64,000 nucleotides of DNA from Marsupella aquatica (Eukaryota > Plantae > Marchantiophyta). The DNA is taken from positions 6,410,234 to 6,474,233 of the forward strand of contig OZ316894.1 of assembly GCA_973895155.1 (NCBI GenBank), in the 5' to 3' direction. This document shows, one piece after another, positions 1-64,000 of this stretch. Below the pieces are notes generated by a model. The model saw only the letters and a list, made by a program, of their open reading frames with translations, made no database searches and was not told the origin of the DNA. The first letter of the stretch is position 1; each line of letters starts with the position of its first letter. The position numbers were made by a program, and so were the translations under genes.

Positions 1-1488
1 GAAATTAACAGAGTGGAGACACATGCAGGCCTTGAAAGATCCTGATATGATTTGCCCAGTGTTACAGAGAGTTCTTACTAAAGAACTCTCTTTACAGGAA
101 ATGGGTCACGAATTTACTCGACACAAATTTCAGATGCAGGTGCAGAAGGCCTTCCTCACGTGTCTACACGAGGAGAGTTGGTCAGGTTGTAAAACCAAGT
201 ACCCTGAGCATTGCACAGACAATGTGCTTAAGAATTTTGTACCTGTTTTCCAGACATGGGTAAGATTCTGTCACCTTTCTTCGAATGATTGTTTGAATTC
301 ATTTAATATTTGGAATCCTTGTTTCTAATTCTACAGTTCCTTTTTGTAGAAAGATACCACCTCCCGGAAAAAGAAGGGAGATGAGGAAGGCAAAGATCTC
401 AAGTCATTCCCGGACAAATTCAATGCGCATATTGTGCAAGCCCAAAATTGGCTATCCATGAAAACTTCTAGTCGGCAAACCCAAGAGGGGGAACTTCATC
501 CAAATTCGTTTGAGCATCCAGAGTTTGGTGATCACTATGATATTTTTACTTAAGATGCTCAGCGATTACATGAGGTGGTTCCGGGTCGGGCTTACACATT
601 AGCTTTAGTGGATATTCCCTACGGGTTTGCATTGCCTGGATGTCTTCATGAAGACACTATTGGATGGGGAACTGAGGAGATCACAAAAATGGTCCAATCG
701 TTCAAGGTGGCTACTACTGCAAAGTTGTGGCGTATTATCATTCACCACAGCCTTGACCAATATGAGGCCATCAAGACCGTTTTGAAAGCGGAGTGTAATG
801 GAGGGTTCCAGAATTGTGTGTGGTAAGAAATATTTGTTTTTGAAAAAAACAACTATTAGTTATTCATGATTTCATGAACCATGTTTCTCAATTTAAATAA
901 CTCCTTGACTTTTTGTGACTTTTCAGGGTTAAGGATAATGTGAAGAATGCTGGTGGACCAAGATTGAACAGCAACTTTGAGTGCTTTACAATTGGCTTTC
1001 ACAGCCAGGATGGTAAACGGTCATTGGAGCACTTCAATTTTGACACAAATGAATCAAGGAACAATGTGGTTGTATGCGCAGCTGTGACTAAGAAGCTGAA
1101 ACACAACGGGGATAACAAGGCAGTGAATGTTTATCAGAAACCACGTGCATTGTTAGATTGGGAAGTGAGTCATTTTAGTCAGGTTGGAGACTGGGTTTTG
1201 GATATTTGTTCAGGATCAGGGACTGGGACAACCTCCTCCTTGGCCATGGGGAGACATTGCGTTGCCATTGAGATTGACGAGCGACAGAGCAGTGTGTTGA
1301 AAGGGAGGATTCTTAACCTTGCAGATAACATTGAAGAGGAAGACGGACAGGGGGAGATGGATGAGGAGAGTGAGGAAGACATTCCTCAGGCCGGAGAGGA
1401 TAGCGTGGTTGACGATGCCACAATTGTTCCAGAATTGACGACAGGGACTTCCGGAACCGAGGAAGGGGAAGCGGTCCCTTTGGATTAG
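1..1488 (+). pseudogene. Beta-class amino-DNA methyltransferase (N6_N4_Mtase-like); 3' exons of a spliced gene with one in-frame stop
   Basis: Exons <1-259, 350-822 and 927-1488, joined by GT-AG introns that keep the frame. The catalytic motif LVDIPYG precedes CVWVK..E, QKPRALL and the SAM-binding motif GDWVLDICSGSGT, then CVAIEID; this is the beta-class order. In-frame TAA at 551-553; acidic C-terminal tail; 5' end lies outside the window. Confidence 0.85.
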
Positions 1489-1819
1489 ACTAGATAAATA
1501 GAGGGACTCGTAGCATTTGAAACCACTTGGGCTTAAGTTGGGTTATATTTTGTAAAACTTTGAGTTTGACTTAAACTCTGATCGATGAGTTTGATTTTGA
1601 TTACTTTTATAAAGTGCATATTTCAAGGTTTATACAATTGTGAGAATATCATATAAGATATGCTTAGATTTTGGTGGTAAAATTCTCTTGAGTCTAGTTT
1701 GGAAAATACATACCATTTTTTGGTGGTTTTTTGGTATACACTTTTTAATATCATGAAGATTTTGAAAAGAGAAATAAGGCTTTGGACTCATCCCTTAAGG
1801 CTTCTTGTTGTGGACTCAC

Positions 1820-2348
1820 CTGCAAATAGGTTTGTGGAGGACCGATGGGGTGACTTCAAGACAGACCCATATCATGTATGACTAGGTTTGGCATCAGATG
1901 GGATCAGCCCCTTTGCATTGGCCGGGAAGGCCCAACCATACTCAGTTTGGCCAGTAGTCCTTACAAATTACAACATCCCTCCATGGATGGCCATGAAGAA
2001 AGGTCATTTGCTGCTCTCAATGATTATCCCAGGCCCCAAGCAAGTAAAAAAGATTGATGTTTACTTGCAACCATTGTTGGAGGAGCTTCAACAACTATGG
2101 AGGGGAGTGGATTGCTATGATGGTCGAGTGCTGACGGGTGGTTTACCTCGTGAATTTAAATTAAAAGCCATCGTTATGTGGACCATACATGATCTTCCTG
2201 GTATGTTAAAATATACCTTCCCCAATATTATGCATGGTTTTTTATGGGAGATAATACACTATAGGATAATGTTATATATAAAAGTTTGCCTAGCTATTGT
2301 TTAATGTATTGATTGTGTGTGTTGTAGGGTTTGGATATATCTCTGGGT
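1820..2348 (+). pseudogene. Outer CACTA-type transposase (Transposase_21/Tnp2), 5' portion
   Basis: DPYHV*LGLASDGISPF..YSVWPVVLTNYNIPPW..PGPK..IDVYLQPLLEELQQLW..WTIHDLPG. Intron 2201-2327, then GFGYISG, which is cut by the CACTA insertion at 2349. Confidence 0.9.
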
Positions 2349-2369
2349 CACTAGTGGAAAATAGTGTCC

Positions 2370-3060
2370 TTAATGACTAGAATGAGGACTGAAAAACGAG
2401 TCATATGTACCAATATATGACTAGAGCTTTTCTGTCATATCTGCCTCGTCTTTTAGGACAGTCAATTAAGACAAATGACTAAAAATCTCACCAGTCATTT
2501 ATGGTAGTCCTAAATGACACAATATTTCTGAAATGACATGTTGTCCTAAATGACTAAATGAATGGCAGTCAGTCATTTAGGCATGTCTTTAATGACACAT
2601 ATTTAAACAAATCATATTACAACACGTGGCAACTACGCACGGTTGTCATTATATGTCATTTCAGACATGTCATAAATGACACAATAATAAATCATTTAAG
2701 GTGTCATTTAGTGTATCATTAAAGGTGTCGTACATGGTGTCATTAAAAATGTCATACAAGGTGTCATACAAGGTGTCATTGAGGGTGTCATACATGGTAT
2801 CATACATGGTGTCATTGAGGGTGTCATTGAGGGTATCATTGAGGGTGTCAAACAGGGTGTCATTGAGGGTGTCATATATAGTGTCATACATGGTGTCATT
2901 GAGGGTGTCATTGAGGGTGTCATTGAGGGTATCATATATGGTGTCATTGAGGGTGTCATATATGGTGTCATATATGGTGTCATTGAGGGTGTCATACATG
3001 GTGTCATTGAGGGTATCATTGAGGGTGTCATACAGGGTGTTTTTAAGTAATGTCATTTGG
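2370..3060. repeat. CACTA subterminal repeats: dispersed AATGAC/GTCATT motifs followed by a 12-bp tandem array (GGTGTCATTGAG / GGTGTCATAYAT)
   Basis: Roughly 28 12-bp units at ~2700-3040. They generate the spurious repetitive ORFs at 2670-3182. Confidence 0.9.
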
Positions 3061-3147
3061 GATGTATCTAAGAAGAGCTCATAGTTATATTCAAAATCAC
3101 ATACAATGAATCCACTTAAAACCTTAAACAAAGACATCACTTTGCGC

Positions 3148-3291
3148 ATCATCATTGTATTCAGAAATTCACACTCCAACATTCACAAGCTCTAATATAG
3201 AATAATTGAAAAAACAGAAATCATCATTGTATTCAAAAATTCACATTCCAACATTCACAAGCTCTAGTATAGAACAATTGAAAAAACAGAA
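3148..3291. repeat. 72-bp tandem duplication downstream of the TnpA 3' end
   Basis: ATCATCATTGTATTCA..AAAAAACAGAA at 3148-3219 and again at 3220-3291. Confidence 0.85.
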
Positions 3292-3399
3292 GTCTTTATG
3301 ATGAAGTGATAGAAAGTACACATTTTTCACTCGCATGAGTGAAACAATGGTAACCAAAATATTCAAAAATTCTCTGTTCTACATGATCAGAGAAAATGT

Positions 3400-4065
3400 T
3401 CAACACTTTCGAAGAAACCTTGCATTCCACAATGTATTCATTCCTAACACATTCCGTAAGTGGAGTTGTTTCTCTTCTTTGTTGGGCATTGGCAATGCTG
3501 CATCACCACAATACACTGCCTTAACTAATACTAGTACCCAAGGACTCTCAATCATGACACAATGAAATTTATCCTCTCCTGGTAACCCTGTCACTTCACC
3601 TCTAGCAACAACTGTAGAGCGATCCACAACGCTTCGTACTTCTACAGCATCTCCTTTTGAAAACTGCCACACAAAATTGTTAGGACAAAATAGTATCTTG
3701 TAGTACTGATTTGGGCATATCATCAATTTAAGAACATAAGCCAACTGAAAACAAATTCACCTTTGCTGCTGGATTTGGGGAGAGAACTGGTACTCGTTCA
3801 CTAGGTGAGATAGTGATAGGGGTTGATTTCTTGAATCTCTTTGAAGGCCTAGGTGGTGTAGCCTCTTGTTCCTGAATTGCATTTGACACTATATGTTCAT
3901 CTGTGACAGCAATCTCATCACTCTCACCATTACCAATGCTGCTTTGTACAACGCAAGGTTCCTGCAGTGCTCCCAAATTTGCTTCTCCCATACTTGGCTT
4001 TGGCTTCTGCCTTGTTAAAGTATCTGATTTTTCTCGCTGTGATACAGGATTCTCCCCTGAAGAAG
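3400..4065 (-). CDS. TnpA-like gene of the inner CACTA, last two exons (Tnp1/En/Spm-like C-terminal domain)
   Basis: VVARGEV...KFHCVMI..WVLVLVKAV...AALPMP...L..VLG..TLW matches the TnpA C-terminal pattern. Separated from the upstream exons by the intron that holds the Gypsy elements. Confidence 0.75.
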
Positions 4066-4514
4066 CTACCACAAAAACCAAACAATGAATGCTTAGAAAA
4101 CTTCATTCTAAATTGAAAAATAAACTATTGCATATGTAACATGTTTAGAGTATAAGTGTGACGCCGCCGGTACGGCGGTTAATGAGTGATTCAGTCTAAC
4201 TGCGCTCGGCACGCGCGTTAGGTGGGTCTTAGGCCGCTATTATTAGCATAACGACAGTATTTAGGTAATCATTAGGAGTAGGACATCATTAGGTAATAAG
4301 GGGGACTTCAGGTTCGGGCTGGCGGCGGGTCGCTATTTGCACACCCGGGTTACGAGCGTGGAGGGGCCCCTCCCTCGGGTCCGTATAACGAACTTAAGGA
4401 AGCGGCCACTGACGCACGCTGACTCAGACCGGCGGAGTGGCCGGTACACCACAAGCGTGAGCGGTTCAACCTATGGGCGTCGAGGAGACGTCGGGGATCG
4501 ACAAGCCCTCAAAG

Positions 4515-4521
4515 TATAAAA
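4515..4521 (+). promoter_or_regulatory. TATA box in the LTR of element A, upstream of the LTR-encoded ORF
   Basis: TATAAAA followed by GGGGAG, a pyrimidine-rich leader and ATG at 4623. Confidence 0.55.
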
Positions 4522-5934
4522 GGGGAGCCAACCCTTTGTAGTGCACCAGTCCATCAGTCCGCGCGCCAGCTTTGACCCCAACTCTCTCGTTCTCTCTAGG
4601 TCGCCACTACTATCTCCTCTGAATGTCGCACACGATCCTCTCCAGCTCGGCCATTCGATTCTGGACGCAGTTCCTATCTACCGGAAGGCACTTGGCCGAT
4701 TCATTGAAACACGCCAACCCGCGCCGATACGAGATCGAACGCGAATACGAGAGAGCCATCCGCCTAGCAGGACGACACCACTACGTCCTTAACTTTGACT
4801 ACCCATCTCAGAGCGAGCTTTACCGACCAGCTGAGGTATCTGGGTACTTCTTCAACGGAGACAAATATATCGGGTTCTGGGAAGCATTGCTTCGGCTTCC
4901 GGACGAGGTCTTCAATATCCCGGGTACAATCGACCTGCAGCGACATCACTTCGACCACATCCCTGCCCAGGTTCGGGCGGTCATTAACGGTGAGTCCAGT
5001 ACCAACCGTTCGACAAGGGCGTCCGCACTCGCTTCGGAGAACTTCTACCAGCACCTACAGAGCTTCATGGGAACTCGGCCATCAACCAACATGACCAACT
5101 CAGCCGGACCCATACCCGTACCCGTACCCGTGCCCATGCAACCTCAGCTTCAGCTTCAGCCTCAGCCGCAGCCTAGCCAAACCCCCCCACCTATCACCCA
5201 GCCAGCACAAGTACGCTCCGTCATCAACGTTGTGGATCTTAGCGATGACGACGAGGCTACCCCACCCTTGACCAGGCGGCCCAGAGGAACAAGCGCTCGG
5301 GGGGCCGACACTATACCGTCCCCACCCCCTGCTCTGACCCCAGGAGCGGCCCCAGCAGACAACTTGGTGACCGTGGCCGCCCCGGGCCCGTTACCAACCG
5401 TAGTGGCACTCCCCAGGCCCGATCGGGAGGATGGGGAAGTATCACCTTCCCCGAGTCAGTCACGGGGAAAGAAGAGGAAGGAATCCGCCAGTGCATCCGG
5501 GTTATCGTTGGCCACGGTAGCCGTAGCCAAGGTAACGATGCATCGCATGGGGGAAAACGTTCACAGCAACATCCTCCATCCCAAGCATGTGGTGTACCTG
5601 AAGACTCAGGGATTTGAGCACCTCGCCTCTCTCCCCTGGAACACTTGCAGGTACTACGGGGAGGACATGACAGAATTCGTCAAGAATTATGACGACGTAC
5701 GTCAACAGACTCGGCTGCGGGGAAGGAATATGTCCCTCACAGAAGAACGGCTCAAGATGATCTTCGGGTTACCCGAAGGTGACCATCGAGTCGAATCACG
5801 GGCTCCCGGGGGCAAGGGGGCCAAGTACCAATCTTCAAGTTTTCCCTCAGAGGGATCAGTAGACAACGGGTTCGTGATGAGGACCTGCCTCATGCCCGAG
5901 ATAGCTGAGCGGCTGGAGTTCCAGAGGTACGCTC

Positions 5935-8900
5935 TGTGATGCCTAGACAGGAATCACTCGGCCGGTTAAGTGGGTAAAGCAGGAAGGCACCCTAGGAACA
6001 CCTTAGTATAGGGACAAAACAAGGAAAATATAAACAATTAGGGGCAACCATGGAACCCGGGCAGAGGCCGGAGGTAAGGCTGAGGGTGAAAACCCGATTA
6101 GGGTTAGGGCGCGTTAAGCGTTGGCGGCTAGGAAGGATCAACGGGAAGAAGGACCGGCAGAGGAGAGGGGTAAGGAGCGCTTGCAGGAGATGGTGGCTCA
6201 TTTGCGAGCACGAACTAGGCAGACGACTACGGGAGGCCAACTACTGTCAACTGCTTAGGCAAGCACTCGGGGAGAGAATAGATACCGACGATCGACCTAA
6301 GGAGGGTATGAGCAACGTCAATCAAGCGGCACATTTCTGGGGATGCCTGTTCGAACGGGCAACTGAGTACATCAAGACTTACAAGGACGAGGAGTCAGAA
6401 AGGGCAGCTCGAGAACGGCAGGAGCTCGCTCGATTGTGGGAGCTACAGAAGACGGCTTTCTTAGGAGGCGAACTCATCAAGGACGAGTTCCTGTGGACGC
6501 CTACTTCCAATCAACTCGACAATCTTCTGTTTTGCAAAGACAGCGTCGTCGGCATCCGAGAGGCCATCAAGAACTGCAATGACATACACTGGGAATTAAA
6601 GGGTAGCACGGAAAGGTGGACCCAGGCAACGGTGCTAGGAGAAACCTCCACGGCAGCAGAGATGAAGAGGAAGGGGGCCGTCAACGATGAAGCCACCCCG
6701 GCAAAAAGAACGAGGTCGGCGGCACCAAAGAGGCCAGCCGAGCAGCAGAGCAGGAGGCAGGGAGAAGCCGAAGAGGAGGAGGTCGATCCCATCAAGGCCA
6801 TTCCAACCAGGGATGACACCTGGAAGGGCTGGGCGGCAACCCTACCGGTGGAGGTGCAACTACATTTTGCACGGGAGGAGGATGCATGCTTTACGGCCAT
6901 GCAGACCAAGAAGTACCAAGGCTTCATGGCCGGATCCGGCTTGGAGGCCTTTGTAAGATTACCATGGCTGAAGCCGGAGGTACCGGAGTCAGACCTATTA
7001 GAATTCGTGGGGTCATGGGAACCCGAGACCAATTGCACGAGGATATATGGGAAGGATTTCTATCTTACTCCCAAGGTAATTGCCGAAGTGTTTGGCTTGC
7101 CGATAGGCAATAAGACCAAAGTTGATACCAGGAAGACCTTGCCTGACAAGGAGTTCCGGTCGTTCCCCGGGCCATCAACGAAGAATGGCTTCTTCCGGAA
7201 CACCTGCACCAACCCGCACATAGGAGAGATGATCGACTTCTTGCGGGTGACCATGCATTGTAACTTGCCGAGGGCAGAGATCGGCAAGGCACAGGTCTAT
7301 CTGGTAGAAAGGCCAGACCCAAGCCGGGACTACAACGGGTACCTCCTCAACCAATTGAAGAAGATCTTAAAGGAGGAGCAGCAGGTAATTGGCATGGGGA
7401 GCGTGTCGCGGCTTGGCTATCACATGCCGCTGTTGTGCCGGTATGCCAGAGGTCAGACTTTTGCCCCGGTACTTCCCCTGCAGGTAAGGGCACCCGAGGA
7501 AGCTCCAACGCCAAGGCCGTTGGCTGAGAAGCCTCAACCACCTGTTAGTCCTACGATCGAGCAAGTGTTTAGGCCCAGGAAGGAAGACTTGCCGATGCAG
7601 CAACCAGGCATGCAGAGTCTGCTGAAACTACTGGAGAAAGAAAAGAAATCAGCATCGGCAACAACAACGGCAACGGCAACAATGCAGGACACTACTACAG
7701 AGGTAGGCCTACACCGGCTCACAAGAGAAAACCCCTTTGCTGGAGACAAGGAGAGAATCAGGCCGGAATCCAAGCCAGGTGTTCGAATGTACGTGGGAAC
7801 CTCAAGCTCCGAATCTGAGGCAGAATTGCCTGAAGCTCCTACCGACGAAGAGGAGAGGGAGAAGCCGGACGTCCAAGAGGTAGAGGAGGCAGTGGAGGAC
7901 TGCAGCCATGATAATTCCGGCTATGGGTCAGACCATCACGTTCCAGGAGTAAGGACCTGTGGCCGGTTTGTCCCCACACTTCCAAGGGTAGTGCGAGGGG
8001 ACCCCAACCAGCAAAGTAGCCCTGAGTCTCCCCCACCAGATGTTGCTCCCCCGAGCTTCGACGGCATAAAACAGACGGTGCAGGAATTTCAGGAGCGAAT
8101 CAAGCAGGAGGAAGAGGCCGCCCTGGCTAAGGAAAAGGATTTACCAGGAGGAGATTGGCCGGAGGACATCAGGCGGCTAGCCGAAAAAGGAAGCAAACCT
8201 CTAGCCACGATTGAAGAGATCCGCAGGACGGCTTGGGAGCAAAGGCCACGATGGGCGATGCCGATCACTTCTACTTACTCCACCTACGCTAAGAATAGAG
8301 CCATGGAGTATGGTGAGATGTGTGGGGAACTTGCGCTCGGCATCTTTGGAGAGGAGTTGGAGGTAGGACCCTTTTTCCATAGGGAGCAGTTGGAGAAGCA
8401 CCAATTAGAAGAAGCGGTGGCTTTAGAGAGAAGCAAGAAGGACGAGGTCATTCGGCGGCTTAGGAGGATGGAAGCCGAGATTGAAGATCTAAGGGCGGCC
8501 AAGAAAGCCCAAGATGAACTGCGGATTAAACGACATGAGCTGAACATCATGCAGGGGCAGTTGGACACCGCGCAGGCTGATAATCAGAATATCAAGGATA
8601 AACTAACTCAGACGCAGGGAGAGTTGGCCAACACGATCAAAGAGAGGGAGAAGTGGAAGCAAGAGCTGAAGAATACAGAGGAGGCCCACATAACAGCCAA
8701 CAGCCGGGCCATGGCGGAGACCCAAAGAAAGGAATGGGCGTTGAAAGGGGAGCTCGAGAAAATCCGCGGAGCCCTTGAGCAAAAGGAGGTCGAGTTAGGG
8801 AAATCCTATCAAGGGATTATGGCGCTGCAGCAGGAGCTTGCGTCCCTGACGGCCAGCTTCAAGACCGACCTAAGGGAGAAGGACGAGATGCTCGAACAGA

Positions 8901-9339
8901 CTTACGCCAAGATGAACCAGATGGAGTCTGTCATCATTGCAGAGCTCGACAAGGAGCTAAGAGCAACCCAGGAGGAGAGGGCTACCTTGAAGAAGGAATT
9001 GGAGGAAGCCCACAGGGAGCAGGAGGAGGCCAAAAACGAGCTGGAGGGGGCACGTAAGGACCTGGATGAAACCCAAGAGGAGTTGGAGGAAATCACGAGG
9101 AAGATGGAGAACCTACAGCGGCGGGCCGACAACCAAACAGAGCGGCTGAAGAAACAAGCCGCAGTATTTAAATGCTTAGCTGCAGCAGGTCCATCTCCCA
9201 TTGGGACAAACCAGTTACCAGGGGTGGTAATTGCCGAAGGACAAGCCGCGCCAACTGCACCAGTGCCGGAAGTAAGTGGGAAGGGGAAGGGACCAGCTAC
9301 CGAGCCACCAACGAAGAAGAAGCGGAAACCTTCAGGGTC
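5935..9339 (+). repeat. Inverted copy of the first 3405 bp of the element-B LTR (pairs with 16765-20169)
   Basis: Colinear reverse-complement match of about 99% by eye; the ORF translations differ at about a dozen residues. Confidence 0.97.
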
Positions 9340-9391
9340 CCCACTTAATTGTGAAGCGTCCTCGCGAACAACTTCATCTTCGTCCATATAG
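6050..9391 (+). CDS. LTR-encoded protein of element B, inverted copy (1113 aa, open frame, chimeric C-terminus)
   Basis: Uninterrupted ORF with a PMD-like core (IYGKDFYLTPKVIAEVFGLPIG) and a long coiled coil. The last ~16 residues come from the antisense strand of the integrase end. Confidence 0.75.
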   Translation: MEPGQRPEVRLRVKTRLGLGRVKRWRLGRINGKKDRQRRGVRSACRRWWLICEHELGRRLREANYCQLLRQALGERIDTDDRPKEGMSNVNQAAHFWGCLFERATEYIKTYKDEESERAARERQELARLWELQKTAFLGGELIKDEFLWTPTSNQLDNLLFCKDSVVGIREAIKNCNDIHWELKGSTERWTQATVLGETSTAAEMKRKGAVNDEATPAKRTRSAAPKRPAEQQSRRQGEAEEEEVDPIKAIPTRDDTWKGWAATLPVEVQLHFAREEDACFTAMQTKKYQGFMAGSGLEAFVRLPWLKPEVPESDLLEFVGSWEPETNCTRIYGKDFYLTPKVIAEVFGLPIGNKTKVDTRKTLPDKEFRSFPGPSTKNGFFRNTCTNPHIGEMIDFLRVTMHCNLPRAEIGKAQVYLVERPDPSRDYNGYLLNQLKKILKEEQQVIGMGSVSRLGYHMPLLCRYARGQTFAPVLPLQVRAPEEAPTPRPLAEKPQPPVSPTIEQVFRPRKEDLPMQQPGMQSLLKLLEKEKKSASATTTATATMQDTTTEVGLHRLTRENPFAGDKERIRPESKPGVRMYVGTSSSESEAELPEAPTDEEEREKPDVQEVEEAVEDCSHDNSGYGSDHHVPGVRTCGRFVPTLPRVVRGDPNQQSSPESPPPDVAPPSFDGIKQTVQEFQERIKQEEEAALAKEKDLPGGDWPEDIRRLAEKGSKPLATIEEIRRTAWEQRPRWAMPITSTYSTYAKNRAMEYGEMCGELALGIFGEELEVGPFFHREQLEKHQLEEAVALERSKKDEVIRRLRRMEAEIEDLRAAKKAQDELRIKRHELNIMQGQLDTAQADNQNIKDKLTQTQGELANTIKEREKWKQELKNTEEAHITANSRAMAETQRKEWALKGELEKIRGALEQKEVELGKSYQGIMALQQELASLTASFKTDLREKDEMLEQTYAKMNQMESVIIAELDKELRATQEERATLKKELEEAHREQEEAKNELEGARKDLDETQEELEEITRKMENLQRRADNQTERLKKQAAVFKCLAAAGPSPIGTNQLPGVVIAEGQAAPTAPVPEVSGKGKGPATEPPTKKKRKPSGSPLNCEASSRTTSSSSI

Positions 9392-12300
9392 TATTTCTTG
9401 AGGCGGTCATAATGGATGCGAACTGGATATACCTCTCCCGTAATGTTGGCCAATTGTACGGAGCCATTGGGGAACATCATGGTTACTCTAAAGGGTCCTA
9501 ACCAGCGAGTGTAAAGCTTTCCTGGAAACCTACTATACCTACTGTCATAAAGTAGCACAAGATCACCGGTATGAATACTAACTACTTTTAACCTTTTATC
9601 ATACTGCTGCTTCATGATATTCTGTCTATATTCTACTCTCTCGGCTGAAATCATTCTCGCTTCCTCTAAAGCTTCTAACCTATATTCTCGCTCCTTTAGG
9701 CTCTCCTCCGCTGAGGCTCTTTCCTCAATTGTAACTTGAAATGTCGGTATCTCAAGTTGCATGGGTACCAGGGCTTCTTGTCCAAAGGTTAAGAAGAAGG
9801 GTGTATGACCGGTAGTGGATTTATAGGCAAGATTGTAAGCAAAAACAGCAGCAAACAATTTATCATCCCAATCGAGTTTGTTCTGAGCTACTGTCTTGTT
9901 CAATATCTTTCCTATGATTCCGTTTGCTCATTCTGTCAACCCGTTTGCCTTTGGATGGTAGGGAGTAGTAGGCCTATGTTTAACTAAATACTGCTCATTT
10001 AAACGACTAATTATATCATTCAAAAAATGGGTTCCTCTATCACTAACTAATTCTAGGGGTGCTCCATACCTGGTGAAGATCTGCTCATACATGAATCTAG
10101 CCATCGTAATTGCATCATCCTTCGTTGTTGGTCTGGCCTCTATTCATTTAGTTGCATAATCCGTAGCCAGGATTATATACTTGTTCCGTCGAGGGTGGGT
10201 CAGTGGTTTCAGAGGTCCAATGTAATCAATACCCCACTTCTCGAATGGTGCCAGAGGTAGAATAGGGTGCAGTGGATGCCTGGTGGACGCCCTTGGTCCT
10301 CCCGCTCGTTGACAAGGATCGCATTGTTTGATAAACTGATAGACATCTTTGTGCAAGGTGGGCCACCAGTAACCGGCATTTAATATCTTCTTAGACGTGG
10401 TTACTGGGGCAAAATGTCCTCCGGCCTCCTCTCCATGCATGGCCCGTAGGACTCGTTTTACCTCTCTCTTTTCCAAACATCTTTGAATCGTGCCGTTGAT
10501 TCCATGCTTGTGCAGTATGCCTTTAATGCACTGATACCGTCTGACCTTCCGCACAAAGACTGCGGCTTGCTCTCGGCTTAATCCTGGCTGTAATCTGGAA
10601 GTGCTGAGAAATTGTAAAATCTCAGGGTACCATGTACCAGCTATTTCCACAACGAATAGCTCCTCGTCGGGGAATCGATCATCAATGCAATCCGTGGCAG
10701 GTTTACCTGTGATCCTTGAAAAGAAGTCGGCATTGGCATGTAACTTTCCCGGCTTGATCCTCAGCTCATAGTCAAACTCCTGTAATAGCAAAATCCATCT
10801 TGCTACTCTGCCTGTAAGGTCCGGCTTATTGACTAGGTACTTCAAACTTTCATGATCAGTATGAAAGATTACCTTGTACCCTAGTAAATAATGCCTAAAC
10901 TTTTTACAAGAATAAATGACTCCTAATGCTTCTCTTTCCGTGGTAGAGTAGTTCCGTTCGGCATCGGCAAGCTGACGGCTTGCGAAGTATATGGGATGGT
11001 CCCTTCCTTTCTCATCCAACTGACTTAGTACTGAGCCAATACAGAAGCCCGAGACATCTACAAAAACATGAAAATCTTTGTTCCAGTCCGGTGCTATCAT
11101 GACTGGGGCCTCTACTAACATCTGCTTCAATTCTACCACCGCTGTGACTCGTTCGGGTGTGGGTTCGAAGTCTGCTCCTGCCTTGAGCATATTGGTTAAT
11201 GGTAAAGCCAGCTTGGCAAAATCCTTGATGAACCGGCGATAGTAACCAATGCATCCCAAGAAGGATCTTACATCCTTTATGTTCTTAGGTTGCATGATAT
11301 CTAGCCATACTGCTAGCTTACCTTTGTCAATCTCAATGCCCTTCCTTGATACCTTGTGACCTAGTAGCACCCCCTCGGTTACTGCAAAAAAACATTTATC
11401 TGGGTGTAACTTGAGACCCACCTCTCTACATCTCATGAAGGTTTTCCTGAGGTATTTAGCATGTTTCGATGCCTTCCCGAATACTGCAAAGTCATCAATG
11501 AAGATTTCCATGAACTTTCTCAAGTAATCATGAAAAATGTTCACCATTAATCGTTGGAACATAGCTGGTGCGTTGCAGAGTCCAAACGGCATACGATTGA
11601 AGACATAGATCCCCCATTCCGTGATGAAGGCCGTCTTGATTTGGTCTTCCTGCCGAATCCTGATTTGGTTATAACCAGAGTATCCATCCATGAATGAATA
11701 TAGTTCATGACTGGCTACCATGTCTAGTACCATATCAGTAAACGGTAAAGGAAAATGGTCTTTTAATGTTGCTTCATTCAGCTTCCTGTAATCCTGACAA
11801 ACCCGGATCTTGGGTTTACCATCGGGTCCAGCTTTCTTGGGAACTATCACAATTGGAGACACCCAGTCTGAATGCAGGACTGGAGTGATGAATCCAGCTT
11901 CCACTAGTTTGTCGATTTCTGTTTTGACCAGCAGGGAATACTTCGGGTTCATCCTTTGAATTGGTTGTCGAAATGATTTGGCTCCTAACATGAGATCAAT
12001 TCGATGTTCCCCTAGTGTTGGATCTACTCTCTTTAGATCTTGGTGACTCCATGCAAACACATCCTGAAATTCAATCAATAAGTCACTGATCTCTTTCTCG
12101 AGCTCAGGTGCTAGGTTTCTCCCTAAGTTCAGTTCTCTTCCCTCTCCTAAGTCGAGCTTCCGATATTGCCATGCTTGGATCATATTAATCTGCTTCTTCA
12201 AATTCGGGTCCAGTTCGGCTTCCAGTCTCTCTAATCTCATACCTCCATAAACTAGGATCTCGGCTGGACTAGCCGAGTCGGTCCCTTCCTTGGTGTCCAT

Positions 12301-12588
12301 AGATTGTCCCCTTACCGGTCTATTCGGTTTTGAATTAGTGGTCGGCTCCCCTTCCTGCCTTGGCTCTGGATCGTGTCTGTCCATCTCATCCACTTCTTGC
12401 TCCTGAGAGTTAGGCCGTTGTGCTCTCTCGGCTTCTAATAGGGCCTCAATTTGTTCTGCCCTCGTAATCGGCTTGTATGCCGATCCCTTGGTATTTAATT
12501 CCTTGCCGATGATCGATGGCGTTGTGGACCCCGTCGGCTCTGCCACAACGCCTGCAGAAAATCCACTGTCCCTGCTACTGCTCCCCAC
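9340..12588 (-). pseudogene. pol: Element B pol: reverse transcriptase, RNase H, integrase
   Basis: RT: SPIVIVPKK, DYRKLN, DGYSGYNQI, MPFGLCNAP, FIDD. RH: DVSG, EREAL, TDHESL. INT: H..GGH/CDPC zinc finger, WGIDYIGP, SDRGTHF, GPF motif. In-frame stops at 10144 and 9928. Confidence 0.95.
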
Positions 12589-15488
12589 TTAGCCGTTTCA
12601 TCCAATTGGTCTACATCCTTTACTTCCTCCGGAATTGCAGCTAAAAAGGTGGATTCTATTGTAAAGCAGTCCTCGACCTCTTCGTCTTCTTCTTCCAAGT
12701 CACCTTCCATTGGTTCTTGCCATAATCCGCTGGGGGGTACCTCTGGTCCAAAGACACCTTCTTCGGTTAGGTTAGTGAGGCATTCTAACCAACGTACTTC
12801 ATCGGCTGACTCCAGTCCACTATCGTACCCATCTACTTCCCTTATGCTTTTCCTACGGTCATCCTTAGTGTCCCAGGATACCGTGATAGAGGGGGTCCCG
12901 AAAGTGAACTGCTTTTTACCCCAATCTTCTATTACCTCGGCTAGGTACAGCCATGGCCTACCAATCAATAGCCGGAATGACGTAGGATTTACCGGCTTCA
13001 TTACTACATAGTTAATGCTAAAGAAGATACCTCCTATCTCTGTCTTGATGCCGGTTAACACTCCCGTCGGAATGACCTGATATCCATTGGCCATGTTCAA
13101 CACTCTTCCAGTCATCTCCGGTGTTAGACCCCACCCTTTTGCTGTTGAATCAATCATAATACATACCCCTGATCCTCCATCGATGGGTACCCGTAGTAAT
13201 AATTCTCCTTGAATCATTAATGGTAATGCTGGGGCTCCTTGATCTTCTTCTATCATTAGTACGTCGGATCTGGTTGCTACCTTGGGTAATCTCGGCTTGC
13301 CGAGAATAGCCTTCCTTAATTGCTTCCGGAAGTACGGGCTATTTTTCAATAGTTGACCTACTGTTGCCGAGACTCTAGATTCTAGTACATCTTTAGCCAG
13401 GTCATAGGGAACAATCGGCTTCTCTTCTGGTGGTGTTTCCGTCTTGGATTCGGCCAGTTTTGCCACGCTAGTCTCCACAGCTGTTGGGTCTTCCGAAGCA
13501 AACAATGCTTTTGCTCGTTTTACATCCTTGGCAATGGCTTCGGTATTCTCCAGGGTTTCTAATTCTCTTAGTTGTTCCTTAACACTAGCCGTAACAGAGG
13601 GGTAAAACAACTTAGGATGATCTCGATTGAAGTCGCTATCTTGTGAAGGATTGGTTTCACTAGTGGGCTCATGGCTTACCTGTATTGCCGGAGCCCTCCC
13701 TTCTCCTTCTGTTGATGTTGACGAAGAGTCGATCCTTTCCTCCGTAACCTTCCCTTTATTTTTGGCCAGCCCATCCCACCTTTCCTTCCTTCTGGTAGAT
13801 CGAGTAGAGACCCGGTAGCAATCATGATCTAAATCCTCCTCTGAGAAGGTTGATAGGGCTTCGGCCTCATCATCAGATGGTACGAACTCTGCCTCGGCAT
13901 CCTCTTGCCATCCTAGTTCGATGTGGTTGATTTGAACTCCTCCGGGGGTAGTACCTGGCGGTAAGATCTTGATCGGCAAAAGCTTATGATTTGCGGCCAG
14001 GCCTGCCAACCAAGTAGGACATTGCCCTAGCATATGACCTTCCTGTCGGCATCCCATACATAGCTGAGCTGGTTGTCCATCACCCTGTTTGCGTGCATTC
14101 GGGCATTCTCTAGCAAAATGGCCAGGTTGACCACAATTATAGCACGCCGCAAATCTTTGCACATTCGGCCTAGGAGGTACTGACGGGTTCTGAATAATCC
14201 GAGGATACATCTCTCCTGGATTGTTCCTTAACCCTGACCACAGAGATGCAGGTCTGTTGGATAGGTCTCGTGCTCCAATCTCACTGATGCCGAAAACACT
14301 ATCAGCGGCATCTCCTAAAAAGTACTCTACTTCTCCCTGACATGGTCTGATCTCGGCCACATGCCGAACATGATTAGTATTAAGCTTAGGACACGCATCT
14401 TTATGGTGTCCGGTTTTATAACATAAGGCACACCATACAGAGCTATCCTCCTGTACTACCTTCTTCTTTGGTTTTACCTCTGCAATGATAGCCTTAAGTT
14501 GCTCGGTAAGGGCTACGATGTTATCTGGTGGCTTAGCCTCCATCTTGACTTTCGTCTTCCCTCTCCTTCTGCCCTTCCTTTTCCTAGTTTTTTCTTCTTC
14601 AGAACTAGAAGATGACTCACTCTTGCTACTCCCACTATCCGAGCTTGACTTATCACTTCTAGACTTCTTGGGATGTTTCTTCTTCTTATCTTTTTTCTTA
14701 TGGGGTGATCCCTCCTCTGATGAGGAACTCTCAGACTTAAGCTGTTTCTTCCGGCTTGTGATATCTGCATTAATGTATAATTGAATATCCTTAATTGCTT
14801 CGGCTAAAGTCTCCGGGTTCTCCTTCCTAATTGCAAAACTCATCTTCTGTGGCAAAGCATTCACCAACCATTGAAGTTGCATACCTTCAGATGCATTGGT
14901 CTTTGTACGTCTTACCAGTTTCTGAAAGCGTTGCAAGAACTTCCTGAAGGATTTGTTCTCCTTGAACCGAAGTTGTCCCAACTTCAGCACTGCTAGTTCT
15001 GAAGTTCCAATGGGTCGAAACTCCTTAACAAAGAGTGTTTTGAAGATATCCCAGATGGCTTGATCTTCCACATCTAATGCTCTGTACCAAGGCCTAGCCT
15101 CACCCTTGAACAGGCCGGGAAGAATCTGCATCTTGATGGCCGATTCTCCATTTGCTGCAGCGGTTCCCTCGAAATCATCCAACCATTCGTCCGGATCCTC
15201 ATCTCCTCTCCCATGAAATGCCTTGTAATGTATGCGCGACCGCTAGCTCAATCTGGTCCCTGGCCTCTCGTCTGGCCGTGCCTCTGGTTCCCCCATGTCG
15301 GTTGGAGACTCACTTCTCCTTACCGACTCTTCTTCTGGTATGTCTTCTTCGACGCCACTTCCAGTTTCGGAGCTACCAGCTCTTTCTGCCCCTCTCAGTC
15401 GCTGTGTATCATGCCACCCGGCGAGCTGCTGCAGTCGAGCTCTCTCCCGTTGAATCACTCTTTCTTCCCTCGACATAAGGTCAGTCAT
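12495..15488 (-). pseudogene. gag: Element B gag-protease
   Basis: DPDEWLDDFE gag N-terminal domain, three CCHC knuckles (CALCYKTGHHKDAC, CYNCGQPGHFAREC, CMGCRQEGHMLGQC), protease IDGGSG and LIGRPWL. In-frame stop at 15243; in a different frame from pol. Confidence 0.92.
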
Positions 15489-15532
15489 TACCTACGCTTC
15501 CGTTCTAACTTCATATCTCACGGCTTAAGAAA

Positions 15533-15553
15533 TGCCCCCTCCATCTAGCGCCA
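15533..15553 (-). promoter_or_regulatory. Primer-binding site of element B
   Basis: TGGCGCTAGATGGAGGGGGCA just after the LTR end ..CACCACA; identical to the PBS of element A. Confidence 0.85.
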
Positions 15554-15557
15554 AAAA

Positions 15558-18500
15558 TGTGGTGCGTCCCATGGCTCCCTAAACCCAAGAAACCCCCCAG
15601 CTCAAGCCGATTCCCGCAGGTTTCGTGCTTGGCGAGGCCGTTTCCGCGGCTTAGCGGCATGGGACGCTGCTAACCTTCTACTACTACTATTAACATTTTA
15701 CACACATATACTGGACAGATCCTTCATCGGGTCATGAGATACATAGCCGGCCTAATATAGGCCTTCCCCTGTCTTCCCCTGTCTTCCCCTCCGTCTTGTT
15801 AGGTATGTTTGGATTCCGCTGCCGGAATGATCCCCAATAGGCTTGGTTAAGCCGTTAAGACCTCTCTCAGCTCGACACATCCAACTCTCACTCCCCTGCT
15901 TACTTTCCTTCCTTCTGTTGATGTGGGCACTCTTCACACAAGTTAATGCGACACACAAATAGCAAAATGACTCATTCTGACTGAGTCATACCATGCACTT
16001 GCCATACAAACAGTACATCTCATACACAAGTTCTGCGAACTAAGCCGTGAGGCCAACTCTATTCAGCTCTTAGGCATGAGGAAACATGAATATACACAAG
16101 GGTCACTGTATGACTAACCGAGAGCTTCTCGTACTACTTGATCCCAGCCCGGCTGGTGCAAACTAAAAACTTGCCATAGAAGAGGCCCTGAGCTCCCCGC
16201 TGCCCAGGTACTTATCCTGGTAGTGGATCCGCCATTCTTTGCATCGTAAGCCTAATCTACTTAACAGTAATCTACTTGCCCGAATCTACCTATGTACAGC
16301 AAGGCAGGAGCACAAGTGTTGCTCCTACCAGTGGGACCGCAATCCCACTAAGCTAAGTGTCAGGGCCGCTCCTGGTTCTGATCCTAATCCTAAACGTGGA
16401 GATCCGCGCCCGCCCTGCCCACTCACGCCTCCTCCCTCCACGTCCACCCTCCCTAAAAGGAACGGCGCCCTTGCACCGTCACGACACCGGTGGTGGATCC
16501 TTAATGGACGCCCCCAACGCTTCCTCCTCAGCCATTGCCGTAGGTTCATTCTCTGACAGATTACCTGCCCTTGACTGAGTCAACTCTCCATCGGCCTGAC
16601 TGGGTCCACCTTCGGCTTCAGCCTCGACACCGGCCTCGGCAATACCCACGGCTTCGGCCTCCCCTTCCCCTAGGGTAGTTGGATCCTTAGCCGTGACCCT
16701 GTCTGGGGTCGGTGCTGGGTCTACCTCCTTGATCACCACGGCCTGTGAAGTCGTATTACTCCTTGACCCTGAAGGTTTCCGCTTCTTCTTCGTTGGTGGC
16801 TCGGCAGCTGGTCCCTTCCCCTTCCCACTTACTTCCGGCACTGGTGCAGTTGGCGCGGCTTGTCCTTCGGCAATTACCACCCCTGGTAACTGGTTTGTCC
16901 CAACGGGAGATGGACCTGCTGCAGCTAAGCATTTAAATACTGCGGCTTGTTTCTTCAGCCGCTCTGTTTGGTTGTCGGCCCGCCGCTGTAGGTTCTCCAT
17001 CTTCCTCGTGATTTCCTCCAACTCCTCTTGGGTTTCATCCAGGTCCTTACGTGCCCCCTCCAGCTCGTTTTTGGCCTCCTCCTGCTCCCTGTGGGCTTCC
17101 TCCAATTCCTTCTTCAAGGTAGCCCTCTCCTCCTGGGTTGCTCTTAGCTCCTTGTCGAGCTCTGCAATGATGACAGACTCCATCTGGTTCATCTTGGCGT
17201 AAGTCTGTTCGAGCATCTCGTCCTTCTCCCTTAGGTCGGCCTTGAAGCTGGCCGTCAGGGACGCAAGCTCCTGCTGCAGCGCCATAATCCCTTGATAGGA
17301 TTTCCCTAACTCGACCTCCTTCTGCTCAAGGGCTCCGCGGATTTTCTCGAGCTCCCCTTTCAACGCCCATTCCTTTCTTTGGGTCTCCGCCATGGCCCGG
17401 CTGTTGGCTGTTATGTGGGCCTCCTCTGTATTCTTCAGCTCTTGCTTCCACTTCTCCCTCTCTTTGATCGTGTCGGCCAACTCTCCCTGCGTCTGAGTTA
17501 GTTTATCCTTGATATTCTGATTATCAGCCTGCGCGGTGTCCAACTGCCCCTGCATGATGTTCAGCTCATGTCGTTTAATCCGCAGTTCATCTTGGGCTTT
17601 CTTGGCCGCCCTTAGATCTTCAATCTCGGCTTCCATCCTCCTAAGCCGCCGAATGACCTCGTCCTTCTTGCTTCTCTCTAAAGCCACCGCTTCTTCTAAT
17701 TGGTGCTTCTCCAACTGCTCCCTATGGAAAAAGGGTCCTACCTCCAACTCCTCTCCAAAGATGCCGAGCGCAAGTTCCCCACACATCTCACCATACTCCA
17801 TGGCTCTATTCTTAGCGTAGGTGGAGTAAGTAGAAGTGATCGGCATCGCCCATCGTGGCCTCTGCTCCCAAGCCGTCCTGCGGATCTCTTCAATCGTGGC
17901 TAGAGGTTTGCTTCCTTTTTCGGCTAGCCGCCTGATGTCCTCCGGCCAATCTCCTCCTGGTAAATCCTTTTCCTTAGCCAGGGCGGCCTCTTCCTCCTGC
18001 TTGATTCGCTCCTGAAATTCCTGCACCGTCTGTTTTATGCCGTCGAAGCTCGGGGGAGCAACATCTGGTGGGGGAGACTCAGGGCTACTCTGCTGGTTGG
18101 GGTCCCCTCGCACTACCCTTGGAAGTGTGGGGACAAACCGGCCACAGGTCCTTACTCCTGGAACGTGATGGTCCGACCCATAGCCGGAATTATCATGGCT
18201 GCAGTCCTCCACTGCCTCCTCTACCTCTTGGACGTCCGGCTTCTCCCTCTCCTCTTCGTCGGTAGGAGCTTCAGGCAATTCTGCCTCAGATTCGGAGCTT
18301 GAGGTTCCCACGTACATTCGAACACCTGCCTTGGATTCCGGCCTGATTCTCTCCTTGTCTCTAGCAAAGGGGTTTTCTCTTGTGAGCCGGTGTAGGCCTA
18401 CCTCTGTAGTAGTGTCCTGCATTGTTGCCATTGCCGTTGTTGTTGCCGATGCCGATTTCTTTTCTTTCTCCAGTAGTTTCAGCAGACTCTGCATGCCTGG

Positions 18501-20169
18501 TTGCTGCATCGGCAAGTCTTCCTTCCTGGGCCTAAACACCTGCTCGATCGTAGGACTAACAGGTGGTTGAGGCTTCTCAGCCAACGGCCTTGGCGTTGGA
18601 GCTTCCTCGGGTGCCCTTACCTGCAGGGGAAGTACCGGGGCAAAAGTCTGACCTCTGGCATACCGGCACAACAGCGGCATGTGATAGCCAAGCCGCGACA
18701 CGCTCCCCATGCCGATTACCTGCTGCTCCTCCTTTAAGATCTTCTTCAATTGGTTGAGGAGGTACCCGTTGTAGTCCCGGCTTGGGTCTGGCCTTTCTGC
18801 CAGATAGACCTGTGCCTTGCCGATCTCTGCCCTCGGCAAGTTACAATGCATGGTCACCCGCAAGAAGTCGATCATCTCTCCTATGTGCGGGTTGGTGCAG
18901 GTGTTCTGGAAGAAGCCATTCTTCGTTGATGGCCCGGGGAACGACCGGAACTCCTTGTCAGGCAAGGTCTTCCTGGTATCAACTTTGGTCTTATTGCCTA
19001 TCGGCAAGCCAAACACTTCGGCAATTACCTTGGGAGTAAGATAGAAATCCTTCCCATATATCCTCGTGCAATTGGTCTCGGGTTCCCATGACCCCACGAA
19101 TTCTAATAGGTCTGACTCCGGTACCTCCGGCTTCAGCCATGGTAATCTTACAAAGGCCTCCAAGCCGGATCCGGCCATGAAGCCTTGGTACTTCTTGGTC
19201 TGCATGGCCGTAAAGCATGCATCCTCCTCCCGTGCAAAATGTAGTTGCACCTCCACCGGTAGGGTTGCCGCCCAGCCCTTCCAGGTGTCATCCCTGGTTG
19301 GAATGGCCTTGATGGGATCGACCTCCTCCTCTTCGGCTTCTCCCTGCCTCCTGCTCTGCTGCTCGGCTGGCCTCTTTGGTGCCGCCGACCTCGTTCTTTT
19401 TGCCGGGGTGGCTTCATCGTTGACGGCCCCCTTCCTCTTCATCTCTGCTGCCGTGGAGGTTTCTCCTAGCACCGTTGCCTGGGTCCACCTTTCCGTGCTA
19501 CCCTTTAATTCCTAGTGTATGTCGTTGCAGTTCTTGATGGCCTCTCGGATGCCGACGACGCTGTCTTTGCAAAACAGAAGATCGTCGAGTTGATTGGAAG
19601 TAGGCGTCCACAGGAACTCGTCCTTGATGAGTTCGCCTCCTAAGAAAGCCGTCTTCTGCAGCTCCCACAATCGAGCGAGCTCCTGCCGTTCTCGAGCTGC
19701 CCTTTCTGACTCCTCGTCCTCGTAAGTCTTGATGTACTCAGTTGCCCGTTCGAACAGGCATCCCCAGAAATGTGCCGCTTGATTGACGTTGCTCATACCC
19801 TCCTTAGGTCGATCGTCGGTATCTATTCTCTCCCCGAGTGCTTGCCTAAGCAGCTGACAGTAGTTGGCCTCCCATAGTCGTCTGCCTAGTTCGTGCTCGC
19901 AAATGAGCCACCATCTCCTGCAAGCGCTCCTTACCCCTCTCCTCTGCCGGTCCTTCTTCCCGTTGATCCTTCCTAGCCGCCGATGCTTAACGCGCCCTAA
20001 CCCTAATCGGGTTTTCACCCTCAGCCTTACCTCCGGCCTCTGCCCGGGTTCCATGGTTGCCCCTAATTGTTTATATTTTCCTTGTTTTGTCCCTATACTA
20101 AGGTGTTCCTAGGGTGCCTTCCTGCTTTACCCACTTAACCGGCCGAGTGATTCCTGTCTAGGCATCACA
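15558..20169 (-). repeat. 5' LTR of element B (4612 bp)
   Basis: Runs from the TSD-flanked terminus TGTGATGC to GCACCACA (7/8 inverted match), immediately before the PBS. Confidence 0.88.
16479..20054 (-). pseudogene. LTR-encoded ORF of element B, full-length copy (1191 codons, one premature stop)
   Basis: ORFs 19512-20054 and 16479-19472 are in the same frame. TAG at 19512-19514 corresponds to TGG at 6590-6592 in the other copy. Confidence 0.85.
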
Positions 20170-22416
20170 CGCTCTCCACATGATGGAACCCCGGGGGGAG
20201 ATCTCCGCCGCCCAGGTCATCCAGGTCGAGAACTATCGACCTAGGAAATGGGCGTCGTACTTCGCTAAGAAATTCCATGAAGAGATGGAGCGGCGAAGGA
20301 AGACGCTGTACATTGGCGGGAAGGCGTATTTGGCTAGCCACATCGAAATCATTCTTGAGTGGTACGCCCGGTTTGATCGACGAACCCTTCCCCGCATCAA
20401 CGTTACAAAGCTGGTCCCAGCTAGGTGGGTTTTTCCGGCATTGGAGAGACGGCCCCAACCCGAGGCCTGAAGTCCAGTGGACACGCCAGCTTCACCCACC
20501 CCACCTCCACAAATAGCTGTAATCGTAACCGAGGAGGCGCCGGAGGGGTCGGTCGTCGCAACCGTTGCTGCGACCCAACTAGCCGGGCTAAGTACAGAAG
20601 TTGGTACGGCAGAGGTCTTACCCGAACCCGGGTCTCCCAAGGACCCGCCGGTGGCAATTCTGGAGAACCGGACATCGCTGCAGGAGGACACTCCAGCCCC
20701 TTCCAACGTTATGTCCCCAGGGCTGGACGTCACTGCCCCGGCCCCTGCGCGTGTTGATGTCTGCCCGTGCCCAAATCCGGACAGGCACAACTTGGACCAC
20801 CCGAAACTCTTCGTACAGGGTACGTTTCTGAACGGGCTTCTGGGAGATTTCTCTCATCAAATTGCCCGGGATACCGGGGAGTTCATGCCCCGGAAGGTAG
20901 CCTGTTTCTTCAATCAGGAGTTGGTTGCCGCCGTAAAGGCAGGTCGGGCCCAGTCGGAGGCCCTTCAGAGGATAGAGCGGTACCGGGTGGAGTCCGTGTA
21001 CCTAAAGAACGAAGTGGCGGCTCAAGAGGCTGAGCTTCTGTAACTACGACCCAAGGTTGCAGCCGCCGATGAGTTGTTAGCAAAGGCGTATGCTCTTACC
21101 GCCCTAGCCGAACAGGCCAAAGCTGGGAACGAGGCCGAGATTACACGACTCCGGAACCAGATTGACAGTTTGAAGAAACAAGCTGTCACCTGGCAGAAAG
21201 ACCTGGAGGAGGCCGAGGAGCGAGCCCAGCGGGACGCGACGGAGATAGCCACGCTGCAGGCCGAGATGGCGCGGCTCCAAACCGAGGCCGAGAAGCAGGA
21301 CCAGCTGGCGAGTAAACTGACGAGCGACGCCCAGCAGCTGGAGGAGGCATGTCAGGAGGCAGCAGAGGAGACGGACGCGGCGAGGCGAGAGAACGAATCT
21401 CTGCTAGACCAGGTCCAGCTCCTCAAAGCAGACAATGATAGGCTTCGAAGGCAGCGGGATGGCCGTTCCCATTCAGGCGGCTCTGGCAAGCGTGCCAGGC
21501 ATTAGCGGCGGAGTAGGAATAGATTAGGATTAGGATTGGCTTAGTTAGGCTCTTGGGACAGGCACCTGCCTTAGGTACAGCAGCGCTGCCCTGCTGTCCA
21601 GCCTGCGTAGAGTAGGATCTTCTAATAAGACACAGCCGTTTTCCGGCCTGACTGTCAGCTTAGTTAGGACCTTGGTCAGCGAATCTTCGGCGGGAGGACA
21701 CCCTGTTCCTCGGCTCTTAGTATTTAGTGCACCCCTCGGTAGAGGCAAGGGGGGGTTTTTAGTTTCAGAGTCGGACATCCGCGGGACATGCGGGGAGTCC
21801 CGACCTCTGGGAATGACAAAGTACCAATGGGAGGGGGTAGGACTAAGCTCGCCGGGCGAGTGCGGAGCCGGGCTCCGTTGTAGTGTGCACCCTTGGCCTT
21901 GAACCTGTGCATTCCAGGGCTGTCGTGTCAACTAAGTGTACGCATATGTTCCCTTTGTAGTAAAATCCTTTCCCATCATTTTTCCTTCATGTAAATCGAG
22001 ATTGTATGCATGTGTGCGCATATGTGTGTGGGTTTCTCGTATATGGGTGGCAGCGCCGGGCCGAACGCACTACCCGAGACGTGCACAGGGTGCAGCCTGC
22101 GGGTAAGTGGTTGCGAGCACGGGTTGAGGACCTGTATCATCGAATCCGGATCGAAGGCGGATAGCACGAAGGCTTAGAAGCCCTTAAGCCGGGGTCGATC
22201 CTGCTATCGACTAAGGTACGTTCCGGCGGCGGAACACAAACCATACCTAGGAGGTGTCTGTATTTAGCAGTATGCGCACTTAGCGCTAGTTTACGAGAAT
22301 AAGGTGCATTACGTGCTTCCCTTCCTGCCCGAACCCTCAGATTTACGAGGGATGTGCCCGTCTAAGCTGAAGTCTGAGTTAAGGCCGAAGCCTACGACGT
22401 GACATAGCCTTTGTTT

Positions 22417-22437
22417 TGGCGCTAGATGGAGGGGGCA
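22417..22437 (+). promoter_or_regulatory. Primer-binding site of element A
   Basis: TGGCGCTAGATGGAGGGGGCA, 12 bp after the LTR end. Confidence 0.85.
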
Positions 22438-22527
22438 CTCTACATATCGTAGAGGGGAGACATGTGCGTATTCACCTAGGCAGGATACATCAGGACGTAG
22501 TACTAACCATTGCATTTATATGAGTAA

Positions 22528-23769
22528 ATGCCCGTCACTCGTTCTCAAGCAGCTTACTTGAGGAGATTGACCAGCGAACGAGAAAGTGCAACCACAACAA
22601 GCTCCGACTCGTCGGGCTCGGAGGACTCGCAATCGTCCCGACGTATGAACATACCCCCGGGATCTTCGGGGTCCGGTTCGACCGGCCCTGCTGCGGTTCC
22701 ACCACCACCACCACCACCACCACCACCTATGGCAGCCGCTCCACCGGTGGCCCGCGCTGCTCAGGCGCCTCCACAAATATCGCAACGATCGCGATTTCAT
22801 TATCGACCTTTCAAAGGGCGTCATGGGGATGATCCGGATGAATGGTTGGATGAGTTTGAAGCCACTGCTAAAGCTAATGGGGAAGACGCCATTAAGCTAA
22901 CCGTCCTCCCGGGAGTAATGCGGGGAGAAGCTCGTCCATGGTATAACTCGTTACCACCCGGGACTACCTGGGCACAATTCCAAGCTGCATTGTTGCAGGA
23001 GTTTCGTGCCATTGGATCAGAATAGCGTTCTCTATTAAAGATTGGCCAGCTTCGCATGGGAAAAAAAGAGTCCCTGCGGAAGTTCATTCAGAAGTTTCAG
23101 AAACTTGCGGCCAAGATCCGGCCCAGGCCAGGAGACGCGCTCCAGCTTACATGGTTCCTTCATGGTTTGCCCACGAATATGCAATTCTGGGTACGCCAGA
23201 ATAATCCAATTTCAATGCAGGCGGCCATAGCGTGCGCCGAAACTTACCGGGAGTCCACCTATAACTCCCGGCGGAGCCAGCGAGCACGCCGCATGAAGGG
23301 TAAGTACGAAACCTTCAGTGACAGTGACTCCGAATTGGACGACGAGAGGAAGAAGAAACGCAAGAAGAAGAAGAAACATCGTTCGACCTCGTCCAGCTCC
23401 GAGACGGAATCCAGTTTGGATTCAGCTTCAAGCATCGGATCCTCTACCTCCAGTTCATCAGGAAGTGACTTGGAGAGCGAAAGCCGGAGAAAAAAGAAGA
23501 AGAGACGAGTGAAGAAGGAGGGGAAGATTAAACCCCAGGCGCGAAGAACGATACCAGATCCAAAGGCTGCCGAAGCAGACAAGCTGAACGAAATCACGGA
23601 TCGACTCAAAGCACTGTCAGTACATCTTGCGGAGAAGCCGGTGGAAAAGAAGAAGCCATCTGAGATTCGAGCCCATGCGTGGTGTTCAAAGTGCTTCCAA
23701 TCCGGCCATGTGGTGCAGGAATGCCCAAGGTGGAAGAACCGAGTTCACCAAGTAGAGCTGGATAACTGA
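22528..23769 (+). pseudogene. gag: Element A gag, truncated after the first zinc knuckle
   Basis: MPVTRSQ start, DDPDEWLDEFE, CSKCFQSGHVVQEC; in-frame TAG at 23023; homologous to element B gag. Confidence 0.9.
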
Positions 23770-23809
23770 TAATCAAAATTGAATATATACATAGGTTTTC
23801 ATTACATAC

Positions 23810-25480
23810 CGCTGATCCATGTGCAGATCCAATTCCAACAAAACTACTGCCTCGATGTTCACCACTGCCCATAGATGGACTGATCTGCACTGGGAGGACT
23901 GGACTACTAGACACAAGTTTTGATATAACAGGGCTCGTCATTCCTTTTGCTTTCTGGAAACACATAATCACATTCAAAGCAATTGGAGAATATTAATGAG
24001 AACTCATCATGTCATTGTTTATTCCTATACTAGATAAACACTTCAATTCAAATGACAGTCTGGACCTGCAATGAGATGGACCATCTGAAGATTCTTACCA
24101 ATCTTTTTTCTGCTCCAGCAGCCCCTCCTCTTCCAAAATGCTCTTTGTTCACCACTTCTGCCCTCCTTGCTTTCATCACAGCATTCCTTGCAAGCAAAGC
24201 AGGACTATCAAAATGATCCACTAGTCGTGCCCATTTCAATGGGTCAACATATTGAGGTCCTGGTTTGGAGTGATCACGTTTACATGCATCCTTCCAATAA
24301 GTATTTAGTTTGTGACGTTCTCTTTTCAATAACGTCCGGCAGTGACTAATAAATTTCTTGTCAGACACTGACTACTTATCTGGATACTCCCAATCTGCCT
24401 TCATCAATTTCTGCACATCCTCAATTATGTTTGGATCTTGTTTGTTCCAATCAGGTTCTGATACATCAAAAAGCCTCAAGACATTGGCACGTAGCTCCTC
24501 CATCCAATATGGTTTATTAGGATGAGAATTATCAATATCATTGTCATGAATCTGAAAAAAACACCACAAATGATAGTCATCAACATTGGGAATGAAACAA
24601 ACACTCAATTGTTTATGAGTACACAAACTGTAGGCCACAAATGTGAAATGTGCAATGAAAATCTTACCTTTATCAAGTTTCCCTTCTTATTGTCAGCCCT
24701 TCTTGCACTACCAGTTCTCTGGAATTGTTTTTTGGCTTGCCTAGATTCCCTGCGTTGCTCTGTTGCAGTCTTTCTTCCCTCTACATACACAATGAGCATC
24801 CAATATTGATCATCCACAATTGCAAAATGAGGGACAAGAAATATTACAATATAATAGGAGGACACTTCATTGAATTTGACCTACCTGAACCCTGACTGAA
24901 TGTCACTACTGCAAAGTGTCCAGATTTCCCAATCGATGTTGATGGAACCACCACTATACACATGCAAACCACTGGAGTTATGAATCCAACATTCATATAC
25001 ATCAACATTGAAAAATACATTGAAAATTTTTGAAATTACTTACATTCAAATAGCTGGCCAGTCACAGGGTCTTTGTAACATTGCACCATGCCACTCATGG
25101 AAGGTCCGACCTTGGTAGGGGTTTCTTTTGCATCTGCCAAGCTCTTAGATGGAGGTTGCAGATGTTCCTGTCCAGATCAAGTTAAAACTAATGTTATTAA
25201 ACAGAATCCTTACCAATGTTTATAGTTTCCTCATAATGTTGGTGAAATGTAATAGGAATCTCACCTTGGATGAATTTTCTGGTTTCTCATCTTCACTGTA
25301 CTCAGCATCAGTGTCATAATCTGATTCAGAGCCCTCATCACCAGACTCTGCCATACTCACTGAGTCAATTCTTGATAGTCTGGAACTCTGTCTTCTCTGT
25401 GTGGTAACCTCACTTCTAGGAGTTCGACGTGCACTTGTTTCTTTCTTGCGCCCTACGGTCTGTGTTGCACCCAGTCTACA
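23810..25480 (-). CDS. TnpA-like gene of the inner CACTA, upstream exons (Ptta/En/Spm Transposase_24-like)
   Basis: Several short exons with GT-AG boundaries; KWARLVDHFDSP..RNAVMKARR..HFGRGG motif. Exact exon limits are approximate. Confidence 0.7.
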
Positions 25481-25736
25481 TTAGAGAATATCAATGAATG
25501 AATGACAAGTATCAAAAACCAATTCATATTGCTGATGAGCAATATTAACACATCTTTGCACATTCAAAAAAACATGCAAGATTATACTCACATGAAATTG
25601 AAATTTTCTCCAAATATCTCCCTGAATTTTCTATTGTTGTCTGCTACCTTCTTATTTCGTTCCTCTTCATATGGAGGTATTCGCTGCATTCACTGCTAGA
25701 CTATGGCATGCCATGTTAGTATGATTCCACTCCCAA

Positions 25737-28700
25737 CTAAATGAAACCGGACTGTAGAGTATCTTCAAACGATTCATTTCCTTTTATACTTTCTTTTCCT
25801 TTGTCTGTAGTACTTGGTCCAGGCTCCTGTCTAGTTATACAGGCTTCTGCCAACTCTATGTGAAACTTAGCATTATCATCCATAGTATCATGGAAATCAA
25901 CTTCCATGTAATCACCCAACACTCTTGTAGACCTGGATTCCTTGTGGAGGATTGTCCTCCATGCAATCCCCCCGGCAATCCCCTTACCATTTGGGTAAAA
26001 AAACACCTGTTCTATCTGTCGTGGCAATACATAGTCCATTTTCTTGGAAGCACCCAGCTCCTTCTGAAAATTTACTTGCCACAATCCAGACGCATCATAT
26101 CTCATACTTGCAGTGGCTTTGGGAGTCCAAGATGGGTTTGCCCACCTTCCTTTGAAAAGGACCACTTCCTTTATCAGAGGCCCATAGTTCAACACTAAGA
26201 TGTCTGTCAACACCCCCACATATTGTACAGATTCATCTATTGTTGCCCCTGACCTAATGACCCGCTTCTCAGTGAATGTACAAGCCATCCCAGAATCAAA
26301 AGTCTTGAACCCAGATGAGTCACAATCAATCAAGGAACCTAGTGATGGAATGGTCCTCCAATGGTGCCCATAGGCTCTGTAGGCCCTGTACCACAGTGCC
26401 TTCAGACTAGGTGATACACTATATGCTGCCAACACCATTCGTTCAAACTCATTCTCAAAATTATGCCTTCTAATTGTCACTTCAAACGATTCTCTAAAAG
26501 GAGGCAACTCATCCAGATCAGAGGGATAAGGCACAGGATTCCTCCGATTTCCTGGATTCTTCATCCATTCTTTCCGGAAATCTGCTCTGTGCTTGGTAAC
26601 TGCCTCCTTTTGATCATCATAAACCCTGCATGGCAAGAATGACAGTCAGCTCCTAGGCCCACACAATTTCTGCTCAAAACTCAATTATGTTTAATAATAA
26701 ACAACAGAGAACTTAACAATATAAACCATGCTCATACCTATACCATGGTTCCACCAGCTCTTCATTCTCCAGTATGTAATGATGCATAGCTATCATATCA
26801 TTCCACTCCAAGGTGATTTGTTTTCCACCTCCTTCCAAGACAATGCCTGCAACACTAGGATTCTCCTCCAAGTCCCATGTTCTCATTCCTGTCCCCTTAA
26901 CATCGATCATGTATTCAGAAAGGAATCCTAAAGATTCATCCAGAAGGTAGCCTTCGGCCATAGAAGCCTCTGGACGTGCCTTGTTTTGAACATAACCCTT
27001 CAAGGTCTTTAGATATCTTTCTATTGGGTACATCCATCTAATGTTCACTGGACCACAGATGTCTAGTTCCTGAACCAGATGAATCAACAGATGGGTCATG
27101 ACATCAAAGAAGCTTGGTGGGAAATGAATTTCCATAAGGCAGAGTGTGAATGCAACATCCATCATCACAGAGTCGTACTGTGAGGGATCCCAAACCTTGG
27201 CACAGATGGTACGCCACACATTGCTCACTCTGGCTATGGCCAACCGAACACCTTCATCAAGTAATCCCATTGTTGCCAATGGAAGGATTTGTTGCATGAG
27301 GTGATGGAAATCGTGAGATTTCAGCCCTGATAACTTCTTCTTAACTGTGACACATTTAGCCAAAGAACTGCTGAAACCAGTGGGCCCTTTAAAGGTCAAC
27401 AATACCTCTAAGAACTTAGTCTTCTCTGTCTTACTGAGGTAGTATGGGGCTGGCGGCATGATCTTTGAATCTTTTTTTGGATCTGGATTTGGAACCAGCC
27501 ACAGGTGTTCCTGCACATCCATGACTTTCATGTCTTCTCGAACAGAAGGAGTATCCTTTGTCTCCAAAATAGTGTGCACAATATTGTGTGCAAGATTCTT
27601 CTCATAGTGCATGGGATCCAAACAATGGTTGATGAGAAGTTTCTGCATTGGACGCATAGTTCAGTACAAACTAAGTTAGAATAAGAAATGTTACTCTTTG
27701 CTACTTAACATTAATACACACTGAGGGGTTCAGTATGGGAAACCAGATACTTACACTCCAGTACGGCAGCTTGTATAATCCAGTAACCCTCTTCACTCCA
27801 TTCTTCTTTACTGGAGAGCTTTCATCATCCAGCGCATTCCCTGGTTTCTTCTCCACATATTTAGCGGCCTTTTCTCCCCAACGTTTCCTATCAGAGCTGG
27901 ATACTCTACACAGTGCAGCTCGTGCCTCTACCTCACCATTAAAGTATTTTGCCACTTCCTCTATGCAAAAATAGTGTCTCTGTGGTAATCAGCGACGATG
28001 GCCAGCAAACAGTAACTTGCCCAACTGTTTTGAACCATGTGCCACATGCACAATTTGGCCCACAAACCACACATCCTTTGTACCCTGCATGTTGTTGGCC
28101 AGAGACTAATCCATATGCAGGATAATCATTGATTGTCCACAATACTGAAGCCCTTAGCTTGAACTCTTGCTGCAATCCTAGCCTTGGTAGAACATCAAAA
28201 CAATCCACTCCTTCTGACCATAATGTCTCAAGATCATCCACAAGTGGAGCCATGTATACATCAAATTGTTCCTCACTTACAGACACAGGACCTGGAATTA
28301 GAAGAGCCAGCATGACAAAGAACTTCTTTGTGGAAAGCCAAGGAGGGATATTATAATTCAATAGCAGGATTGGCCATGTAGACCAGGCAGTAGAATTATT
28401 CCCAAATGGATTTACCCCATCAAGTGCCAATCCCATTCGCACATTCCTTGGCTCAGCAGCAAAAGCAGGGTCGATCTCTGTGTCCACATGTTTCCATGCC
28501 TTTGAATCTGCTGGATGTCGGACCATGTTGTCCTTGCTCTTGTTCTCATGATGCCAAGTCATTAGCTTAGATGTACCCTTAGTGGCATACAGTCTCTTCA
28601 ATCGAGGGATTATAGGGAAATATCTCAAGACCTTCACGGGCTGTAAAGAATTCCCCACTAACTTCATCTTTGGCTGATTACACTTGGAACAATTGTCCAA

Positions 28701-29579
28701 CTCTGCAGTCTCATTTCTAAATAACATACATCCATTCTCACAGACTGGGATTCTCTCATAGTCTAAACCCAATTTTCTCAGTAATTGTTTTGCAGCATAT
28801 AGGCTTTTAGGGAGAGTGTGCTCTGTTGGCATTCCATGCTCAGTCAACAAAGACAGCATGGCATTCACTCCCGTGTTCGAGAACCTATTGTTGTGACAGA
28901 TGTTTAAAAACAACAACATGAAGGAAACTACATCTGTCTTACTGCCTGGAAATAAGGGTTTCATGGCTTCTTCTAAAGACCCTTGCAGAGGGACAGGATT
29001 TACAGGATGCCTTGCTGTAGGTGTGTCCTCAGCCCTGGTCTCAGCAAAGGGTGGATCTGCCTCATTCTCATCATTTTGAAACATTGAATCTATATCAAAA
29101 GGAGGATCATTATCCACATATTCGTCAGACTCTTCAGAAGCTCTTGCCAATGTCTCCTGAAGTAAAACTCTGACCTGCTCTTCAACATCTATTGATGGCT
29201 GGCTTGAGTGGAATGCCTCTCGAGACATTCCTGCCCTCAGTGCCTCTGGACCAGAGTTACGGATGTAATTGGATCTCCACTCCTCATCAAAAGAGTCTTC
29301 ACCCTCTCCTACCCACACTCGACAGGCAGGGTAGCGGCCATATTTAAGAAGATGTTGTCGACTGGTCTTTCGAGTAGTCTTAACAATCCCTTTGCATTCC
29401 ATGCAAGAGCAATACATTCTATGATCAGCACTACCAGAGCAAGCTGTCTGTTCCCGAGCCCATAAGTTATCATCACGACGCTGTATTCGACGTGGATGGG
29501 AAAGAGGTAAACTTCTCAGGTTGTCTGCCTCTGTTGTATATGCAGTGTTATGTGACCCAGCCTGGCTAGAAGAAGCCAT
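25737..29579 (-). pseudogene. Inner CACTA TnpD transposase (transposase-associated Cys domain, Transposase_21, DUF4218, DUF4216)
   Basis: YCSCMEC..HLLKYG, LRYFPIIPRL, HPADSKAW, GLALDGVNPF, WTINDYPAYG, LDPMHYEKN, GLKSHDFH, RWMYPIER, VLPRQIEQVFF. Frameshift near 28050; two short introns. Confidence 0.93.
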
Positions 29580-30499
29580 GATTGCAGCACTACCTAATCA
29601 AAAACACAGTTGCACATCTTTCTTCTTTGACATCTTGCAGAGCATATGAATTGTTCTAGACAACTCCAAAACCCTTCCATACCATCTTCTAGAGCGTCAT
29701 GTGAAGCAAATGTGTGCACAAGTGAAGAATGCGACATACATTTGAGGTATTGGACTCCAACTGAGGTAAAGGCAGCTCCCACTTTAGCCCCCATTGCCAA
29801 TAGAATAGTTCATGCATGCCAACAACAGGTAAACAGATGACATATTAGCAACTTCAGAAATTATTTACTTGGGTATGTTACCTAATCTCATTTCATATTG
29901 TAAGTTGCATTGGGTATTTGAAGGAGACCTGAATTGTACAAATCAAAATGACAAAAGTTTACAAAACCAAATAAAGGCCTACCTCAACCAGATTTAGGGC
30001 AAGGGTGTTCACAGTAGTCGGCAATCTCAGACCCTTCAAAACAGTGAGTACAATAACAAACATTAATCATAATGTCCAACAATCCCCTCCATCGTTCTTT
30101 GTCTTTTGAATTCATTTGTTGAATTCATTTGTTGAAATGATCCTCTTCATCAAGGCAGTTTGTTGTGGGCAGGTACTAGAATAGATTCCAGATCACAACA
30201 TTTCATCATCCCCACACAAATCAGGATACATATGGACAAGGGCCTGGAAGGGTTTCATGTAATGTACATATTTATTTAAACATATAGTGTTTTTGTGCAG
30301 TAGTAAGAATGAAATACACACTCAGTCTTCAAAATTATCAAAAATGAGAAAGTTTGAGAAAGTTCAGAGACCCAGGTTGAGAGCACTCTTAAGGTTGTGG
30401 GTTTAGAAAGGCAGTACTACAATACTTGAAAGACATTAAGTGAAGTTTGCCTTCTTATGGCCAGATCCCTGAAAAGGGACCACAAAATTTCTTCTCACA

Positions 30500-30745
30500 G
30501 TTTAGTCCATTTGAGTTTAGTCCATTAGACAGTGTAGTCCACTTCATACAATCAGACAATTTAGTCCATTTCATACAATCATCCTACGTACTTTAGTCCA
30601 ATTCAGCTCAGTCCATTGAATCCAACATGACACAGTACTCCATTTTCATCCAACCAAAAACTCAGGTGCTCCACTGTACCCCTTTAGTCAATTTTTTTAT
30701 GTCCAGTATACTTCCATAACTCCTTAGCCCATTTTAAGTTCAGTA
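30500..30745. repeat. Cluster of TAGTCCA-like motifs
   Basis: About 10 exact or near copies of (T)TAGTCCA(T) in ~250 bp between the PHD gene and the transposase. Confidence 0.7.
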
Positions 30746-30795
30746 TACTTTCTACTATGCAGTGTTTTCTACACAACTGAAGGCTTAATTATGAT

Positions 30796-31491
30796 CTATT
30801 TGAAATCATGTGGTGGCACCTCAGAACCCTCTGGAATGACATGGTGATTGCAGTACACCATACGCCATGGACCAATATCCCATGTTTCTCTACCCTTCAC
30901 CCCTCTCTTGAGGTGTTTGTTTGCCTCTGGTCCCTCATCCCTGCACCACGCACGAGGGCACCTACGACACTGGATAAATTCCCAGATGCCATCCCGATAC
31001 TCCTTGCAAACATCACAATAATGCCTTGGGCATATCAGAGCAGCGGGATGTGCATCTAAGTTCTCTGCATACCCCAAGAGAGGCAACTTCCTTGCCCTCA
31101 GTATGGTCCGCAGACAACCCACGTGATAGAAAGAAAAGCAATCATCTTGTGCACATTGAACCACAAGGGGCTCATCTGTAGTGGGCTTTAGGGTTCGGCC
31201 AAGTAGTCCACAAGCAAAGCAATGACCTCGGTTCTGCTGGCAAAGTTCACAGAGCCACTCCTTGGCCCAATGCCCTCTAGAAATGGCAATGCGTGTGCAC
31301 TCAGACCCCTGGCCATCAGGCTCCTCAAGATCCTGCCCATCAACTAAGTAATGGAAATGACGACTGCAAGGCCCATCGCAGAACAAAACAGTACCTCCCT
31401 CATCACATTCAAAACAACAAGGGGGATCCATGCGAAGGTGCTCTTTATGGGCAAACTTGGGATCCAACCAGGCAGCAGCAGCCCGTGCCAT
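30796..31491 (-). CDS. Intronless EDM2-like triple PHD zinc-finger protein carried by the CACTA element (~231 aa)
   Basis: CFECDEGG.VLFCDGPCSRHFH, WLCELC...GHCFACG, QCAQDDCFSFYHVGC, ICPRHYCDVC, CRRCPRAW and WD...RMVYCNHH follow the order and spacing of the EDM2 PHD region. Start assumed at MARAAAAW. Confidence 0.82.
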   Translation of the reverse strand: MARAAAAWLDPKFAHKEHLRMDPPCCFECDEGGTVLFCDGPCSRHFHYLVDGQDLEEPDGQGSECTRIAISRGHWAKEWLCELCQQNRGHCFACGLLGRTLKPTTDEPLVVQCAQDDCFSFYHVGCLRTILRARKLPLLGYAENLDAHPAALICPRHYCDVCKEYRDGIWEFIQCRRCPRAWCRDEGPEANKHLKRGVKGRETWDIGPWRMVYCNHHVIPEGSEVPPHDFK

Positions 31492-34400
31492 GCCGAAGAC
31501 AATAAAATCTGCACAATTGCCTTCAACATCACTCCAAAGTCCATTCAAAAAGCAAGAGACAAACACAAAGAAGGTAAGTGAAGTGTACTTACAGAGATGT
31601 TGAGCAGTCGTGCTAGCCCCAGTCGCACCTCCAATGAACCAGCACAGACCTGCGGTTACCACACTCATCAGTCTCCCCAATATTTATTCCCCAATTGCCC
31701 CAATATTTATTCTCAATCTGGCCAAACCAGCCTGCAGGCCTACACCAGCTATTAAGTTTGTTCTAACGTCCCGGCTGACAAAACAGCTTAGCCTCTGCTG
31801 CACTTTGACCAGAACAGAACATACATCTGAAAACATTCTGATCATCAGCTCCAAAACTTCCGCTATAACAAACAAACCACAGCCGTACGTAGCTCTCAAT
31901 CAATAAACATACAAACCCTGAGAGGCACTGTCAAATTACCCTATCAAATTACTTTAGGAGAAGTAAATATACTGTACAACTGAATTCTAGCTTTGACATG
32001 ATTGCATGGATTTAAATGGGAATCCTGTTCAGGAGATCATTAGTTCAAGTGTTCTAAGCAGCTCCAATTGTCAAGTACACACCTAAGGCCTTAGCATAAT
32101 TAATAATTATAGGCTTGCTGCAAAACTATAAGGCCAAACAGGAATACCTTCAGGGTGAAAGGTTTGAAGACAATCTGTAGAGAGCAGATTGCCTACAATC
32201 AAAATCAAGACGCCCATAAACCCCGCACAACCACCACACAACAATCGCACATTGCTGACAGGAAATCACATGAAAGAATGCAGTATAACCAGAAGGGAAG
32301 AAGTATAATGCTGCAACTAAGCACACCACAAAACATTTCCTCTCATGATAGAGCGGAAGTAAAAAGCCCGACTCTAGTTTGTGAAATGCAATTCACTCAC
32401 GTTTGTGAAATGTGACTAAACCCTGCATTGAACCAGACTTGTGGTATAACTACCAGCGCAGGCATTGTTTCCTTTTAGGTTTTCTGAAATTAATGGACTT
32501 TGAAGAGCAAAGCAGACCTCAGACATGATTTGCCGTTTGGTTCAGAAGAAAATTAATGAACTCCAGAGAGTACAGTACCGTCGTCTTAGCCATGTATTTA
32601 TTCAATACTTGTTGCAGCAGGTAGAATTCAGTAGAGACTGGGGATGGACAGGCCGCAGCTTTGGAGGGGCTAATTACATTAGATTGAAGATGATACAGGC
32701 TTTTAAGTGCAATTAAAGAACGGAAGCATGATACGACTGAACAAAATAGTGATGACAACCCAAAAAGAACAATACAAAGGGAGCAACATTTCCAATTCAT
32801 GACAATGTGAGCTGCAATCGATCATGAACAACAAATTAACTCTAGAAAATCATGTATGAGACAAGAGAGACAAGAAGGTACCCAGCACCAAGGTACCCAA
32901 ACACTGCAGCGGGAAGGGAAAAAGGGATGCAATGGAGGAAAGAGGAGAAGAAGGGCATTCAGAAGAGAAAACACGACCGGGAGCAGATTTGACAAGCAAG
33001 ATTTTGTCAAAGAACAGAATGCTGGAGTATAAAATCCACGATTACTCCATTTTTAGATATATTGTATTTTCAGAAGAATAAGGAAGCAAGGCCCAGTGGA
33101 TCCACACTCCACACTGTCTTTAAAGGTACTAGTGAGCAATATACAAACATCCAATCCCAAGCCAATAGATATAACATTTCTTGGCCAGCAGAGACAGGAA
33201 GCAAGTAGGAGCACAAAGCAAGCCGCGCAGGTTGACCAGAATGAAAGCTCCCTTCAAGCTGCAGGGACTCTGCTCTTGGTTGATCGATGCTGCTGCTACT
33301 CTCTAGTGCACTTTACTGAACTGAAAAAAACATTGACAGCATCGGGCAGTGTAAGTGAAAATGAAAGTATTAAGAAGCAACAGTAGTCTCAGGGATTGAG
33401 GTGGGATTTTAGGTAGCTTTGGCGCAGAAAAAAGTAAGGAGGGAATGCTAGGTATTTCCTAAGACCAGTAGCCGAATCAAGGTGAGCAGAGCAATAAGCA
33501 ATATAAACGGGGATGCAAAGCAAATGGCAAAGGCATGATAGGAGAAAAGGGCATGGCCAAGGCATGCCCACACGCAGCTCAAAGCCAAAACAAAAAATTC
33601 CTGAGCAAAGTCAAGAAGGACCAAAAATGATGTAGCTATACACACCAGGAACCGGAAACTCTGTTCAAGCTGGAACACTGCTGTTCATCGATCGCCGCTG
33701 CTGCTGCTATTGCTTTGCGCCCACCCGACAGTTCACCCAGGGCTGCGCTGCTCAACCCTATCGCTCGCATGCAGCAACTCGCAGCAACTCGCAGCAACTC
33801 GCAGCAAATCCCAACAGCTTCCAACAGCTTGCAGCTGGCTATTGCAGCTCCAAGCAGGTCAGGTCTGGGACAGTACGTAGATATAAACTCTATATTGCAA
33901 CAACTGAAATAAAACCTTCTCAATCCTTGCAAAATGTCAAGTGCAACTAAACCTTGTAGCTTAAACAGGTCAGGCCACCAATAGCAAGTAATAGCAGCCT
34001 CAAACAAAAATGAAGAACTCTGAAAACCAAAGCAAAATGTGAAGCTCACCTGGACTTTGAATCCCGTGGCACACCCCAGCTCAATCTTGCTACGTCGCAG
34101 CCTCCGCTCCCGCGCAGTCGACGTGCTTTTTTATGAGAAGAGCGTGAGCTCCACCGTTCACAGAACTTATTGCGGCATCAACAAAGCTCAACATGAACAG
34201 CACACAAAGCTCTCCTCCGTAGCTCTTCGATCTCACCTCCCACAGAGTTAGACTGAATAGTCTCCCCTTTGAACAAAGCAGTCACCCCTTCGAACAAAGC
34301 AGTCACCCTACGACTCGCCCTCCTGTTTGTCGTTGACAGTGATGGCAGAAATTTCCACACCCTTCCACTTCAATTCACAACTCCAGGATTGGCAGAATGC

Positions 34401-34547
34401 TAAGCCTCAAGCAAACAATCGAGAGAAATTGCAACCAAGCTATGGCAAATGGCTAATTCATCGAGAAGAATCGCAAGGCAATCCGCGCACATTCGTCTCT
34501 GCAAAGTCGTGGATCATTTTAGGTTTCCTAGACTGCAACACTTACGA

Positions 34548-34617
34548 TAGGGAGGGAATGGATGCGGGTAGGGAGGGAACGGACGCGGGTAGGGAGGGAA
34601 CGGACGTGGGTAGGGAG
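34548..34617. repeat. 21-bp tandem repeat near the CACTA right end
   Basis: TAGGGAGGGAACGGACGCGGG about three times. Confidence 0.8.
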
Positions 34618-35027
34618 GCAACGGGAAGAAAAGCACCCGACTACAGTCCGGATGCGACCCGACCACAGTCTACATGCAAGCGGACTCAGTCACTCTGGAA
34701 AGAGGACAAGGGCGAAGTTGGAAGGGAACGGCATGAAACCCCATACAATAGCAACCATTTTAAGCCCTCACCTCGACCATGGGAAACATGCATGGTGCAT
34801 CCCAGCTTGTCCAGATTTATCAGCCCCCTAAGTGGCCAATACCTTAAAAGTCATTTGGCTCATTGGTTTAAATGACACTATTGCAAGTATTAGTCATTTT
34901 TTGCACCCCGTCATTTTGGACAGTCATTTTAATGTCATTTATGTTATGTCATTTATATATTTTGTCATTTGAGCACATAAGTCATATGTGTCATAGTCAT
35001 AAAAGGCCCCATTTTCTACTAGTGGGT

Positions 35028-35455
35028 TGCAGACATCAGGATACCGAGCCTGCCCAACTTGTGGTCCTGATTTGGAGGGAGTGGCATGCCCTAAGTCTAC
35101 CACCCTACGGAAGATAGTTTACATTGGTCACACAAAGTATCTCCCCCCAGAGCATGAATGGAGGCGTGACCCATTCTTATATGACACGGGTGATGGCCAA
35201 CTAGACACACGTCCTCAACCAGTGCCAAGGGATCCACGCTATTGGAAGGAGGTATGGGATAGAGTGATAGACCCAGATGATCCCTTACCATTGGCCCGGT
35301 GTGGCATGACTCGTTTGTCTGCATTAATGTCAAAGCTGCCATATTGGGCTGAGATGCCAATTAACCATTTGTTTGACCCTATGCATATTGAGGGGAACGT
35401 TGGGAGGTCATTGATTCGCCATCTATACGGAGAGAAAGACAACAACTGGAGCGTG
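35028..35455 (+). pseudogene. Outer transposase, continuation after the CACTA insertion; C-terminus missing
   Basis: LQTSGYRACPTCG..YIGHTKYLPPEHEWR..LPYW..HLFDPMHIEGNV; no DUF4218 region follows. Confidence 0.9.
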
Positions 35456-35800
35456 TAGAGACCTTATCCGGCTTGGAGCGTGTAGCAAGAAGTGGGACTT
35501 TCTAGTTACGAATACCAAGTCATGGGCTAGCCTAAAACAAGCAAACCGGATGGTCGATAACGCAAATGACGCACTTTCCTACATACTCGGGACTAAGGAT
35601 TTGGAATTTGACTCAGTCTGTCGAGTTGTTCGACAGGATATTTCTTTGCTCCCATAAATACCCATTCTTGGGACTACTAGTTGCGGCGATGTGTTATTAT
35701 TTAGTGACAAATATGACTGTTTAGACGAAGAAGAGCGAGTTCTTCTAGTCGAAAGGTTTGGTACATTTACTCAGAGTCTTGGTGGTTCTAGTTCCTGATG
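35456..35800 (+). pseudogene. 5'-truncated F-box-like ORF
   Basis: DLIRLGACSKKWDFLVTNTKSWASL parallels DLIAIQTVSKKWHHIVTYSSTWATV in the next ORF. Confidence 0.5.
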
Positions 35801-35873
35801 GACAGGTTCCCTTTCTTAATCTTTTCCATATGATGTTGCAGTCCTTTGACATGAATCGAAATCTCATCGTCAA

Positions 35874-36363
35874 ATGATGATGGATCGAATTGCAAGTGCA
35901 AAGGTTATAAATCAAAACATGATATGGAGTGATGCAGAAGCACTGATACCTGGCCTCCCGAACGATATTGTCGAGAAATATATTTGGCCTTTAGTCAAAG
36001 TGTTTTTCCATTTCGCTTGGGAATTTGTCAGATAATGCGATTAAAAAACGGGCCATGGACTTGATCGCCATTCAAACAGTCAGTAAGAAGTGGCATCACA
36101 TAGTTACTTATAGTAGTACTTGGGCGACGGTCACCTTGGTAGCAAACGATTTCATCGATAGACCTAGATATGAATCGCTTGGAAGGCATTTGACTGCACG
36201 GAATGTAGCATTTAGATATAGAGAATCTATCAAAATTCTTCCACCTCTGGACATTCTTGGTGGTTTTGATGGGACCGAGCTTGACACGTTTAGAAACCAT
36301 TGGATTTGGTTAGATGATAAGGAGCGAAAGGATTGGGTCAAGAAATACGTTCCTAAAATGTAA
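35874..36363 (+). pseudogene. F-box-like protein (frameshifted)
   Basis: ALIPGLPNDIVEKYIWP in one frame, then ..VSKKWHHIV..W in the next; this is the plant F-box signature LIPGLP.D..VS+.W. Confidence 0.65.
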
Positions 36364-36574
36364 TTTGGGGCAACGCGACCATGCGCGTGCTTCAATTTTT
36401 CCGTCGCATAGTTATTGATAGATATGGATTTTGACGAGTTGACCTCAAGGAAAGAAACCATTCGGTTTGATTAGATGATCTTCAGTTCCTAAAATGTAAT
36501 TCAACGCGATGCGACCATGCGCGTATTGTCATTTTGAAATAAAGGTTTGACTTTCAATATTTGTATTTTTCAGA

Positions 36575-39500
36575 ATGGATCCAATGGTGACATCAAAGCG
36601 GAAAAGAGACTCCTCTAAATTGGTTGCTCAAAAGAAAGCCAAGACTATCTAGTGATGCCCACGCAGACATCCATTCTTGCTTATCGAGGAAAATCTATCA
36701 GGGAGAGAACAACGGAGACAAGGACACTCCATCTCTTTCACTTGACAAAGATAACCAAACTTGGAATAATTGTTCAGAATGGGAGTCTCCGTCTTGTGGT
36801 TGCAAAAAATGAGAAGGCTACAATTTTGGAGAATTCAAAAATTCTTGGGTGCTTCTTTGAGAAGAACTTGAGTGTTCAAGAGTGTACTGAGGGATTGGTT
36901 CTGTTAGTTAGCGATGATAACCAAGATGACAACATAAGCATATGTTTGGATCGCACACAATATGTGACCTTCAATCAGAGGAGAATTGATGATCTTCTAG
37001 GTGCTAGGCACACCTTGGAAAAGGTTACTAGTGTGGGATTCCCCTCCAATCCACGGGGATCAACTGGTGATTTGATTTGTCAATATATTATTGACGTCCT
37101 TGAGTTCAAGAGAATTCCTTTTAAGAAGGAATTTTGCTTGGGAAAGCCCATTCCAGTGATCAAGGCTGAAACATACACGACGGAGAATCTTCCGAAAGTT
37201 ATCACCGCACAGAATGTCGGTGCTCTGTTCGATAGTTTCCTCAAGGAATATAGTGCTGTGAACATATTTAACAGCAAGTCCTTTTTAATTGAGACTTTGC
37301 GTTGTCATCTCACACCGGATCACATCAAATGCCAAGAGTGGAATCAGGATTACACTGAGAGGCTGAAGAATTCACTCCTCTCTCATTCGGCTATAAAGTT
37401 TGAGAAGAGATGCTACTTCTTAGTCCCTGTAAAGTGGGTTCAGTCCGAAGCCGACAAAATTGCCGACTACAATGGAACGGCCTACGAATCGGCGCCAACA
37501 GAGGAGGACATTAAGAGCAGTCATTTTTGGATACTCGAAGGCCAGCACACAATAATGGCCTATAAATTGCTGAAAGACGACGCTAATGTCAGCCAAGATG
37601 TTCGAGATGCATGCGGGACAATAGAAGCTATCATGTTTTGGGCAACGCTCAATAACGAGAATAATATCCATTTGATGGGACTGTCGAGGGCCCTAAACCA
37701 CTATCATCAAACATCCATGGAAGAGGGGCAATTTCTAACCATCGTCAGACAGTGTCGTAATATCTGGAACTCATTTGGTCGGCCTGGATCACATTCTCAT
37801 CATCCTAATTGGAAGGTATGGACCAAACCCTTGTCGATTATATTCTTACAGATTTATGCATTACATTGTCTTACAGATATATGCATTACATTTTCTTACA
37901 GATTTATGAAGTTAATTTTGTCATGCAACTGGGCGCGTCAATCTTAGAATTGTTATGCTCCTTTGTTATCTCATTTTCCAGGTATTTATGACGGCTACAA
38001 GTTTAGTCTGCCCATGGGTGCAAATGGGCAAAAACGAGGTAATGAAATTTGGAGAGTTGGCTCCGTTCCTCTTTACCATGGAGGACGAAACATTCAAGAA
38101 GTGGATGGAAGTTTATGAACTTTCAAGGAAAGGAGAGCTTGTTATATACAATGGAATTTTGTAGAAGCAGATCCTCAAGGTTGCGGAGAATCCAAATGCT
38201 TTTCATCTTCTTAAGAAGTCATTCCGTTCTTGTCAAGGGTGCTCGGACAAAGTTCTTCGAAAGGCAGCGGAATACATGTTGAGTGGGAAATTGTCTATTC
38301 TCAAAAACAGAAGCATCAAAGCGAAATCCGCGAAGGCTATGAAGTCCTCTGAAGCCCTAGTGGTGTCAACAACCGGTAAGAGTTTGGAGGAATTCTATGT
38401 AGAGAAGAAGACAAAAGTTGAGTTTGAGATTCTTTTGTTGAGTAAACTCAATAGGGATACAGGCACCCGGGCCGAGCTGAAAAGTCTTACCGACGCCGCC
38501 CAGAAATTGTGGGTCCAAGGAATGATTGATCGCTTTAAGCTCAACAAGATGGTACTGAAGCAGTTGAGAGATGCGCTGAGTGATTATCTGAAGAAGTGCT
38601 TAAATGTACATATTAGTAATGATAATTTGTCGAAAGAGATCGACCCGATATTCCACAGGTTAGTAGAAGGAATACAGAAATCGATTGATAGTCAAGGAAA
38701 CCAACTAGTGCGGCCGGTCGGTGAGAGGCTGAAATTGTGATCCCTACAGGATATACAAAAGGCGGAGTTTGCAGATTGTATCATACGTGAAGACAAGAAC
38801 CTTGCGAGCTTGATTTATTTTGATTCCTCATCAATGGGAGAGATGCGTCCATCAAATTGCGCATTCTATGAGGGGTTATTCCGTGCTACTAGCGAAATAG
38901 GGGCCAAAACACACCATGTGGTTATTATTGTGGCCACTCCCATTGAGTCTTATTTAATCAAATGGGAATTAGTGAAATACACATAGTACATTGCTGTGGA
39001 TAGCAAATATATTCAGAAGCGGCAAAAGGAAAGGAAGCTTATTGTAACATACGCCTTTCAAAGTTTGGCCTTCAGCACAATGGGCGACTCGGATGTCCTT
39101 GAGCTCCAATTGTTGTCCAAATATCAGATTGAGAAAATAACTGATTTTGAAGAGAGTGGCGAGATATCGACGACTTTGCCAGAAAAGATGCCTCCATTCT
39201 TTGAAAGTATTGTTAGTCAATTCGTCCAATCTGGGGAATGGGCTATATGCTTCGGCAAAGGAAAGAATTTGATCTAGTGCCTAATGGTAAGTTCTTAGAT
39301 TTACATTGTGGGGTTTAGCTTTTCAGATGATTTGGATTTCAAACTATCAATTTATATTGGCCGAACTAATTTCTGTTTCTTATTTTACAGGATGCTGGAT
39401 CCAATGTAAAATATTACTGCCCCATAACAACGCACGGGGAATTGTCTTGTTTCTTACGGGCTAGTATAGAAAAATGTATAGATAAACTAATGAAGTACCG

Positions 39501-41544
39501 TCCATCCGTATCTACTCTCAAGGCTGATGTTTTGGAAGTCCTCCAAGAACAACATATTCCTGATCATATTTGTTATCAATTATTGCAAGACTATAATTCC
39601 CTCTCGGAAGATTCAGATAGAATGTACATTCGGCCAACAGAGTACCCTTGTGGGCCAATCCAAGGTAAATTTCTATCAAACCCTACAATTGCTTCTTCTG
39701 CATAACAAAACATTGTCGAGCTTCACGCGAACATGCGCGTGAACATTGTTTTTACTGTGTATTATATTTATTTATATATTTTATTTTTGTCAGATGAAGT
39801 CCACAGTGGCTTTACTGGTGAGGACGAAGTGAACGACGGGCATGGGGACGTCAATGACGACCAAGATTCGGAGTGGATGACTGAGCCGCAGAACGATGTC
39901 GATGATGATGACCAAATCAAAGAAGAGAGTGACGATGAGGAAGCGGATGAAATTGATGAAAATCAGCAAGTTGATAAATTTGACGAGGGGACTGACGAGG
40001 ATATAGCAGGGTCCGACGAAGACATGGAGGTTGCGGATGATGAGGCCAGACAAGAGGAGGCGGCCCGGCTAGAAGCGGTGAGACAAGAGGAGGCCCGAGA
40101 AGAAACGCTTAGACTAGAAGCGTCCCGACAAGAGACTCAAAAGGTGGAAGCCAAGAAGCAAAAGGCGGCAGCTCAAAAGGCAGCTTCCGCAAAGAGGAAG
40201 TCAAGAGCTTAAGCGGAGAGAGTTGAGACAGCCAGACTTCAAGCAGAGGCATTGGCAGAGGCAGCGAGAGTCCAGGCTGTGGCAGAAGCAGAGAGAGAAG
40301 TGGCCGATAGGGTGGATGAGGATAGGAGGCAGGGCCAGACAAGAGAGGAGGCCGAGAGCGAGGAGGAGGAACCGACAGGACAGGAGGCCAAGAGCGGGGA
40401 GAAGGAACCGACAAGACAAGAGGCTGAGAGTAGGGAGGAGGAACCGACAAGACAGGAGGTCGAGAGCGAGGAGGAGGAACCCACAAGAAAGGAGGCCGAG
40501 AGCAAGGAGGAGGAGAGAGAAGAGTCGCAGAAGATGAAGGCAGAGAGGGAGGAGGCGGAGAGGGCGGAAGCGGAGAAGACGGAAGCGGAGAGGGCGGAAG
40601 CAGAGAGGGCGGAAGCAGAGAGGGCGCAGGCCAAGAGCAAGGAGGCGGCAAGGATGGAGGCCAAAAAGAAGGAGGCCGAAAAGAAGGAGGCCAAAAAGAA
40701 GAAGGCGGCCGAGAAGAAGAAGGAGGCCAAAAAGAAGAAGGCGGTCAAAAAGAAGAAGGCGGCCGAAAAGAAAAATGAGGCCGAGAAGACAAAGGAGGCT
40801 GAGAAAAAGGAGGCCGAGAAGAAGGAGGCCGAGAAGAAAGAGCAGGCTGAGAAGAAAGAGGCTGAGAAGGAGGCTGAGAAGAAAGAGCAGGCTGAGAAGG
40901 AGGCCGAGAAGAAGGAGTAGGCTGAGAAGGAGGCCGAGAAGAAGCAGGCCGAGAAGAAGGAGTAGGCCGAGAAGAAGGAGGCGGAGAAGGAGGCGGAGAA
41001 GAAGGAGCAGGCAGAGAAGGAGCAGGCCGAGAAGAAGGAGGCCGACAAGGCCAGGGACCTTTCGCTTATTCCTGAGGCAAACCGATTACCTAAAATAAAG
41101 CTCAATTTGAGGAAGCCTTCATCGCCGTCCGCTGGAATTAAGAAGAAAATATTAGACTATTTTCTGCGTCCGGACTTTGAGTTTGACGATCCACCATTAG
41201 GTATAGTCTCCTTGGAGGATTGGAATAAATATTCACCCGAGCTGCTACGTGTCCAGGCAGTTTTGGCTATGCATTACTGGAAGGGTGTTCTGATTACAGA
41301 GGAGACAAGTACAAGTCAATCGAGACTAGAGACGATTACCAATAATGTACGATTTTCTGAGAATCGAGTGGAAGAACTGGGAACGGAGTTGGCTCCCGAA
41401 TCGGCTCAAATTGTGAAGAGACTAAAGTTTGACTTCACGCAAACGGGTTCGTGGTCTCGGCCACGATATAACCCAGAGACTACACACTCGGAAGGCCTCA
41501 TTCACAATTGGAGGACCCAAAAGGAACGTCACACTCAAAAGTGA
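36575..41544 (+). pseudogene. Multi-exon gene: ParB-like domain, decayed amino-MTase-like domain, acidic region and E/K/A-rich repeat tail
   Basis: FWILEGQHTIMA is ParB/DGQHR-like. EKMPPFFESIVSQFVQSGEWAICFG aligns with QKPRALLDWEVSHFSQVGDWVLDIC of the MTase at 1-1488. Several stops and frameshifts. Confidence 0.6.
40040..41050 (+). repeat. Coding tandem repeats (RQEAESEEEEPT, EAERA, EAEKKE)
   Basis: GAGGCCGAGAAGAAG-type units; CAG>TAG stops at 40918 and 40963. Confidence 0.85.
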
Positions 41545-42123
41545 CCATAGTTTATTATGCTTTAGGATATCATTTGTAGGGTGTAATGAGATGATATAGA
41601 AAATTTGATGTACTATACTTAATAAATATCCTATAGGTTGGTAACATTCATTAAACTATCTAGCATTTGAAACTTTGAAGATTTCCTTATATGTCCTTCA
41701 AAGATTGATAAAATGACTTGTCACTCAACGAGTCACATCATTTCAGGACTCAAAAGGACTCTAAAAAATGCATTTTAGACAATGAAATTTTACCAAAGCA
41801 TGCATACTAATAGAATAATTCTATATTTCAAAACTCAAATACTGACACACACTAAACCTTTATGTACAGGACAAAAATAATCAGTAATTTTGGCTTATTT
41901 GGGGCCAACAATAATAGGATCACTTAAAACAGTGAAAAACTTGATTTATTTACATGGTGAGGTAGGTTACACCATGTAAAATAATCTTGTGAAAATATTA
42001 GAGTTAAATGTCTTCAGATAAAATCATGGTGAAGCTTTTTTCACGTTACAAAAGTCATTTTTCACTAAAAAAACATGTTTTTGAGTCCTGAAAGTGGTTC
42101 TTGTGAGGTACACCCAATTGTGA

Positions 42124-43350
42124 ATGAGGCCGGAAGCCCAACCAAAGACTGGCGAAGCGGATATTGCGGAACCTGATTTGTCAGACTCACAGATGGTCGA
42201 ATATCTAAATAAACTACCACAACCATTCGAAGGTCTTCCCGCCTCATCTCTCCAACCTTCACAAACCGGTCCGGTGGATCGATCACTACGCTCCCGGGGA
42301 GCTCCTAGCGATGTAGCTGCGAAGGAGGCACCCAAGAAATCCGGTGCAAAAAGGCCGGATCCACCCAATCCAAAGGTCATTCGCAAGCTATAAGTTGAAA
42401 GGATTTTGTTTCTAGTCTAGCAGCCAGTATTTTCTTTGTTGTTAGGGTTTTGGACCTATCATTATATTTTATTATTGATTTATTGTTGTTTCTGTTTACT
42501 CGTAGGCTACAACCTTAGTACGTTATTTGAAGGCGTATTGAATTCTCTGTTTTTTTGCAGTTTTTTGAAAATTTGGGTAGTCGAATAGATCAATGCCTCG
42601 ATCCTTCTAGGGATATGGAAGAGGTATTGACCAAGTTTTTACACCACTCGATCAAGAGGAAACATATGATGTGTCTGAGACCACGCGAGTGGCTTACCGA
42701 TGATATAATTAATGCTTATTTGAGCTTTCTTGAGCTGATTCTCAATAGAGTTGGAAAATCAGAGGTTGTAAAATTCTTCGAAACACACCATTTTGAGCTT
42801 CTCTCCATGGATCCTACCGTTTTCGATGAGGACCGAGCATCTTGGACAGCTAACTTTCCGTTAAGAATCAGTCAATACGACAAACTAGTCTTTCCAGTTC
42901 ACATTGTTGGGCAAGAACATTGGTCATTGGCAGTTGTCTATCCAAAGGAGAAACGATTCGAGTACCTGGATTCTCTAGTTCAAAATCGACAAAATCCTAA
43001 GGTGCTCGATGTCGTTGGGCAGTATTACGTCGATAAAATTCTATGGAGAAATGGAGTCAAGGTGGATATATCAGGTTGGGAATGGATATATCGGAATGAT
43101 ATTCCACACCAAAGTGACGGGTACAGTTGTGGTGTTTTTACGTTGAAATACGCCAAGTGTTTGTGCCAAGGCAGCGAAATTAGTTTCTCCGCTACAGACA
43201 TTGAGAAATTCCGTAGGGAAGTTGTCTTGTTGTTATATGACATGGACTTCCAAAAGCCGGTGTCCAGAGACAACCATGGTACCCATACGTGCTGCTATGA
43301 TTGATATTGCTGGCGGAATTCAATTGCTGAACGACCATCTTCTTGGGCAG
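42124..43350 (+). CDS. Ulp1-family (C48) SUMO/Ubl protease, spliced
   Basis: LRPREWLTDDIINAYL, PVH...EHWSL, YLDSL, HQSDGYSCGVF: the His-Asp-Cys triad and oxyanion Gln are all present. Confidence 0.92.
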
Positions 43351-43511
43351 GTAATATACTTCATTTCAGTCTCTCTTTATAGTCACGTGACCGTTCGCGT
43401 TATAAAACTTATTTTTCATTTTCTAATGTTTTACAGAAACCTAGCCCAAAACCCCCTGATCAAGTAAAGAAGGCACCAGTAAAGAAGGCACTAGTAAAGA
43501 AGGCACCAATC

Positions 43512-44376
43512 TTGAAGTCCGCTGATTTTCCGGAGGCGGGAAAGACCTTGGTAGAACTGGCTCCAAATCCTTCGGCACAGAAATCACAGGTACAGACGAC
43601 GCCTAATCCATCGGCGCAGAGGCCACTGGTACAGAAAGGTCCGGTAATTCAAATGAAGAGACTTGTAATTTTTGACCTGAATCGGGTACTTATCTGGTCA
43701 GAGCAAAGCAGCCCTAGGATGCCCATTCGATCAAGGAGTGTCAAACACATGCACAAGGTTTTCTATCCAAGGCCTGATTTAATGACATTTCTTGTGAAGG
43801 TGTCAAAACTTTACGACATTGCCATCTGGTCGTGTATGTTGAAACAAAATATTCTATCATGTGTAAGGCTGATTCTCCGACCCGAGGTTTTGAGCCGTAT
43901 TAAATTTATCTGGGGACAAGAATCAACACGACCTATTGGTAGGAGTAATAATGACATTCCCCTATTTGTCAAATGTCTCTCCGACATTGCCGTCGATATT
44001 AAGGATTACGACAAGGAGAATGTGATTATTATGGATGACGCTGCTTATAAGATGAGCTTAAATAGCTTCTTCTCGTCTATGTATCCCGACGCGTATTTTG
44101 GGCTGGAAGATGACACACATTTTCAAAAAAAACTATATCCGTATCTGTGCGATATATTCAATCCGAAGTTGAAATTCCATGAGCGACTTCAGGGATATGG
44201 TATTCCAAATTTTTCTTGAGACAATCTTCAGAAGGATTATATTGATAAGGCGAATCTTTGGAGGAAAAATGTGACCATTCGTACTCAGGGTAATCCTGAC
44301 CATTTATGAGAGTTTGACGATTTCATGAGAAGATTATCAAATAGTAAAGACCGTGAAATGGAAGCCAAAGAAAAGT
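43512..44376 (+). CDS. FCP1/NIF HAD phosphatase-like domain 1
   Basis: LVIFDLNRVL, PRPDL..FL, IAIWS, FIWGQ, FVK.L, VIIMDDAAYK. Stop at 44217-44219 is possibly premature. Confidence 0.8.
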
Positions 44377-44624
44377 AAACATTTATTTATTTATAATTAT
44401 TATTTATACTTTTGACTTTGTGTGTTGTGCGTGACGCGCCCGGTCGCGTCGCTGTGTGGATTTTGTCATTTATTTATATTGTTATGTGAGTATCGTGTCG
44501 GGTGGCGTGGTTGAATTGATTGCATAATATGAGAATTGAACTATGGATACAATAGTCACGTGACCGTGCGCGTGTAAACGTTCGTCTTTTACTTATATTT
44601 TTAAAATTTGTGTGTTATGTTTAG

Positions 44625-45370
44625 GGGTACGTTAATATGAGAATCGAATGGTTGATTTATAGGAGACTAAGTGGAGTAGATCGCGTCAACTTCTAGTTTT
44701 AGGAGTGGAAAACTTTCTATGCTATATTAAGAAATATACTCCTGAGCTCAAGTGGACTACGGCAATTCGTATCGGATCTCTATGTGTCGTTCCGAGGCCA
44801 TATCTTCATGATTTTCTAAAATTCTGTTATGATAATTTTGATGTGATGGTTTGGTCTACCCTCGAGGATAAACTGGTTTATCAAATACTTTCAGAAATGT
44901 TTTTGATCACGGACCTGTCGCAGCTGAGATATGTTTTCACCCAGGATCATTGTTGGCATCTTGGTTATGTGAAGAAATGTTATAAGAGAGTTGTCTTCAA
45001 ATCTGTGGACAGACTACGTGATATGTTTCAAGATTATCGACCAGAGAATATAATCCAGATTGATGCCCGTCCATCCCATACATGCCAGATAGGTGTATGT
45101 GGATTGTTGTTTACAAAGACGTTTCAAGGATCCTTGGATGATGTCTTTTTGAGGGATACTCTCATTCCACATTTACGGAAGCTATCAGATTCCGGGCTTT
45201 GTCTTGCGTTCGCTAACAAGTTGGATTATCCTATCTGGTCGATTAGAAATCTACATCTAGATTGGACTTTGAACGAGGATATATGGGAATATCTGTACGT
45301 GCAGAGACATGCTGATCAAGTTCTTATGAAGTACTTCAACAGACGTCACTTATCAAAGGCCAGAGTGTAG
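44625..45370 (+). CDS. FCP1/NIF-like domain 2 (catalytic motif lost)
   Basis: LLVLGVENFL, PRPYLHDFL, FDVMVWS, YVFTQDHC, VFKS, NIIQID. Confidence 0.75.
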
Positions 45371-45462
45371 AGGATATGTTATTTGTCTGTAAATCCGTGA
45401 CGCGACTATTCGCGTGGCAACATCCATACGGGCTCATTTATCTTGTATTGTGTTTCTCTACA

Positions 45463-46160
45463 GGAGATACATTGTAGCAGAGAAACTCAACTCATAGTTT
45501 TAGATGTGGAGCATCTACTCTGTTACACTGCACCGCATTCCCGACTGATGGCGGTCTCAACTGGAATTCGTATTGGGAATGTATACGTTTTTCCAAGGCC
45601 TTATCTTCACGAATTCGTGAGATTCTATTTTGAGAATTTTGACGTAGGGATCTGGTCATCTCTTAAGAAGAACCTTTTAGATCAGATTTTAGCATCTATT
45701 TTTACTGCGATGGAAATGGCCTCATTTAAGTATATTTGGGATGAGTCTCATTGTTACTTATGCGATGGGGCGACCTCAAATAAGCGGATATTTTTGAAGT
45801 GTTTTGATAAAGTTGAAAGTTATACGAAGGCGTATCTGCAGAAAAATATAATGCTTATCGAATCCGATGCATTTCATGCTTGTTTAGATCGATCCTGTTT
45901 TTGGATCATTATTTCCGCCCAAATATTATGGGTCGGTCGACGACTATTTCCTGATTAACGTGTTGATTCCGTATCTTAGCAAGCTCGCAAAATCTTCTGA
46001 GCCGCTTCTCGTTGCCAATGGAAGAGGTTATCCTAATTGGTCAGTTAAATCTCTTTTTAGAGATTATGATTATAATCATACTATATGGGAAGACCCTTTG
46101 ATTCAGAGGCATGGAGATAGATATCTAGTATCTGAGCAGTTTAACAGACGCCCAATTTAG
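45463..46160 (+). pseudogene. FCP1/NIF-like domain 3 (frameshifted)
   Basis: LIVLDVEHLL, PRPYLHEFV, FDVGIWSS, YIWDESHC, FLK; paralog of domain 2 with a frameshift near 45900. Confidence 0.72.
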
Positions 46161-46519
46161 GACACTTCCGAAATAATATTCGGCAGGAGTTCAGATTAAT
46201 TGGTATTGTCGTGCTAGAAACTATTTGTAATCTCCCTAAATGGGTTATCATATATAAAGGATCTTAGAGATTTATTTCTCTAGTTTTATTATTCGTTGTC
46301 TGTTGGTCCCGTCAAGTTGGATTGCGTCAAATCTTAGTGTTGTTAAAATGTGATGTTGCAGTCATTTTCAGGATATCACGCACAGCGACATGTCGCCCCC
46401 TTTTCTTATCATTTTTTAAGCGTGGTAATCGGAAGCGTTGACAGGCAATTGCTGTCATATTAAAATAATAATATTTAGGTATTTTCGGAATTTCCAAAGT
46501 TTGGTTTTCCTTAAATTGG

Positions 46520-46700
46520 GGTTTAATGCTCTGCCGCTCTTATGGTTTGATATTCCTTGACACTCGTCTAGAACCACCCTGTACCATTGTATTTGCTCCA
46601 GCAAGGAGGCAATATCTCTTTCGTTTTCTTGGGTTTTGGCTCCACAAGAATAAGAGTGGCGTAAGTTGTAATTATAACATCGTATATATGATTTCAAGTG
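46520..46700 (-). pseudogene. SNF2-family (RAD5/RAD16-like) helicase fragment
   Basis: SLLEQIQWYRVVLDECQGISN matches the W.R++LDE..I.N Walker-B context. Confidence 0.6.
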
Positions 46701-46996
46701 CTTTGACTCCATACATCTATTCGATGCGTGAAATATTAGCACTTTTACATTTGCCTTTGCAGTAGTTTTAGTGGTAATCTCATATTTCCACTGAGTCAAA
46801 ACACCTCCAAGACAAACAATAAGGGTCTAGGACCTGCTTCTGGGTGGTCGACGGGGCCACAATGTGATTATCATCCGCAAGTGAAGGAAACATTCAAGCA
46901 GCCTGGGAAAGTAGCCGAAGGGGCCCGGAGAGCCCGAAGATGAGTTATAGCAAAAAAACCCCACCCAGGGCCGGGATCACCCGGCCTAGTCCCAGA

Positions 46997-47190
46997 TTGG
47001 ATGAAATGGTCAAGTACAATAAGTGATTTAAATAGAATTATTAAATTTATTACAATGTGATATTATAATGTACTATGGATAACAATAAGTCCATGAGTTG
47101 GATGAAATGGTCAAGTACAATAAGTGATTTAAATAAAATCATTAAATATATCATAATATAATACTATAATGTACTATGGATAACAATAAG
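46997..47190. repeat. ~100-bp direct duplication
   Basis: TTGGATGAAATGGTCAAGTACAATAAG...GGATAACAATAAG occurs twice. Confidence 0.8.
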
Positions 47191-50042
47191 ACAACATTTG
47201 CTTTAAGTAGAATAATTAAGTTTATCATGATATGGAATATATGGGACCATGATTATTGTCACATTTTAGGAGGTCGGAATCAAATTTTAAGAGAGGCCAG
47301 AATACTATAGTATTATATATATAATTACGGACCCCACTAGAGGTCCCTTCCAAAATTCATGGCATAATAGCGTGCCATGTAAACAACAAACAAGACTTGT
47401 TAGTTTTGTGAATCAAATTTATAGTTTTCATTCGTGTTTGTGTCAATTTGGGTGTAAATTTTGGGACGCCATGCCGTAAAAAGAAAAGTAAAAACATTGG
47501 AAATGCAAAAAGCAAGACGGTTAAAACTGTCACTATGTAACCGTTTTAATTACATTTCCAATTTTAAAACTTAAATTCAAAGATTTATAAAAAGTATTTT
47601 TCATATAATGAATAATGACTAATAACTAACTTGATAACTTCCTTGTTAAACCGCAACTCCCCATATGTAAGGACCTCTAGTATTGTACGGCCATTAATGC
47701 TGGGAAGAGCACATAGAAACCCAGGATCGAGGAGAAGGAATGGCTGGAATCTTGAAAGTTCATCAAATTTTATATTCAAAACTATTTATTCATTCTCAAA
47801 ACAAAAAATACCCAGTCGTAGATCTCATTGAGATCTTTCTTTTGCACCCTAGATTGCCTTCTAACATGGATGAATAAGATTTCTAGAGGCATTACAAAAT
47901 GGATGACAAAGATAGTAAAATCAACAAAATCGACGACTATGAAGGCTTGGATTTGTTTAATTTTTCATTTGAAAAATATTAACCCATTTGCAAAACGGAC
48001 AGAACCCATCCATAGATCTATTTGAGATCTTTCTTTTGAGCCATAAATTGGCCATTATGATGGACGGACGAGATTTCCGAAAATAAGAAATGGAGATGAC
48101 TCAGATCGACTCTTCCCCCTGATTTTATTAGCTAAAGGGTACACCAACTAATTATATATATAAATAGATATTGGCACAATAAGATAGGATGTAGCGAATA
48201 TACTAGATTGAAATTTTAGGAGAGGCGGCAAGCATATGGTATTATATTGGGTGAGTCAGATAGGATCAGGCAGAAATTCTAGATCCAGGTCTAGCTCTTG
48301 TGAAGGACTCTTCCCCACTGTCATTGGTAGATGGTCAAGAAGTGGTTCGAGTACTGACCCAGTGTCCAGTCTACTGTAGCTCGCCGAGGTTGCGAGTCTC
48401 CCGGGTTATATAAGTCAGGTCTTACGAATCCTCGTCTCCCACCTCTCTCTAGGAGAAGGTTTAGACTAGGTTCACAATGTTCAGACTAAAACTAGAGTTG
48501 GCCTAGTCTGAACGAATACTCCTCTCCCCTCAGTCTCTCGTTTGTACCATGTCCAGATGTCAAGCAATAGCTTACTATGGCTACCCTACCCGACAGACAA
48601 ATTGCAGATTTTGAGGTTCCATTCTTGGATCTCATTTAGTTCAACGAGTTGTTATTGCTCTATTGTCACCGGGTGAGGACAATGGACAACGAATTCAGTT
48701 TTCCGTAAATTGTACGCGTGATACTCGCCGTTTCATGAAGTTGGGTCCAAACAAATTACTGTCAACTCTCCGTGCCAACAAGGGAAAAACGCGAAATAGT
48801 GGGGGTGATATGGATTGGGTCACGTCATACCTTGGGCGGGAGCACTCCAGATCTTGATTGTCTCGATTAAGGCAGGATCGTCTGAACAGGCACTTGAGGT
48901 GACATACAGGCAATCACCTCATGCGAGTTAGTTTTACCTGCCTGGAGAGTCACGGCGTGTACAATGCATGACACTACAACGGCACTTGTCGGTAATTTCA
49001 TGCTGAAGTCAAGGTGACTCGCTCCTAAGCGGAGAGAACTCTAATGGCTTGGAGTTTTCCTTTGCAAAACAACCAAAAACGTACTAGGGGCACAAGTCAA
49101 CCAGGTTATCCCAAAGAAAGAGCTTCGTATTTATTCGTATACAATTGATCATTCGTTTTTATTTGAAAATTGCCATTGTGTATGTTCTAGCTCACAATTA
49201 ACATGCTTCGGTGTTTGGCATCCCCTGGACCTCTTCCTATCCTGCTCTGTGTTTGGCCTCTTTGTATATGGCCAGTTTGTTAAGTCACACCTCTCCAAAG
49301 AGTCAGACTGTAGATCTCAGGTATGACGTAGATTTGTAGGACGTGTCTCTCAGCGCGAGTTCAGACTATAGATCTCAGATATATTCAGACCATACGTCTC
49401 AATTATGCCGGCCAAAGTAGAATGATGTAACATTCCACACGTTTCGTATTATTATTGCATAGACATAGATGCATGCCGGCAGTGAGACCTAAAGTGTTTT
49501 CTCTGTTGTTTTGGCACAAAGAAATTCGCTTAATTTATTGAGAGAATTGACCGAGTCAGACTGCCACCACCTATCGATAAGCAAACACTGTTGAGGAGCC
49601 TAGGATGGCAAGTTCTTCCGTGTGACCAGCCCCGGTCTCACACTACCTGCCCAGGTTGTCGGTACCTCACGGCTGATGCTCGGGCTTCTGTCGGTTGAAT
49701 TTGCAAGTTTTAATTTACCAAGGGTTGGGAGATCGAGGGAGAGATGGGAATACAAGTGGCAAGGTCCAGAAGTGAGCCAGGACGTGAGGCCACCAGGAAC
49801 AGATCATAGGGAAACGTTGTTGTTTATATATCCACTCATTCTTAATTTTATTTTATATTCTGTCCCACCATTTCTTGCTGTGAATCGAATCTTGTGCTCC
49901 AAGTTGAGAGTTTATTGAAGATTATATTTGCTAGTAGTCCAGATCCTATAAATAAAGGCTTAATGAGCAGTGCGTTACTTCTTGGTATAGAGATCAATAT
50001 CGCCTCAAGGAAACGACCGTCAGCTAGGAAAGTGCCGCCACT

Positions 50043-51089
50043 ATGACAATTCCAGCGAGGGCGATAATTACTTCGTTGTTAGCATTCGCGCTGGTGTCCA
50101 GCGTCGCAGCGACGCTTTACAACGTAGGTGGAGATGGTGGCTGGACCATTCACCCGAACTCCTCATTCTATGATGACCAGTTCAAGAACATTACCTTGTA
50201 CGTCGGCGACGGTCTGAGTAAGTTGTCTCTTCCTTAAAAGCAATTGATTTCTCTCCATGGCCTTTCTTTTTTCAAACGATGTTTTGCTTCAAGTGAATCA
50301 TGGGTCACTTTCAAATTTCTTAGATTAGTAACGCCCGTGAAAGCTTTCCTATGAAATTTATTCAATTCGTATATGCCAAGCCATTCAACGCGACTTCAAT
50401 GATCGAGTTCCAACGGCTTATTTAGATCTACATCCATGATCTGGCTTGCGGGTCTGGCTGCCGTGGCATGGCTGGGTTTCAATGCAAAAACCACTTCGAC
50501 ACAAGTTGGATCTCTAGCTGTGCTCCTGAGAATTACAGAAGTGTCGGTCGAGGGACTCATCCATATCCGAGGCCCTTCATCTCCGAATGCGCGTGATCGA
50601 TCATCTTCGCTAGATCAATTCCAGAACGATCTTCGCGTGATTATTGACTAACCGTTGAAATATTGATAATTGATTTTCAGTGATTCACTATTGAAATCCG
50701 GATTTGCAGGCTTTAACTTCCCTGTTGGCCAGCATGACGTTACCGTGGTCCCTCCAGAGGACGTTGCCACTTGCAATGCCTCAGCTGCACTCGAAACTTC
50801 GAACGGCCCAGTCGTAATAGTCATATCGACTCCGAGCACGGTGGGATTCATTTCCAACTTTGTCGACTGCAGCCAGTATGGGATGCACTTTATCGTGACA
50901 TTCCAAACCCCAGGGTCCCCTGCTCCCTCACCCGAGCAGGGGTTGGACGGCCGTGGGGGATATAATGATCACCAGGATGGCCGTGGGGGGTATAATGATC
51001 ATCAGGATGGCCGTGGGGGGTATAATGATCATCAGGATGGCCGCGGGGGATATAATGATCACCAGGATGGCCGCGGGGGATATAACTAA
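50043..51089 (+). CDS. Secreted phytocyanin (early-nodulin-like) protein with C-terminal DGRGGYN(DHQ) repeats
   Basis: Exons 50043-50217 and 50710-51089 (GT-AG, frame kept). Signal peptide, YNVGGDGGW, VGDGLSFNF..QHDV, two Cys, GMHF. TATA-like CCTATAAATA at ~49944. Confidence 0.9.
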
Positions 51090-51394
51090 TGATCCAGAGG
51101 ATGGTCCGTGGTCCAGGATACCTGGTTAGTACGTTACGAAACCATAGCCACGAAATATTGCTCCGTTGTTGTCCAATCTGGACATCTGATCCATTCTGCT
51201 TGTAGCAGGGTTAATTTGTGAAAGTTGTGTAGTTTTCGTTGCCGTAATCGCAGCCTTAAATAATGCTCATATAGAGTCAGCGTAACCACCTGGACATTTT
51301 ACTGGCAGTACGTAGTTCTTAATTGCCACATTGTTCAGCACTGTCTTAAGGTAGTGTAGGAGGCGAGGTAGCTAAAGGCATGACGTACTGATTC

Positions 51395-51500
51395 CAGGCA
51401 TGAACAGGTTTAAAGCTTTATTTGGTTCTACTAGCCCGATTACCCATGATTGCAGGCATGAACAGGTTAAGCTTTATTTGGTTCTACTAGCCCGATTACC
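51395..51500. repeat. ~50-bp direct duplication
   Basis: CAGGCATGAACAGGTT..AAGCTTTATTTGGTTCTACTAGCCCGATTACC occurs twice. Confidence 0.8.
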
Positions 51501-53680
51501 AGTTACTCGAACGTTTACGAAGAATAAAAATCTTGTATAATAATATTTTTATGTTATTTTTTTAATCTTCATTTTAAGTATTTTTATTGAGATTCATGAT
51601 CAATTTTGTCCCTACTAGAGTTACAATCTAGAGGTTTCACTAGAGTTACTGTTCACTAGAGTTATGATCTAGAGGAGATTTCACGTGAGTTAAAGTCTAG
51701 AGACTTGACCCTAGGCCCTTAAGAGTAAACTTTGTTAGCACTTTTATAATAAGAAGATTTGAAAAGAAATGTAATACGAAACACTGTGAATGACGTTCCA
51801 GACAGACAGTACTATCTGTGTGTGAATGAAGTTGACGATAACGAGCATATAAGTTTGGATGGAATAGATGGGCTCCAATGAGTTTGCTAGTGGATTAGCT
51901 AGCGTTAGGATGGTCTCAGTAGTCATGCATGTCAATTATATCTAGCCGAGGTGAAATCGAGACTCACTTCACTTAATTTGACCTTGGACGGACTGGGACA
52001 CGTACTGTAGATTGATGTTTCACATATTACTACCCAGCTTCGCCCAAAACGTACTGACTTATATTTCATTTTCCGTTGACACAAATTAAAAGATTAGGAT
52101 TAAAGCGAGCTGATTATATTTCATGGGAGACTGAAACAATTCCTACCGGAGGAAGTACAGAACTACATTTAGAAAACGTTGGACCTGCGTAGAATGAACT
52201 GTAACTATGCATGTCTATCTCCTCGTTTCCTTCCCATCCGCCAAGGGTTAGGTACTGATTTTGAATTAGTGGTACGTCACAAAATCCATGTTCAAGGTCA
52301 ACCAATAGGTACTCACACGCAGTTCCTTTTGGAAACAATTGAGAATATATTGTCGAACACAGGTAGAAAGAGCTCAGGTTTCACGTGTCTGACTTCCGTT
52401 CCGCCGTACTGGACTTCATGTGTCTTTGCTAGCTTTGGATCCACTTTGCACAGCCTCGTTTCATTGTGGCACCACCCTAAAGTCGTCTGCGAGAAGATCG
52501 AAGCGAAAGAGTTCTAATAAGTAGGGATTGCAAACAGGAAGTCAGATTCTATGTAATTATAAGTCGACGAACTGCCTGAGAGCTTCGATCAGTATATTAG
52601 TCTCTTCAAGCAATTAAGCAGCTTTAATTAATCAATTGGAGCTCGTCCTTCCATATACTGTTCTACGGTTGATCGAATCGGACCCAGATGTTAAGATCAA
52701 CTTGTCTCCAGGTACATCTGAGTGACTGTAAGTATGTTCTATGATATTGAATTGTCTGGCTCAGATAGCATCGCGCCGAATTTAAGCCTAGCTAGATTCC
52801 AGCTCTTGCTGGTGACTCTCCAGGACAGGACTCGTCCCCAGTTTGGTTGAATGGTAGATGCTGCTCAAGGAAATGAATGTAAAAGGAATAACATATATTG
52901 GTTGGTTGATCACCAAGAAGTGTTGAGGACAAAGCTTCAAATGCCTGTAGCTAGCCCCACCCAGTTTATGAGGACCGATTAAACTATGGCAAATAGTCCC
53001 ACCAAAATTTGGATGGTAGTCTCAAGGAAAAAAATAGGGGAGCTGTAGGTAGCCCCAGCTAATTTGCGAGGATCTATTCAACATTATAGTAAAGAATCCC
53101 ACAACCATTGGAGGTAGTCTCGTTCAAAACATGATAAAATGGGGGACCAAATCACAGGACTCCACCAAGAAAGCAGTTCATATCAGTTTACCCGGAATGA
53201 ATTTTTTTGGACCTTCAGATTTATCCATACACGTACCCCTCGTGCCAGATCCCCACTCTGGGTGGCAGCACTTCAGGGTCTCGATATAGGGTCTCAACTA
53301 AGGATACTCTGAACAAGAACTGGAGTGACATAGTACGGGTGGTAGTCACCTCACACTAACTAAAGTAGCCTTTTATTATTTTCCTGCCCGCTCTCCTGAG
53401 TGAAAACTTAGTCCGCATGCACATTCAAGGCATGGACACTACAATACAACTTGTCCATAACGTTGCTCCAACTTTAAGCAACCTTCCCCAAATCGTATTA
53501 AAATACTTTTAGGCTAGGATTATCATGCAAGATCTGCAAAATAGTCTCAACAAGACAAGAATAAAGTAAAGTGGTTTGCGGGGTGGTTTGTCTTGTGATG
53601 TTTCCTTCTCAAAAGACTACATTGATGTTAAGAAGAAGAATTTGTCATTTTTGAGTTGGGATAAATTTAATTTAGAGTTA

Positions 53681-53686
<6 letters not shown>

Positions 53687-53726
<40 letters not shown>
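53687..53726. repeat. (AT)20 microsatellite
   Basis: Perfect AT dinucleotide run. Confidence 0.97.
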
Positions 53727-53729
<3 letters not shown>

Positions 53730-54555
53730 GTGACTTGGCATGGGTCATTTAAACTAGTCATTTTTCCCCTCATGAGCCTCTCCCAAGAAAATACTTAGCT
53801 AAAAGTATGCATGGGTGTTGCTAGGGTTTGGGCCTTTATATTTAGGGGCTAAGCAATTTCATGGGGCCTCAATTGTCGCAACTGTTATTGGAGGGCTACA
53901 GAAGGGCTATGGAAGGGTGTACCCTAAGAAGGCCATTGTGACTTTGGTAGGAATTGAGGGTGAAGTTAGGCAAGGGTTTTTGGTATTCAGGTTTGAGGTT
54001 CAAGTCAGGGAGTTATGGGGCAGCAAACATACTGCCCAATATTCCAATGTTCAGTTTAAACACTTTCAATTGGAGCTTCAGGCAAAGGTCAAAAGTTAGA
54101 GCTTGATGCCATAACAAGATTGTGGGAGGACAATATTGGCTAGGAGTACTATTGTTGGACCTTGGAGTGCATTGTGGAGGTCTAAGAGCAGACTATTTGT
54201 TTGTCATGTACGTCCACTGGTCTCTGTTTTGCTAGCGTCTGTTTGAATTGAATGCCCTTTTTGTCTAGCTCAAGATGATTACTATTTCTAATGTGGATGT
54301 GTGAAGACAATAAAACCAGGAATGGAGGCTTGGTAAGAAGGAAGTGCAAAGCTTGACTTTTTATATTTGAGAGGTTTGTGTGTCTAGCTTGGATTGCCCC
54401 GTGTTATTTTGAATGTTTTTTATAATTGCAAGTAAGAGTATTGTTAGTTGTTTTAAAGAATGACTATAATGTAATTTGTATTTATTTTACTCTATTGAGT
54501 ATCATAGAACCATGAAAATCCTATGATAAGCCCAATGCTGAGGTGTTCAATGCCC

Positions 54556-54861
54556 CCCGGGGTCCTCACTTCTTTTCTTCCGACCCATCACGCGCAAATA
54601 AGTATAGGGTTTTTTTATTGAGTTTAGTGAAATACTTTTAAATTTTGTTGAAGAACATTAAGGTTGTTTTAATCCAATTTTGAGAATGATAAGAATCATA
54701 GGGTTTTTTTAAATCAAATACAAGAATATTCTTAAAATATTCCATTACGTTAGGGGTAAAAAAATTCCTAAAAAAAACTTTATTGACTTAACTTTTAGGG
54801 TGTTTATTCCCCCAAAAATTCGAGCGTGATATGGGACACCCCTTGGATTGAGGCCCCCGAG
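54556..54861. mobile_element. MITE with 8-bp TSD (hAT-like)
   Basis: TSD CAATGCCC at 54548-54555 and 54862-54869; TIR CCCGGGGTCCTCA / TGAGGCCCCCGAG (11/13). Confidence 0.8.
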
Positions 54862-57800
54862 CAATGCCCCACTCGTATTGGGAGGACCTTTCTTTTGCAT
54901 TCAAATGACCTGTCATGAATTGAAGATCACCTTTGCTTATTCTCTAAGGGCATGAGCTCAAGCAAAAGAGTTGTAGTGTTCTCATTGGCTCAATTCTCCT
55001 CGATTATATGAAAATATAATCCAGTTCTGCAACAGTTTGTGGAGCAAGGTAGAGAACTGATGCCTTGAATAGGCAACCAACAGTGTCTAGTTTCCTATTC
55101 ATAGTGTATGGTTCCCATCATGCTACACTATTTGAGAGTGTAGAAAGCAACATAGGCAAGTTGATAGTTGAACAACCATAGAATTATATATATAATTATT
55201 TAGTTTCATGGTCTATGGACTATTTAGGAGATGTATAAGATGTATTGTCAAGGCAAAGTAAATTGCATTGAGTGTAAAGACAAAGCAAATTGAATAACTG
55301 CAAATTTTTAGACTCCAACTTATGAGATACTTATATTTTCTTTATAGGTATATATATTTTTAATTCAAAACAAAACTTTAATACTTAAAGTTTTTTAGGG
55401 GTAAACATAGTAAAAAATGGCTAATTTAAAGTACATAAGGGCGAGAAAAAAAATTCACTTATAAGTTAGGGCCAGGGGTCTAGACCTGAAAAAGTTGCAT
55501 GTGATGTAGGACCCTTCATACAGTGACCCCCCCCCCACCCACGGGCGATCTAGAAGTGTTTCTTTCTCACACTCACGGGCACACTCATAAGAAGAGATAG
55601 CCTGAGGTACCACTCATGTATGAATTAAAATTTTCAAGTAAATACGTGTTACCTAAATATGAAGATAAAAATTACCGGGTGGCCTCACTGAGTGGGTTAG
55701 ATTGAAAAGTAAATATAGAGCCATAGAGGGGGTCCAGGAGAACAAAACTAGGAACATTATGACAGGGAGGCTAGGAAACAAATTTGCAATCAAATCGTAC
55801 GAAAGATGCACCCCTTATCTAAGGAACAATAAAACATACACAACAAATATGTTAATAAGACAAAGTAACCAGTCCTGACTAGTGTCCCAAATGATGATTG
55901 CTCACTAAAGTCAAGGTGACTCACCTCTAAACATAGAATTTGTTATTTCAAAACAACATAAAATGTACCTGGTGCACAAGTCCACTAAGGGACCTCAAAG
56001 AAGAGAGCTTCAAGGACAGGCTCAACAGAATATCACTCCTATTTATTAATTTTACCATTGGGCGCATAAATGAATATTCTAGCCAGCATTTATTTATGCT
56101 TGAAGCCTGCACAGTTTTGCATTGCCTCCTGACTTCAGACAACTTTCAAGTTCACTCTCACCATGACCCCCAGGATTGGCACAATGCGGACAATTCAAGT
56201 GGGATGGATCAATGCATTGAAGTTAAGTGAGATCAAAGCCCCCAGCCGTGGGATTCTGACAGCCCACCTGGCCACCAGGTTGGTCCAACCCCATAGGCCA
56301 ACTGGATAATCATAATTGTAAAGCCCAGTACCATCTCAGGTTGTCAATTGAAAGCAAATCAGGCAGAGGTTTTTGGCTATGCATGAATAACCAATTTATA
56401 AATAAAAAAACTGGTCAGGCCCCATCAATACCATGATGAGGCTTGAAACAACATTTATCCAAGCAGAAACCCTGGCTTGCCAGCAGTTGCAAGAAAGGAG
56501 GAGACCCCAATGGCAACCAAACCAGCTCTGGTTTTGAGTCTTGGTTTCCCTGTGTTTTATCAAAAAAATTACTAATTGAAAGCTCTCCCATGCCAGGTGA
56601 GGTCCTAGAAAGCCATTTAAGGATGTCTCTGCATGCATGCTGCCACCTCATATGAGCCCAAACTAATTCCATGTGGTCATCATGTCCTGCTGCTGATTAT
56701 AGACTTTGGGTGCAAGATCACTCATTCTCCTACTAACTCTATGGTCTTCGCTGCTATTAAAACTTGTACTTGGTTTGTAGTGAAATTTGACATGCTTAAT
56801 TTTCTAACACAATAGAGGGATAATTATGGTTGGTACGTGGCTCCCCTAACAGAACCACTTTGCTTGATCAGCCACAAATGGTTTTTGCCTGATCCACCCC
56901 TTCTTAATGAGCTGTACAGGATGCTCTTGTAGGGGTTCTTCTAAAGTTAGATTCAGGGATAGTATGACCAAACTTGGTCAATAGTGACTACAAGCCCTGA
57001 ACCATGCATGACCTCTGCCCAATTTCCATGTGAGCCTCTCAAAGGAGTTGTCGCCCAGTTGCAAACGGGTTTGCAAACTAACTTTTGGAGGGAACTAATG
57101 ATATCCTTCAGATTTATTTGGTCAAATTTTTGGGCTGTGGGATTATCTTAAAATGGGATAGACAATAATTGTAATCAAACATATAGGAATATGACTGTCC
57201 AAAGAATGCAAATGTGTTGACTATAGTTCACATGACTATACAAAAAGTGCAAACTATATAGGGTAAAATTTACACTCAATTAGTAGTGGGTATGACCATT
57301 AGGGAGAGAGAATGAATGATGACCAAGAAAACATTTTACTTCTTTTAATATTTCTTTACTAGTTTACAAAGGTTTTACCTCTTATCCTTTTTGAATTTTT
57401 CTAGGAGGCGGCTAGGCAGCTTTATGGGTTTTTCGTATAATGTAGGAAGCCAGAATGTTGTCTTTGGCTGGTTGTTGTGTGGTGGACAATTTGTTTCTTT
57501 AGGGGATGAGAGGTGCAACTTATTTTAAGATGCCAGTTGTTTTGGGGGTTGGTTGTTGCATGCATGGTCAGTGGCAAGGGCAAGGGTGAGGATGAAAGAG
57601 GACAAAATAATCTTGCCCCGACCCATCCCCTCCCCTCCGTGTTGATCCCTGCCCATCCCACCTCAGACACATGTATATCCCCATCTGTTCCCATGCGAAT
57701 AGGGTAGATCTCTATAATTGAAATGAATAAAGAGTTCATTTTGTGTACTCTTTCCAATTTTCAATGTTGACTATGTTTTCCTTTTGCTTGTACTTGTAAC

Positions 57801-58059
57801 CTTTTCTCCAAAAAACTTATATTTACTATTTAAACTATATAGATTGTGCAATCATACAGATATCTTTTATGCATCCACTAAATGTAACTACCACATCTTT
57901 GCAATGACATCTTTACACGACTCACTACCTCTTCTATGCAACAATTTCTTTTCTGCCACTACATCTTTTGCACAATGACATCAGTTTGACAACTACATCA
58001 TTTCCATCATTTCTGCAACATCTTTTACGTAACAATATCTTTAATTTGTACATTGTTAT

Positions 58060-58090
58060 CTTTTTTGCAACATACGGGTATTGAGCTAGT
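58060..58090 (+). mobile_element. Possible degenerate Helitron 3' end
   Basis: GCAACATACGGGTATTGAGCTAG|T resembles the GCAACGCACGGG-N7-CTAG|T terminus, but the 5' arm of the hairpin is missing. Confidence 0.35.
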
Positions 58091-58608
58091 AAGTCATAAG
58101 TTGGATGATAAGCTTAATTTGAATGTAAGCTTTGGTAACAGGCCATTAACACACTTAAAGACCAAATAGATTTCATATATTGCTAATTTTAATAAAAGCA
58201 GAGTAAAAGTTTTAATGAAGGCGATTAAATCTTGTGTATGCATTAAAGATATCTTTAAAGTCCACCATGTTTGAAGGATGATTAGCTGTAAACCGTGGTT
58301 GAGGTCCAGATATCCCTAAAGTCATTCATTGTTAGCAACTTGGCCGAGTTTAGGCAGAACTGTACCAGAGTCAAATGTAAAGATACACGCGTCATCAGAC
58401 TACAGCCCTATGTTCACTTTAAGGTTGATTTAACCCCCATAGGATTAAGGGATAGAGGCAAAGGAAATGGTCATAGGGGGTACTAATGTTGTGCAAATGC
58501 CAATGACGCTTGTCTTGTGCCAGTGCTCAACAAAAGCGCAACAAATGCCAACAATGGCAACAAGAGCTCAACAATGAGATGCCAATGATGCCAACGGTAA
58601 AGTTTCAT

Positions 58609-58899
58609 CTCGAGGCCTGGTCTCACTAAATGGAGGCCTCCCCATCACCTGTGATGTTTTTAGACCTTGGACCCCCTAAATGTAAGAATTTTTTTAAACC
58701 CCTATAAAGTTGGAATATTCTTGGAATATTCTAAAATTTTGGTTAGAAAGACCCTAATGTTTTTATAGGTTTCAAAATTGGATTTAAAAGACCCTATTGT
58801 TCTTTTGAGAAAATTCTTAAGTTTTCCATTGAACCAATAAATTGGCCCTATCCTTCGTCGCAAGTGATGTGCCATTTTTGTGGAAGTGAAACCCCTGAG
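58609..58899. mobile_element. MITE with 8-bp TSD; diverged, inverted relative of 54556-54861
   Basis: TSD AGTTTCAT at 58601-58608 and 58900-58907; termini CTC..GAG; internal blocks (GGAATATT, CAAAATTGGATT, CCCTAT) are colinear with the reverse complement of the first MITE. Confidence 0.75.
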
Positions 58900-59684
58900 A
58901 GTTTCATCGACGACAAGATGTCATTTAGTCAATGAAATGTTCTTGCTCAGATCCCTCACAGCTTTGAGATATCTCTATTGTCTCCAAAAATAATCTGAAA
59001 TTTACAAAGAGCATGAAAGGCATTAAGTATTCCATAACAACTTGCCTGTTTAGTCTTGTGATAGATATCACTCATATTTCTGACCATCATTAAACAAGTA
59101 TTCATGATAATAGGCCTAGTTTATTCCTATGTACAAATGCCTCTAATCTGTTCAAGAGCAAGGGCGATATTCACAACCACAAGCCCATGATCATCCAATG
59201 CACATTCAAGTGGTTGACAGAGAGAGATATGTGGTTCACCTCGGTTGAGACTATGTCCACGGAAATACACGAGAGCTTACAGTCACTAGAAGAAAACAGG
59301 GCCCTTTATGACCAATCACCCAATGACGGAGATGAATAAATGACCAAAATTTCTAATGACACAAAAAGAATGACAGGGGAATGACTGTCCACAATGACCA
59401 ATAGACTGAAATGACAAAATGTTAACTTTTGCGTCATTTTGTATAATGTTTGTAATGACTGATGCGACCAAAATGACCCAATTTCCCTAAATGGTCAATT
59501 AAGACACATGTCTTAAATGACGCAATTAATAACAACAATGATAAATCAGTGTTTAGCAACATTATAGTCACTCTAGACAATGATTGAAATGACCAAAAAT
59601 CTATTTATGTCATTTTGGACAACGGTAATAAATGACAAAAAATGTATTATCGTCATTTTAACCAACGATGTTAAATGACAAAAT

Positions 59685-60020
59685 ATAGGGTCAATCTGAA
59701 AATGAGAATATATCAGTGTTTACAACAACATATTGTCATTATGGACTTCTCCCATAAATGACTAACTCTAGGGTCAATCTTGAAATTAGGACATATCAGT
59801 GTTTACAAGAACATACCGTCATTATGGAGTTCTCTCATAAATGACTAACTCTAGGGTCAATCTTGAAATAATGACATATCAGTGTTTACAAGAACATACC
59901 GTCATTATGGAATTCTCTCATAAATGACTAACTCCAGAGTCAATCTTGAAATTAGGATATATCAATGTTTACAACAACATACTGTCATTATGGACTTATT
60001 GCATAAATGACTACTTATAG
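59685..60020. repeat. ~81-bp tandem repeat, about 4 copies
   Basis: TAGGGTCAATCTTGAAA..ATATCAGTGTTTACAA..GTCATTATGG..CATAAATGACTAAC units. Confidence 0.85.
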
Positions 60021-60114
60021 AGTCATTAAAGAACCCAAGAGATATGAAGATTAAAATACTCAATAGTCATTCTAGACACCGGTCATAATTGTAGAGTCAT
60101 TGATATAGTTGATA

Positions 60115-63100
60115 ACCCTTCCACTAAGTGCGGGACACAATACTCATCATTGTCCTCCCACTTGTTGCAGCATTAGCAATTTAATCACATGTCTTGCATT
60201 TACTTTAAACATGATGCACCTAGCTTTGGGGAAATCACTCCCAAGTCATACACCTTTGGAGTGATTTTCTAGAAGTGTCACCATATATAGATGAGCGCAT
60301 ACTATCGTATCCAAAGGCAAATGAAACCTTTCTGTCTCTCGAAGAAGTAGGGCAATACCAATGGAAGGTTGTCATCCTTTGTTGTAATTGTGTCATGTTG
60401 CTGCAAGTGTTTGGATGGGGGATAATTTAATTTGCAAATAAATAGTGATGGGGCATTCAAGGAGCTAGTGTAATCTTTATTGGGTCATTTCTAAAAACAT
60501 TTGCATCACAAATACCAATGACTACAAGTAGGGTCATTAAAACTGTCATATGGAGAGTCATATCAGTCTAATGACTGGCTTTGTGGTCATTTGTGTGATC
60601 CCTCATGCAGTCATTAAACACAAGCACAAATGACTAGTTTGGGGCTAGGGGCTGGAGGTGGGCCCTAGAGTGCCATGGGGCCCCACATAGAGGTGAGAAC
60701 CCCTCAACTAGGTGCGGGACACTATACTCATCATTGTCCAACCACTAGTTGCAACATAAACACTTTGGACACATGTTTTTGCGTTTACTTGAGGCATGAT
60801 GCACCTTTGGGGAAATCACTCCCAAGTTGTACGACTTTGGAGTGATTTGCCAAAAGTGCAACCATGGATGTATACCATCACATCCAAAGGCAAATAAAAC
60901 CTATTTTTTGGTTCCCCAAGAGGTAGTGCTGCACCAATGGAATGGGCAGGGGAGTTGTGCTTCTCAGTATGGTGTGGGTGCGGGATTAGGGAAGAGGAAT
61001 ATTCCAATCTTGCAAAGGATCTAAAGTTGGCTCTAGTTAGAGGTACTAGGGCCTTTATTGGGTCATATGTGAGCAATGGCCCGTCATAAATGCCAATGAC
61101 TAAAAGTAGGGTCATTAAAACTGTCATATGGGCAGTCCCATGGTTCTCCCAGAGGTAGTGCTGCACCAATGGAATGGGCAGGGGAGCCGTGCTTCTCTGT
61201 ATGGTGTGGGTGCGGGTTTAGGAAAGAGGAATATTCCAACTTTGCAAGGGATCTATTGCGGGCTCTCTTTGGAGGTACTGGGGCCTTTAATGGGTCATAT
61301 GTGACCAATGGACTGTCATAAATGCCCGTGACTACAAGTAGGGTCATTAAAACTATCATATGGGCAGTCATATCAGTCTAATGACTGGATTTGTGGTCAT
61401 TTGAGGGGTCCCTTGTATAGTCATTAAGCAAAACTCAAATGACCAGTTTGGGGCTAGGGGCTGGAGGTGGGCCCTAGAGTGCCATGTGGCCCCACATAGA
61501 GGTGAGAGCCCCTCCACTTGGTGCGGGACACTATACTCATCATTGTCCAACCACTAGTTGGGGCATTAGCAATTTGAACACATGTCTTTGCATTACTTAA
61601 GGCATGATGCACCTTTGGAGAAATCACTCCCAAGTCGTACCATCACATCCAAAGGCAAATAAAAGTTATTTTTGGGTTCTCCAAGAGGTAGTGCTGCACC
61701 AATGGAATGGGCAGGGGAGTCGTGCGTCCCTCTATGATGTGTCTGATGTTTAAAGCTATATGAATATTCCATTTTTGCAAGGAATGTACAGGGGGCTCTC
61801 TCTGGCGGTACTAGGACCTTCATTGGGTCATTTTTTAACAAAGTCATGTCATGAGTGCCAATGACCTCAAGTAGGGTCATTGAAATGGTCATATGGGATG
61901 TCATATAATTCAAATGACTAGACTTGTTGTCATTTGAGGGGGTCTCTAGTGCAGTCATTGAAGACAAGCATGAATGACCAATTTGGAGCTAAGGGTTGGA
62001 GGTGGGCCCTAGAGTGCCATGTGGCCCCACATAGAGCTCGCAACCCCTCCACTAGGTGTCAAATACTATATTTACTATTCTCCAACCACTAGTTGCACCA
62101 TTAGCAGTTTAGAGCCATGTTTTTGTGTTTATTTAAGGGATGATATAATGTTGGGGAAATCACTCCCAAGTCATACGACTTTGGAGTGATTTGCCAAAAG
62201 TGTCACCATTGATGCATACCATCCTATCTAAAAGGAAATGAAGCCATTTTTTGGTCTCTGCAAGAAGTAGTGCAAGGTTGTCGTCCTTCCATGTAATTGT
62301 GTCATGTTTGTGCCGGTGCTTGGATGGGGAATATTCTATTTTGCAAATGAATAGTGATAGGGCACTCAAGGAGGTAGTGTAATCTTCATTGAGTCATTTG
62401 TGAAAAAATTGGTGTCATACGTACCAATGACTACAAGTAGGGTCATTAAATCTGTCATATAGGTTGTCACATAAGTCAAATGACTGGATTTGTGGTCATT
62501 TGAGGGGTCCCTTGTGCAGTCATTAAGCAGAAGCACAAATGACCAGTTTGGGGCTAGGGGCTGGAGGTGGGCCCTAGAGTGCCATGGGGCCCCACATAGA
62601 GCTGAGAACCCCTCCACTAGGTGCGGGACACTATACTCATCATTGTCCAACCACTAGTTGTGCCATGAACACTTTGGACACATGTTTTTGCGTTTACTTA
62701 AGACATGATGCACCTTTGGGGAAATCACTCCCAAGTCATATGACTTTGGAGTGATTTGCTAAAAGTGTCTCCATGGATGCATACCATCGGTGCCGAAGGC
62801 AAATGAAGCCCTTTTTTGTCTCTCCAAGAAGTAGTGCAACACCAATGGAAGGTTGTCATCTTGTGATATAATTGTGCCATGTTGGTGCCGGTGTTTTGAT
62901 GGGGAATACTCCATTTTGCATATGAATAGTGTCGGGGCATTGTGAGTAGGTGTTGTAATCTTCATTGGGTCATTTTGGAGGAATAGTGTGTCATTAATGC
63001 CAAAGACTGCAGTAAGGGTCATTTTTGCAGTCATTTTGGAAGTCATTTGTGCACAATGACTGCATATGGGGTCATTATAGAGGTCCCTCATGGTGTCATT

Positions 63101-64000
63101 ATGGACCATCAGAAATGACCCACTTGAGTCTAGGAGCTTAAGGTGGCCCTAGTGTGCCATGGGGCCCTACATGAAGGTGATAACCTCTCCACTAGGTGCG
63201 GGGTACTATACTTACTATTCTCCAACCACTAGTTGCACCATGAGCACTTTGGAGCCATGTTTTCGCAATTACTAAAGGGATGATGCAACCTTGGGGAAAT
63301 CACTCCCAAGTCATACAACATTGGAGTAATTTTCCAAAAGCACCATCATGGATGAATATGTTATGTTCCAAAGGCAAATGGAGCCATTTGTTTGTTCCTC
63401 CAAGAGGTAGTGCAACACCAATGGAATGGGCGTTGTAGTGGCGCTTCCCTCTATGGTGTGTGTGCTGGTTAAAGGTATAGGAATATTCTATTTTTGCAAC
63501 GAACCTAGAGTGGGCTCTCTCGGGGGGTACTAGGACCTTCATTGGGTCATTTTTGCACAAAGTTGTGTCATAAGTACCAATGACCACAAATAGGGTCATT
63601 ACATATATCATATGGACTGTCACATAAGTCAAATGACTGGATTTGTGGTCATTTGAGATGTCCCTAGTGCAGTCATTGAAGACAAGCATAAATGACCAAT
63701 TTGGGGCTAAGGGCTGAAGGTGGGCCCTAGATTGCCATGTGGCCCTAGACATAGAGCTCGCAACCCCTCCACTAGGTGCCAAATACTATATTTACTATTC
63801 TCCAACCACTAGTTGCACTAGTTGCACTATTAGCACTTTGATGTCGTGTTTTTGCGTATTGTTAAGGCATGATGGAACTTTGGGAAAATCACTCCCAAGT
63901 CATACAACTTTGGAGTGATTTGCCAAAAGTGTCACCATCACGCATACCATCCTATCCAAAGGCAAAGAAATATTGTTTTTGTCTCTCCAAGAGGTATATA
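60115..64000. repeat. ~570-bp diverged tandem array, at least 7 units, each with a 36-bp hairpin
   Basis: Anchor AAATCACTCCCAAG at 60232, 60813, 61621, 62157, 62722, 63297 and 63886. Confidence 0.9.

Follow-up and report, generated by a model that had tools for sequence, protein, structure and literature searches.

Does a 64,000-nt stretch of the Marsupella aquatica genome (hereafter the window) hold one giant transposon, in which a bacterial-type methyltransferase, a transposase and a set of accessory genes travel together, or several elements that have come to adjoin? The initial annotation had proposed the former. On balance we lean towards a composite: the interval 35451-46450 and the methyltransferase at 1-1488 sit in a nest of decayed transposons, the former as a damaged many-copy gene cassette and the latter as a likely separate element, each with its own palindrome that is predicted to be bound by its own ParB-type protein, probably as a means of marking or shielding the element.

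Breakpoints around a nested CACTA element

The transposase part of the region consists of the following.

1813..2348, plus strand: left part of a Transposase_21 (Tnp2) fragment, starting mid-domain, with an intron at about 2201-2327
2349..35024, minus strand: nested CACTA element with CACTAG termini and a GGT target duplication at 2346-2348 and 35025-35027; its contents by domain scan are its own Tnp2/DUF4218/DUF4216 gene, a PHD-finger ORF and nested Ty3 sequences
35028..35450, plus strand: right part of the Tnp2 fragment, breaking off at 35451, before DUF4218

The insertion at 2349-35024 is a CACTA/EnSpm element, as CACTA termini, a 3-bp target duplication and a Tnp2 transposase are all present, and its empty site is crossed by contigs of a related Tnp2 family in samples X3 and X4. 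The Transposase_21 gene that it splits had been reported as part of the cluster, and the domain is indeed matched (1882-2301 to profile positions 32-134, 35003-35455 to 137-198), but only as an internal piece of about 1 kb. This piece begins about 360 residues into a full Tnp2, with homology setting in at ~1812-1813 and ending at 35451, where half an F-box begins; in the window no complete Tnp2 adjoins the cassette, the N-terminal part and DUF4218 both being missing. Three contigs of sample X1 depart from the window at 35451 into other sequence. The compact cluster described earlier is partly borne out, in that its domains are real and adjoin on the plus strand once the nested element is removed, but it is a patchwork: on either side, the transposase piece meets its neighbour at a breakpoint within a gene.

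These breakpoints, together with different, mutually exclusive palindromes and different CpG retention in the methyltransferase and cassette (0.48 versus 0.88, Fisher p 0.001), speak against methyltransferase, transposase and cassette being one mobile unit. They could still derive from a single giant CACTA-type element whose transposase, in the window copy, was stripped of its 5' and 3' parts by two internal deletions, a reading that we regard as doubtful. All parts lie on the plus strand, ParB-type proteins are predicted on both sides, and the junction at 35451 lies within a gene, as a deletion would explain better than an insertion; but two deletions would be needed, both ending inside Tnp2. 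The read depth of the Tnp2 piece is of the same order as that of the cassette. The end of the nested CACTA element is just as deep (517 at 34954 in sample X1), so that depth neither ties Tnp2 to the cassette nor separates them. Precedents for a single element are published: Plavaka elements of 17-19 kb hold a PF01555 methyltransferase and a ParB gene together (10.1101/2025.02.11.637652), and giant elements of Ectocarpus often have pseudogenised transposases (PMC12477816).

A methyltransferase unit with its own palindrome

The left-hand unit comprises three features.

2..1488, plus strand: 3' part of a spliced ParB-fused beta-class amino-methyltransferase gene (exons 2-259, 350-822 and 927-1488)
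864..877, strandless: palindrome A, TCATG-N4-CATGA, 14 bp, in the last intron of the methyltransferase gene
1773..1812, plus strand: non-coding block, candidate right end of the methyltransferase element, common to loci L001 and L002, about 250-300 nt past the stop codon

The methyltransferase domain of the initial annotation was recovered by domain profile scan (N6_N4_Mtase at 919-1485, E 1.6e-8). Its motif order, with DIPY (611-622) N-terminal to an FxGxG-type AdoMet motif (DICSGSG, 1201-1221), identifies the predicted product as a beta-class amino-DNA methyltransferase (PF01555), although the frame of the window copy is broken by one in-frame stop at 551-553. Three intron positions are identical to those in loci L001-L004, with 59-77% protein identity over the main exons, and identity to Calypogeia fissa P0001 is 67%. 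Full-length relatives are ParB fusions, and a ParB domain is predicted upstream of the window start. In the model of the relative L003 (pLDDT 81), this N-domain, off-window in our copy, matches Noc/ParB in Foldseek (E 5e-5) and superposes on PadC with Z 9.6 and rmsd 3.1 over 99 residues, which confirms the ParB/Srx-superfamily fold for the family.

Among 43 family rows, the catalytic motif is DxPY in 22, another D-motif in 3, non-D in 2 and unparsed in 15; SPPY occurs in 0 of the 28 parsed rows. Such a motif favours N6-adenine over N4-cytosine specificity, albeit in a PF01555-type domain that has switched specificity repeatedly, as PMC8885841 warns. Dispersed paralogues are found in Chara (4), Riccia (4), Adiantum (3), Calypogeia (2) and Ginkgo (1) among 30 looked-up proteins, the other 16 being listed with no organism given.

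Palindrome A lies in the same intron, 43-61 nt ahead of the acceptor, in 5/5 loci, and has no exact match in the rest of the window (62 kb). This different 14-bp palindrome, kept in one intron throughout, makes it likely that the methyltransferase segment belongs to a second element. Both L003 and L004 also carry A ahead of the start codon, and L004 has it within another ORF as well; the three sites of L003, before the gene and in its intron, share one spacer variant.

The flanks of related loci also speak against the doubtful single-element reading. Homology to Tnp2 or the cassette is absent from about 500 nt past the stop of L002 and from 0.6 and 1.7 kb before the start codons of L003 and L004, short contigs that make this a weak test, and a conserved end-like block, 1773-1812, sits at the methyltransferase/Tnp2 junction. 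The L001 contig ends at the matching block, and 2/2000 resamples of the 342-nt tail score equally high, with a chance site at 723 scoring higher. The block has diverged, its terminal bases being out of register with L001 and L002, and further inverted repeats lie beyond it in L002. Read from the opposite strand it starts with CACAA in the window, CACTA in L002 and CACCC in L001, again out of register and at one end only.

A damaged many-copy gene cassette

The right-hand cassette and the gene fragment adjoining it carry the following.

35451..35798, plus strand: F-box-like gene 1, fused to the Tnp2 piece with the first half of the F-box missing (PF12937 positions 19-44 of 47, E 0.18)
35910..36363, plus strand: F-box-like gene 2 (E 0.009, below cutoff), frameshifted in the window copy
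36373, 36509, 39725, 43385, 44434, 44558 and 45400 (span 36373..45415), strandless: seven copies of palindrome B, ACGCGA-N4-TCGCGT, 16 bp, all in introns or gaps
36574..39667, plus strand: spliced gene with a ParB-like domain, GQH motif (GGQH in relatives), several stops in the window copy
37923, strandless: 3-mismatch copy of palindrome B, in an intron or gap
39794..41544, plus strand: acidic and Lys/Glu-repeat ORF with 3 internal stops, its C-terminal part assigned to no family
42531..43304, plus strand: Ulp1/SENP-type protease, open frame (SENP1 E 3e-20)
43437..44219, plus strand: NIF/FCP1-like domain 1, DLN, predicted pseudo-phosphatase, nearest solved relative UBLCP1
44663..45370, plus strand: NIF/FCP1-like domain 2, GVE, predicted pseudo-phosphatase
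45464..46160, plus strand: NIF/FCP1-like domain 3, DVE, frameshifted in the window copy near 45887
46458..46851, minus strand: internal fragment of a SNF2-type ATPase gene, where the window copy departs from the family

Read depth bears out one part of the earlier interpretation: the right-hand cassette is a many-copy repeat, not a set of host genes. Depth in sample X1 is 359-1289 in 14 of the 17 bins over 35164-46451 (83-177 in the other three), compared with 20-29 over 48444-51099 and 7-8 over 51764-53091, and samples X2-X4 show the same contrast between cassette and flank. Depth being only a rough guide to copy number, the family of ~11 kb cassettes is present in roughly tens of copies, which are 85-99% alike. 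Contigs from other copies join 42913 to 46336 (X1, X2 and X4), 44449 to 44633 (X3), 45380 to 45497 (X3 and X4) and 46386 to 46458 (X4); since the cassette is covered by short contigs (most of the listed pieces <400 nt), long-range order is only partly shown.

The window cassette is a damaged, decayed copy. Its stop at 38738 and frameshifts near 36011-36015, where other copies of F-box-like gene 2 differ by 1 nt, and near 45887 are missing from most or all other depth. The 40 best-supported rows list 33 differences, and in 22 of these the window copy has T/A against C/G, including 8 in CpG. Both of its borders are breakpoints, with no CACTAG end near either one in the window, in agreement with the initial annotation, which had found no termini.

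As for gene content, the Ulp1 protease (Peptidase_C48 at 42531-43301, E 1.2e-25) and the minus-strand SNF2 fragment (46458-46826, E 1.2e-7, profile 54-145 of 290) both stand; a 1869-nt contig of sample X1, at depth 110, matches 46524-46851 only. With the His-Asp-Cys triad and oxyanion Gln of PF02902 all present, the protease appears to be an active SUMO protease. The two F-box-like ORFs are paralogues (score 102, 0/1000 shuffles), although neither reaches the Pfam cutoff and one is truncated, the other frameshifted. All three domains described as FCP1-like match NIF (E 3.5e-12, 9.5e-11 and 5.1e-11). CTD phosphatases of the FCP1/SCP type use a catalytic DxDxT/V motif, which none of the three retains (they have DLN, GVE and DVE at that position), so a CTD-phosphatase activity is unsupported.

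The gene at 36574-39667 had been called a ParB-like protein with a dead methyltransferase. Its ParB-like domain (36652-37815) is moderately supported, by profile comparison only (HH E 6.4e-5, probability 64%, G-x-H motif aligned); the gene has no Pfam or PHROG match, and its predicted fold (pLDDT 39) is uninformative. The inactive methyltransferase was not confirmed, at 2.0 bits against 6.7 for the best shuffle and an HH probability of 17.5%, the C-terminal part showing only a 34-column resemblance to an AdoMet-binding end, not above shuffles.

The recurrent palindrome reported for the non-coding gaps is real in the cassette, but has no sites in 1-2348, the methyltransferase and transposase part; palindromes A and B show no cross-occurrence between methyltransferase and cassette. 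CGCG-N5-8-CGCG occurs 4 times against 0.27 expected, a count reached in 0/100 shuffles. The 16-bp consensus, scored on the very sites from which it was derived, has 7 matches in the window at <=2 mismatches, all 7 within 35451-46850 (null mean 0.14, maximum 3 of 300). Palindromes of 14-16 bp are in the size range of parS and NBS. Four of the 8 B sites lie 58-68 nt ahead of a predicted splice acceptor; with the position of A at 43-61 nt, this would fit RNA hairpins, and with the predicted loss of NIF catalysis it leaves room for the genes being passive cargo and the palindromes RNA hairpins or host transcription-factor sites, with no part in self-marking or anti-silencing. We consider this unlikely, since A also lies upstream of start codons and in another ORF, frames at several positions appear intact in other cassette copies, other samples retain relatives of both the ParB-like and the NIF genes, at 39-48% identity, and the ParB fold is known to bind palindromes.

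Still less probable, to the point of being remote, is that the cassette is an endogenous remnant of a large DNA virus or an amplified host segment. Its CpG content resembles unmethylated DNA, it has no terminus that we could find, and large DNA viruses are known to carry genes of the SNF2, NIF, Ulp1-like and methyltransferase kinds; but no virion, polymerase or packaging gene appears among 184 ORFs scanned, 5/5 viral-contig scans (exact-pattern scans of low sensitivity) gave no relative, and spliceosomal introns, a SENP-like Ulp1 and the numerous similar copies do not fit. Most likely the cassette is cargo of a large DNA transposon, possibly mobilised by the CACTA element whose Tnp2 piece adjoins it through a deletion.

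CpG observed/expected across the region is 0.88 in the cassette, 0.77 in single-copy flank, 0.48 in the methyltransferase, 0.35 in the Tnp2 piece and 0.25 in the nested Tnp2 (cassette versus Tnp2, p 1e-4). CpG is also kept fairly well in Ty3 sequences of the window, at 0.73, so its retention does not single out the cassette.

Proposed self-recognition and known systems

We infer that both elements bind, methylate or shield their own DNA. In the methyltransferase element, a ParB-type dimer would load at TCATG-N4-CATGA sites, both in the intron and close to the promoter, and direct the DxPY enzyme, which probably targets N6-adenine, to the DNA of the element itself. In the cassette, a divergent ParB-type protein would load at ACGCGA-N4-TCGCGT sites, at or near which the SUMO protease, F-box-like adaptors, catalytically dead NIF domains and SNF2 ATPase may act to blunt host silencing, which would explain the CpGs kept there. 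More tentatively, giant DNA transposons of streptophytes, from Chara to liverworts, ferns and Ginkgo, might rely on a bacterial ParB-parS-like system to recognise themselves. The ParB-type protein of each family would then occupy that family's palindrome, where it would either deposit 6mA or draw in a SUMO protease, F-box adaptors, pseudo-phosphatases and a SNF2 ATPase so that the element stays unmethylated. If true, plants would have another anti-silencing system besides VANC and independent of it, and adenine methylation in land plants would have a sequence-specific source.

The predicted design, a ParB-type protein with its own palindrome, has so far been described for algal transposons, whose self-recognising ParB/methyltransferase helper genes are published (PMC12477816; 10.1101/2025.02.11.637652); our literature search found no land-plant report of such helper genes. 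Sola1-1_Ec32 of Ectocarpus encodes an accessory protein with a ParB-like domain fused to an N4/N6 DNA methyltransferase, on a giant DNA transposon that it is proposed to bind and modify (PMC12477816). The fusion, its transposon setting and the proposed self-modification are alike, whereas the host is a brown alga and the transposase Sola, a comparison by description rather than by sequence; the available part of that account names no element-specific palindrome and no Ulp1/NIF/F-box cassette. The PAG cassette of Plavaka (EnSpm/CACTA) giant elements in Bostrychia combines a PF01555 methyltransferase gene, a ParB-domain gene and inverted repeats, and its accessory genes move between transposon families (10.1101/2025.02.11.637652). 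In Bostrychia the methyltransferase has SET as its fusion partner and ParB a putative 2OG oxygenase, with the repeats in tandem arrays; in the present case the partner of ParB is the methyltransferase itself, each palindrome stands as a single dispersed site and the transposase piece belongs to classical Transposase_21. No SET domain (PF00856) was found in the 30 family members or the window.

VANDAL/VANC and Kaonashi Ulp1 elements of Arabidopsis likewise pair short element-specific non-coding motifs with a transposon-borne Ulp1 domain, and sequence-specific methylation escape, of which CpG retention gives only an indirect sign here, is shown there (PMC5735166; PMC13317346). Those elements are Mutator-type, eudicot and VANC-based, whereas the candidate binder in Marsupella is a ParB-type protein and no Mutator transposase domain occurs among the 184 ORFs scanned in the window. 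MpDN4MT1 of Marchantia, also a liverwort, and N4CMT of bdelloid rotifers are bacterial-type beta-class amino-methyltransferases in eukaryotes, described in 10.1101/2021.02.12.428880 and PMC8885841 as SPPY N4-cytosine host enzymes without ParB, unlike the present family, which is mostly DxPY, ParB-fused and found in several copies.

Bacterial ParB, Noc and KorB with their parS or NBS sites share the ParB/Srx fold followed by a helical domain and palindromes of 14-16 bp, but identity is only 12-18% and ParA is lacking. ParB-methyltransferase fusions also occur in phages (PMC4738411), and matches among phage records are confined to the methyltransferase part, the best reaching 26% of the query.

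A many-copy accessory cassette

Two genuine features stand in the window, one copy of a many-copy accessory cassette and one member of a ParB–methyltransferase family, and they likely reside on two elements. Both units are dead at this locus, and the window copy is a relic. The features concerned are as follows:

2–1488 (+): 3′ part of a methyltransferase (MTase) gene
1813–2348 and 35028–35450: Transposase_21 (Tnp2) fragment, in two halves
2349–35024: nested CACTA element
35451–46450: cassette, with two F-box-like genes, a ParB-like gene, Ulp1, three NIF domains and palindrome B
46458–46851 (−): SNF2 fragment

Pfam scans of two sets of window ORFs (142 and 42) placed the MTase, the halved Transposase_21, Ulp1, the three NIF (FCP1-like) domains and the SNF2 fragment where the initial annotation had put them. 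The two ORFs that it called F-box-like are paralogous, with a weak F-box match. Its composite of a ParB-like region and a dead MTase has moderate support in the first part, through a profile match of 36652–37815 to the N-terminal domain of the MTase family (E 6.4e-5, probability 64%), and is unconfirmed in the second, as the sequence behind that region scored 2.0 bits against 6.7 for the best shuffle. The MTase-family profile did not match the ParB-like gene in a six-frame search, and structure prediction for this gene gave no usable fold. The catalytic motif expected in NIF/FCP1-type phosphatase domains, DxDxT, is absent from all three NIF domains, which leaves the CTD-phosphatase-like function proposed for them unsupported. 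Ulp1 retains its catalytic triad and an open frame. Introns in the window genes are of the GT-AG type, which marks the window as eukaryotic, and Rfam gave zero matches across the window.

The cassette forms a repeat family of roughly tens of copies. Contigs of four public sequencing runs (X1–X4, from two studies) were mapped onto 34500–54400 at 85% likeness, contig depth being a rough guide to abundance and not a copy number. Depth in X1 was 359–1289 in 14 of 17 bins across 35164–46451, the three lower bins (83–177) covering 39148–41139, which is mostly low-complexity repeat; beyond the cassette it was 20–29 over 48444–51099 and 7–8 over 51764–53091. X2–X4 gave the same contrast between cassette and right flank. 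Other copies contain joints from Ulp1 to the region after NIF3, between NIF1 and NIF2, between NIF2 and NIF3, and from the region after NIF3 to the SNF2 piece, all on short contigs, none of which spans the full cassette. Most or all of the other depth lacks the stop at 38738 and the frameshifts near 36011–36015 and 45887. The window has T or A for C or G in other copies at 22 of the 33 differences listed for the cassette stretch, an excess that marks its copy as decayed, probably under methylation. Searches with the cassette ParB-like and NIF sequences found only Logan proteins (3 from 2110 and 2 from 1265 candidates, respectively, both length-limited).

A 1869-nt contig (depth 110) has only 46524–46851 in common with the window, so the window copy is truncated inside the SNF2 gene and lacks its right terminus. 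A GC-rich hairpin followed by CTAG (46966–46990) might be taken for a right-hand or Helitron-like terminus, a reading that is not supported, since the family contig departs earlier, at 46851. Just past this exit and after the hairpin lies a tandem duplication of about 100 nt (89%) at 46988–47190.

A ParB–methyltransferase family

The window MTase, METHYLTRANSFERASE, represents the 3′ portion of a spliced gene and has one internal stop; DIPY precedes its AdoMet motif, as in the beta class. Its nearest solved structures are MboIIA, RsrI, DpnA and CcrM, with N4-cytosine enzymes ranking lower. The full HMMER search returned 410 relatives at E ≤ 0.001. The organism is known for 14 of 30 relatives looked up, two of which came from the initial relative search: Chara braunii and Riccia sorocarpa (4 each), Adiantum nelumboides (3), Calypogeia fissa (2) and Ginkgo (1); examples from these species other than Ginkgo are CAM6129466.1, KAL3696720.1, GBG86584.1 and MCO5606960.1. 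The nearest named relative, from the liverwort C. fissa (67% over the last exon), is sister to the window MTase (support 99/92) in a tree of 43 rows, for which 42 of 165 proteins qualified by spanning 170 or more of the 231 profile positions. This kinship suggests a liverwort host. A metagenome scan reduced 355 pattern matches to four short loci (L001–L004) that share intron positions with the window gene, and two of these, L003 and L004, hold a complete gene. All five scans of viral contigs, run with exact patterns and hence of low sensitivity, returned zero relatives, and none were found in a scan of prokaryote genomes.

The domain that relatives carry upstream of the first exon present in the window was modelled with a ParB fold (pLDDT 81), matching Noc (E 4.6e-5) and PadC (Z 9.6, rmsd 3.1 over 99 residues); the window enzyme is therefore predicted to be a ParB fusion. 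ESM Atlas ranked fungal DUF3723 clusters first for L003 1560–2582 (0.96) and, as a lead only, for the cassette region 36652–37815 (0.82). This ranking of both ParB-like regions hints that DUF3723 may be ParB-like, a pairing for which a literature search found no report. DUF3723 is known as a Starship accessory gene; a Starship link is not claimed, since Pfam gave no DUF3723 match at E ≤ 1. In L004, an unassigned ORF at 1–690 (−) runs divergently from the ParB–MTase gene, has one exact and one single-mismatch palindrome A (described below) in its coding sequence, and may be the next gene of the MTase element.

One element or two

The initial annotation read MTase, transposase and cassette as a compact cluster forming one mobile unit. 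The transposase is interrupted by the CACTA element at 2349–35024, which is flanked on both sides by a GGT duplication and whose empty insertion site is crossed by contigs of a related Tnp2 family. Compared with the nested element's own Tnp2, the rejoined piece is homologous from near 1813, a point about 360 residues into that protein, as far as 35451, ahead of DUF4218. Tnp2 gives way at 35451 to the latter half of an F-box, which is also where three X1 contigs depart from the window. With a breakpoint at each end of the Tnp2 piece, the succession MTase–Tnp2–F-box does not represent a compact native gene order. That Tnp2 and the cassette are equally deep was dropped as evidence of their linkage, since the nested element, which is unrelated, has the same depth at its end.

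The palindrome reported to recur in non-coding gaps does so within the cassette, where palindrome B (ACGCGA-N4-TCGCGT) has seven sites at ≤2 mismatches, all in introns or gaps; at that threshold it does not occur in 1–2348. A different one, palindrome A (TCATG-N4-CATGA), lies in the same intron of the MTase gene in the window and all four metagenome loci, within introns otherwise diverged. L003 has two further sites upstream of the gene, with the same spacer variant as its intron site, and L004 has three; the remaining 62 kb of the window contain zero exact matches. Counting a three-mismatch copy at 37923, four of eight palindrome B sites lie 58–68 nt before splice acceptors predicted by a crude pattern, a nearness that would also suit an RNA-hairpin role for the palindromes.

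CpG observed/expected reaches 0.88 in the cassette and is lower in the MTase segment (0.48), the Tnp2 piece (0.35) and the nested Tnp2 (0.25); the single-copy flank has 0.77 and the Ty3 region 0.73. A non-coding block 250–300 nt past the MTase stop is common to the window, L001 and L002; it abuts the Tnp2 breakpoint, and the L001 contig terminates at it. Within the tail the block is significant (its score is reached by 2 of 2000 resamples), but one chance site, at 723, outscores it, and further inverted repeats follow the block in L002, so it is only a candidate end of the MTase element. Together, the fragmentary Tnp2, separate palindromes, CpG contents and candidate end modestly favour two elements. 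A single element carrying MTase, transposase and cassette, reduced by two deletions, seems less likely.

Dimers of ParB-type proteins recognise short palindromes. The presence of two ParB-type genes, each with a private palindrome distributed across its unit, suggests that each family recognises itself. In the MTase unit, such binding would bring a DxPY enzyme, probably writing 6mA, to the element. In the cassette, the ParB-type protein would serve as an anchor for a SUMO protease, F-box-like adaptors, an SNF2 ATPase and the dead phosphatase domains, which would counter host silencing; the CpGs kept there would be the footprint.

The concept of a self-marking ParB/MTase transposon has already been published for algae. 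PMC12477816 describes the 21.5-kb Ectocarpus Sola1-1_Ec32, which encodes a ParB-like and N4/N6 methyltransferase protein, and refers to Iyer et al. 2011 for comparable proteins from green and red algae. 10.1101/2025.02.11.637652 reports giant Plavaka/EnSpm elements whose accessory genes are mobile between transposon families; these elements combine a PF01555-SET gene and a ParB-oxygenase gene with arrays of inverted repeats. Related papers cover VANC anti-silencing and transposon-borne Ulp1 (PMC5735166, PMC13317346), SPPY N4-cytosine enzymes (PMC8885841, 10.1101/2021.02.12.428880) and phage ParB-linked methyltransferases (PMC4738411). Our literature search, which covered the main text of mostly freely available papers, found neither a land-plant or streptophyte report of the ParB–MTase family nor a cassette that combines ParB, Ulp1 and F-box genes with a triple NIF. 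The window locus and its relatives widen this protein family to streptophytes, and two family-specific candidate binding sites make the self-marking idea directly testable. Should the enzyme prove to write 6mA, it would give land plants, for which few such enzymes are on record (PMC4738411), a source of adenine methylation carried by transposons.

Neighbouring elements

The nested CACTA element has a subterminal 12-nt tandem array (2632–3095) and, upstream of its transposase, an ORF with NSD-type PHD fingers (30799–31683 (−); PF22908, E 2e-8), a second case of chromatin-reader cargo. A 3405-nt inverted duplication (5935–9339 and 16765–20169, 99.3% identity) flanks a Ty3 gag-pol (10147–15242 (−)), each arm holding a coiled-coil-like ORF of >1000 aa without a Pfam family. 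Inverted 24-nt primer-site-like repeats lie at 15533 and 22414, and no direct-repeat LTR pair was found; the duplication reflects either Ty3 copies nested in opposite orientation or an artefact of assembly. A very high-copy small element at about 47325–48100 (depth 10,000–55,000 in bin 47116–47779) has many differing flanks at 47325 and imperfect terminal inverted repeats near 47326 and 47690. The gene at about 50040–51090 (+) is probably a host gene of the plastocyanin-like family in single copy (PF02298, E 0.028, under the cutoff); its C-terminal part holds a short repeat. The left end of a third CACTA element (59284–64000), 75% like the nested element's right end, has 83-nt and ~575-nt tandem arrays and is strongly depleted in CpG and CHG.

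What the first reader, a model, noticed from the sequence alone, without database searches (positions are those of the whole stretch)
350..1488. Intron-containing beta-class N6A/N4C DNA methyltransferase directly upstream of a transposase
Seen: DIPY catalytic motif before the DICSGSGT SAM motif, spliceosomal introns, one TAA, and ~330 bp to the transposase. Established: this family is mainly prokaryotic/phage; eukaryotic N4C methyltransferases of bacterial origin are known in bdelloid rotifers and Marchantia. Inference: transposons may be the vehicle or reservoir for such enzymes in plants. The motif alone cannot distinguish 6mA from 4mC activity.
Basis: partly seen in the sequence, partly recalled or inferred. 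Interest (0 to 1): 0.8.

Follow-up and report, generated by a model that had tools for sequence, protein, structure and literature searches.

The report
Plant transposon ParB-methylase, dead copy
This is a broken, intron-containing copy of a many-copied plant gene for a bacterial-type DNA methylase that likely carries a ParB-like DNA-binding part and is predicted to mark adenines in its own mobile element, a kind of transposon gene so far reported from algae.

Summary
The gene is real: a three-exon beta-class DNA amino-methyltransferase (DIPY 611-622, SAM motif 1201-1221, PF01555 above cut-off). It has two GT-AG introns shared with an independent contig, and it runs off the window's 5' end. 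The TAA at 551-553 looks peculiar to this copy; contigs from four runs read C at 551. It is not a Marchantia or bdelloid 4mC enzyme: 63 of 63 readable catalytic motifs start with D, and the best matches are N6-adenine enzymes (CcrM, HpyAVI). Full-length relatives (Chara, liverworts, Ginkgo) add a ParB-like N-terminus; fern relatives share the methylase domain. That is the architecture of the accessory gene of Ectocarpus Sola1-1 and other algal transposons. The gene lies in a high-copy repeat and is under purifying selection (dN about 0.2, dS saturated). The link to the neighbouring CACTA transposase is weak: that gene's intron has about tenfold lower depth, so the adjacency is probably a nested insertion. 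New lead: the palindrome TCATGAWWTCATG(A) sits in intron 2 of both copies and five times in the relative, a candidate self-binding site. Verdict: new land-plant member of a known, untested kind; this copy is dead.

The parts
2..259 (+). Exon A (open at the window's 5' end): helical region just before the methylase; in relatives it closes the ParB-like N-terminal half
   Evidence: Matches P0002 residues 18 onward and L001 3469-3729; the equivalent stretch lies in the region aligned weakly to KorB/Spo0J/SopB DNA-binding domains
260..349 (+). Intron 1, GT-AG, 90 nt, phase 0
   Evidence: same position in L001
350..822 (+). Exon B: linker, premature TAA (551-553), catalytic motif IV DIPY (611-622)
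   Evidence: 551 reads C in all laid depth of four runs
823..926 (+). Intron 2, GT-AG, 104 nt, phase 2
   Evidence: same position in L001
864..877 (.). Near-perfect 14-nt palindrome TCATGATTTCATGA in intron 2; candidate binding site of the ParB-like part (inferred)
   Evidence: Only site in the 64-kb window; five sites in L001, one in the same intron, chance mean 0.06 matches
927..1491 (+). Exon C: YQKP (1132-1143), SAM-binding motif DICSGSGTG (from 1201), acidic tail, stop TAG
   Evidence: PF01555 E 1.6e-8
1492..1800 (.). 3' non-coding part of the methylase-bearing repeat; probable junction with the transposase fragment at about 1795-1810
   Evidence: Depth equal to the methylase gene's in X5 (96-124); contigs of the transposase family start matching at 1808-1814
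1800..2348 (+). CACTA (EnSpm) transposase fragment, Transposase_21, with a stop at 1879-1881 and an intron at 2201-2327; N-terminal part absent
   Evidence: PF02992 E 1.2e-32
2349..35024 (-). Second, nested CACTA element (CACTA terminal inverted repeats, GGT target duplication) that splits the transposase fragment
   Evidence: loose ends at 35033 that resemble the 2328-2348 exon
35025..35451 (+). Continuation of the split transposase; broken again at about 35451
   Evidence: PF02992 positions 137-198; in-frame join; loose ends

Best explanation
This is a dead copy (premature stop) of a spliced, many-copied plant gene whose intact product likely joins a ParB-like DNA-binding region to a beta-class methyltransferase, is likely an accessory gene of a DNA transposon, and is predicted to methylate adenine (6mA) in or near its own element. 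Shown: exon structure, beta-class motifs, the stop, high copy level, conserved introns, purifying selection, a family spanning Chara to Ginkgo. Inferred, with odds: the N-terminal half is ParB-like (0.8); the carrier is a DNA transposon (0.8) but probably not the CACTA copy next to it, which it seems to have interrupted at about 1795-1810 (0.65); intact copies are catalytically active (0.6); the product is 6mA rather than 4mC (0.7 if active); the ParB-like part recognises the element's own palindrome TCATGAWWTCATGA and brings the enzyme to the element's DNA, as self-marking or anti-silencing (0.35).
For: Family: 415 relatives at E<=0.001 among 50%-identity representatives. Named ones are 6 Calypogeia, 13 Chara, 2 Riccia, 2 Adiantum and 1 Ginkgo gene models. 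L001 and the long relatives carry an N-terminal region with a GG[NG]H motif. In two predicted models the best matches over that region are ParB proteins: PadC Z 6.4 (rmsd 3.6, 94 aligned), pNOB8 ParB-N 5.7 (5.4, 205), KorB 5.4 (3.8, 99), Spo0J 4.7 (4.3, 163). The first Atlas structure row for P0002 is a phage ParB_N + N6_N4_Mtase cluster, aligned over the methylase only. Adenine: 63 of 65 proteins spanning motif IV have D first, 2 have a gap, 49 have D-x-P-Y. Profile E-values: HpyAVI 6e-17 and CcrM 8e-17, against bdelloid N4CMT 2e-6 and PvuII 2e-3. Fold Z: CcrM 24.6, BceJIV 23.4, N4CMT 21.2, PvuII 20.0. Mobility: an X5 contig over 647-1322 has depth 100 against 5-6 in unique DNA. Selection: window against L001 gives dN 0.22 and dS about 2.3 in the core. 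Palindrome: five sites in 4.8 kb, 0 of 200 shuffles reach that, kept in the same intron although synonymous sites are saturated. Precedent: Ectocarpus Sola1-1_Ec32 and Bostrychia Plavaka PAG2/PAG3.
Against: The ParB fold matches are all under Z 8, a range the tool calls common, and Pfam and PHROGs find no ParB domain in the long relatives. The ends and the transposase of the carrier were not seen: the 5' part is outside the window and L001 stops inside the gene. Depth is a sum over contigs and not a copy number. A first-position D does not exclude 4mC (M.BamHI, recalled), and the fold Z gap to 4mC enzymes is only 3-4 units. Some relatives have eroded motifs (DFPC 6, DLPR 3, others), and L001 has its own stop. 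No complete stop-free copy from this organism was seen. The palindrome pattern was chosen after seeing the two sequences, and a single site in the 64-kb window is not above chance (11 of 100 shuffles).
Confidence: 0.6

Rival explanations
1. The methylase is true cargo of the adjacent CACTA element, lying upstream of its transposase in one mobile unit, like the red algal Plavaka accessory genes.
For: Same strand, about 310 nt apart, with an ATG at 1753 in frame with the transposase core. Total depth at 1871 in X5 (99.8) equals the methylase depth. The nested CACTA element also has an extra gene (PHD fingers) upstream of its transposase. Giant transposons can keep moving with nested inserts.
Against: The bin holding the transposase intron (2209-2346) has depth 10, 161 and 1321 in X5, X2 and X3, against 96-124, 1131-3702 and 7801-24029 for the bins of the methylase's 3' spacer. 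An X5 contig with 5 differences in 201 nt matches only 1810-2010 of its 421 letters, and a diverged one starts at 1808. The transposase N-terminus is missing, and no good splice acceptor precedes 1800 (sequence).
Confidence: 0.25
2. The family writes 4mC, like Marchantia DN4MT1, and transposons are a reservoir for plant N4-cytosine enzymes.
For: Same Pfam family and fold; N4CMT (Z 21.2) and PvuII (Z 20.0) are close behind the adenine enzymes; the nearest named relative is from a liverwort.
Against: No S/T-PPY motif in 63 readable motifs, whereas DN4MT1 has TSPPY and N4CMT SPPY. DN4MT1 has no extra domains. Sequence profile scores favour N6 enzymes by about ten orders of magnitude.
Confidence: 0.15
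3. The protein is kept as a DNA-binding or structural helper of transposition, and its methylase domain is on the way to being catalytically dead.
For: 14 of 63 readable motifs depart from D-x-P-Y. Earlier scan notes describe plant, animal and dinoflagellate relatives without the motif (unchecked). A second, very degenerate candidate lies at 36619-39280.
Against: In this lineage D-x-P-Y, YQKP and the DxxxGSG motif are retained, and the core has the lowest dN.
Confidence: 0.2
4. It is bacterial or phage contamination, or a recent isolated gene transfer.
For: Nearest large clusters by features and structure are phage and bacterial methylases.
Against: Two spliceosomal introns shared with a second contig; plant transposons on its flank; nested among land-plant sequences with Chara next (quick tree, SH-aLRT 93/91/84); no close relative by pattern scan in prokaryote genomes or viral contigs.
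Confidence: 0.02

Closest known systems
ParB-like + N4C/N6A methyltransferase accessory gene of Ectocarpus Sola1-1_Ec32 (PMC12477816; passages read)
   Same: Same two-domain architecture in the family, eukaryotic gene in mobile DNA, same proposed self-binding and self-methylating role. [quoted passage not shown]
   Different: Here in land plants and Chara; carrier class not established; sequence homology to the Ectocarpus protein not tested; a candidate target palindrome is identified here.
Plavaka (EnSpm/CACTA) accessory genes PAG2 and PAG3 of the red alga Bostrychia (bioRxiv 10.1101/2025.02.11.637652; section 8 and passages read)
   Same: PF01555 methylase and a ParB-like domain carried by DNA transposons, swapped among transposon families, with inverted repeats proposed as binding sites.
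   Different: There the methylase is fused to SET and the ParB part to a 2OG oxygenase, in two genes; here they are one gene, and none of 69 relatives scanned has a SET domain.
Phage ParB_N + N6_N4_Mtase fusion proteins; CcrM, M1.HpyAVI, M.BceJIV
   Same: Beta-class fold and motif order; first Atlas structure row is the phage fusion cluster.
   Different: Spliceosomal introns, a much diverged ParB-like half that Pfam misses, about 20% identity to CcrM.
Marchantia DN4MT1 (bioRxiv 10.1101/2021.02.12.428880; passages) and bdelloid N4CMT (PMC8885841, PMC10406627; passages)
   Same: Eukaryotic PF01555 enzymes of prokaryotic origin, beta class.
   Different: They are domesticated low-copy 4mC writers with (T)SPPY; DN4MT1 has no extra domain and N4CMT has a chromodomain. 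This family has D-x-P-Y, a ParB-like half and many dispersed, often broken copies.

Membership tests
Beta-class DNA amino-methyltransferase (PF01555) | Catalytic motif IV before SAM motif I | tested here: met
   DIPY 611-622, DICSGSG 1201-1221
Beta-class DNA amino-methyltransferase (PF01555) | Score above Pfam cut-off and beta-class fold | tested here: met
   35.3 bits against 26.7; model of relative P0039 against CcrM Z 24.6, rmsd 2.6, 228 aligned
Beta-class DNA amino-methyltransferase (PF01555) | Open reading frame in this copy | tested here: not met
   TAA at 551-553, upstream of the catalytic motif
Beta-class DNA amino-methyltransferase (PF01555) | Methyl transfer to DNA | not testable with these tools
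   needs an assay
ParB-like + methyltransferase transposon accessory proteins (Sola1-1_Ec32 type) | N-terminal ParB-like domain | tested here: inconclusive
   Several ParB entries lead the matches over this region but at Z 3.6-6.4; no Pfam or PHROG ParB hit; Atlas features point to DUF3723 at 0.96
ParB-like + methyltransferase transposon accessory proteins (Sola1-1_Ec32 type) | C-terminal N4C/N6A methyltransferase domain | tested here: met
ParB-like + methyltransferase transposon accessory proteins (Sola1-1_Ec32 type) | Lies between the ends of a DNA transposon | tested here: inconclusive
   High depth over gene, introns and spacer; ends not seen, no partner for the junction sequence in the window or L001
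ParB-like + methyltransferase transposon accessory proteins (Sola1-1_Ec32 type) | Sequence homology to the algal proteins | not tested
   the Ectocarpus and Bostrychia sequences were not fetched
Cargo of the adjacent CACTA element | Amplified together with the transposase copy | tested here: not met
   transposase intron 3-18 times shallower than the methylase's 3' spacer in three runs; indirect
Cargo of the adjacent CACTA element | Enclosed by that element's terminal inverted repeats | not testable with these tools
   5' side outside the window, 3' side broken at 35451; no genome held
Marchantia DN4MT1 / bdelloid N4CMT (4mC writers) | (T)SPPY catalytic motif | tested here: not met
   0 of 63 readable motifs start with S or T
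Marchantia DN4MT1 / bdelloid N4CMT (4mC writers) | No extra domain (DN4MT1) or a chromodomain (N4CMT) | tested here: not met
   long N-terminal region in relatives; no chromodomain in 69 scanned
Marchantia DN4MT1 / bdelloid N4CMT (4mC writers) | Groups with them in a tree | not tested
   their sequences were not in the tree
Plavaka PAG2 | SET domain fused to the methylase | tested here: not met
   0 of 69 relatives scanned

The most novel reading that the evidence does not exclude
Land-plant and charophyte transposons have carried, since before land plants arose, a working phage-derived ParB-methylase that loads at a parS-like palindrome (TCATGAWWTCATGA) inside its own element and writes 6mA there. 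This would be a bacterial-style self-recognition and anti-silencing system and an enzyme source of local 6mA in plant genomes.
Probability: 0.2. Interest if true: 0.85.

Novelty: new member of a known kind. Interest (0 to 1): 0.5.

Why it matters
[quoted passage not shown] This finding extends the kind to Chara, liverworts, a fern and Ginkgo. It shows a lineage that keeps the catalytic motifs under purifying selection at high copy number, and it offers a concrete candidate target site. That makes the self-methylation idea directly testable in plants, where VANDAL is the only self-modifying transposon named in the papers read. It also warns that PF01555 hits in plant genomes are not automatically DN4MT1-like 4mC enzymes. 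This particular copy is a pseudogene.

Tried and rejected
No whole genome is held, and L001's record is not searchable, so linkage across copies could not be counted. No RNA holder listed among 7 runs: no evidence either way on expression. Pattern scans of viral contigs and prokaryote genomes found no relative; they detect close relatives only. The metagenome scan gave 1 locus from 120 candidate stretches. No Rfam family in 1-4200. The continuation of the transposase beyond 35451 was not found in the window. A terminal repeat partner for the junction sequence before 1795 was not found in the window or L001. The junction reads CCC then TTAA, which recalls Harbinger or Sola ends from memory; the paper on Sola ends was not held, so this is untested. 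The second ParB/methylase-like candidate at 36619-39280 was not significant: hhalign E 0.16; HMM scores 4.0 and -0.8 bits against best shuffles of 3.9 and 2.6. High CATG frequency was set aside as a possible CpG-decay effect. The tree is the quick one, with 76 of 204 proteins kept (those covering 150 or more profile positions), midpoint root and no known enzymes; two motif labels printed on it (P0002, P0089) were regex errors, corrected. Searches returned nothing usable and were redone. Literature: ten searches found no report of this family in land plants. The final Cell version of the Marchantia paper was not held, Iyer 2011 was not read, and no supplements were opened; any of these may already list the plant members. 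Iyer 2016 (PMC4738411; section 8 and passages) lists no streptophyte clade of this architecture in the parts read. PMC12344493, PMC12730594 and PMC13076208 were seen as passages only and added nothing on this family.

Full report
Observation. The gene has three exons in the window, 2-259, 350-822 and 927-1491, separated by GT-AG introns at 260-349 and 823-926. DIPY lies at 611-622, YQKP at 1132-1143 and DICSGSG at 1201-1221. The last exon scores 35.3 bits on PF01555 against a cut-off of 26.7. There is one internal stop, TAA at 551-553. The splice model has independent support. A Calypogeia fissa protein (CAM6129466.1, P0002) is colinear across all three exons, with 252 of 380 residues identical. 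A metagenome contig, L001, has both introns at the same codons. The gene runs off the window's 5' end. The host is a land plant, likely a bryophyte (inferred from the nearest named relative and the plant-type transposons); I did not try to name it.

The stop belongs to this copy. Contigs from four runs (three organisms by code) laid on 1-4140 read C at 551 in all their depth and T at 553 in nearly all, which gives a sense codon. Contigs are short, so a complete intact copy was not seen.

The family. The last exon finds 415 representatives at E<=0.001, 63 at 1e-10. Of 20 of them looked up, 7 carry an organism name. With the two later searches, named members are 6 gene models of Calypogeia on contigs of six different lengths, 13 of Chara braunii, 2 of Riccia sorocarpa, 2 of Adiantum nelumboides and 1 of Ginkgo. 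Many are partial. A quick tree puts the window with Calypogeia (SH-aLRT 93) inside a group holding the Riccia, Ginkgo and Adiantum rows (91), with the Chara rows next (84). That suggests long residence in streptophytes, with moderate support and no true root. Against L001, dN is 0.22 and dS about 2.3 in the core; over all codons dS is saturated. The lineage has been under purifying selection.

Architecture. L001 and the long relatives extend several hundred residues upstream, with a GG[NG]H motif. Pfam and PHROGs do not name this part. In a model of a 789-residue relative the best matches over it are ParB proteins: PadC Z 6.4, pNOB8 ParB-N 5.7, KorB 4.9, Spo0J 4.7. A second model, of the L001 exon, ranks KorB first and second (Z 5.4, 4.9) with Spo0J, ParB and SopB further down. 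These Z values are individually weak; their agreement is the evidence. The Atlas links this region to DUF3723 by features, and its first structure row for P0002 is a phage ParB_N + N6_N4_Mtase cluster, aligned over the methylase. So the family is likely a ParB-like + beta-methylase fusion of ultimately phage type.

6mA or 4mC. Of 65 proteins spanning motif IV (the window, near-duplicates and a few prokaryote-like rows included), 63 have D first, 2 a gap and none S or T; 49 have D-x-P-Y. The family profile scores M1.HpyAVI 6e-17 and CcrM 8e-17, but bdelloid N4CMT 2e-6 and PvuII 2e-3. Fold Z runs CcrM 24.6, BceJIV 23.4, MboIIA 21.9, N4CMT 21.2, PvuII 20.0. DN4MT1 has TSPPY and no added domains; N4CMT has SPPY. 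Adenine is the better guess, about 0.7, and is untested.

Context. Downstream is a CACTA transposase fragment (PF02992). It lacks its N-terminus and has a stop at 1879. It is split at 2348 by a second CACTA element, 2349-35024, with terminal repeats and a GGT duplication. It resumes in frame at 35028 and breaks again at about 35451. The methylase unit is a repeat: in X5 one contig over 647-1322 has depth 100 and the spacer bins 96-124, against 5-6 in unique DNA. But it does not seem to be amplified with this transposase copy. The bin holding the transposase intron has depth 10, 161 and 1321 in X5, X2 and X3; the spacer bins have 96-124, 1131-3702 and 7801-24029. An X5 contig with 5 differences in 201 nt matches only 1810-2010 of its 421 letters and, as I read its coordinates, departs to the left; a diverged contig starts at 1808. 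Against this reading, summed depth at 1871 in X5 equals the methylase's, and depth is not a copy number. I put nesting at 0.65. The carrier's class stays open.

A candidate target. TCATGAWWTCATG occurs at five sites in L001 (10 strand matches, shuffles mean 0.06): four upstream and one in intron 2. The window has one site, in the same intron, 864-877. Alone that site is not above chance (11 of 100 shuffles), and the pattern was picked after inspection. Its retention in an otherwise unalignable intron is the point. A 14-nt palindrome is what a ParB-type dimer would bind (established for parS; inferred here).

Comparison with the known. An earlier scan note pointed to Ectocarpus, and I checked the paper. 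[quoted passage not shown] Bostrychia Plavaka elements carry a PF01555+SET gene and a ParB+2OG gene beside inverted repeats. So the kind is known and its function is proposed, not shown. Ten literature searches found no land-plant report, with the gaps listed under Tried and rejected.

Verdict. A real gene, a dead copy, of a known but untested kind of transposon accessory gene, here in land plants with catalytic motifs intact in the family and a testable target site. New member of a known kind; interest 0.5.

Noticed in passing
window 30796-31683 (-), inside the nested CACTA element 2349-35024: An ORF with NSD-type PHD fingers (PF22908 E 2e-8) lies upstream of that element's transposase: a possible chromatin-reader accessory gene.
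   Followed up: no
window 35452-47000: A separate multi-copy block (depth about 30 times unique DNA in X1, low in X5) holding an F-box-like ORF, a long ORF with an EGQHT motif followed by a degenerate methylase-like stretch (not significant), a KE-rich repeat protein, a Ulp1 protease, three NIF phosphatase ORFs and an SNF2 fragment. Possibly a second giant element with a dead ParB-methylase-like gene.
   Followed up: partly
window about 4143-24000: Nested LTR retrotransposon sequence with gag, RT, RNase H and integrase zinc-finger hits and extra coiled-coil ORFs; 5935-9339 and 16765-20169 form a 3405-nt inverted repeat at 99%.
   Followed up: no
L001 2-691 (-): An ORF transcribed away from the ParB-methylase gene, no Pfam hit; two of the palindromes lie in it. 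It could be the start of the carrier's transposase, as in Sola1-1_Ec32.
   Followed up: partly
window 691-1242, run X6: In organism C depth jumps to 1700-13000 over the catalytic core against 10-100 on either side, with many loose ends at the intron edges: a more distant, very abundant subfamily.
   Followed up: no
P0015 (Chara braunii CBR_g41648): One gene model holds two ParB-methylase units in tandem.
   Followed up: no
P0009, P0013, P0187: Close relatives from metagenome contigs are single ORFs across the intron 2 position: intron loss or assembled transcripts.
   Followed up: no
window 47007-48340; 59672-64000; 50670-51089: A very high-depth short repeat; 83-nt and about 570-nt tandem units with CACTA-like subterminal sequence nearby; a weak plastocyanin-like hit with a 30-nt repeat.
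   Followed up: no

Follow-up and report, generated by a model that had tools for sequence, protein, structure and literature searches.

The DNA analysed here (the window, 64,000 nucleotides in length) raises the question of whether a plant Gypsy retrotransposon can carry a large gene inside its long terminal repeat (LTR) and, if so, what the encoded protein does. A first-pass annotation had placed a sense open reading frame (ORF) between the TG terminus and the primer-binding site (PBS) of two Gypsy elements, A and B, with LTRs of 4 to 4.6 kb. Both the placement and the size were borne out, with LTRs of 4008 nt in A and 4612 nt in B. The two elements are real; they needed to be redrawn as nested, with B lying within the ORF of A.

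A gene within the LTRs of two nested elements

The termini of element A are TG at 4157 and CA at 22404, and its LTR (4157-5934 plus 20175-22404, plus strand) is split by the insertion. The 5' part (4157..5934) contains the TG start, at which a contig joint ends, a TATA box (4515-4521) and the ORF start at 4623; the 3' part (20175..22404) contains the remaining ORF to 21505, 899 nt of non-coding sequence and the CA end. The resulting ORF (4623-5934 plus 20175-21505) has approx. 880 codons, of which those at 4623..5934 specify an N-terminal domain and the first part of a VANC/PMD-like core. Both of its internal stops are private to the window copy, being missing from nearly all of the depth in all four public runs. 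The PBS (22417..22434, plus strand) lies 12 nt beyond the LTR end and is followed by gag (22528..23769, plus strand; one stop), after which the element is truncated (about 23770). No second pol was found within the window, and owing to this truncation the window has no 3' LTR of A. The status of this region as an LTR is thus suggested by its ends, TATA box and PBS and by analogy with B.

Element B (minus strand) interrupts the LTR ORF of A and is flanked by a 5-bp target site duplication (TSD; CGCTC at 5930..5934 and its right-hand copy at 20170..20174, plus strand). The joint expected for A without B (5928-20169) is present in all four public runs. An arrangement of two head-to-head B elements was ruled out, as there is only a single TSD pair. 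The 5' LTR of B (TG...CA; 15558..20169, minus strand), at whose inner end (15558) several contig joints terminate, is followed by a PBS (15536..15553, minus strand) identical to that of A, which we take to be of the tRNA-Asn type. The gag-protease frame (12495..15242, minus strand) overlaps pol by 94 nt in the -1 frame, and pol (9340..12588, minus strand; reverse transcriptase, RNase H and integrase, with two internal stops) extends to the polypurine tract (PPT; 9338..9350, minus strand). The gag proteins of A and B are 45% identical over 167 aa.

The gene order of B (gag-PR-RT-RH-INT), together with its TG...CA LTR, PBS, PPT and a TSD of the 4-6 bp class, is that of Ty3/Gypsy elements. The window copy of B lacks the usual pair of direct LTRs; other copies of the family are direct at the PPT. 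The additional RNase H that defines the Tat clade (Neumann 2019) gave no Pfam match in the gag-pro, pre-RT, pol and post-integrase segments of B, and the integrase, which terminates at the PPT, has no chromodomain.

The LTRs of A and B share one order, i.e., TATA box (about nt 95 of the LTR in B and nt 359 in A), sense ORF, non-coding tail of 0.9 kb and then the shared PBS, with the ORF taking up 65-75% of the 4-4.6 kb. In B, the frame is open from 20054 to 16479 (1191 codons) with one internal stop (19512-19514); from its likely start it runs for 1105 codons (16479..19796, minus strand). Public-run contigs at the PPT of B continue into LTR-start sequence, as in normal B copies, with loose ends at 9338 in 3 contigs of X3, 7 of X1 and 8 of X4, and the depth of near-identical unitigs was higher for the ORF than for the integrase, both in X4 (5681 versus 2875 and 3034) and in X5 (7909 and 7234 versus 4225 and 4521); the ratios range from 1.6 to 2.0, unitig depth not being equal to copy number. 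The PPT contigs and the approx. two-fold depth together indicate that the ORF is present in both LTRs of B. The proposed duplication therefore holds for B and, for A, would follow by extension. A depth ratio of roughly 2:1 gives no indication of numerous solo LTRs. Both families are abundant. The suggestion that each LTR is a promoter-plus-gene cassette stands at the level of sequence, with a TATA box 5' of the ORF in both LTRs; the ORF would be transcribed from this box, and a poly(A) site presumably lies within the 0.9-kb tail. As pol stops at the PPT and the internal spacer is gone, the ORF is likely to have originated as an Athila/Ogre-type accessory ORF that crossed the PPT or PBS into the LTR.

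An inverted arm in place of the 3' LTR of B

The second copy of the B ORF in the window belongs to a partial inverted LTR rather than to a normal 3' LTR. LTR nucleotides 1-3405 stand in inverted orientation (5935..9339, plus strand) where the 3' LTR belongs, joined to the PPT with a 2-nt overlap, and differ from the 5' LTR at 25 positions. This arm carries a TATA box (6029-6034) and an ORF frame free of stops over 1096 codons, with the likely start at 6308. Transitions account for 24 of the 25 differences, and decay in both copies is mostly G:C to A:T, as in silenced elements. With 10 synonymous and 15 non-synonymous changes, the differences between the arms agree with neutral decay when transitions are weighted (P = 0.14-0.33), and are uninformative on selection.

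The inverted end is likely the product of aberrant reverse transcription with a template switch at the PPT. Such a switch would yield a molecule with two LTR-start ends, whose integration would have produced the usual 5-bp TSD. That the inverted arm is an artefact of assembly, or was rearranged once B had inserted, is an appreciable but clearly less probable explanation. No contig spans 9339/9340 among the 32 listed of several thousand pieces from four runs, which may represent another individual. The LTR termini also form imperfect inverted repeats, so that a flip and later deletion are conceivable, and G:C to A:T mutations are unevenly divided between the arms (19 versus 5; P = 0.007). Neither an artefact nor a rearrangement, however, sits well with an intact TSD at both flanks, with 25 differences between the arms, with locus-private variants common to both (e.g. 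7513/18591), or with a joint that lies, in a 6.2-kb internal region, no more than about 5 nt from where the PPT meets the LTR. A DIRS-like inverted-repeat structure of the whole family was ruled out, as normal copies carry a direct LTR past the PPT. In the literature covered, largely open-access main texts, we found no other case of a 3' LTR inverted and attached at the PPT; the copy suggests that failed reverse transcription of a 4.6-kb LTR at the PPT can still end in integration.

The LTR-encoded protein and its predicted fold

In 1000 base-shuffles of the B ORF the mean number of stops was 50 and the minimum 28, as compared to the single stop observed, which indicates that the frame is not due to chance. 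The LTRs of A and B have no DNA similarity (best match, 29 nt), but their proteins share a core (blastp, 30% identity over 142 aa; E = 3e-11) and a C-terminal coiled coil, as had been noticed from the sequence. Protein similarity of this kind without DNA similarity, together with the copy-private stops of A, speaks for coding constraint. The rest of the proteins had been considered divergent; this does not hold for the N-terminal domain, as a profile of four N-termini, B excluded, matches residues 87-192 of B with 18.4 bits (best of 500 shuffles, 3.3). This homology makes codon 87 the likely start, so that of the ORF lengths first given, approx. 880 codons stands for A and 1191 codons for the frame of B, the B protein itself probably having 1105 aa. 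B consists of the N-terminal domain, the core, a low-complexity linker, the coiled coil and a basic NLS-like motif, and this layout is common to A and to the named relatives of both, which are liverwort (Calypogeia) proteins deposited as unnamed protein products.

In the family variation, of which 40 of 72 variant rows were listed, only 9 of 18 variants in the ORF tail were synonymous (P between 0.009 and 0.13, according to how transitions are weighted), as compared to 17 of 22 in the integrase. An env-like role was ruled out, since neither A nor B has a transmembrane segment; no hydrophobic stretch was found in either (best 19-residue Kyte-Doolittle values, 1.18 and 0.82, respectively). A word-based protein search found no relatives of the B core among 707 candidates, a search with alignment A1 gave no match among proteins of 1379-3935 aa, the only sizes covered, and no relatives turned up in metagenome loci scanned with the B core or with P0026.

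Two models of the core (6782..7549, plus strand) were compared with 48,161 chains. For model 1, VANC21-DNA (9lnk) was the sole chain with Z of at least 2 (Z = 8.7, rmsd 4.1, 213 aligned residues) and for model 2 the sole chain with Z of at least 5 (Z = 7.5, rmsd 4.2, 177 aligned; next chain, 2.2), values to be read against the fact that below Z = 8, or 13 if the proteins are helical, a match may reflect a common arrangement. As the query and most alignment rows are shared, the two models are not independent. The match is a middling one, the cores superposing, on predicted models, at 8% sequence identity. Foldseek ranked VANC21-DNA 4th (model 1) and 1st (model 2), with no match at E <= 0.001 for either (top TM-scores 0.42 and 0.49; E = 2.1 and 0.38). 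ESM Atlas pointed to PF20167 (0.90) and PF03078 (0.88) for B; for a Calypogeia relative it gave DUF1985 (0.86) and PMD (0.85), scores under 0.9 being leads only. None of the 21 alignment members, the window proteins or four Calypogeia proteins matched PMD (PF10536), DUF1985 (PF09331), PF20167 or PF03078 in Pfam. A PDB sequence search with the core profile gave one match, a designed tandem-repeat protein, which was rejected because no stretch passed alone. The earlier idea of a PMD-like factor therefore survives at fold level, through the VANC21 match and weak ESM Atlas leads, and not at the level of Pfam families. VANC and MAIN/PMD are described as structural homologues, with coiled-coil dimerisation predicted for VANC21 (PMC13547354).

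Candidate function and known systems

We consider the LTR ORFs of both Gypsy families to encode, with a probability of about 50%, a DNA-binding anti-silencing factor with a VANC/PMD fold and a coiled coil. Given its predicted fold, the protein likely binds the DNA of its own element in the nucleus and counters host silencing: the core would bind DNA, the coiled coil would dimerise the protein, and the target would be motifs in the non-coding LTR. VANC binds short motifs and relieves silencing (PMC5735166). A shared fold alone shows no function, and the host PMD proteins MAIN and MAIL1 were described as acting in silencing (PMC5418596), which counts against deriving anti-silencing from the fold. 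The mostly G:C to A:T decay of both copies, as seen in silenced elements, likewise counts against an anti-silencing role. No tandem motif arrays of the VANC type were found in the non-coding LTR parts of A and B; per-region k-mer tests there were not significant, and TRF reported only two short repeats plus 10-bp units. Strand-biased TTAGG (17 observed versus 4.7 expected; family-wise P = 0.008, for a word chosen post hoc) is a weak candidate for the target motif.

Tethering to chromatin or DNA, by which the protein would steer integration (e.g. into heterochromatin or other copies) without lifting silencing, appears unlikely. It would draw on the same match to VANC21, on an integrase that ends at the PPT without a chromodomain, and on the position of B in the LTR of A, with many contig joints placing B ends inside B sequence; but the sole solved relative is an anti-silencing factor, and nested insertions are common where genomes are repeat-rich. 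Slightly less probable still is an action on element RNA or particles, i.e., nuclear export of unspliced RNA, packaging or suppression of silencing, in which the coiled coil would serve as scaffold. The long coiled coil and basic tail would suit such a role, for which CERV of the C. elegans element Cer1 is reportedly a precedent, and accessory ORFs of sunflower Tekay are described as similar to dsRNA-binding proteins (PMC11728184). Against it, the only structural match of the core is a DNA-bound protein, and no RNA-binding Pfam family was found in the window proteins or the 21 alignment members. Least probable of all, we consider, is that the ORF is a passenger under weak constraint, or serves some purpose other than that of VANC/PMD, with the match reflecting a common helical arrangement. 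The non-significant Foldseek and Pfam results, the weak synonymous excess in the ORF tail and the fast divergence of A and B all fit a passenger, yet the four-part architecture is retained in A, B and the Calypogeia proteins despite the lack of DNA similarity, VANC21 stands far above all other chains, and the stops are private to single copies.

On the anti-silencing reading, each element copy would likely bring its own tool against host silencing. More tentatively, and rather doubtful as a whole, the LTR of one lineage of bryophyte Gypsy elements may be a self-contained anti-silencing cassette with promoter, gene for a DNA-binding VANC/PMD-fold protein, poly(A) site and its own target motifs, duplicated as a unit and able to survive as a solo LTR. 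If so, VANC would have its equivalent among retrotransposons, and transposons would have carried the VANC/PMD fold long before angiosperms arose, which would make it a possible source of MAIN/MAIL and VANC. The order in which Gypsy-borne and host PMD appeared is a long-open question (PMC5418596).

VANC21, from the Mutator-like DNA transposon VANDAL21 of Arabidopsis (DUF1985; PDB 9lnk/9lnj), resembles the proteins of A and B in its predicted core fold, in being transposon-encoded, in a conserved domain between variable regions and in a coiled coil, itself a prediction for VANC21 (PMC13547354). The ORFs of A and B differ in being intron-less and inside the LTR of an LTR retrotransposon, in the low identity and lack of tandem target arrays noted above, and in having relatives in a liverwort, as compared to VANC, which is described as dicot-specific (PMC13547354).

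The extra ORFs of the OTA Gypsy group (PMD, PF10536, in Ogre; ORF-1, PF03078/PF20167, in Athila; Transposase_28 in Retand) are likewise large, sense accessory ORFs in elements of the non-chromovirus type with very long LTRs, up to about 5 kb (PMC6317226), and ESM Atlas leads, without a Pfam match, connect them to B and a Calypogeia relative. Theirs are internal, 5' or 3' of gag-pol (PMC6317226, PMC7264820), whereas in A and B a TATA box precedes an ORF that is part of the LTR and, at least in B, duplicated, and pol of B stops at the PPT. Accessory ORFs inside Ogre, Athila and Retand elements are thus already known; for placement within a plant LTR we found no report. The literature covered, largely open-access main texts, yielded no plant Gypsy ORF inside an LTR (cases may be present among the elements tabulated in PMC6317226) and no VANC-fold retrotransposon ORF in bryophytes. 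Liverwort Tat Z2, Tat-like without the additional RNase H (PMC13468544), agrees with B in this respect and with A and B in coming from the plant group of their named relatives. ORF0 of Retrosat2, RIRE3 and RIRE8 is also a fast-evolving extra ORF in elements with LTRs over 3 kb, and is described as located upstream of gag-pol (PMC3485330).

The function of plant Gypsy extra ORFs is a long-open question (PMC7264820, PMC6317226), and a high-copy family with a VANC21-like predicted fold would allow a direct test. Placement in the LTR gives each insertion two copies of the gene, one of which is kept by any solo LTR. The retroviral genes sag of MMTV and nef also lie inside the LTR and are hence duplicated; their proteins and hosts are unrelated to those of A and B. 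For annotation, the unnamed protein products of Calypogeia may be genes of retrotransposon LTRs.

Nested elements and the reading frames in their LTRs

The interval consists of two Gypsy elements, one nested inside the other. Element A (plus strand) opens with TG at 4157, and CA at 22404 closes its LTR-like segment; the PBS lies 12 nt past this end, gag starts at 22528, and the element is truncated near 23770. No second pol was found within the window. Element B (minus strand) sits within A's reading frame, flanked by a 5-bp target-site duplication (TSD; 5930-5934 and 20170-20174), and contigs representing its empty site, i.e., joining 5928 to 20169, were present in four of four public sequencing runs; once B is removed, the A LTR measures 4008 nt. 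B comprises a 4612-nt LTR (20169-15558), the PBS, gag-protease (15242-12495), pol (12588-9340; RT, RNase H and integrase, with two internal stops) and the PPT, all on the minus strand. A Pfam search did not find an additional RNase H in B, as is also the case for the liverwort Tat Z2 group in the available text of PMC13468544, a likeness of domain content and not of a tree. The PBS regions of A and B are identical over 24 nt and their gag proteins share 45% identity over 167 aa, while the longest DNA match between the two LTRs is 29 nt at most.

In B, the RT frame shares 94 nt with the gag-protease frame (12495-12588, minus strand; -1 frame), and this overlap contains the heptamer GGATTTT, a slippery site in plant RNA viruses; a programmed frameshift between protease and RT is possible. 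The CpG observed/expected ratio is 0.87-0.95 in A (4157-5934 and 20175-23769), 0.62-0.68 in B and 0.36-0.46 in the flanks.

The first-pass annotation had proposed that both LTRs encode large, related proteins in sense orientation, and these LTR ORFs are real. The A ORF spans LTR nt 467 to 3109 (approx. 880 codons, as proposed) and the B open frame spans LTR nt 116 to 3691 (1191 codons, likewise as proposed); base shuffling of the B frame gave at least 28 stops in all 1000 trials. The two internal stops of A are absent from nearly all sequencing depth in four of four runs, and the single internal stop of the B ORF is missing in the second LTR arm of this copy, which indicates that these breaks are private decay. 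The claimed common core was recovered (30% identity over 142 aa, E = 3e-11), as was the coiled coil in both proteins, the layout being N-domain, core, low-complexity linker, coiled coil and basic tail; neither protein has a transmembrane segment. An N-terminal profile built from four sequences, with B left out, matched B over residues 87-192 with 18.4 bits, against at most 3.3 bits in 500 shuffles. As this match begins exactly at residue 87, codon 87 is the likely start of the B protein, which would then comprise 1105 aa, fewer than its open frame allows. With this start, the ORF of each LTR is preceded by a TATA box (LTR nt 95 in B and 359 in A).

Duplication of the ORF and the inverted end of B

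Since the B copy in the window has an abnormal 3' LTR, ORF duplication was judged from public runs (X1, X3, X4 and X5). In contigs leaving the PPT at 9338, LTR-start sequence resumes after four bases (3 contigs in X3, 7 in X1 and 8 in X4); normal B copies thus carry a direct 3' LTR immediately at the PPT, where pol ends without a 3' spacer, and the B ORF is present in both LTRs. Among unitigs with 0-1 differences, depth, a rough measure, was 5681 (X4) and 7909 and 7234 (X5) for the ORF as compared to 2875 and 3034 (X4) and 4225 and 4521 (X5) for integrase. The resulting ratio of 1.6-2.0 fits two ORF copies per B element and few solo LTRs. The expected duplication is thereby observed for B and presumed for A; in A, depth is several-fold higher in the LTR bins than in the gag bins. 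Among the 40 of 72 variants listed for the B family, 17 of 22 in integrase were synonymous, a clear sign of constraint, and 9 of 18 in the ORF tail (not the core; P = 0.009-0.13), where constraint is weak.

The segment at 5935-9339, which stands in place of the B 3' LTR, corresponds to B LTR nt 1-3405 in reverse-complement orientation (99.27% identity; 25 differences, 24 of them transitions) and is joined at the PPT with a 2-nt overlap. This inverted end is a trait of the window copy and not of the B family. Both arms share variants absent from other copies (7513/18591) and the TSD is intact, which argues that one molecule with two LTR-start ends integrated; the simplest account is that reverse transcription probably switched templates at the PPT, producing the inverted end. 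A flip and deletion after insertion, or misassembly, is less likely, though no contig among those listed bridges the 9339/9340 junction. Of the 24 transitions between 5935-9339 and 16765-20169, 19 have the A/T state in the inverted arm (P = 0.007), and 15 of these 19 are G-to-A changes on the sense strand of the LTR (P = 0.02); a single-stranded intermediate or differing methylation could account for this unevenness.

Predicted fold and possible function of the LTR-encoded protein

The protein had also been suggested to be a PMD-like factor. Pfam yielded nothing beyond coiled-coil noise for the LTR ORF proteins and their relatives. We aligned two AlphaFold2 models of the B core (pLDDT 72.6 and 78.3) to 48,161 solved chains each, and the structural comparison did favor the suggestion. 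For model 1, the crystal structure of VANC21, the anti-silencing protein of VANDAL21, with its target DNA was the sole chain at Z ≥ 2 (Z = 8.7, rmsd 4.1, 213 aligned, 8% identity); for model 2, VANC21 was the sole chain at Z ≥ 5 (Z = 7.5, rmsd 4.2, 177 aligned; runner-up 2.2). Foldseek ranked VANC21 fourth (model 1: TM 0.42, E = 2.1) and first (model 2: TM 0.49, E = 0.38). ESM Atlas assigned PF20167 (0.90) and Athila ORF-1 (0.88) to B, and DUF1985 (0.86) and PMD (0.85) to one Calypogeia relative, as leads only. Judging from the models, the B core quite probably has a VANC/PMD fold. According to the available text of the sources, VANC is a DUF1985 protein that binds to short motifs and relieves silencing (PMC5735166); it is structurally homologous to MAIN/PMD, and dimerization through a coiled coil is predicted for VANC21 (PMC13547354; bioRxiv 10.1101/2024.09.27.615353); Athila ORF1 is related to PF20167 (PMC11728184); and angiosperm PMD-A clades are Gypsy-encoded, their ancestry being called fully open (PMC5418596).

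We give a probability of about 0.5 to the reading that transcription of the ORF from the LTR promoter would yield a nuclear, dimeric VANC/PMD-fold protein, which would bind the element's non-coding DNA and counter silencing. The ORF may be part of U3, in which case genomic RNA would come from a second promoter further downstream, or else of R/U5, which would then be very long. Against an anti-silencing role, the structural scores are middling, the non-coding LTR parts of A and B contain no VANC-type tandem target arrays, and both copies show ordinary C/G decay. TTAGG, a word picked post hoc, is enriched on the sense strand when A and B are pooled (17 observed vs. 4.7 expected; family-wise P = 0.008); the excess is not significant in A alone or B alone. 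The protein might instead tether integration, which seems unlikely, or, slightly less likely, serve RNA export or packaging. Least likely of all, given VANC21 as sole chain at these thresholds for both models, is that the ORF is a weakly constrained passenger or that the core matches by chance, a reading with which the weak tail constraint and the Foldseek E values would agree.

The element type and the class of accessory protein are already known. Genes within the LTR are known from retroviruses. In OTA Gypsy elements, LTRs reach approx. 5 kb and additional ORFs encode PMD, Transposase_28 or Athila ORF-1 domains (available text of PMC6317226); reviews assign such ORFs (PMC7264820, in part), like ORF0 of Retrosat2 (PMC3485330, in part), to the internal region, whereas those of A and B are inside the LTR. 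Whether LTR retrotransposons encode VANC-like modulators has been posed as an open question (PMC12844716, available text), and the accessible part of PMC12885004 lists liverwort Gypsy lineages without detail of this kind. In openly available main texts we found no account of this arrangement; new, as far as searched, are the location of the ORF within a duplicated LTR, where a TATA box of its own precedes it, the fold resembling that of VANC21, and the occurrence in a bryophyte.

Relatives and other features of the window

Among 1.84 billion representatives searched, 19 matched at E ≤ 0.001, mostly on the core; Calypogeia fissa was named for 4 of the 10 relatives looked up, and a core profile search retrieved 9 proteins among 7990 candidates, all from Calypogeia. 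By these matches, the host of A and B is probably a liverwort or some other plant without seeds. Relatives from C. fissa (P0015, P0016 and P0032-P0038) are deposited as "unnamed protein product" and may be retrotransposon genes.

Elsewhere, a CACTA-type element (25737-31683, minus strand) carries Transposase_21, DUF4218 and DUF4216 as well as an upstream ORF with NSD-like PHD fingers. In a second CACTA-type region (35003-45958, plus strand), a Transposase_21 fragment is followed by an orphan ORF, an E/K-rich repeat ORF, an Ulp1 protease and three tandem NIF/HAD phosphatase-like ORFs. Repeats include an array of approx. 535-590 bp units with 60-90% similarity (60100-64000), a tandem array with 29 copies of a 12-bp unit (2692-3040) and a 72-bp duplication (3148-3291).

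What the first reader, a model, noticed from the sequence alone, without database searches (positions are those of the whole stretch)
5930..20174. Gypsy element bounded by 3.4-kb inverted repeats yet with a perfect 5-bp TSD
Seen: in element orientation the order is 5' LTR (4612 bp), PBS, gag-pol, a PPT-like TAAGTGGGGA, then the first 3405 bp of the LTR in reverse, ending at the TSD. Both ends are therefore U3 ends, and the inversion junction sits where the 3' LTR should begin. Established: LTR retrotransposons have direct repeats, and integrase makes the TSD. Inference: integrase used two U3 ends (from two cDNAs later joined, or a fold-back cDNA), or this is a family with TIR-like architecture. 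The arms differ by about 1%, including a stop codon, which argues against a simple assembly artefact.
Basis: partly seen in the sequence, partly recalled or inferred. Interest (0 to 1): 0.8.

Follow-up and report, generated by a model that had tools for sequence, protein, structure and literature searches.

The report
Gypsy retrotransposon with flipped second LTR
A dead copy of an ordinary plant jumping gene carries the same end on both sides under one clean insertion scar, likely because a half-made DNA strand primed at the wrong place during copying; it is a readable record of a copying error, not a new kind of element.

Summary
Two 3,405-bp inverted arms (99.3% alike, no gaps) both start at the LTR's 5' (U3) tip. 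They sit inside a perfect 5-bp duplication that splits an ORF of an older, related Gypsy element in frame. Of 24 transitions between the arms, 23 are at CG/CHG sites, so both arms look like aged genomic DNA, not an assembly copy. The 'TIR family' reading fails. In contigs of 5 runs (3 studies) the PPT runs straight into a direct LTR, and no displayed piece crosses 9339/9340. The joint lies 4-6 bases before the normal 3' LTR start, with a 2-base overlap and no LTR terminus. Most likely a truncated plus-strand strong-stop DNA mis-primed at the PPT end, and integrase inserted the product by two U3 ends (0.5; with a related flip route 0.7). A later inversion (0.17) or misassembly (0.08) is not excluded, because no reads across the joint were available. 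Side finding: the family's 4.6-kb LTR holds a ~1,210-codon ORF, as does the host element's LTR. The scan noted similar inverted-LTR copies in other genomes (unchecked AI notes).

The parts
5930..5934 (.). Left target-site duplication, CGCTC
   Evidence: the host ORF stays in frame when one copy is counted
5935..9339 (+). Inverted arm: LTR bases 1-3405, U3 tip outward
   Evidence: 25 substitutions, no gaps, against 20169-16765
5996..9391 (+). LTR-borne ORF in the inverted arm, open for 1,131 codons, cut by the joint (it reads 17 codons past it)
   Evidence: no Pfam family over cut-off; distant relatives in the liverwort Calypogeia fissa
9338..9339 (.). Inversion joint with a 2-base overlap (TC); no LTR terminus, no restriction site of the kind seen at ligation chimeras
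9338..9347 (-). Polypurine tract TAAGTGGGGA; in normal copies a 4-base spacer and the direct 3' LTR follow
9340..12588 (-). pol: RT, RNase H, integrase; in-frame stops at 10144-10146 and 9928-9930
   Evidence: homologues end at the same place
12495..15407 (-). gag and protease; in-frame stop at 15243-15245; frame changes to pol between 12495 and 12588, whereas 5 of 5 homologues tested are one chain
15536..15553 (-). Primer-binding site, 4 bases after the LTR's CA; the same 18-mer follows the host element's LTR
   Evidence: the tRNA was not identified by a tool
15558..20169 (-). Complete 5' LTR, 4,612 bp, TG...CA
   Evidence: contig depth over the LTR is 3.5-4.6 times the internal depth in X1 and X2 (from; depth is not a copy number)
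16479..20108 (-). Full LTR-borne ORF, about 1,210 codons (globular N-part, long coiled-coil-like C-part), broken by a stop at 19512-19514
20170..20174 (.). Right target-site duplication, CGCTC
4157..5934 (+). Host element, left part of its ~4.0-kb LTR with a homologous ORF (from 4623)
   Evidence: (30.6% over 134 aa, E 1e-10)
20175..23768 (+). Host element, rest of the LTR (to about 22404), PBS (22417) and truncated gag (22528-about 23768)

Best explanation
This is a single dead copy of an ordinary direct-LTR Gypsy family whose 3' LTR is replaced by an inverted copy of LTR bases 1-3405, likely made during reverse transcription and likely inserted by integrase through two U3 ends. Inferred route: a plus-strand strong-stop DNA that had copied only the first 3,405 bases paired its last two bases with the 3' end of the PPT on a plus-sense strand. 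It was extended through pol, gag and the PBS as if it were the minus strand, and the usual last jump completed the 5' LTR. The duplex then had a U3 tip at each end; integrase joined both to a 5-bp staggered cut in the LTR ORF of an older relative. Both arms later aged by methyl-C deamination. Shown: geometry, TSD, joint position, family architecture, mutation pattern. Inferred: every step of the route.
For: TSD flush with TG...CA on both sides. The host ORF continues in frame and colinear across one TSD copy: local score 66, reached by 0 of 300 shuffles; the other two frames scored 21 and 24. Normal copies have PPT, 4-base spacer, direct LTR: 24 of 24 loose ends listed at 9338, plus X1 (2) and X3 (3). 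So the joint sits 4-6 bases from the normal plus-strand start. The spacer at the PBS end is also 4 bases. The arms are sisters: at 11 of 21 listed contig-variant sites in the left arm both arms share a letter against the contig variant, 5 of them (6676, 6732, 7513, 8605 and, less sharply, 8059) against the majority in X1. In Ty3 the PPT primes repeatedly, is re-cleaved, and displaced strong-stop DNA accumulates (PMC5371799, passages). RTs, including Tf1 RT, join 3' ends by two complementary bases with at least one G or C in vitro (PMC3035444, abstract and passages). Integrase assays give concerted integration with one short LTR-end oligonucleotide as donor (PMC11054761, passages). Aberrant cDNAs inserted under one TSD are known in cereals (PMC1950507, first half read).
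Against: No read or contig across 9339/9340 was seen: 0 of 32 pieces shown, of 180 laid. A 2-base overlap arises by chance in 16% of random joints. The clamp needs a second template abutting the first, which here would need a minus strand ending near LTR base 3403; nothing shows one. The Tf1 clamp was substantial only with Mn2+ in the DNA-template assay. Ty3 re-priming is not shown for this lineage. Taking A/T as the derived letter, the arms aged unequally (18 left, 6 right, p = 0.023), which equal-age sister arms do not predict. The TSD matches the five bases before the normal 3' LTR at 3 of 5 places (chance 0.10), which favours a later inversion a little.
Confidence: 0.5

Rival explanations
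1. Flip inside the integration complex. A finished cDNA with a plus-strand break at the PPT/U3 boundary was cut on the other strand after the internal CA, freeing the 3' LTR with a fresh U3 tip. Integrase used the two U3 tips, and host end-joining fused the PPT end to the trimmed U5 end (1,207 bases lost).
For: It needs one cDNA only. It explains sister arms, loss of exactly the 4-base spacer and a 2-base overlap. A break at the PPT/U3 boundary is part of Ty3 replication.
Against: Cutting at an internal att site opposite a nick is my inference; no paper read shows it. It gives the same product as the best explanation, so these data cannot separate the two.
Confidence: 0.2
2. A normal insertion was rearranged later: the 3' LTR was inverted between its own imperfect terminal repeats and lost 1.2 kb in the same event.
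For: The LTR tips are imperfect inverted repeats (TGTGATGC against TGTGGTGC). With the TSD and spacer the match extends to 10 of 12 bases, so a crossover in TGTG would leave the TSD intact.
Against: It needs two breakpoints, one inside a 4-base window at the outer tip and one within 6 bases of the PPT boundary, 4.6 kb apart. The added TSD match has a 10% chance level.
Confidence: 0.17
3. Misassembly: the true locus has a direct 3' LTR, or the contig joins different copies of a high-copy family.
For: The family is very abundant, and no contig shown bridges the joint. No reads of the source were available.
Against: There is no N in the window. The arms differ by substitutions only, 23 of 24 transitions at CG/CHG (background 39%, p = 5e-9), spread evenly (KS p = 0.44). 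The arms share rare letters. A false join would have to fall exactly on the TSD/LTR boundary as well as at the PPT. The contigs laid did not show the left arm's own letter at 9299 in the pieces listed, so they may not hold this copy at all.
Confidence: 0.08
4. A replicating family or subfamily with TIR-like architecture.
For: Only the clean symmetry of this one copy.
Against: Every listed continuation of the PPT is a direct LTR, including contigs down to depth 14-20. This copy has three in-frame stops and a frame change in gag-pol. With no R repeat at its 3' end it could not make the first strand transfer (established retroelement biology).
Confidence: 0.02

Closest known systems
Ty3/gypsy non-chromovirus elements of plants (OTA/Athila-like; Neumann et al. 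2019, PMC6317226, passages)
   Same: Domain order, 5-bp TSD, PBS within 0-5 bases of the LTR, no chromodomain, LTRs up to about 5 kb, extra ORFs.
   Different: This copy has inverted ends. The extra ORF lies inside the LTR. The RT groups with Riccia sorocarpa and unnamed proteins, apart from 14 angiosperm proteins (quick tree).
Complex insertions made by abnormal template switching (Sabot and Schulman 2007, PMC1950507, first half read)
   Same: An abnormal cDNA inserted in one step under one 5-bp TSD, with near-identical outer LTRs.
   Different: Those have three LTRs in direct orientation with U3 and U5 outer ends; here both outer ends are U3.
Auto-integration inversion circles (Arabidopsis SISYPHUS; PMC7197481, passages)
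   Same: An inverted segment arising in the particle.
   Different: Those are circles joined at an LTR terminus. This joint has no terminus, and the product is in the chromosome.
DIRS-1 retrotransposons (PMC3950715, start of abstract)
   Same: Inverted LTRs around an RT.
   Different: DIRS use a tyrosine recombinase. This element has a DDE integrase and a TSD, and its family has direct LTRs.
Mu killer of maize (PMC3440606, start of abstract)
   Same: A multi-kilobase inverted duplication of transposon sequence that could give a hairpin RNA.
   Different: Mu killer comes from a DNA transposon and is shown to silence. Here neither transcription nor silencing was tested.

Membership tests
Ty3/gypsy LTR retrotransposon | gag-PR-RT-RH-IN order | tested here: met
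   (protease and rve matches are below Pfam cut-offs; position and homologues agree)
Ty3/gypsy LTR retrotransposon | TG...CA LTR followed by a PBS; PPT after pol | tested here: met
Ty3/gypsy LTR retrotransposon | Two LTRs in direct orientation, in this copy | tested here: not met
   second LTR partial and inverted; so this is a rearranged copy, not an intact member
Ty3/gypsy LTR retrotransposon | Two LTRs in direct orientation, in the family | tested here: met
   the PPT continues into the direct LTR start in 5 runs, 3 studies
Ty3/gypsy LTR retrotransposon | 4-6-bp TSD | tested here: met
Tat clade (OTA) | Additional archaeal RNase H domain | tested here: not met
   no second RNase H family in Pfam scans; 102 aa between RH and the integrase zinc finger; integrase ends at the PPT
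Phygy clade | NCGN target motif | tested here: not met
   the TSD is the 5-mer CGCTC; motif from PMC6317226; one site only
Athila clade | RT/RH phylogeny inside Athila | tested here: inconclusive
   groups apart from the angiosperm hits; no labelled reference lineages, quick tree, midpoint root
DIRS order | Tyrosine recombinase in place of a DDE integrase | tested here: not met
   Integrase_H2C2 and rve found, no recombinase family
TIR-type replicating family | The same joint at several loci with different TSDs | tested here: inconclusive
   no genome held; no piece across the joint among 32 shown of 180 laid; contigs drop rare variants
Auto-integration product | Joint formed by an LTR terminal CA | tested here: not met
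   the joint is PPT against internal LTR base 3405
Mu killer-like hairpin silencer | Read-through hairpin RNA and siRNAs | not testable with these tools
   no RNA holder listed

The most novel reading that the evidence does not exclude
Two-U3-end insertions are a regular by-product of plus-strand priming in a liverwort-type Gypsy lineage whose 4-5-kb LTRs encode a ~1,200-residue protein. Their joints mark the PPT primer end to the base. Such copies, with two inward-facing LTR starts and a 3.4-kb 99% duplex, act as natural hairpin silencers of their own family.
Probability: 0.15. Interest if true: 0.72.

Novelty: new variant of a known kind. Interest (0 to 1): 0.45.

Why it matters
If real, it is in-vivo evidence that a plant Gypsy integrase accepts two U3 ends and still makes a perfect TSD, and it places a reverse-transcription error at the PPT to within three bases. 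The LTR-FINDER survey cited here scored 5'/3' LTR pairs of at least 95% similarity; tools of this kind look for direct repeats (recalled), so such copies would be missed, and their frequency is open and easy to measure. A 3.4-kb inverted repeat of a high-copy LTR is a candidate source of family-wide siRNA. Separately, an LTR that carries a 1,210-codon ORF, shared with a diverged host element, deserves description. As it stands it is one dead copy.

Tried and rejected
Whole-genome search for the joint: no genome is held. Expression: no RNA holder listed. Homologue search with LTR-ORF residues 250-520 at near lengths: 1,342 candidates, none at E <= 0.001. The all-representative search found 22 at E <= 0.001; 18 of them scanned had no Pfam family over cut-off, and 4 of 7 looked up were named, or had members named, Calypogeia fissa. 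Atlas hits were all under 0.9 (ATHILA and Transposase_32 clusters at 0.83), a lead only. Contig joints that looked like further inversions (such as 8788 to 12592) were set aside: 8 of the 15 joints shown have GATC or CTNAG at an end, as in proximity-ligation chimeras; 3 end on the LTR tip; 4 short skips were not followed; 212 were not shown. Two co-packaged templates as the cause of the 18:6 asymmetry: weakly disfavoured, because 2 stops in the scored gag-pol frames fit the left-arm rate (expected 1.37, P 0.40) better than the right-arm rate (0.48, P 0.085). An opposite-orientation nested or allelic insertion at the exact boundary was considered and judged improbable. No tRNA gene in the window. 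The supplement fetched from PMC6317226 was chromodomain logos and of no use; its lineage table (Additional file 5) was not seen and may bear on lineage, PBS and LTR length. Literature: (inverted LTR, two U3 ends, U3-U3, provirus inversion) listed no paper on a gypsy insertion with inverted LTRs and a TSD. One search found none on ORFs inside bryophyte LTRs. The library lacks most subscription journals, so this is weak evidence of absence.

Full report
OBSERVATION. Self-comparison of the window gives one long inverted repeat, 5935-9339 against 20169-16765: 3,405 bp, 25 mismatches, no gaps; the window has no N. CGCTC flanks both ends flush with TG...CA (chance about 0.001). Read on the minus strand, the element is a 4,612-bp LTR (20169-15558), a 4-base spacer, a PBS, gag, protease, RT, RNase H, integrase, a PPT, and then LTR bases 3405 to 1 in reverse. 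The LTR's 3' tip occurs once in the window and its 5' tip twice.

THE TSD IS GENUINE. The target is the LTR ORF of an older, related Gypsy element (start 4157, identical 18-base PBS at 22417, gag from 22528). Its ORF matches residues 306-432 of the insert's LTR ORF left of the insertion (E 1e-10). It resumes right of it in the frame expected when one 5-bp copy is counted, matching residues 420-485 (score 66, 0 of 300 shuffles; other frames 21 and 24). Nothing of the target is lost, as expected for an integrase cut; 93.4% of plant elements have 5-bp TSDs (PMC6317226, passages).

THE ARMS LOOK LIKE AGED, SISTER GENOMIC DNA. Of 25 differences 24 are transitions, and 23 of those are at CG or CHG sites, which make up 39% of C/G positions (p = 5e-9). 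They are evenly spread (KS p = 0.44); K2P is 0.0074. One search lists 40 of 860 variant sites, 21 of them in the left arm. At 10 of these the arms differ, and in all 10 the contigs carry the right-arm letter, so those changes are private to the left arm. At the other 11 both arms share a letter against the contig variant, at four sites a letter held by under 4% of the X1 depth. Against my reading, the split of presumed deaminations is uneven, 18 left to 6 right (p = 0.023). The internal stops fit the higher rate slightly better, so the 5' LTR may simply have mutated less; this stays unexplained.

THE FAMILY HAS DIRECT LTRS. No genome is held, so I laid contigs of public runs that hold 37-73% of the words of 5400-15399. 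On 4000-16760, loose ends join the PPT to the LTR start (X1, 2 contigs; X3, 3 contigs). Median depth over the LTR is 3.5-4.6 times the internal depth in X1 and X2 (depth is not a copy number). On 9290-9389, 180 pieces were laid from X1, X2 (57% read), X4 and X5. All 24 loose ends listed at 9338 continue through a 4-base spacer into a direct LTR start, and both listed at 9339 continue into the normal LTR. None of the 32 pieces shown, chosen by the tool as the longest or at a joint (52 bases at most), crosses the joint. This removes the TIR-family reading. It does not test whether this single copy is real, because contigs drop rare variants and these may be other individuals. Other apparent inversions fall mostly on GATC or CTNAG sites and look like proximity-ligation chimeras.

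THE JOINT. On the sense strand the PPT side ends 4-6 bases before the normal LTR start; two bases (GA/TC) fit either side. The other side is LTR base 3405, inside the ORF. There is no LTR terminus, so integrase strand transfer did not make this joint, unlike the inversion circles of PMC7197481 (passages). The PBS-side spacer is also 4 bases. By symmetry the joint would coincide with the primer's 3' end; that is an inference.

MECHANISM. In Ty3 the PPT primes several times, is re-cleaved from the new DNA, and displaced strong-stop DNA accumulates (PMC5371799, passages). RTs, Tf1's among them, can join two 3' ends by two complementary bases in vitro, given an abutting second template (PMC3035444, abstract and passages). 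I therefore think a strong-stop strand cut short at base 3405 primed on the PPT end and was extended as a minus strand, giving a duplex with two U3 tips that integrase inserted (0.5). A flip of the element's own 3' LTR in the integration complex, closed by host end-joining, gives the same product (0.2). A later inversion between the LTR's imperfect terminal repeats is helped by a 3-of-5 likeness of the TSD to the PPT spacer (chance 0.10) but needs two precise breakpoints (0.17). Misassembly is 0.08, a replicating TIR form 0.02. The 2-base overlap alone is weak evidence (chance 0.16). The copy is dead: three in-frame stops and a frame change in gag-pol, where 5 of 5 homologues tested are one chain.

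LINEAGE AND THE LTR ORF. The RT-RH region is 72-74% identical to unnamed environmental proteins, 56-58% to two Riccia sorocarpa proteins and mostly 35-51% to angiosperm ones. A quick tree of 36 rows (the query and 35 hits picked by hand from the 120 listed; the careful search did not finish) puts it with Riccia and unnamed rows, apart from 14 angiosperm rows. There is no archaeal RNase H and no chromodomain. The LTR carries an ORF of about 1,210 codons, open in the left arm up to the joint and broken by one stop in the 5' LTR. It has no Pfam family over cut-off, 22 distant relatives including Calypogeia fissa proteins, and weak Atlas leads to Athila-type ORFs. LTRs of about 5 kb and extra ORFs are known in non-chromoviruses; one search found no paper on an ORF inside a bryophyte LTR.

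COMPARISON AND NOVELTY. It works like the template-switch insertions of PMC1950507 (first half read) but with inverted ends. It resembles DIRS only in outline (listings and starts of abstracts). It could act like Mu killer (start of abstract), which is untested. Searches listed no description of a gypsy insertion with inverted LTRs under a TSD, in a library that lacks most subscription journals. This scan's notes list similar copies in other genomes (unchecked AI notes, not used as support; one pointed to PMC1950507, and two word the mis-priming idea much as I do). Nothing was noted for this genome or for look-alike DNA.

VERDICT. Very likely real (about 0.9) and unusual, but a one-off dead derivative of a direct-LTR family: a new variant of a known kind, interest 0.45.

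Noticed in passing
window 4157-5934 and 20175-23768: The host is a diverged Gypsy relative with the same PBS and a ~4.0-kb LTR that also contains a homologous ORF, so an ORF inside the LTR looks like a lineage trait. A TATA-like motif lies near the LTR start in both (LTR base 95; window 4515), so U3 may be short and the ORF may lie in R or U5. Unmapped.
   Followed up: partly
window 8398, 8718, 16412 joined to 15558: Contig joints to the LTR's U5 tip, not at GATC sites, suggest copies nested in the LTR of their own family.
   Followed up: no
window 919-1485: N6_N4_Mtase (PF01555, E 1.6e-8) fragment, apparently with an upstream exon. By eye a Tnp2-like remnant follows at about 1830-2200, so it may be DNA-methylase cargo of a CACTA-type transposon.
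   Followed up: no
window 25737-31683 (-): CACTA-type genes: Transposase_21, DUF4218, weak DUF4216, and a PHD-finger ORF. The host Gypsy breaks off in gag about 2 kb before them.
   Followed up: no
window 40109-45958: A Lys/Glu/Ala-rich repeat ORF, a Ulp1 protease ORF and three NIF-type phosphatase ORFs in a row; possibly cargo of a large DNA transposon.
   Followed up: no
window 59672-64000; 2691-3065; 53687-53726: Diverged tandem repeats of about 570 bp and about 83 bp, a short tandem array, and a perfect 40-bp palindrome.
   Followed up: no
runs X1, X2: Many contig joints fall on GATC or CTNAG sites, so these runs look like proximity-ligation libraries and their joints are not genomic evidence.
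   Followed up: partly
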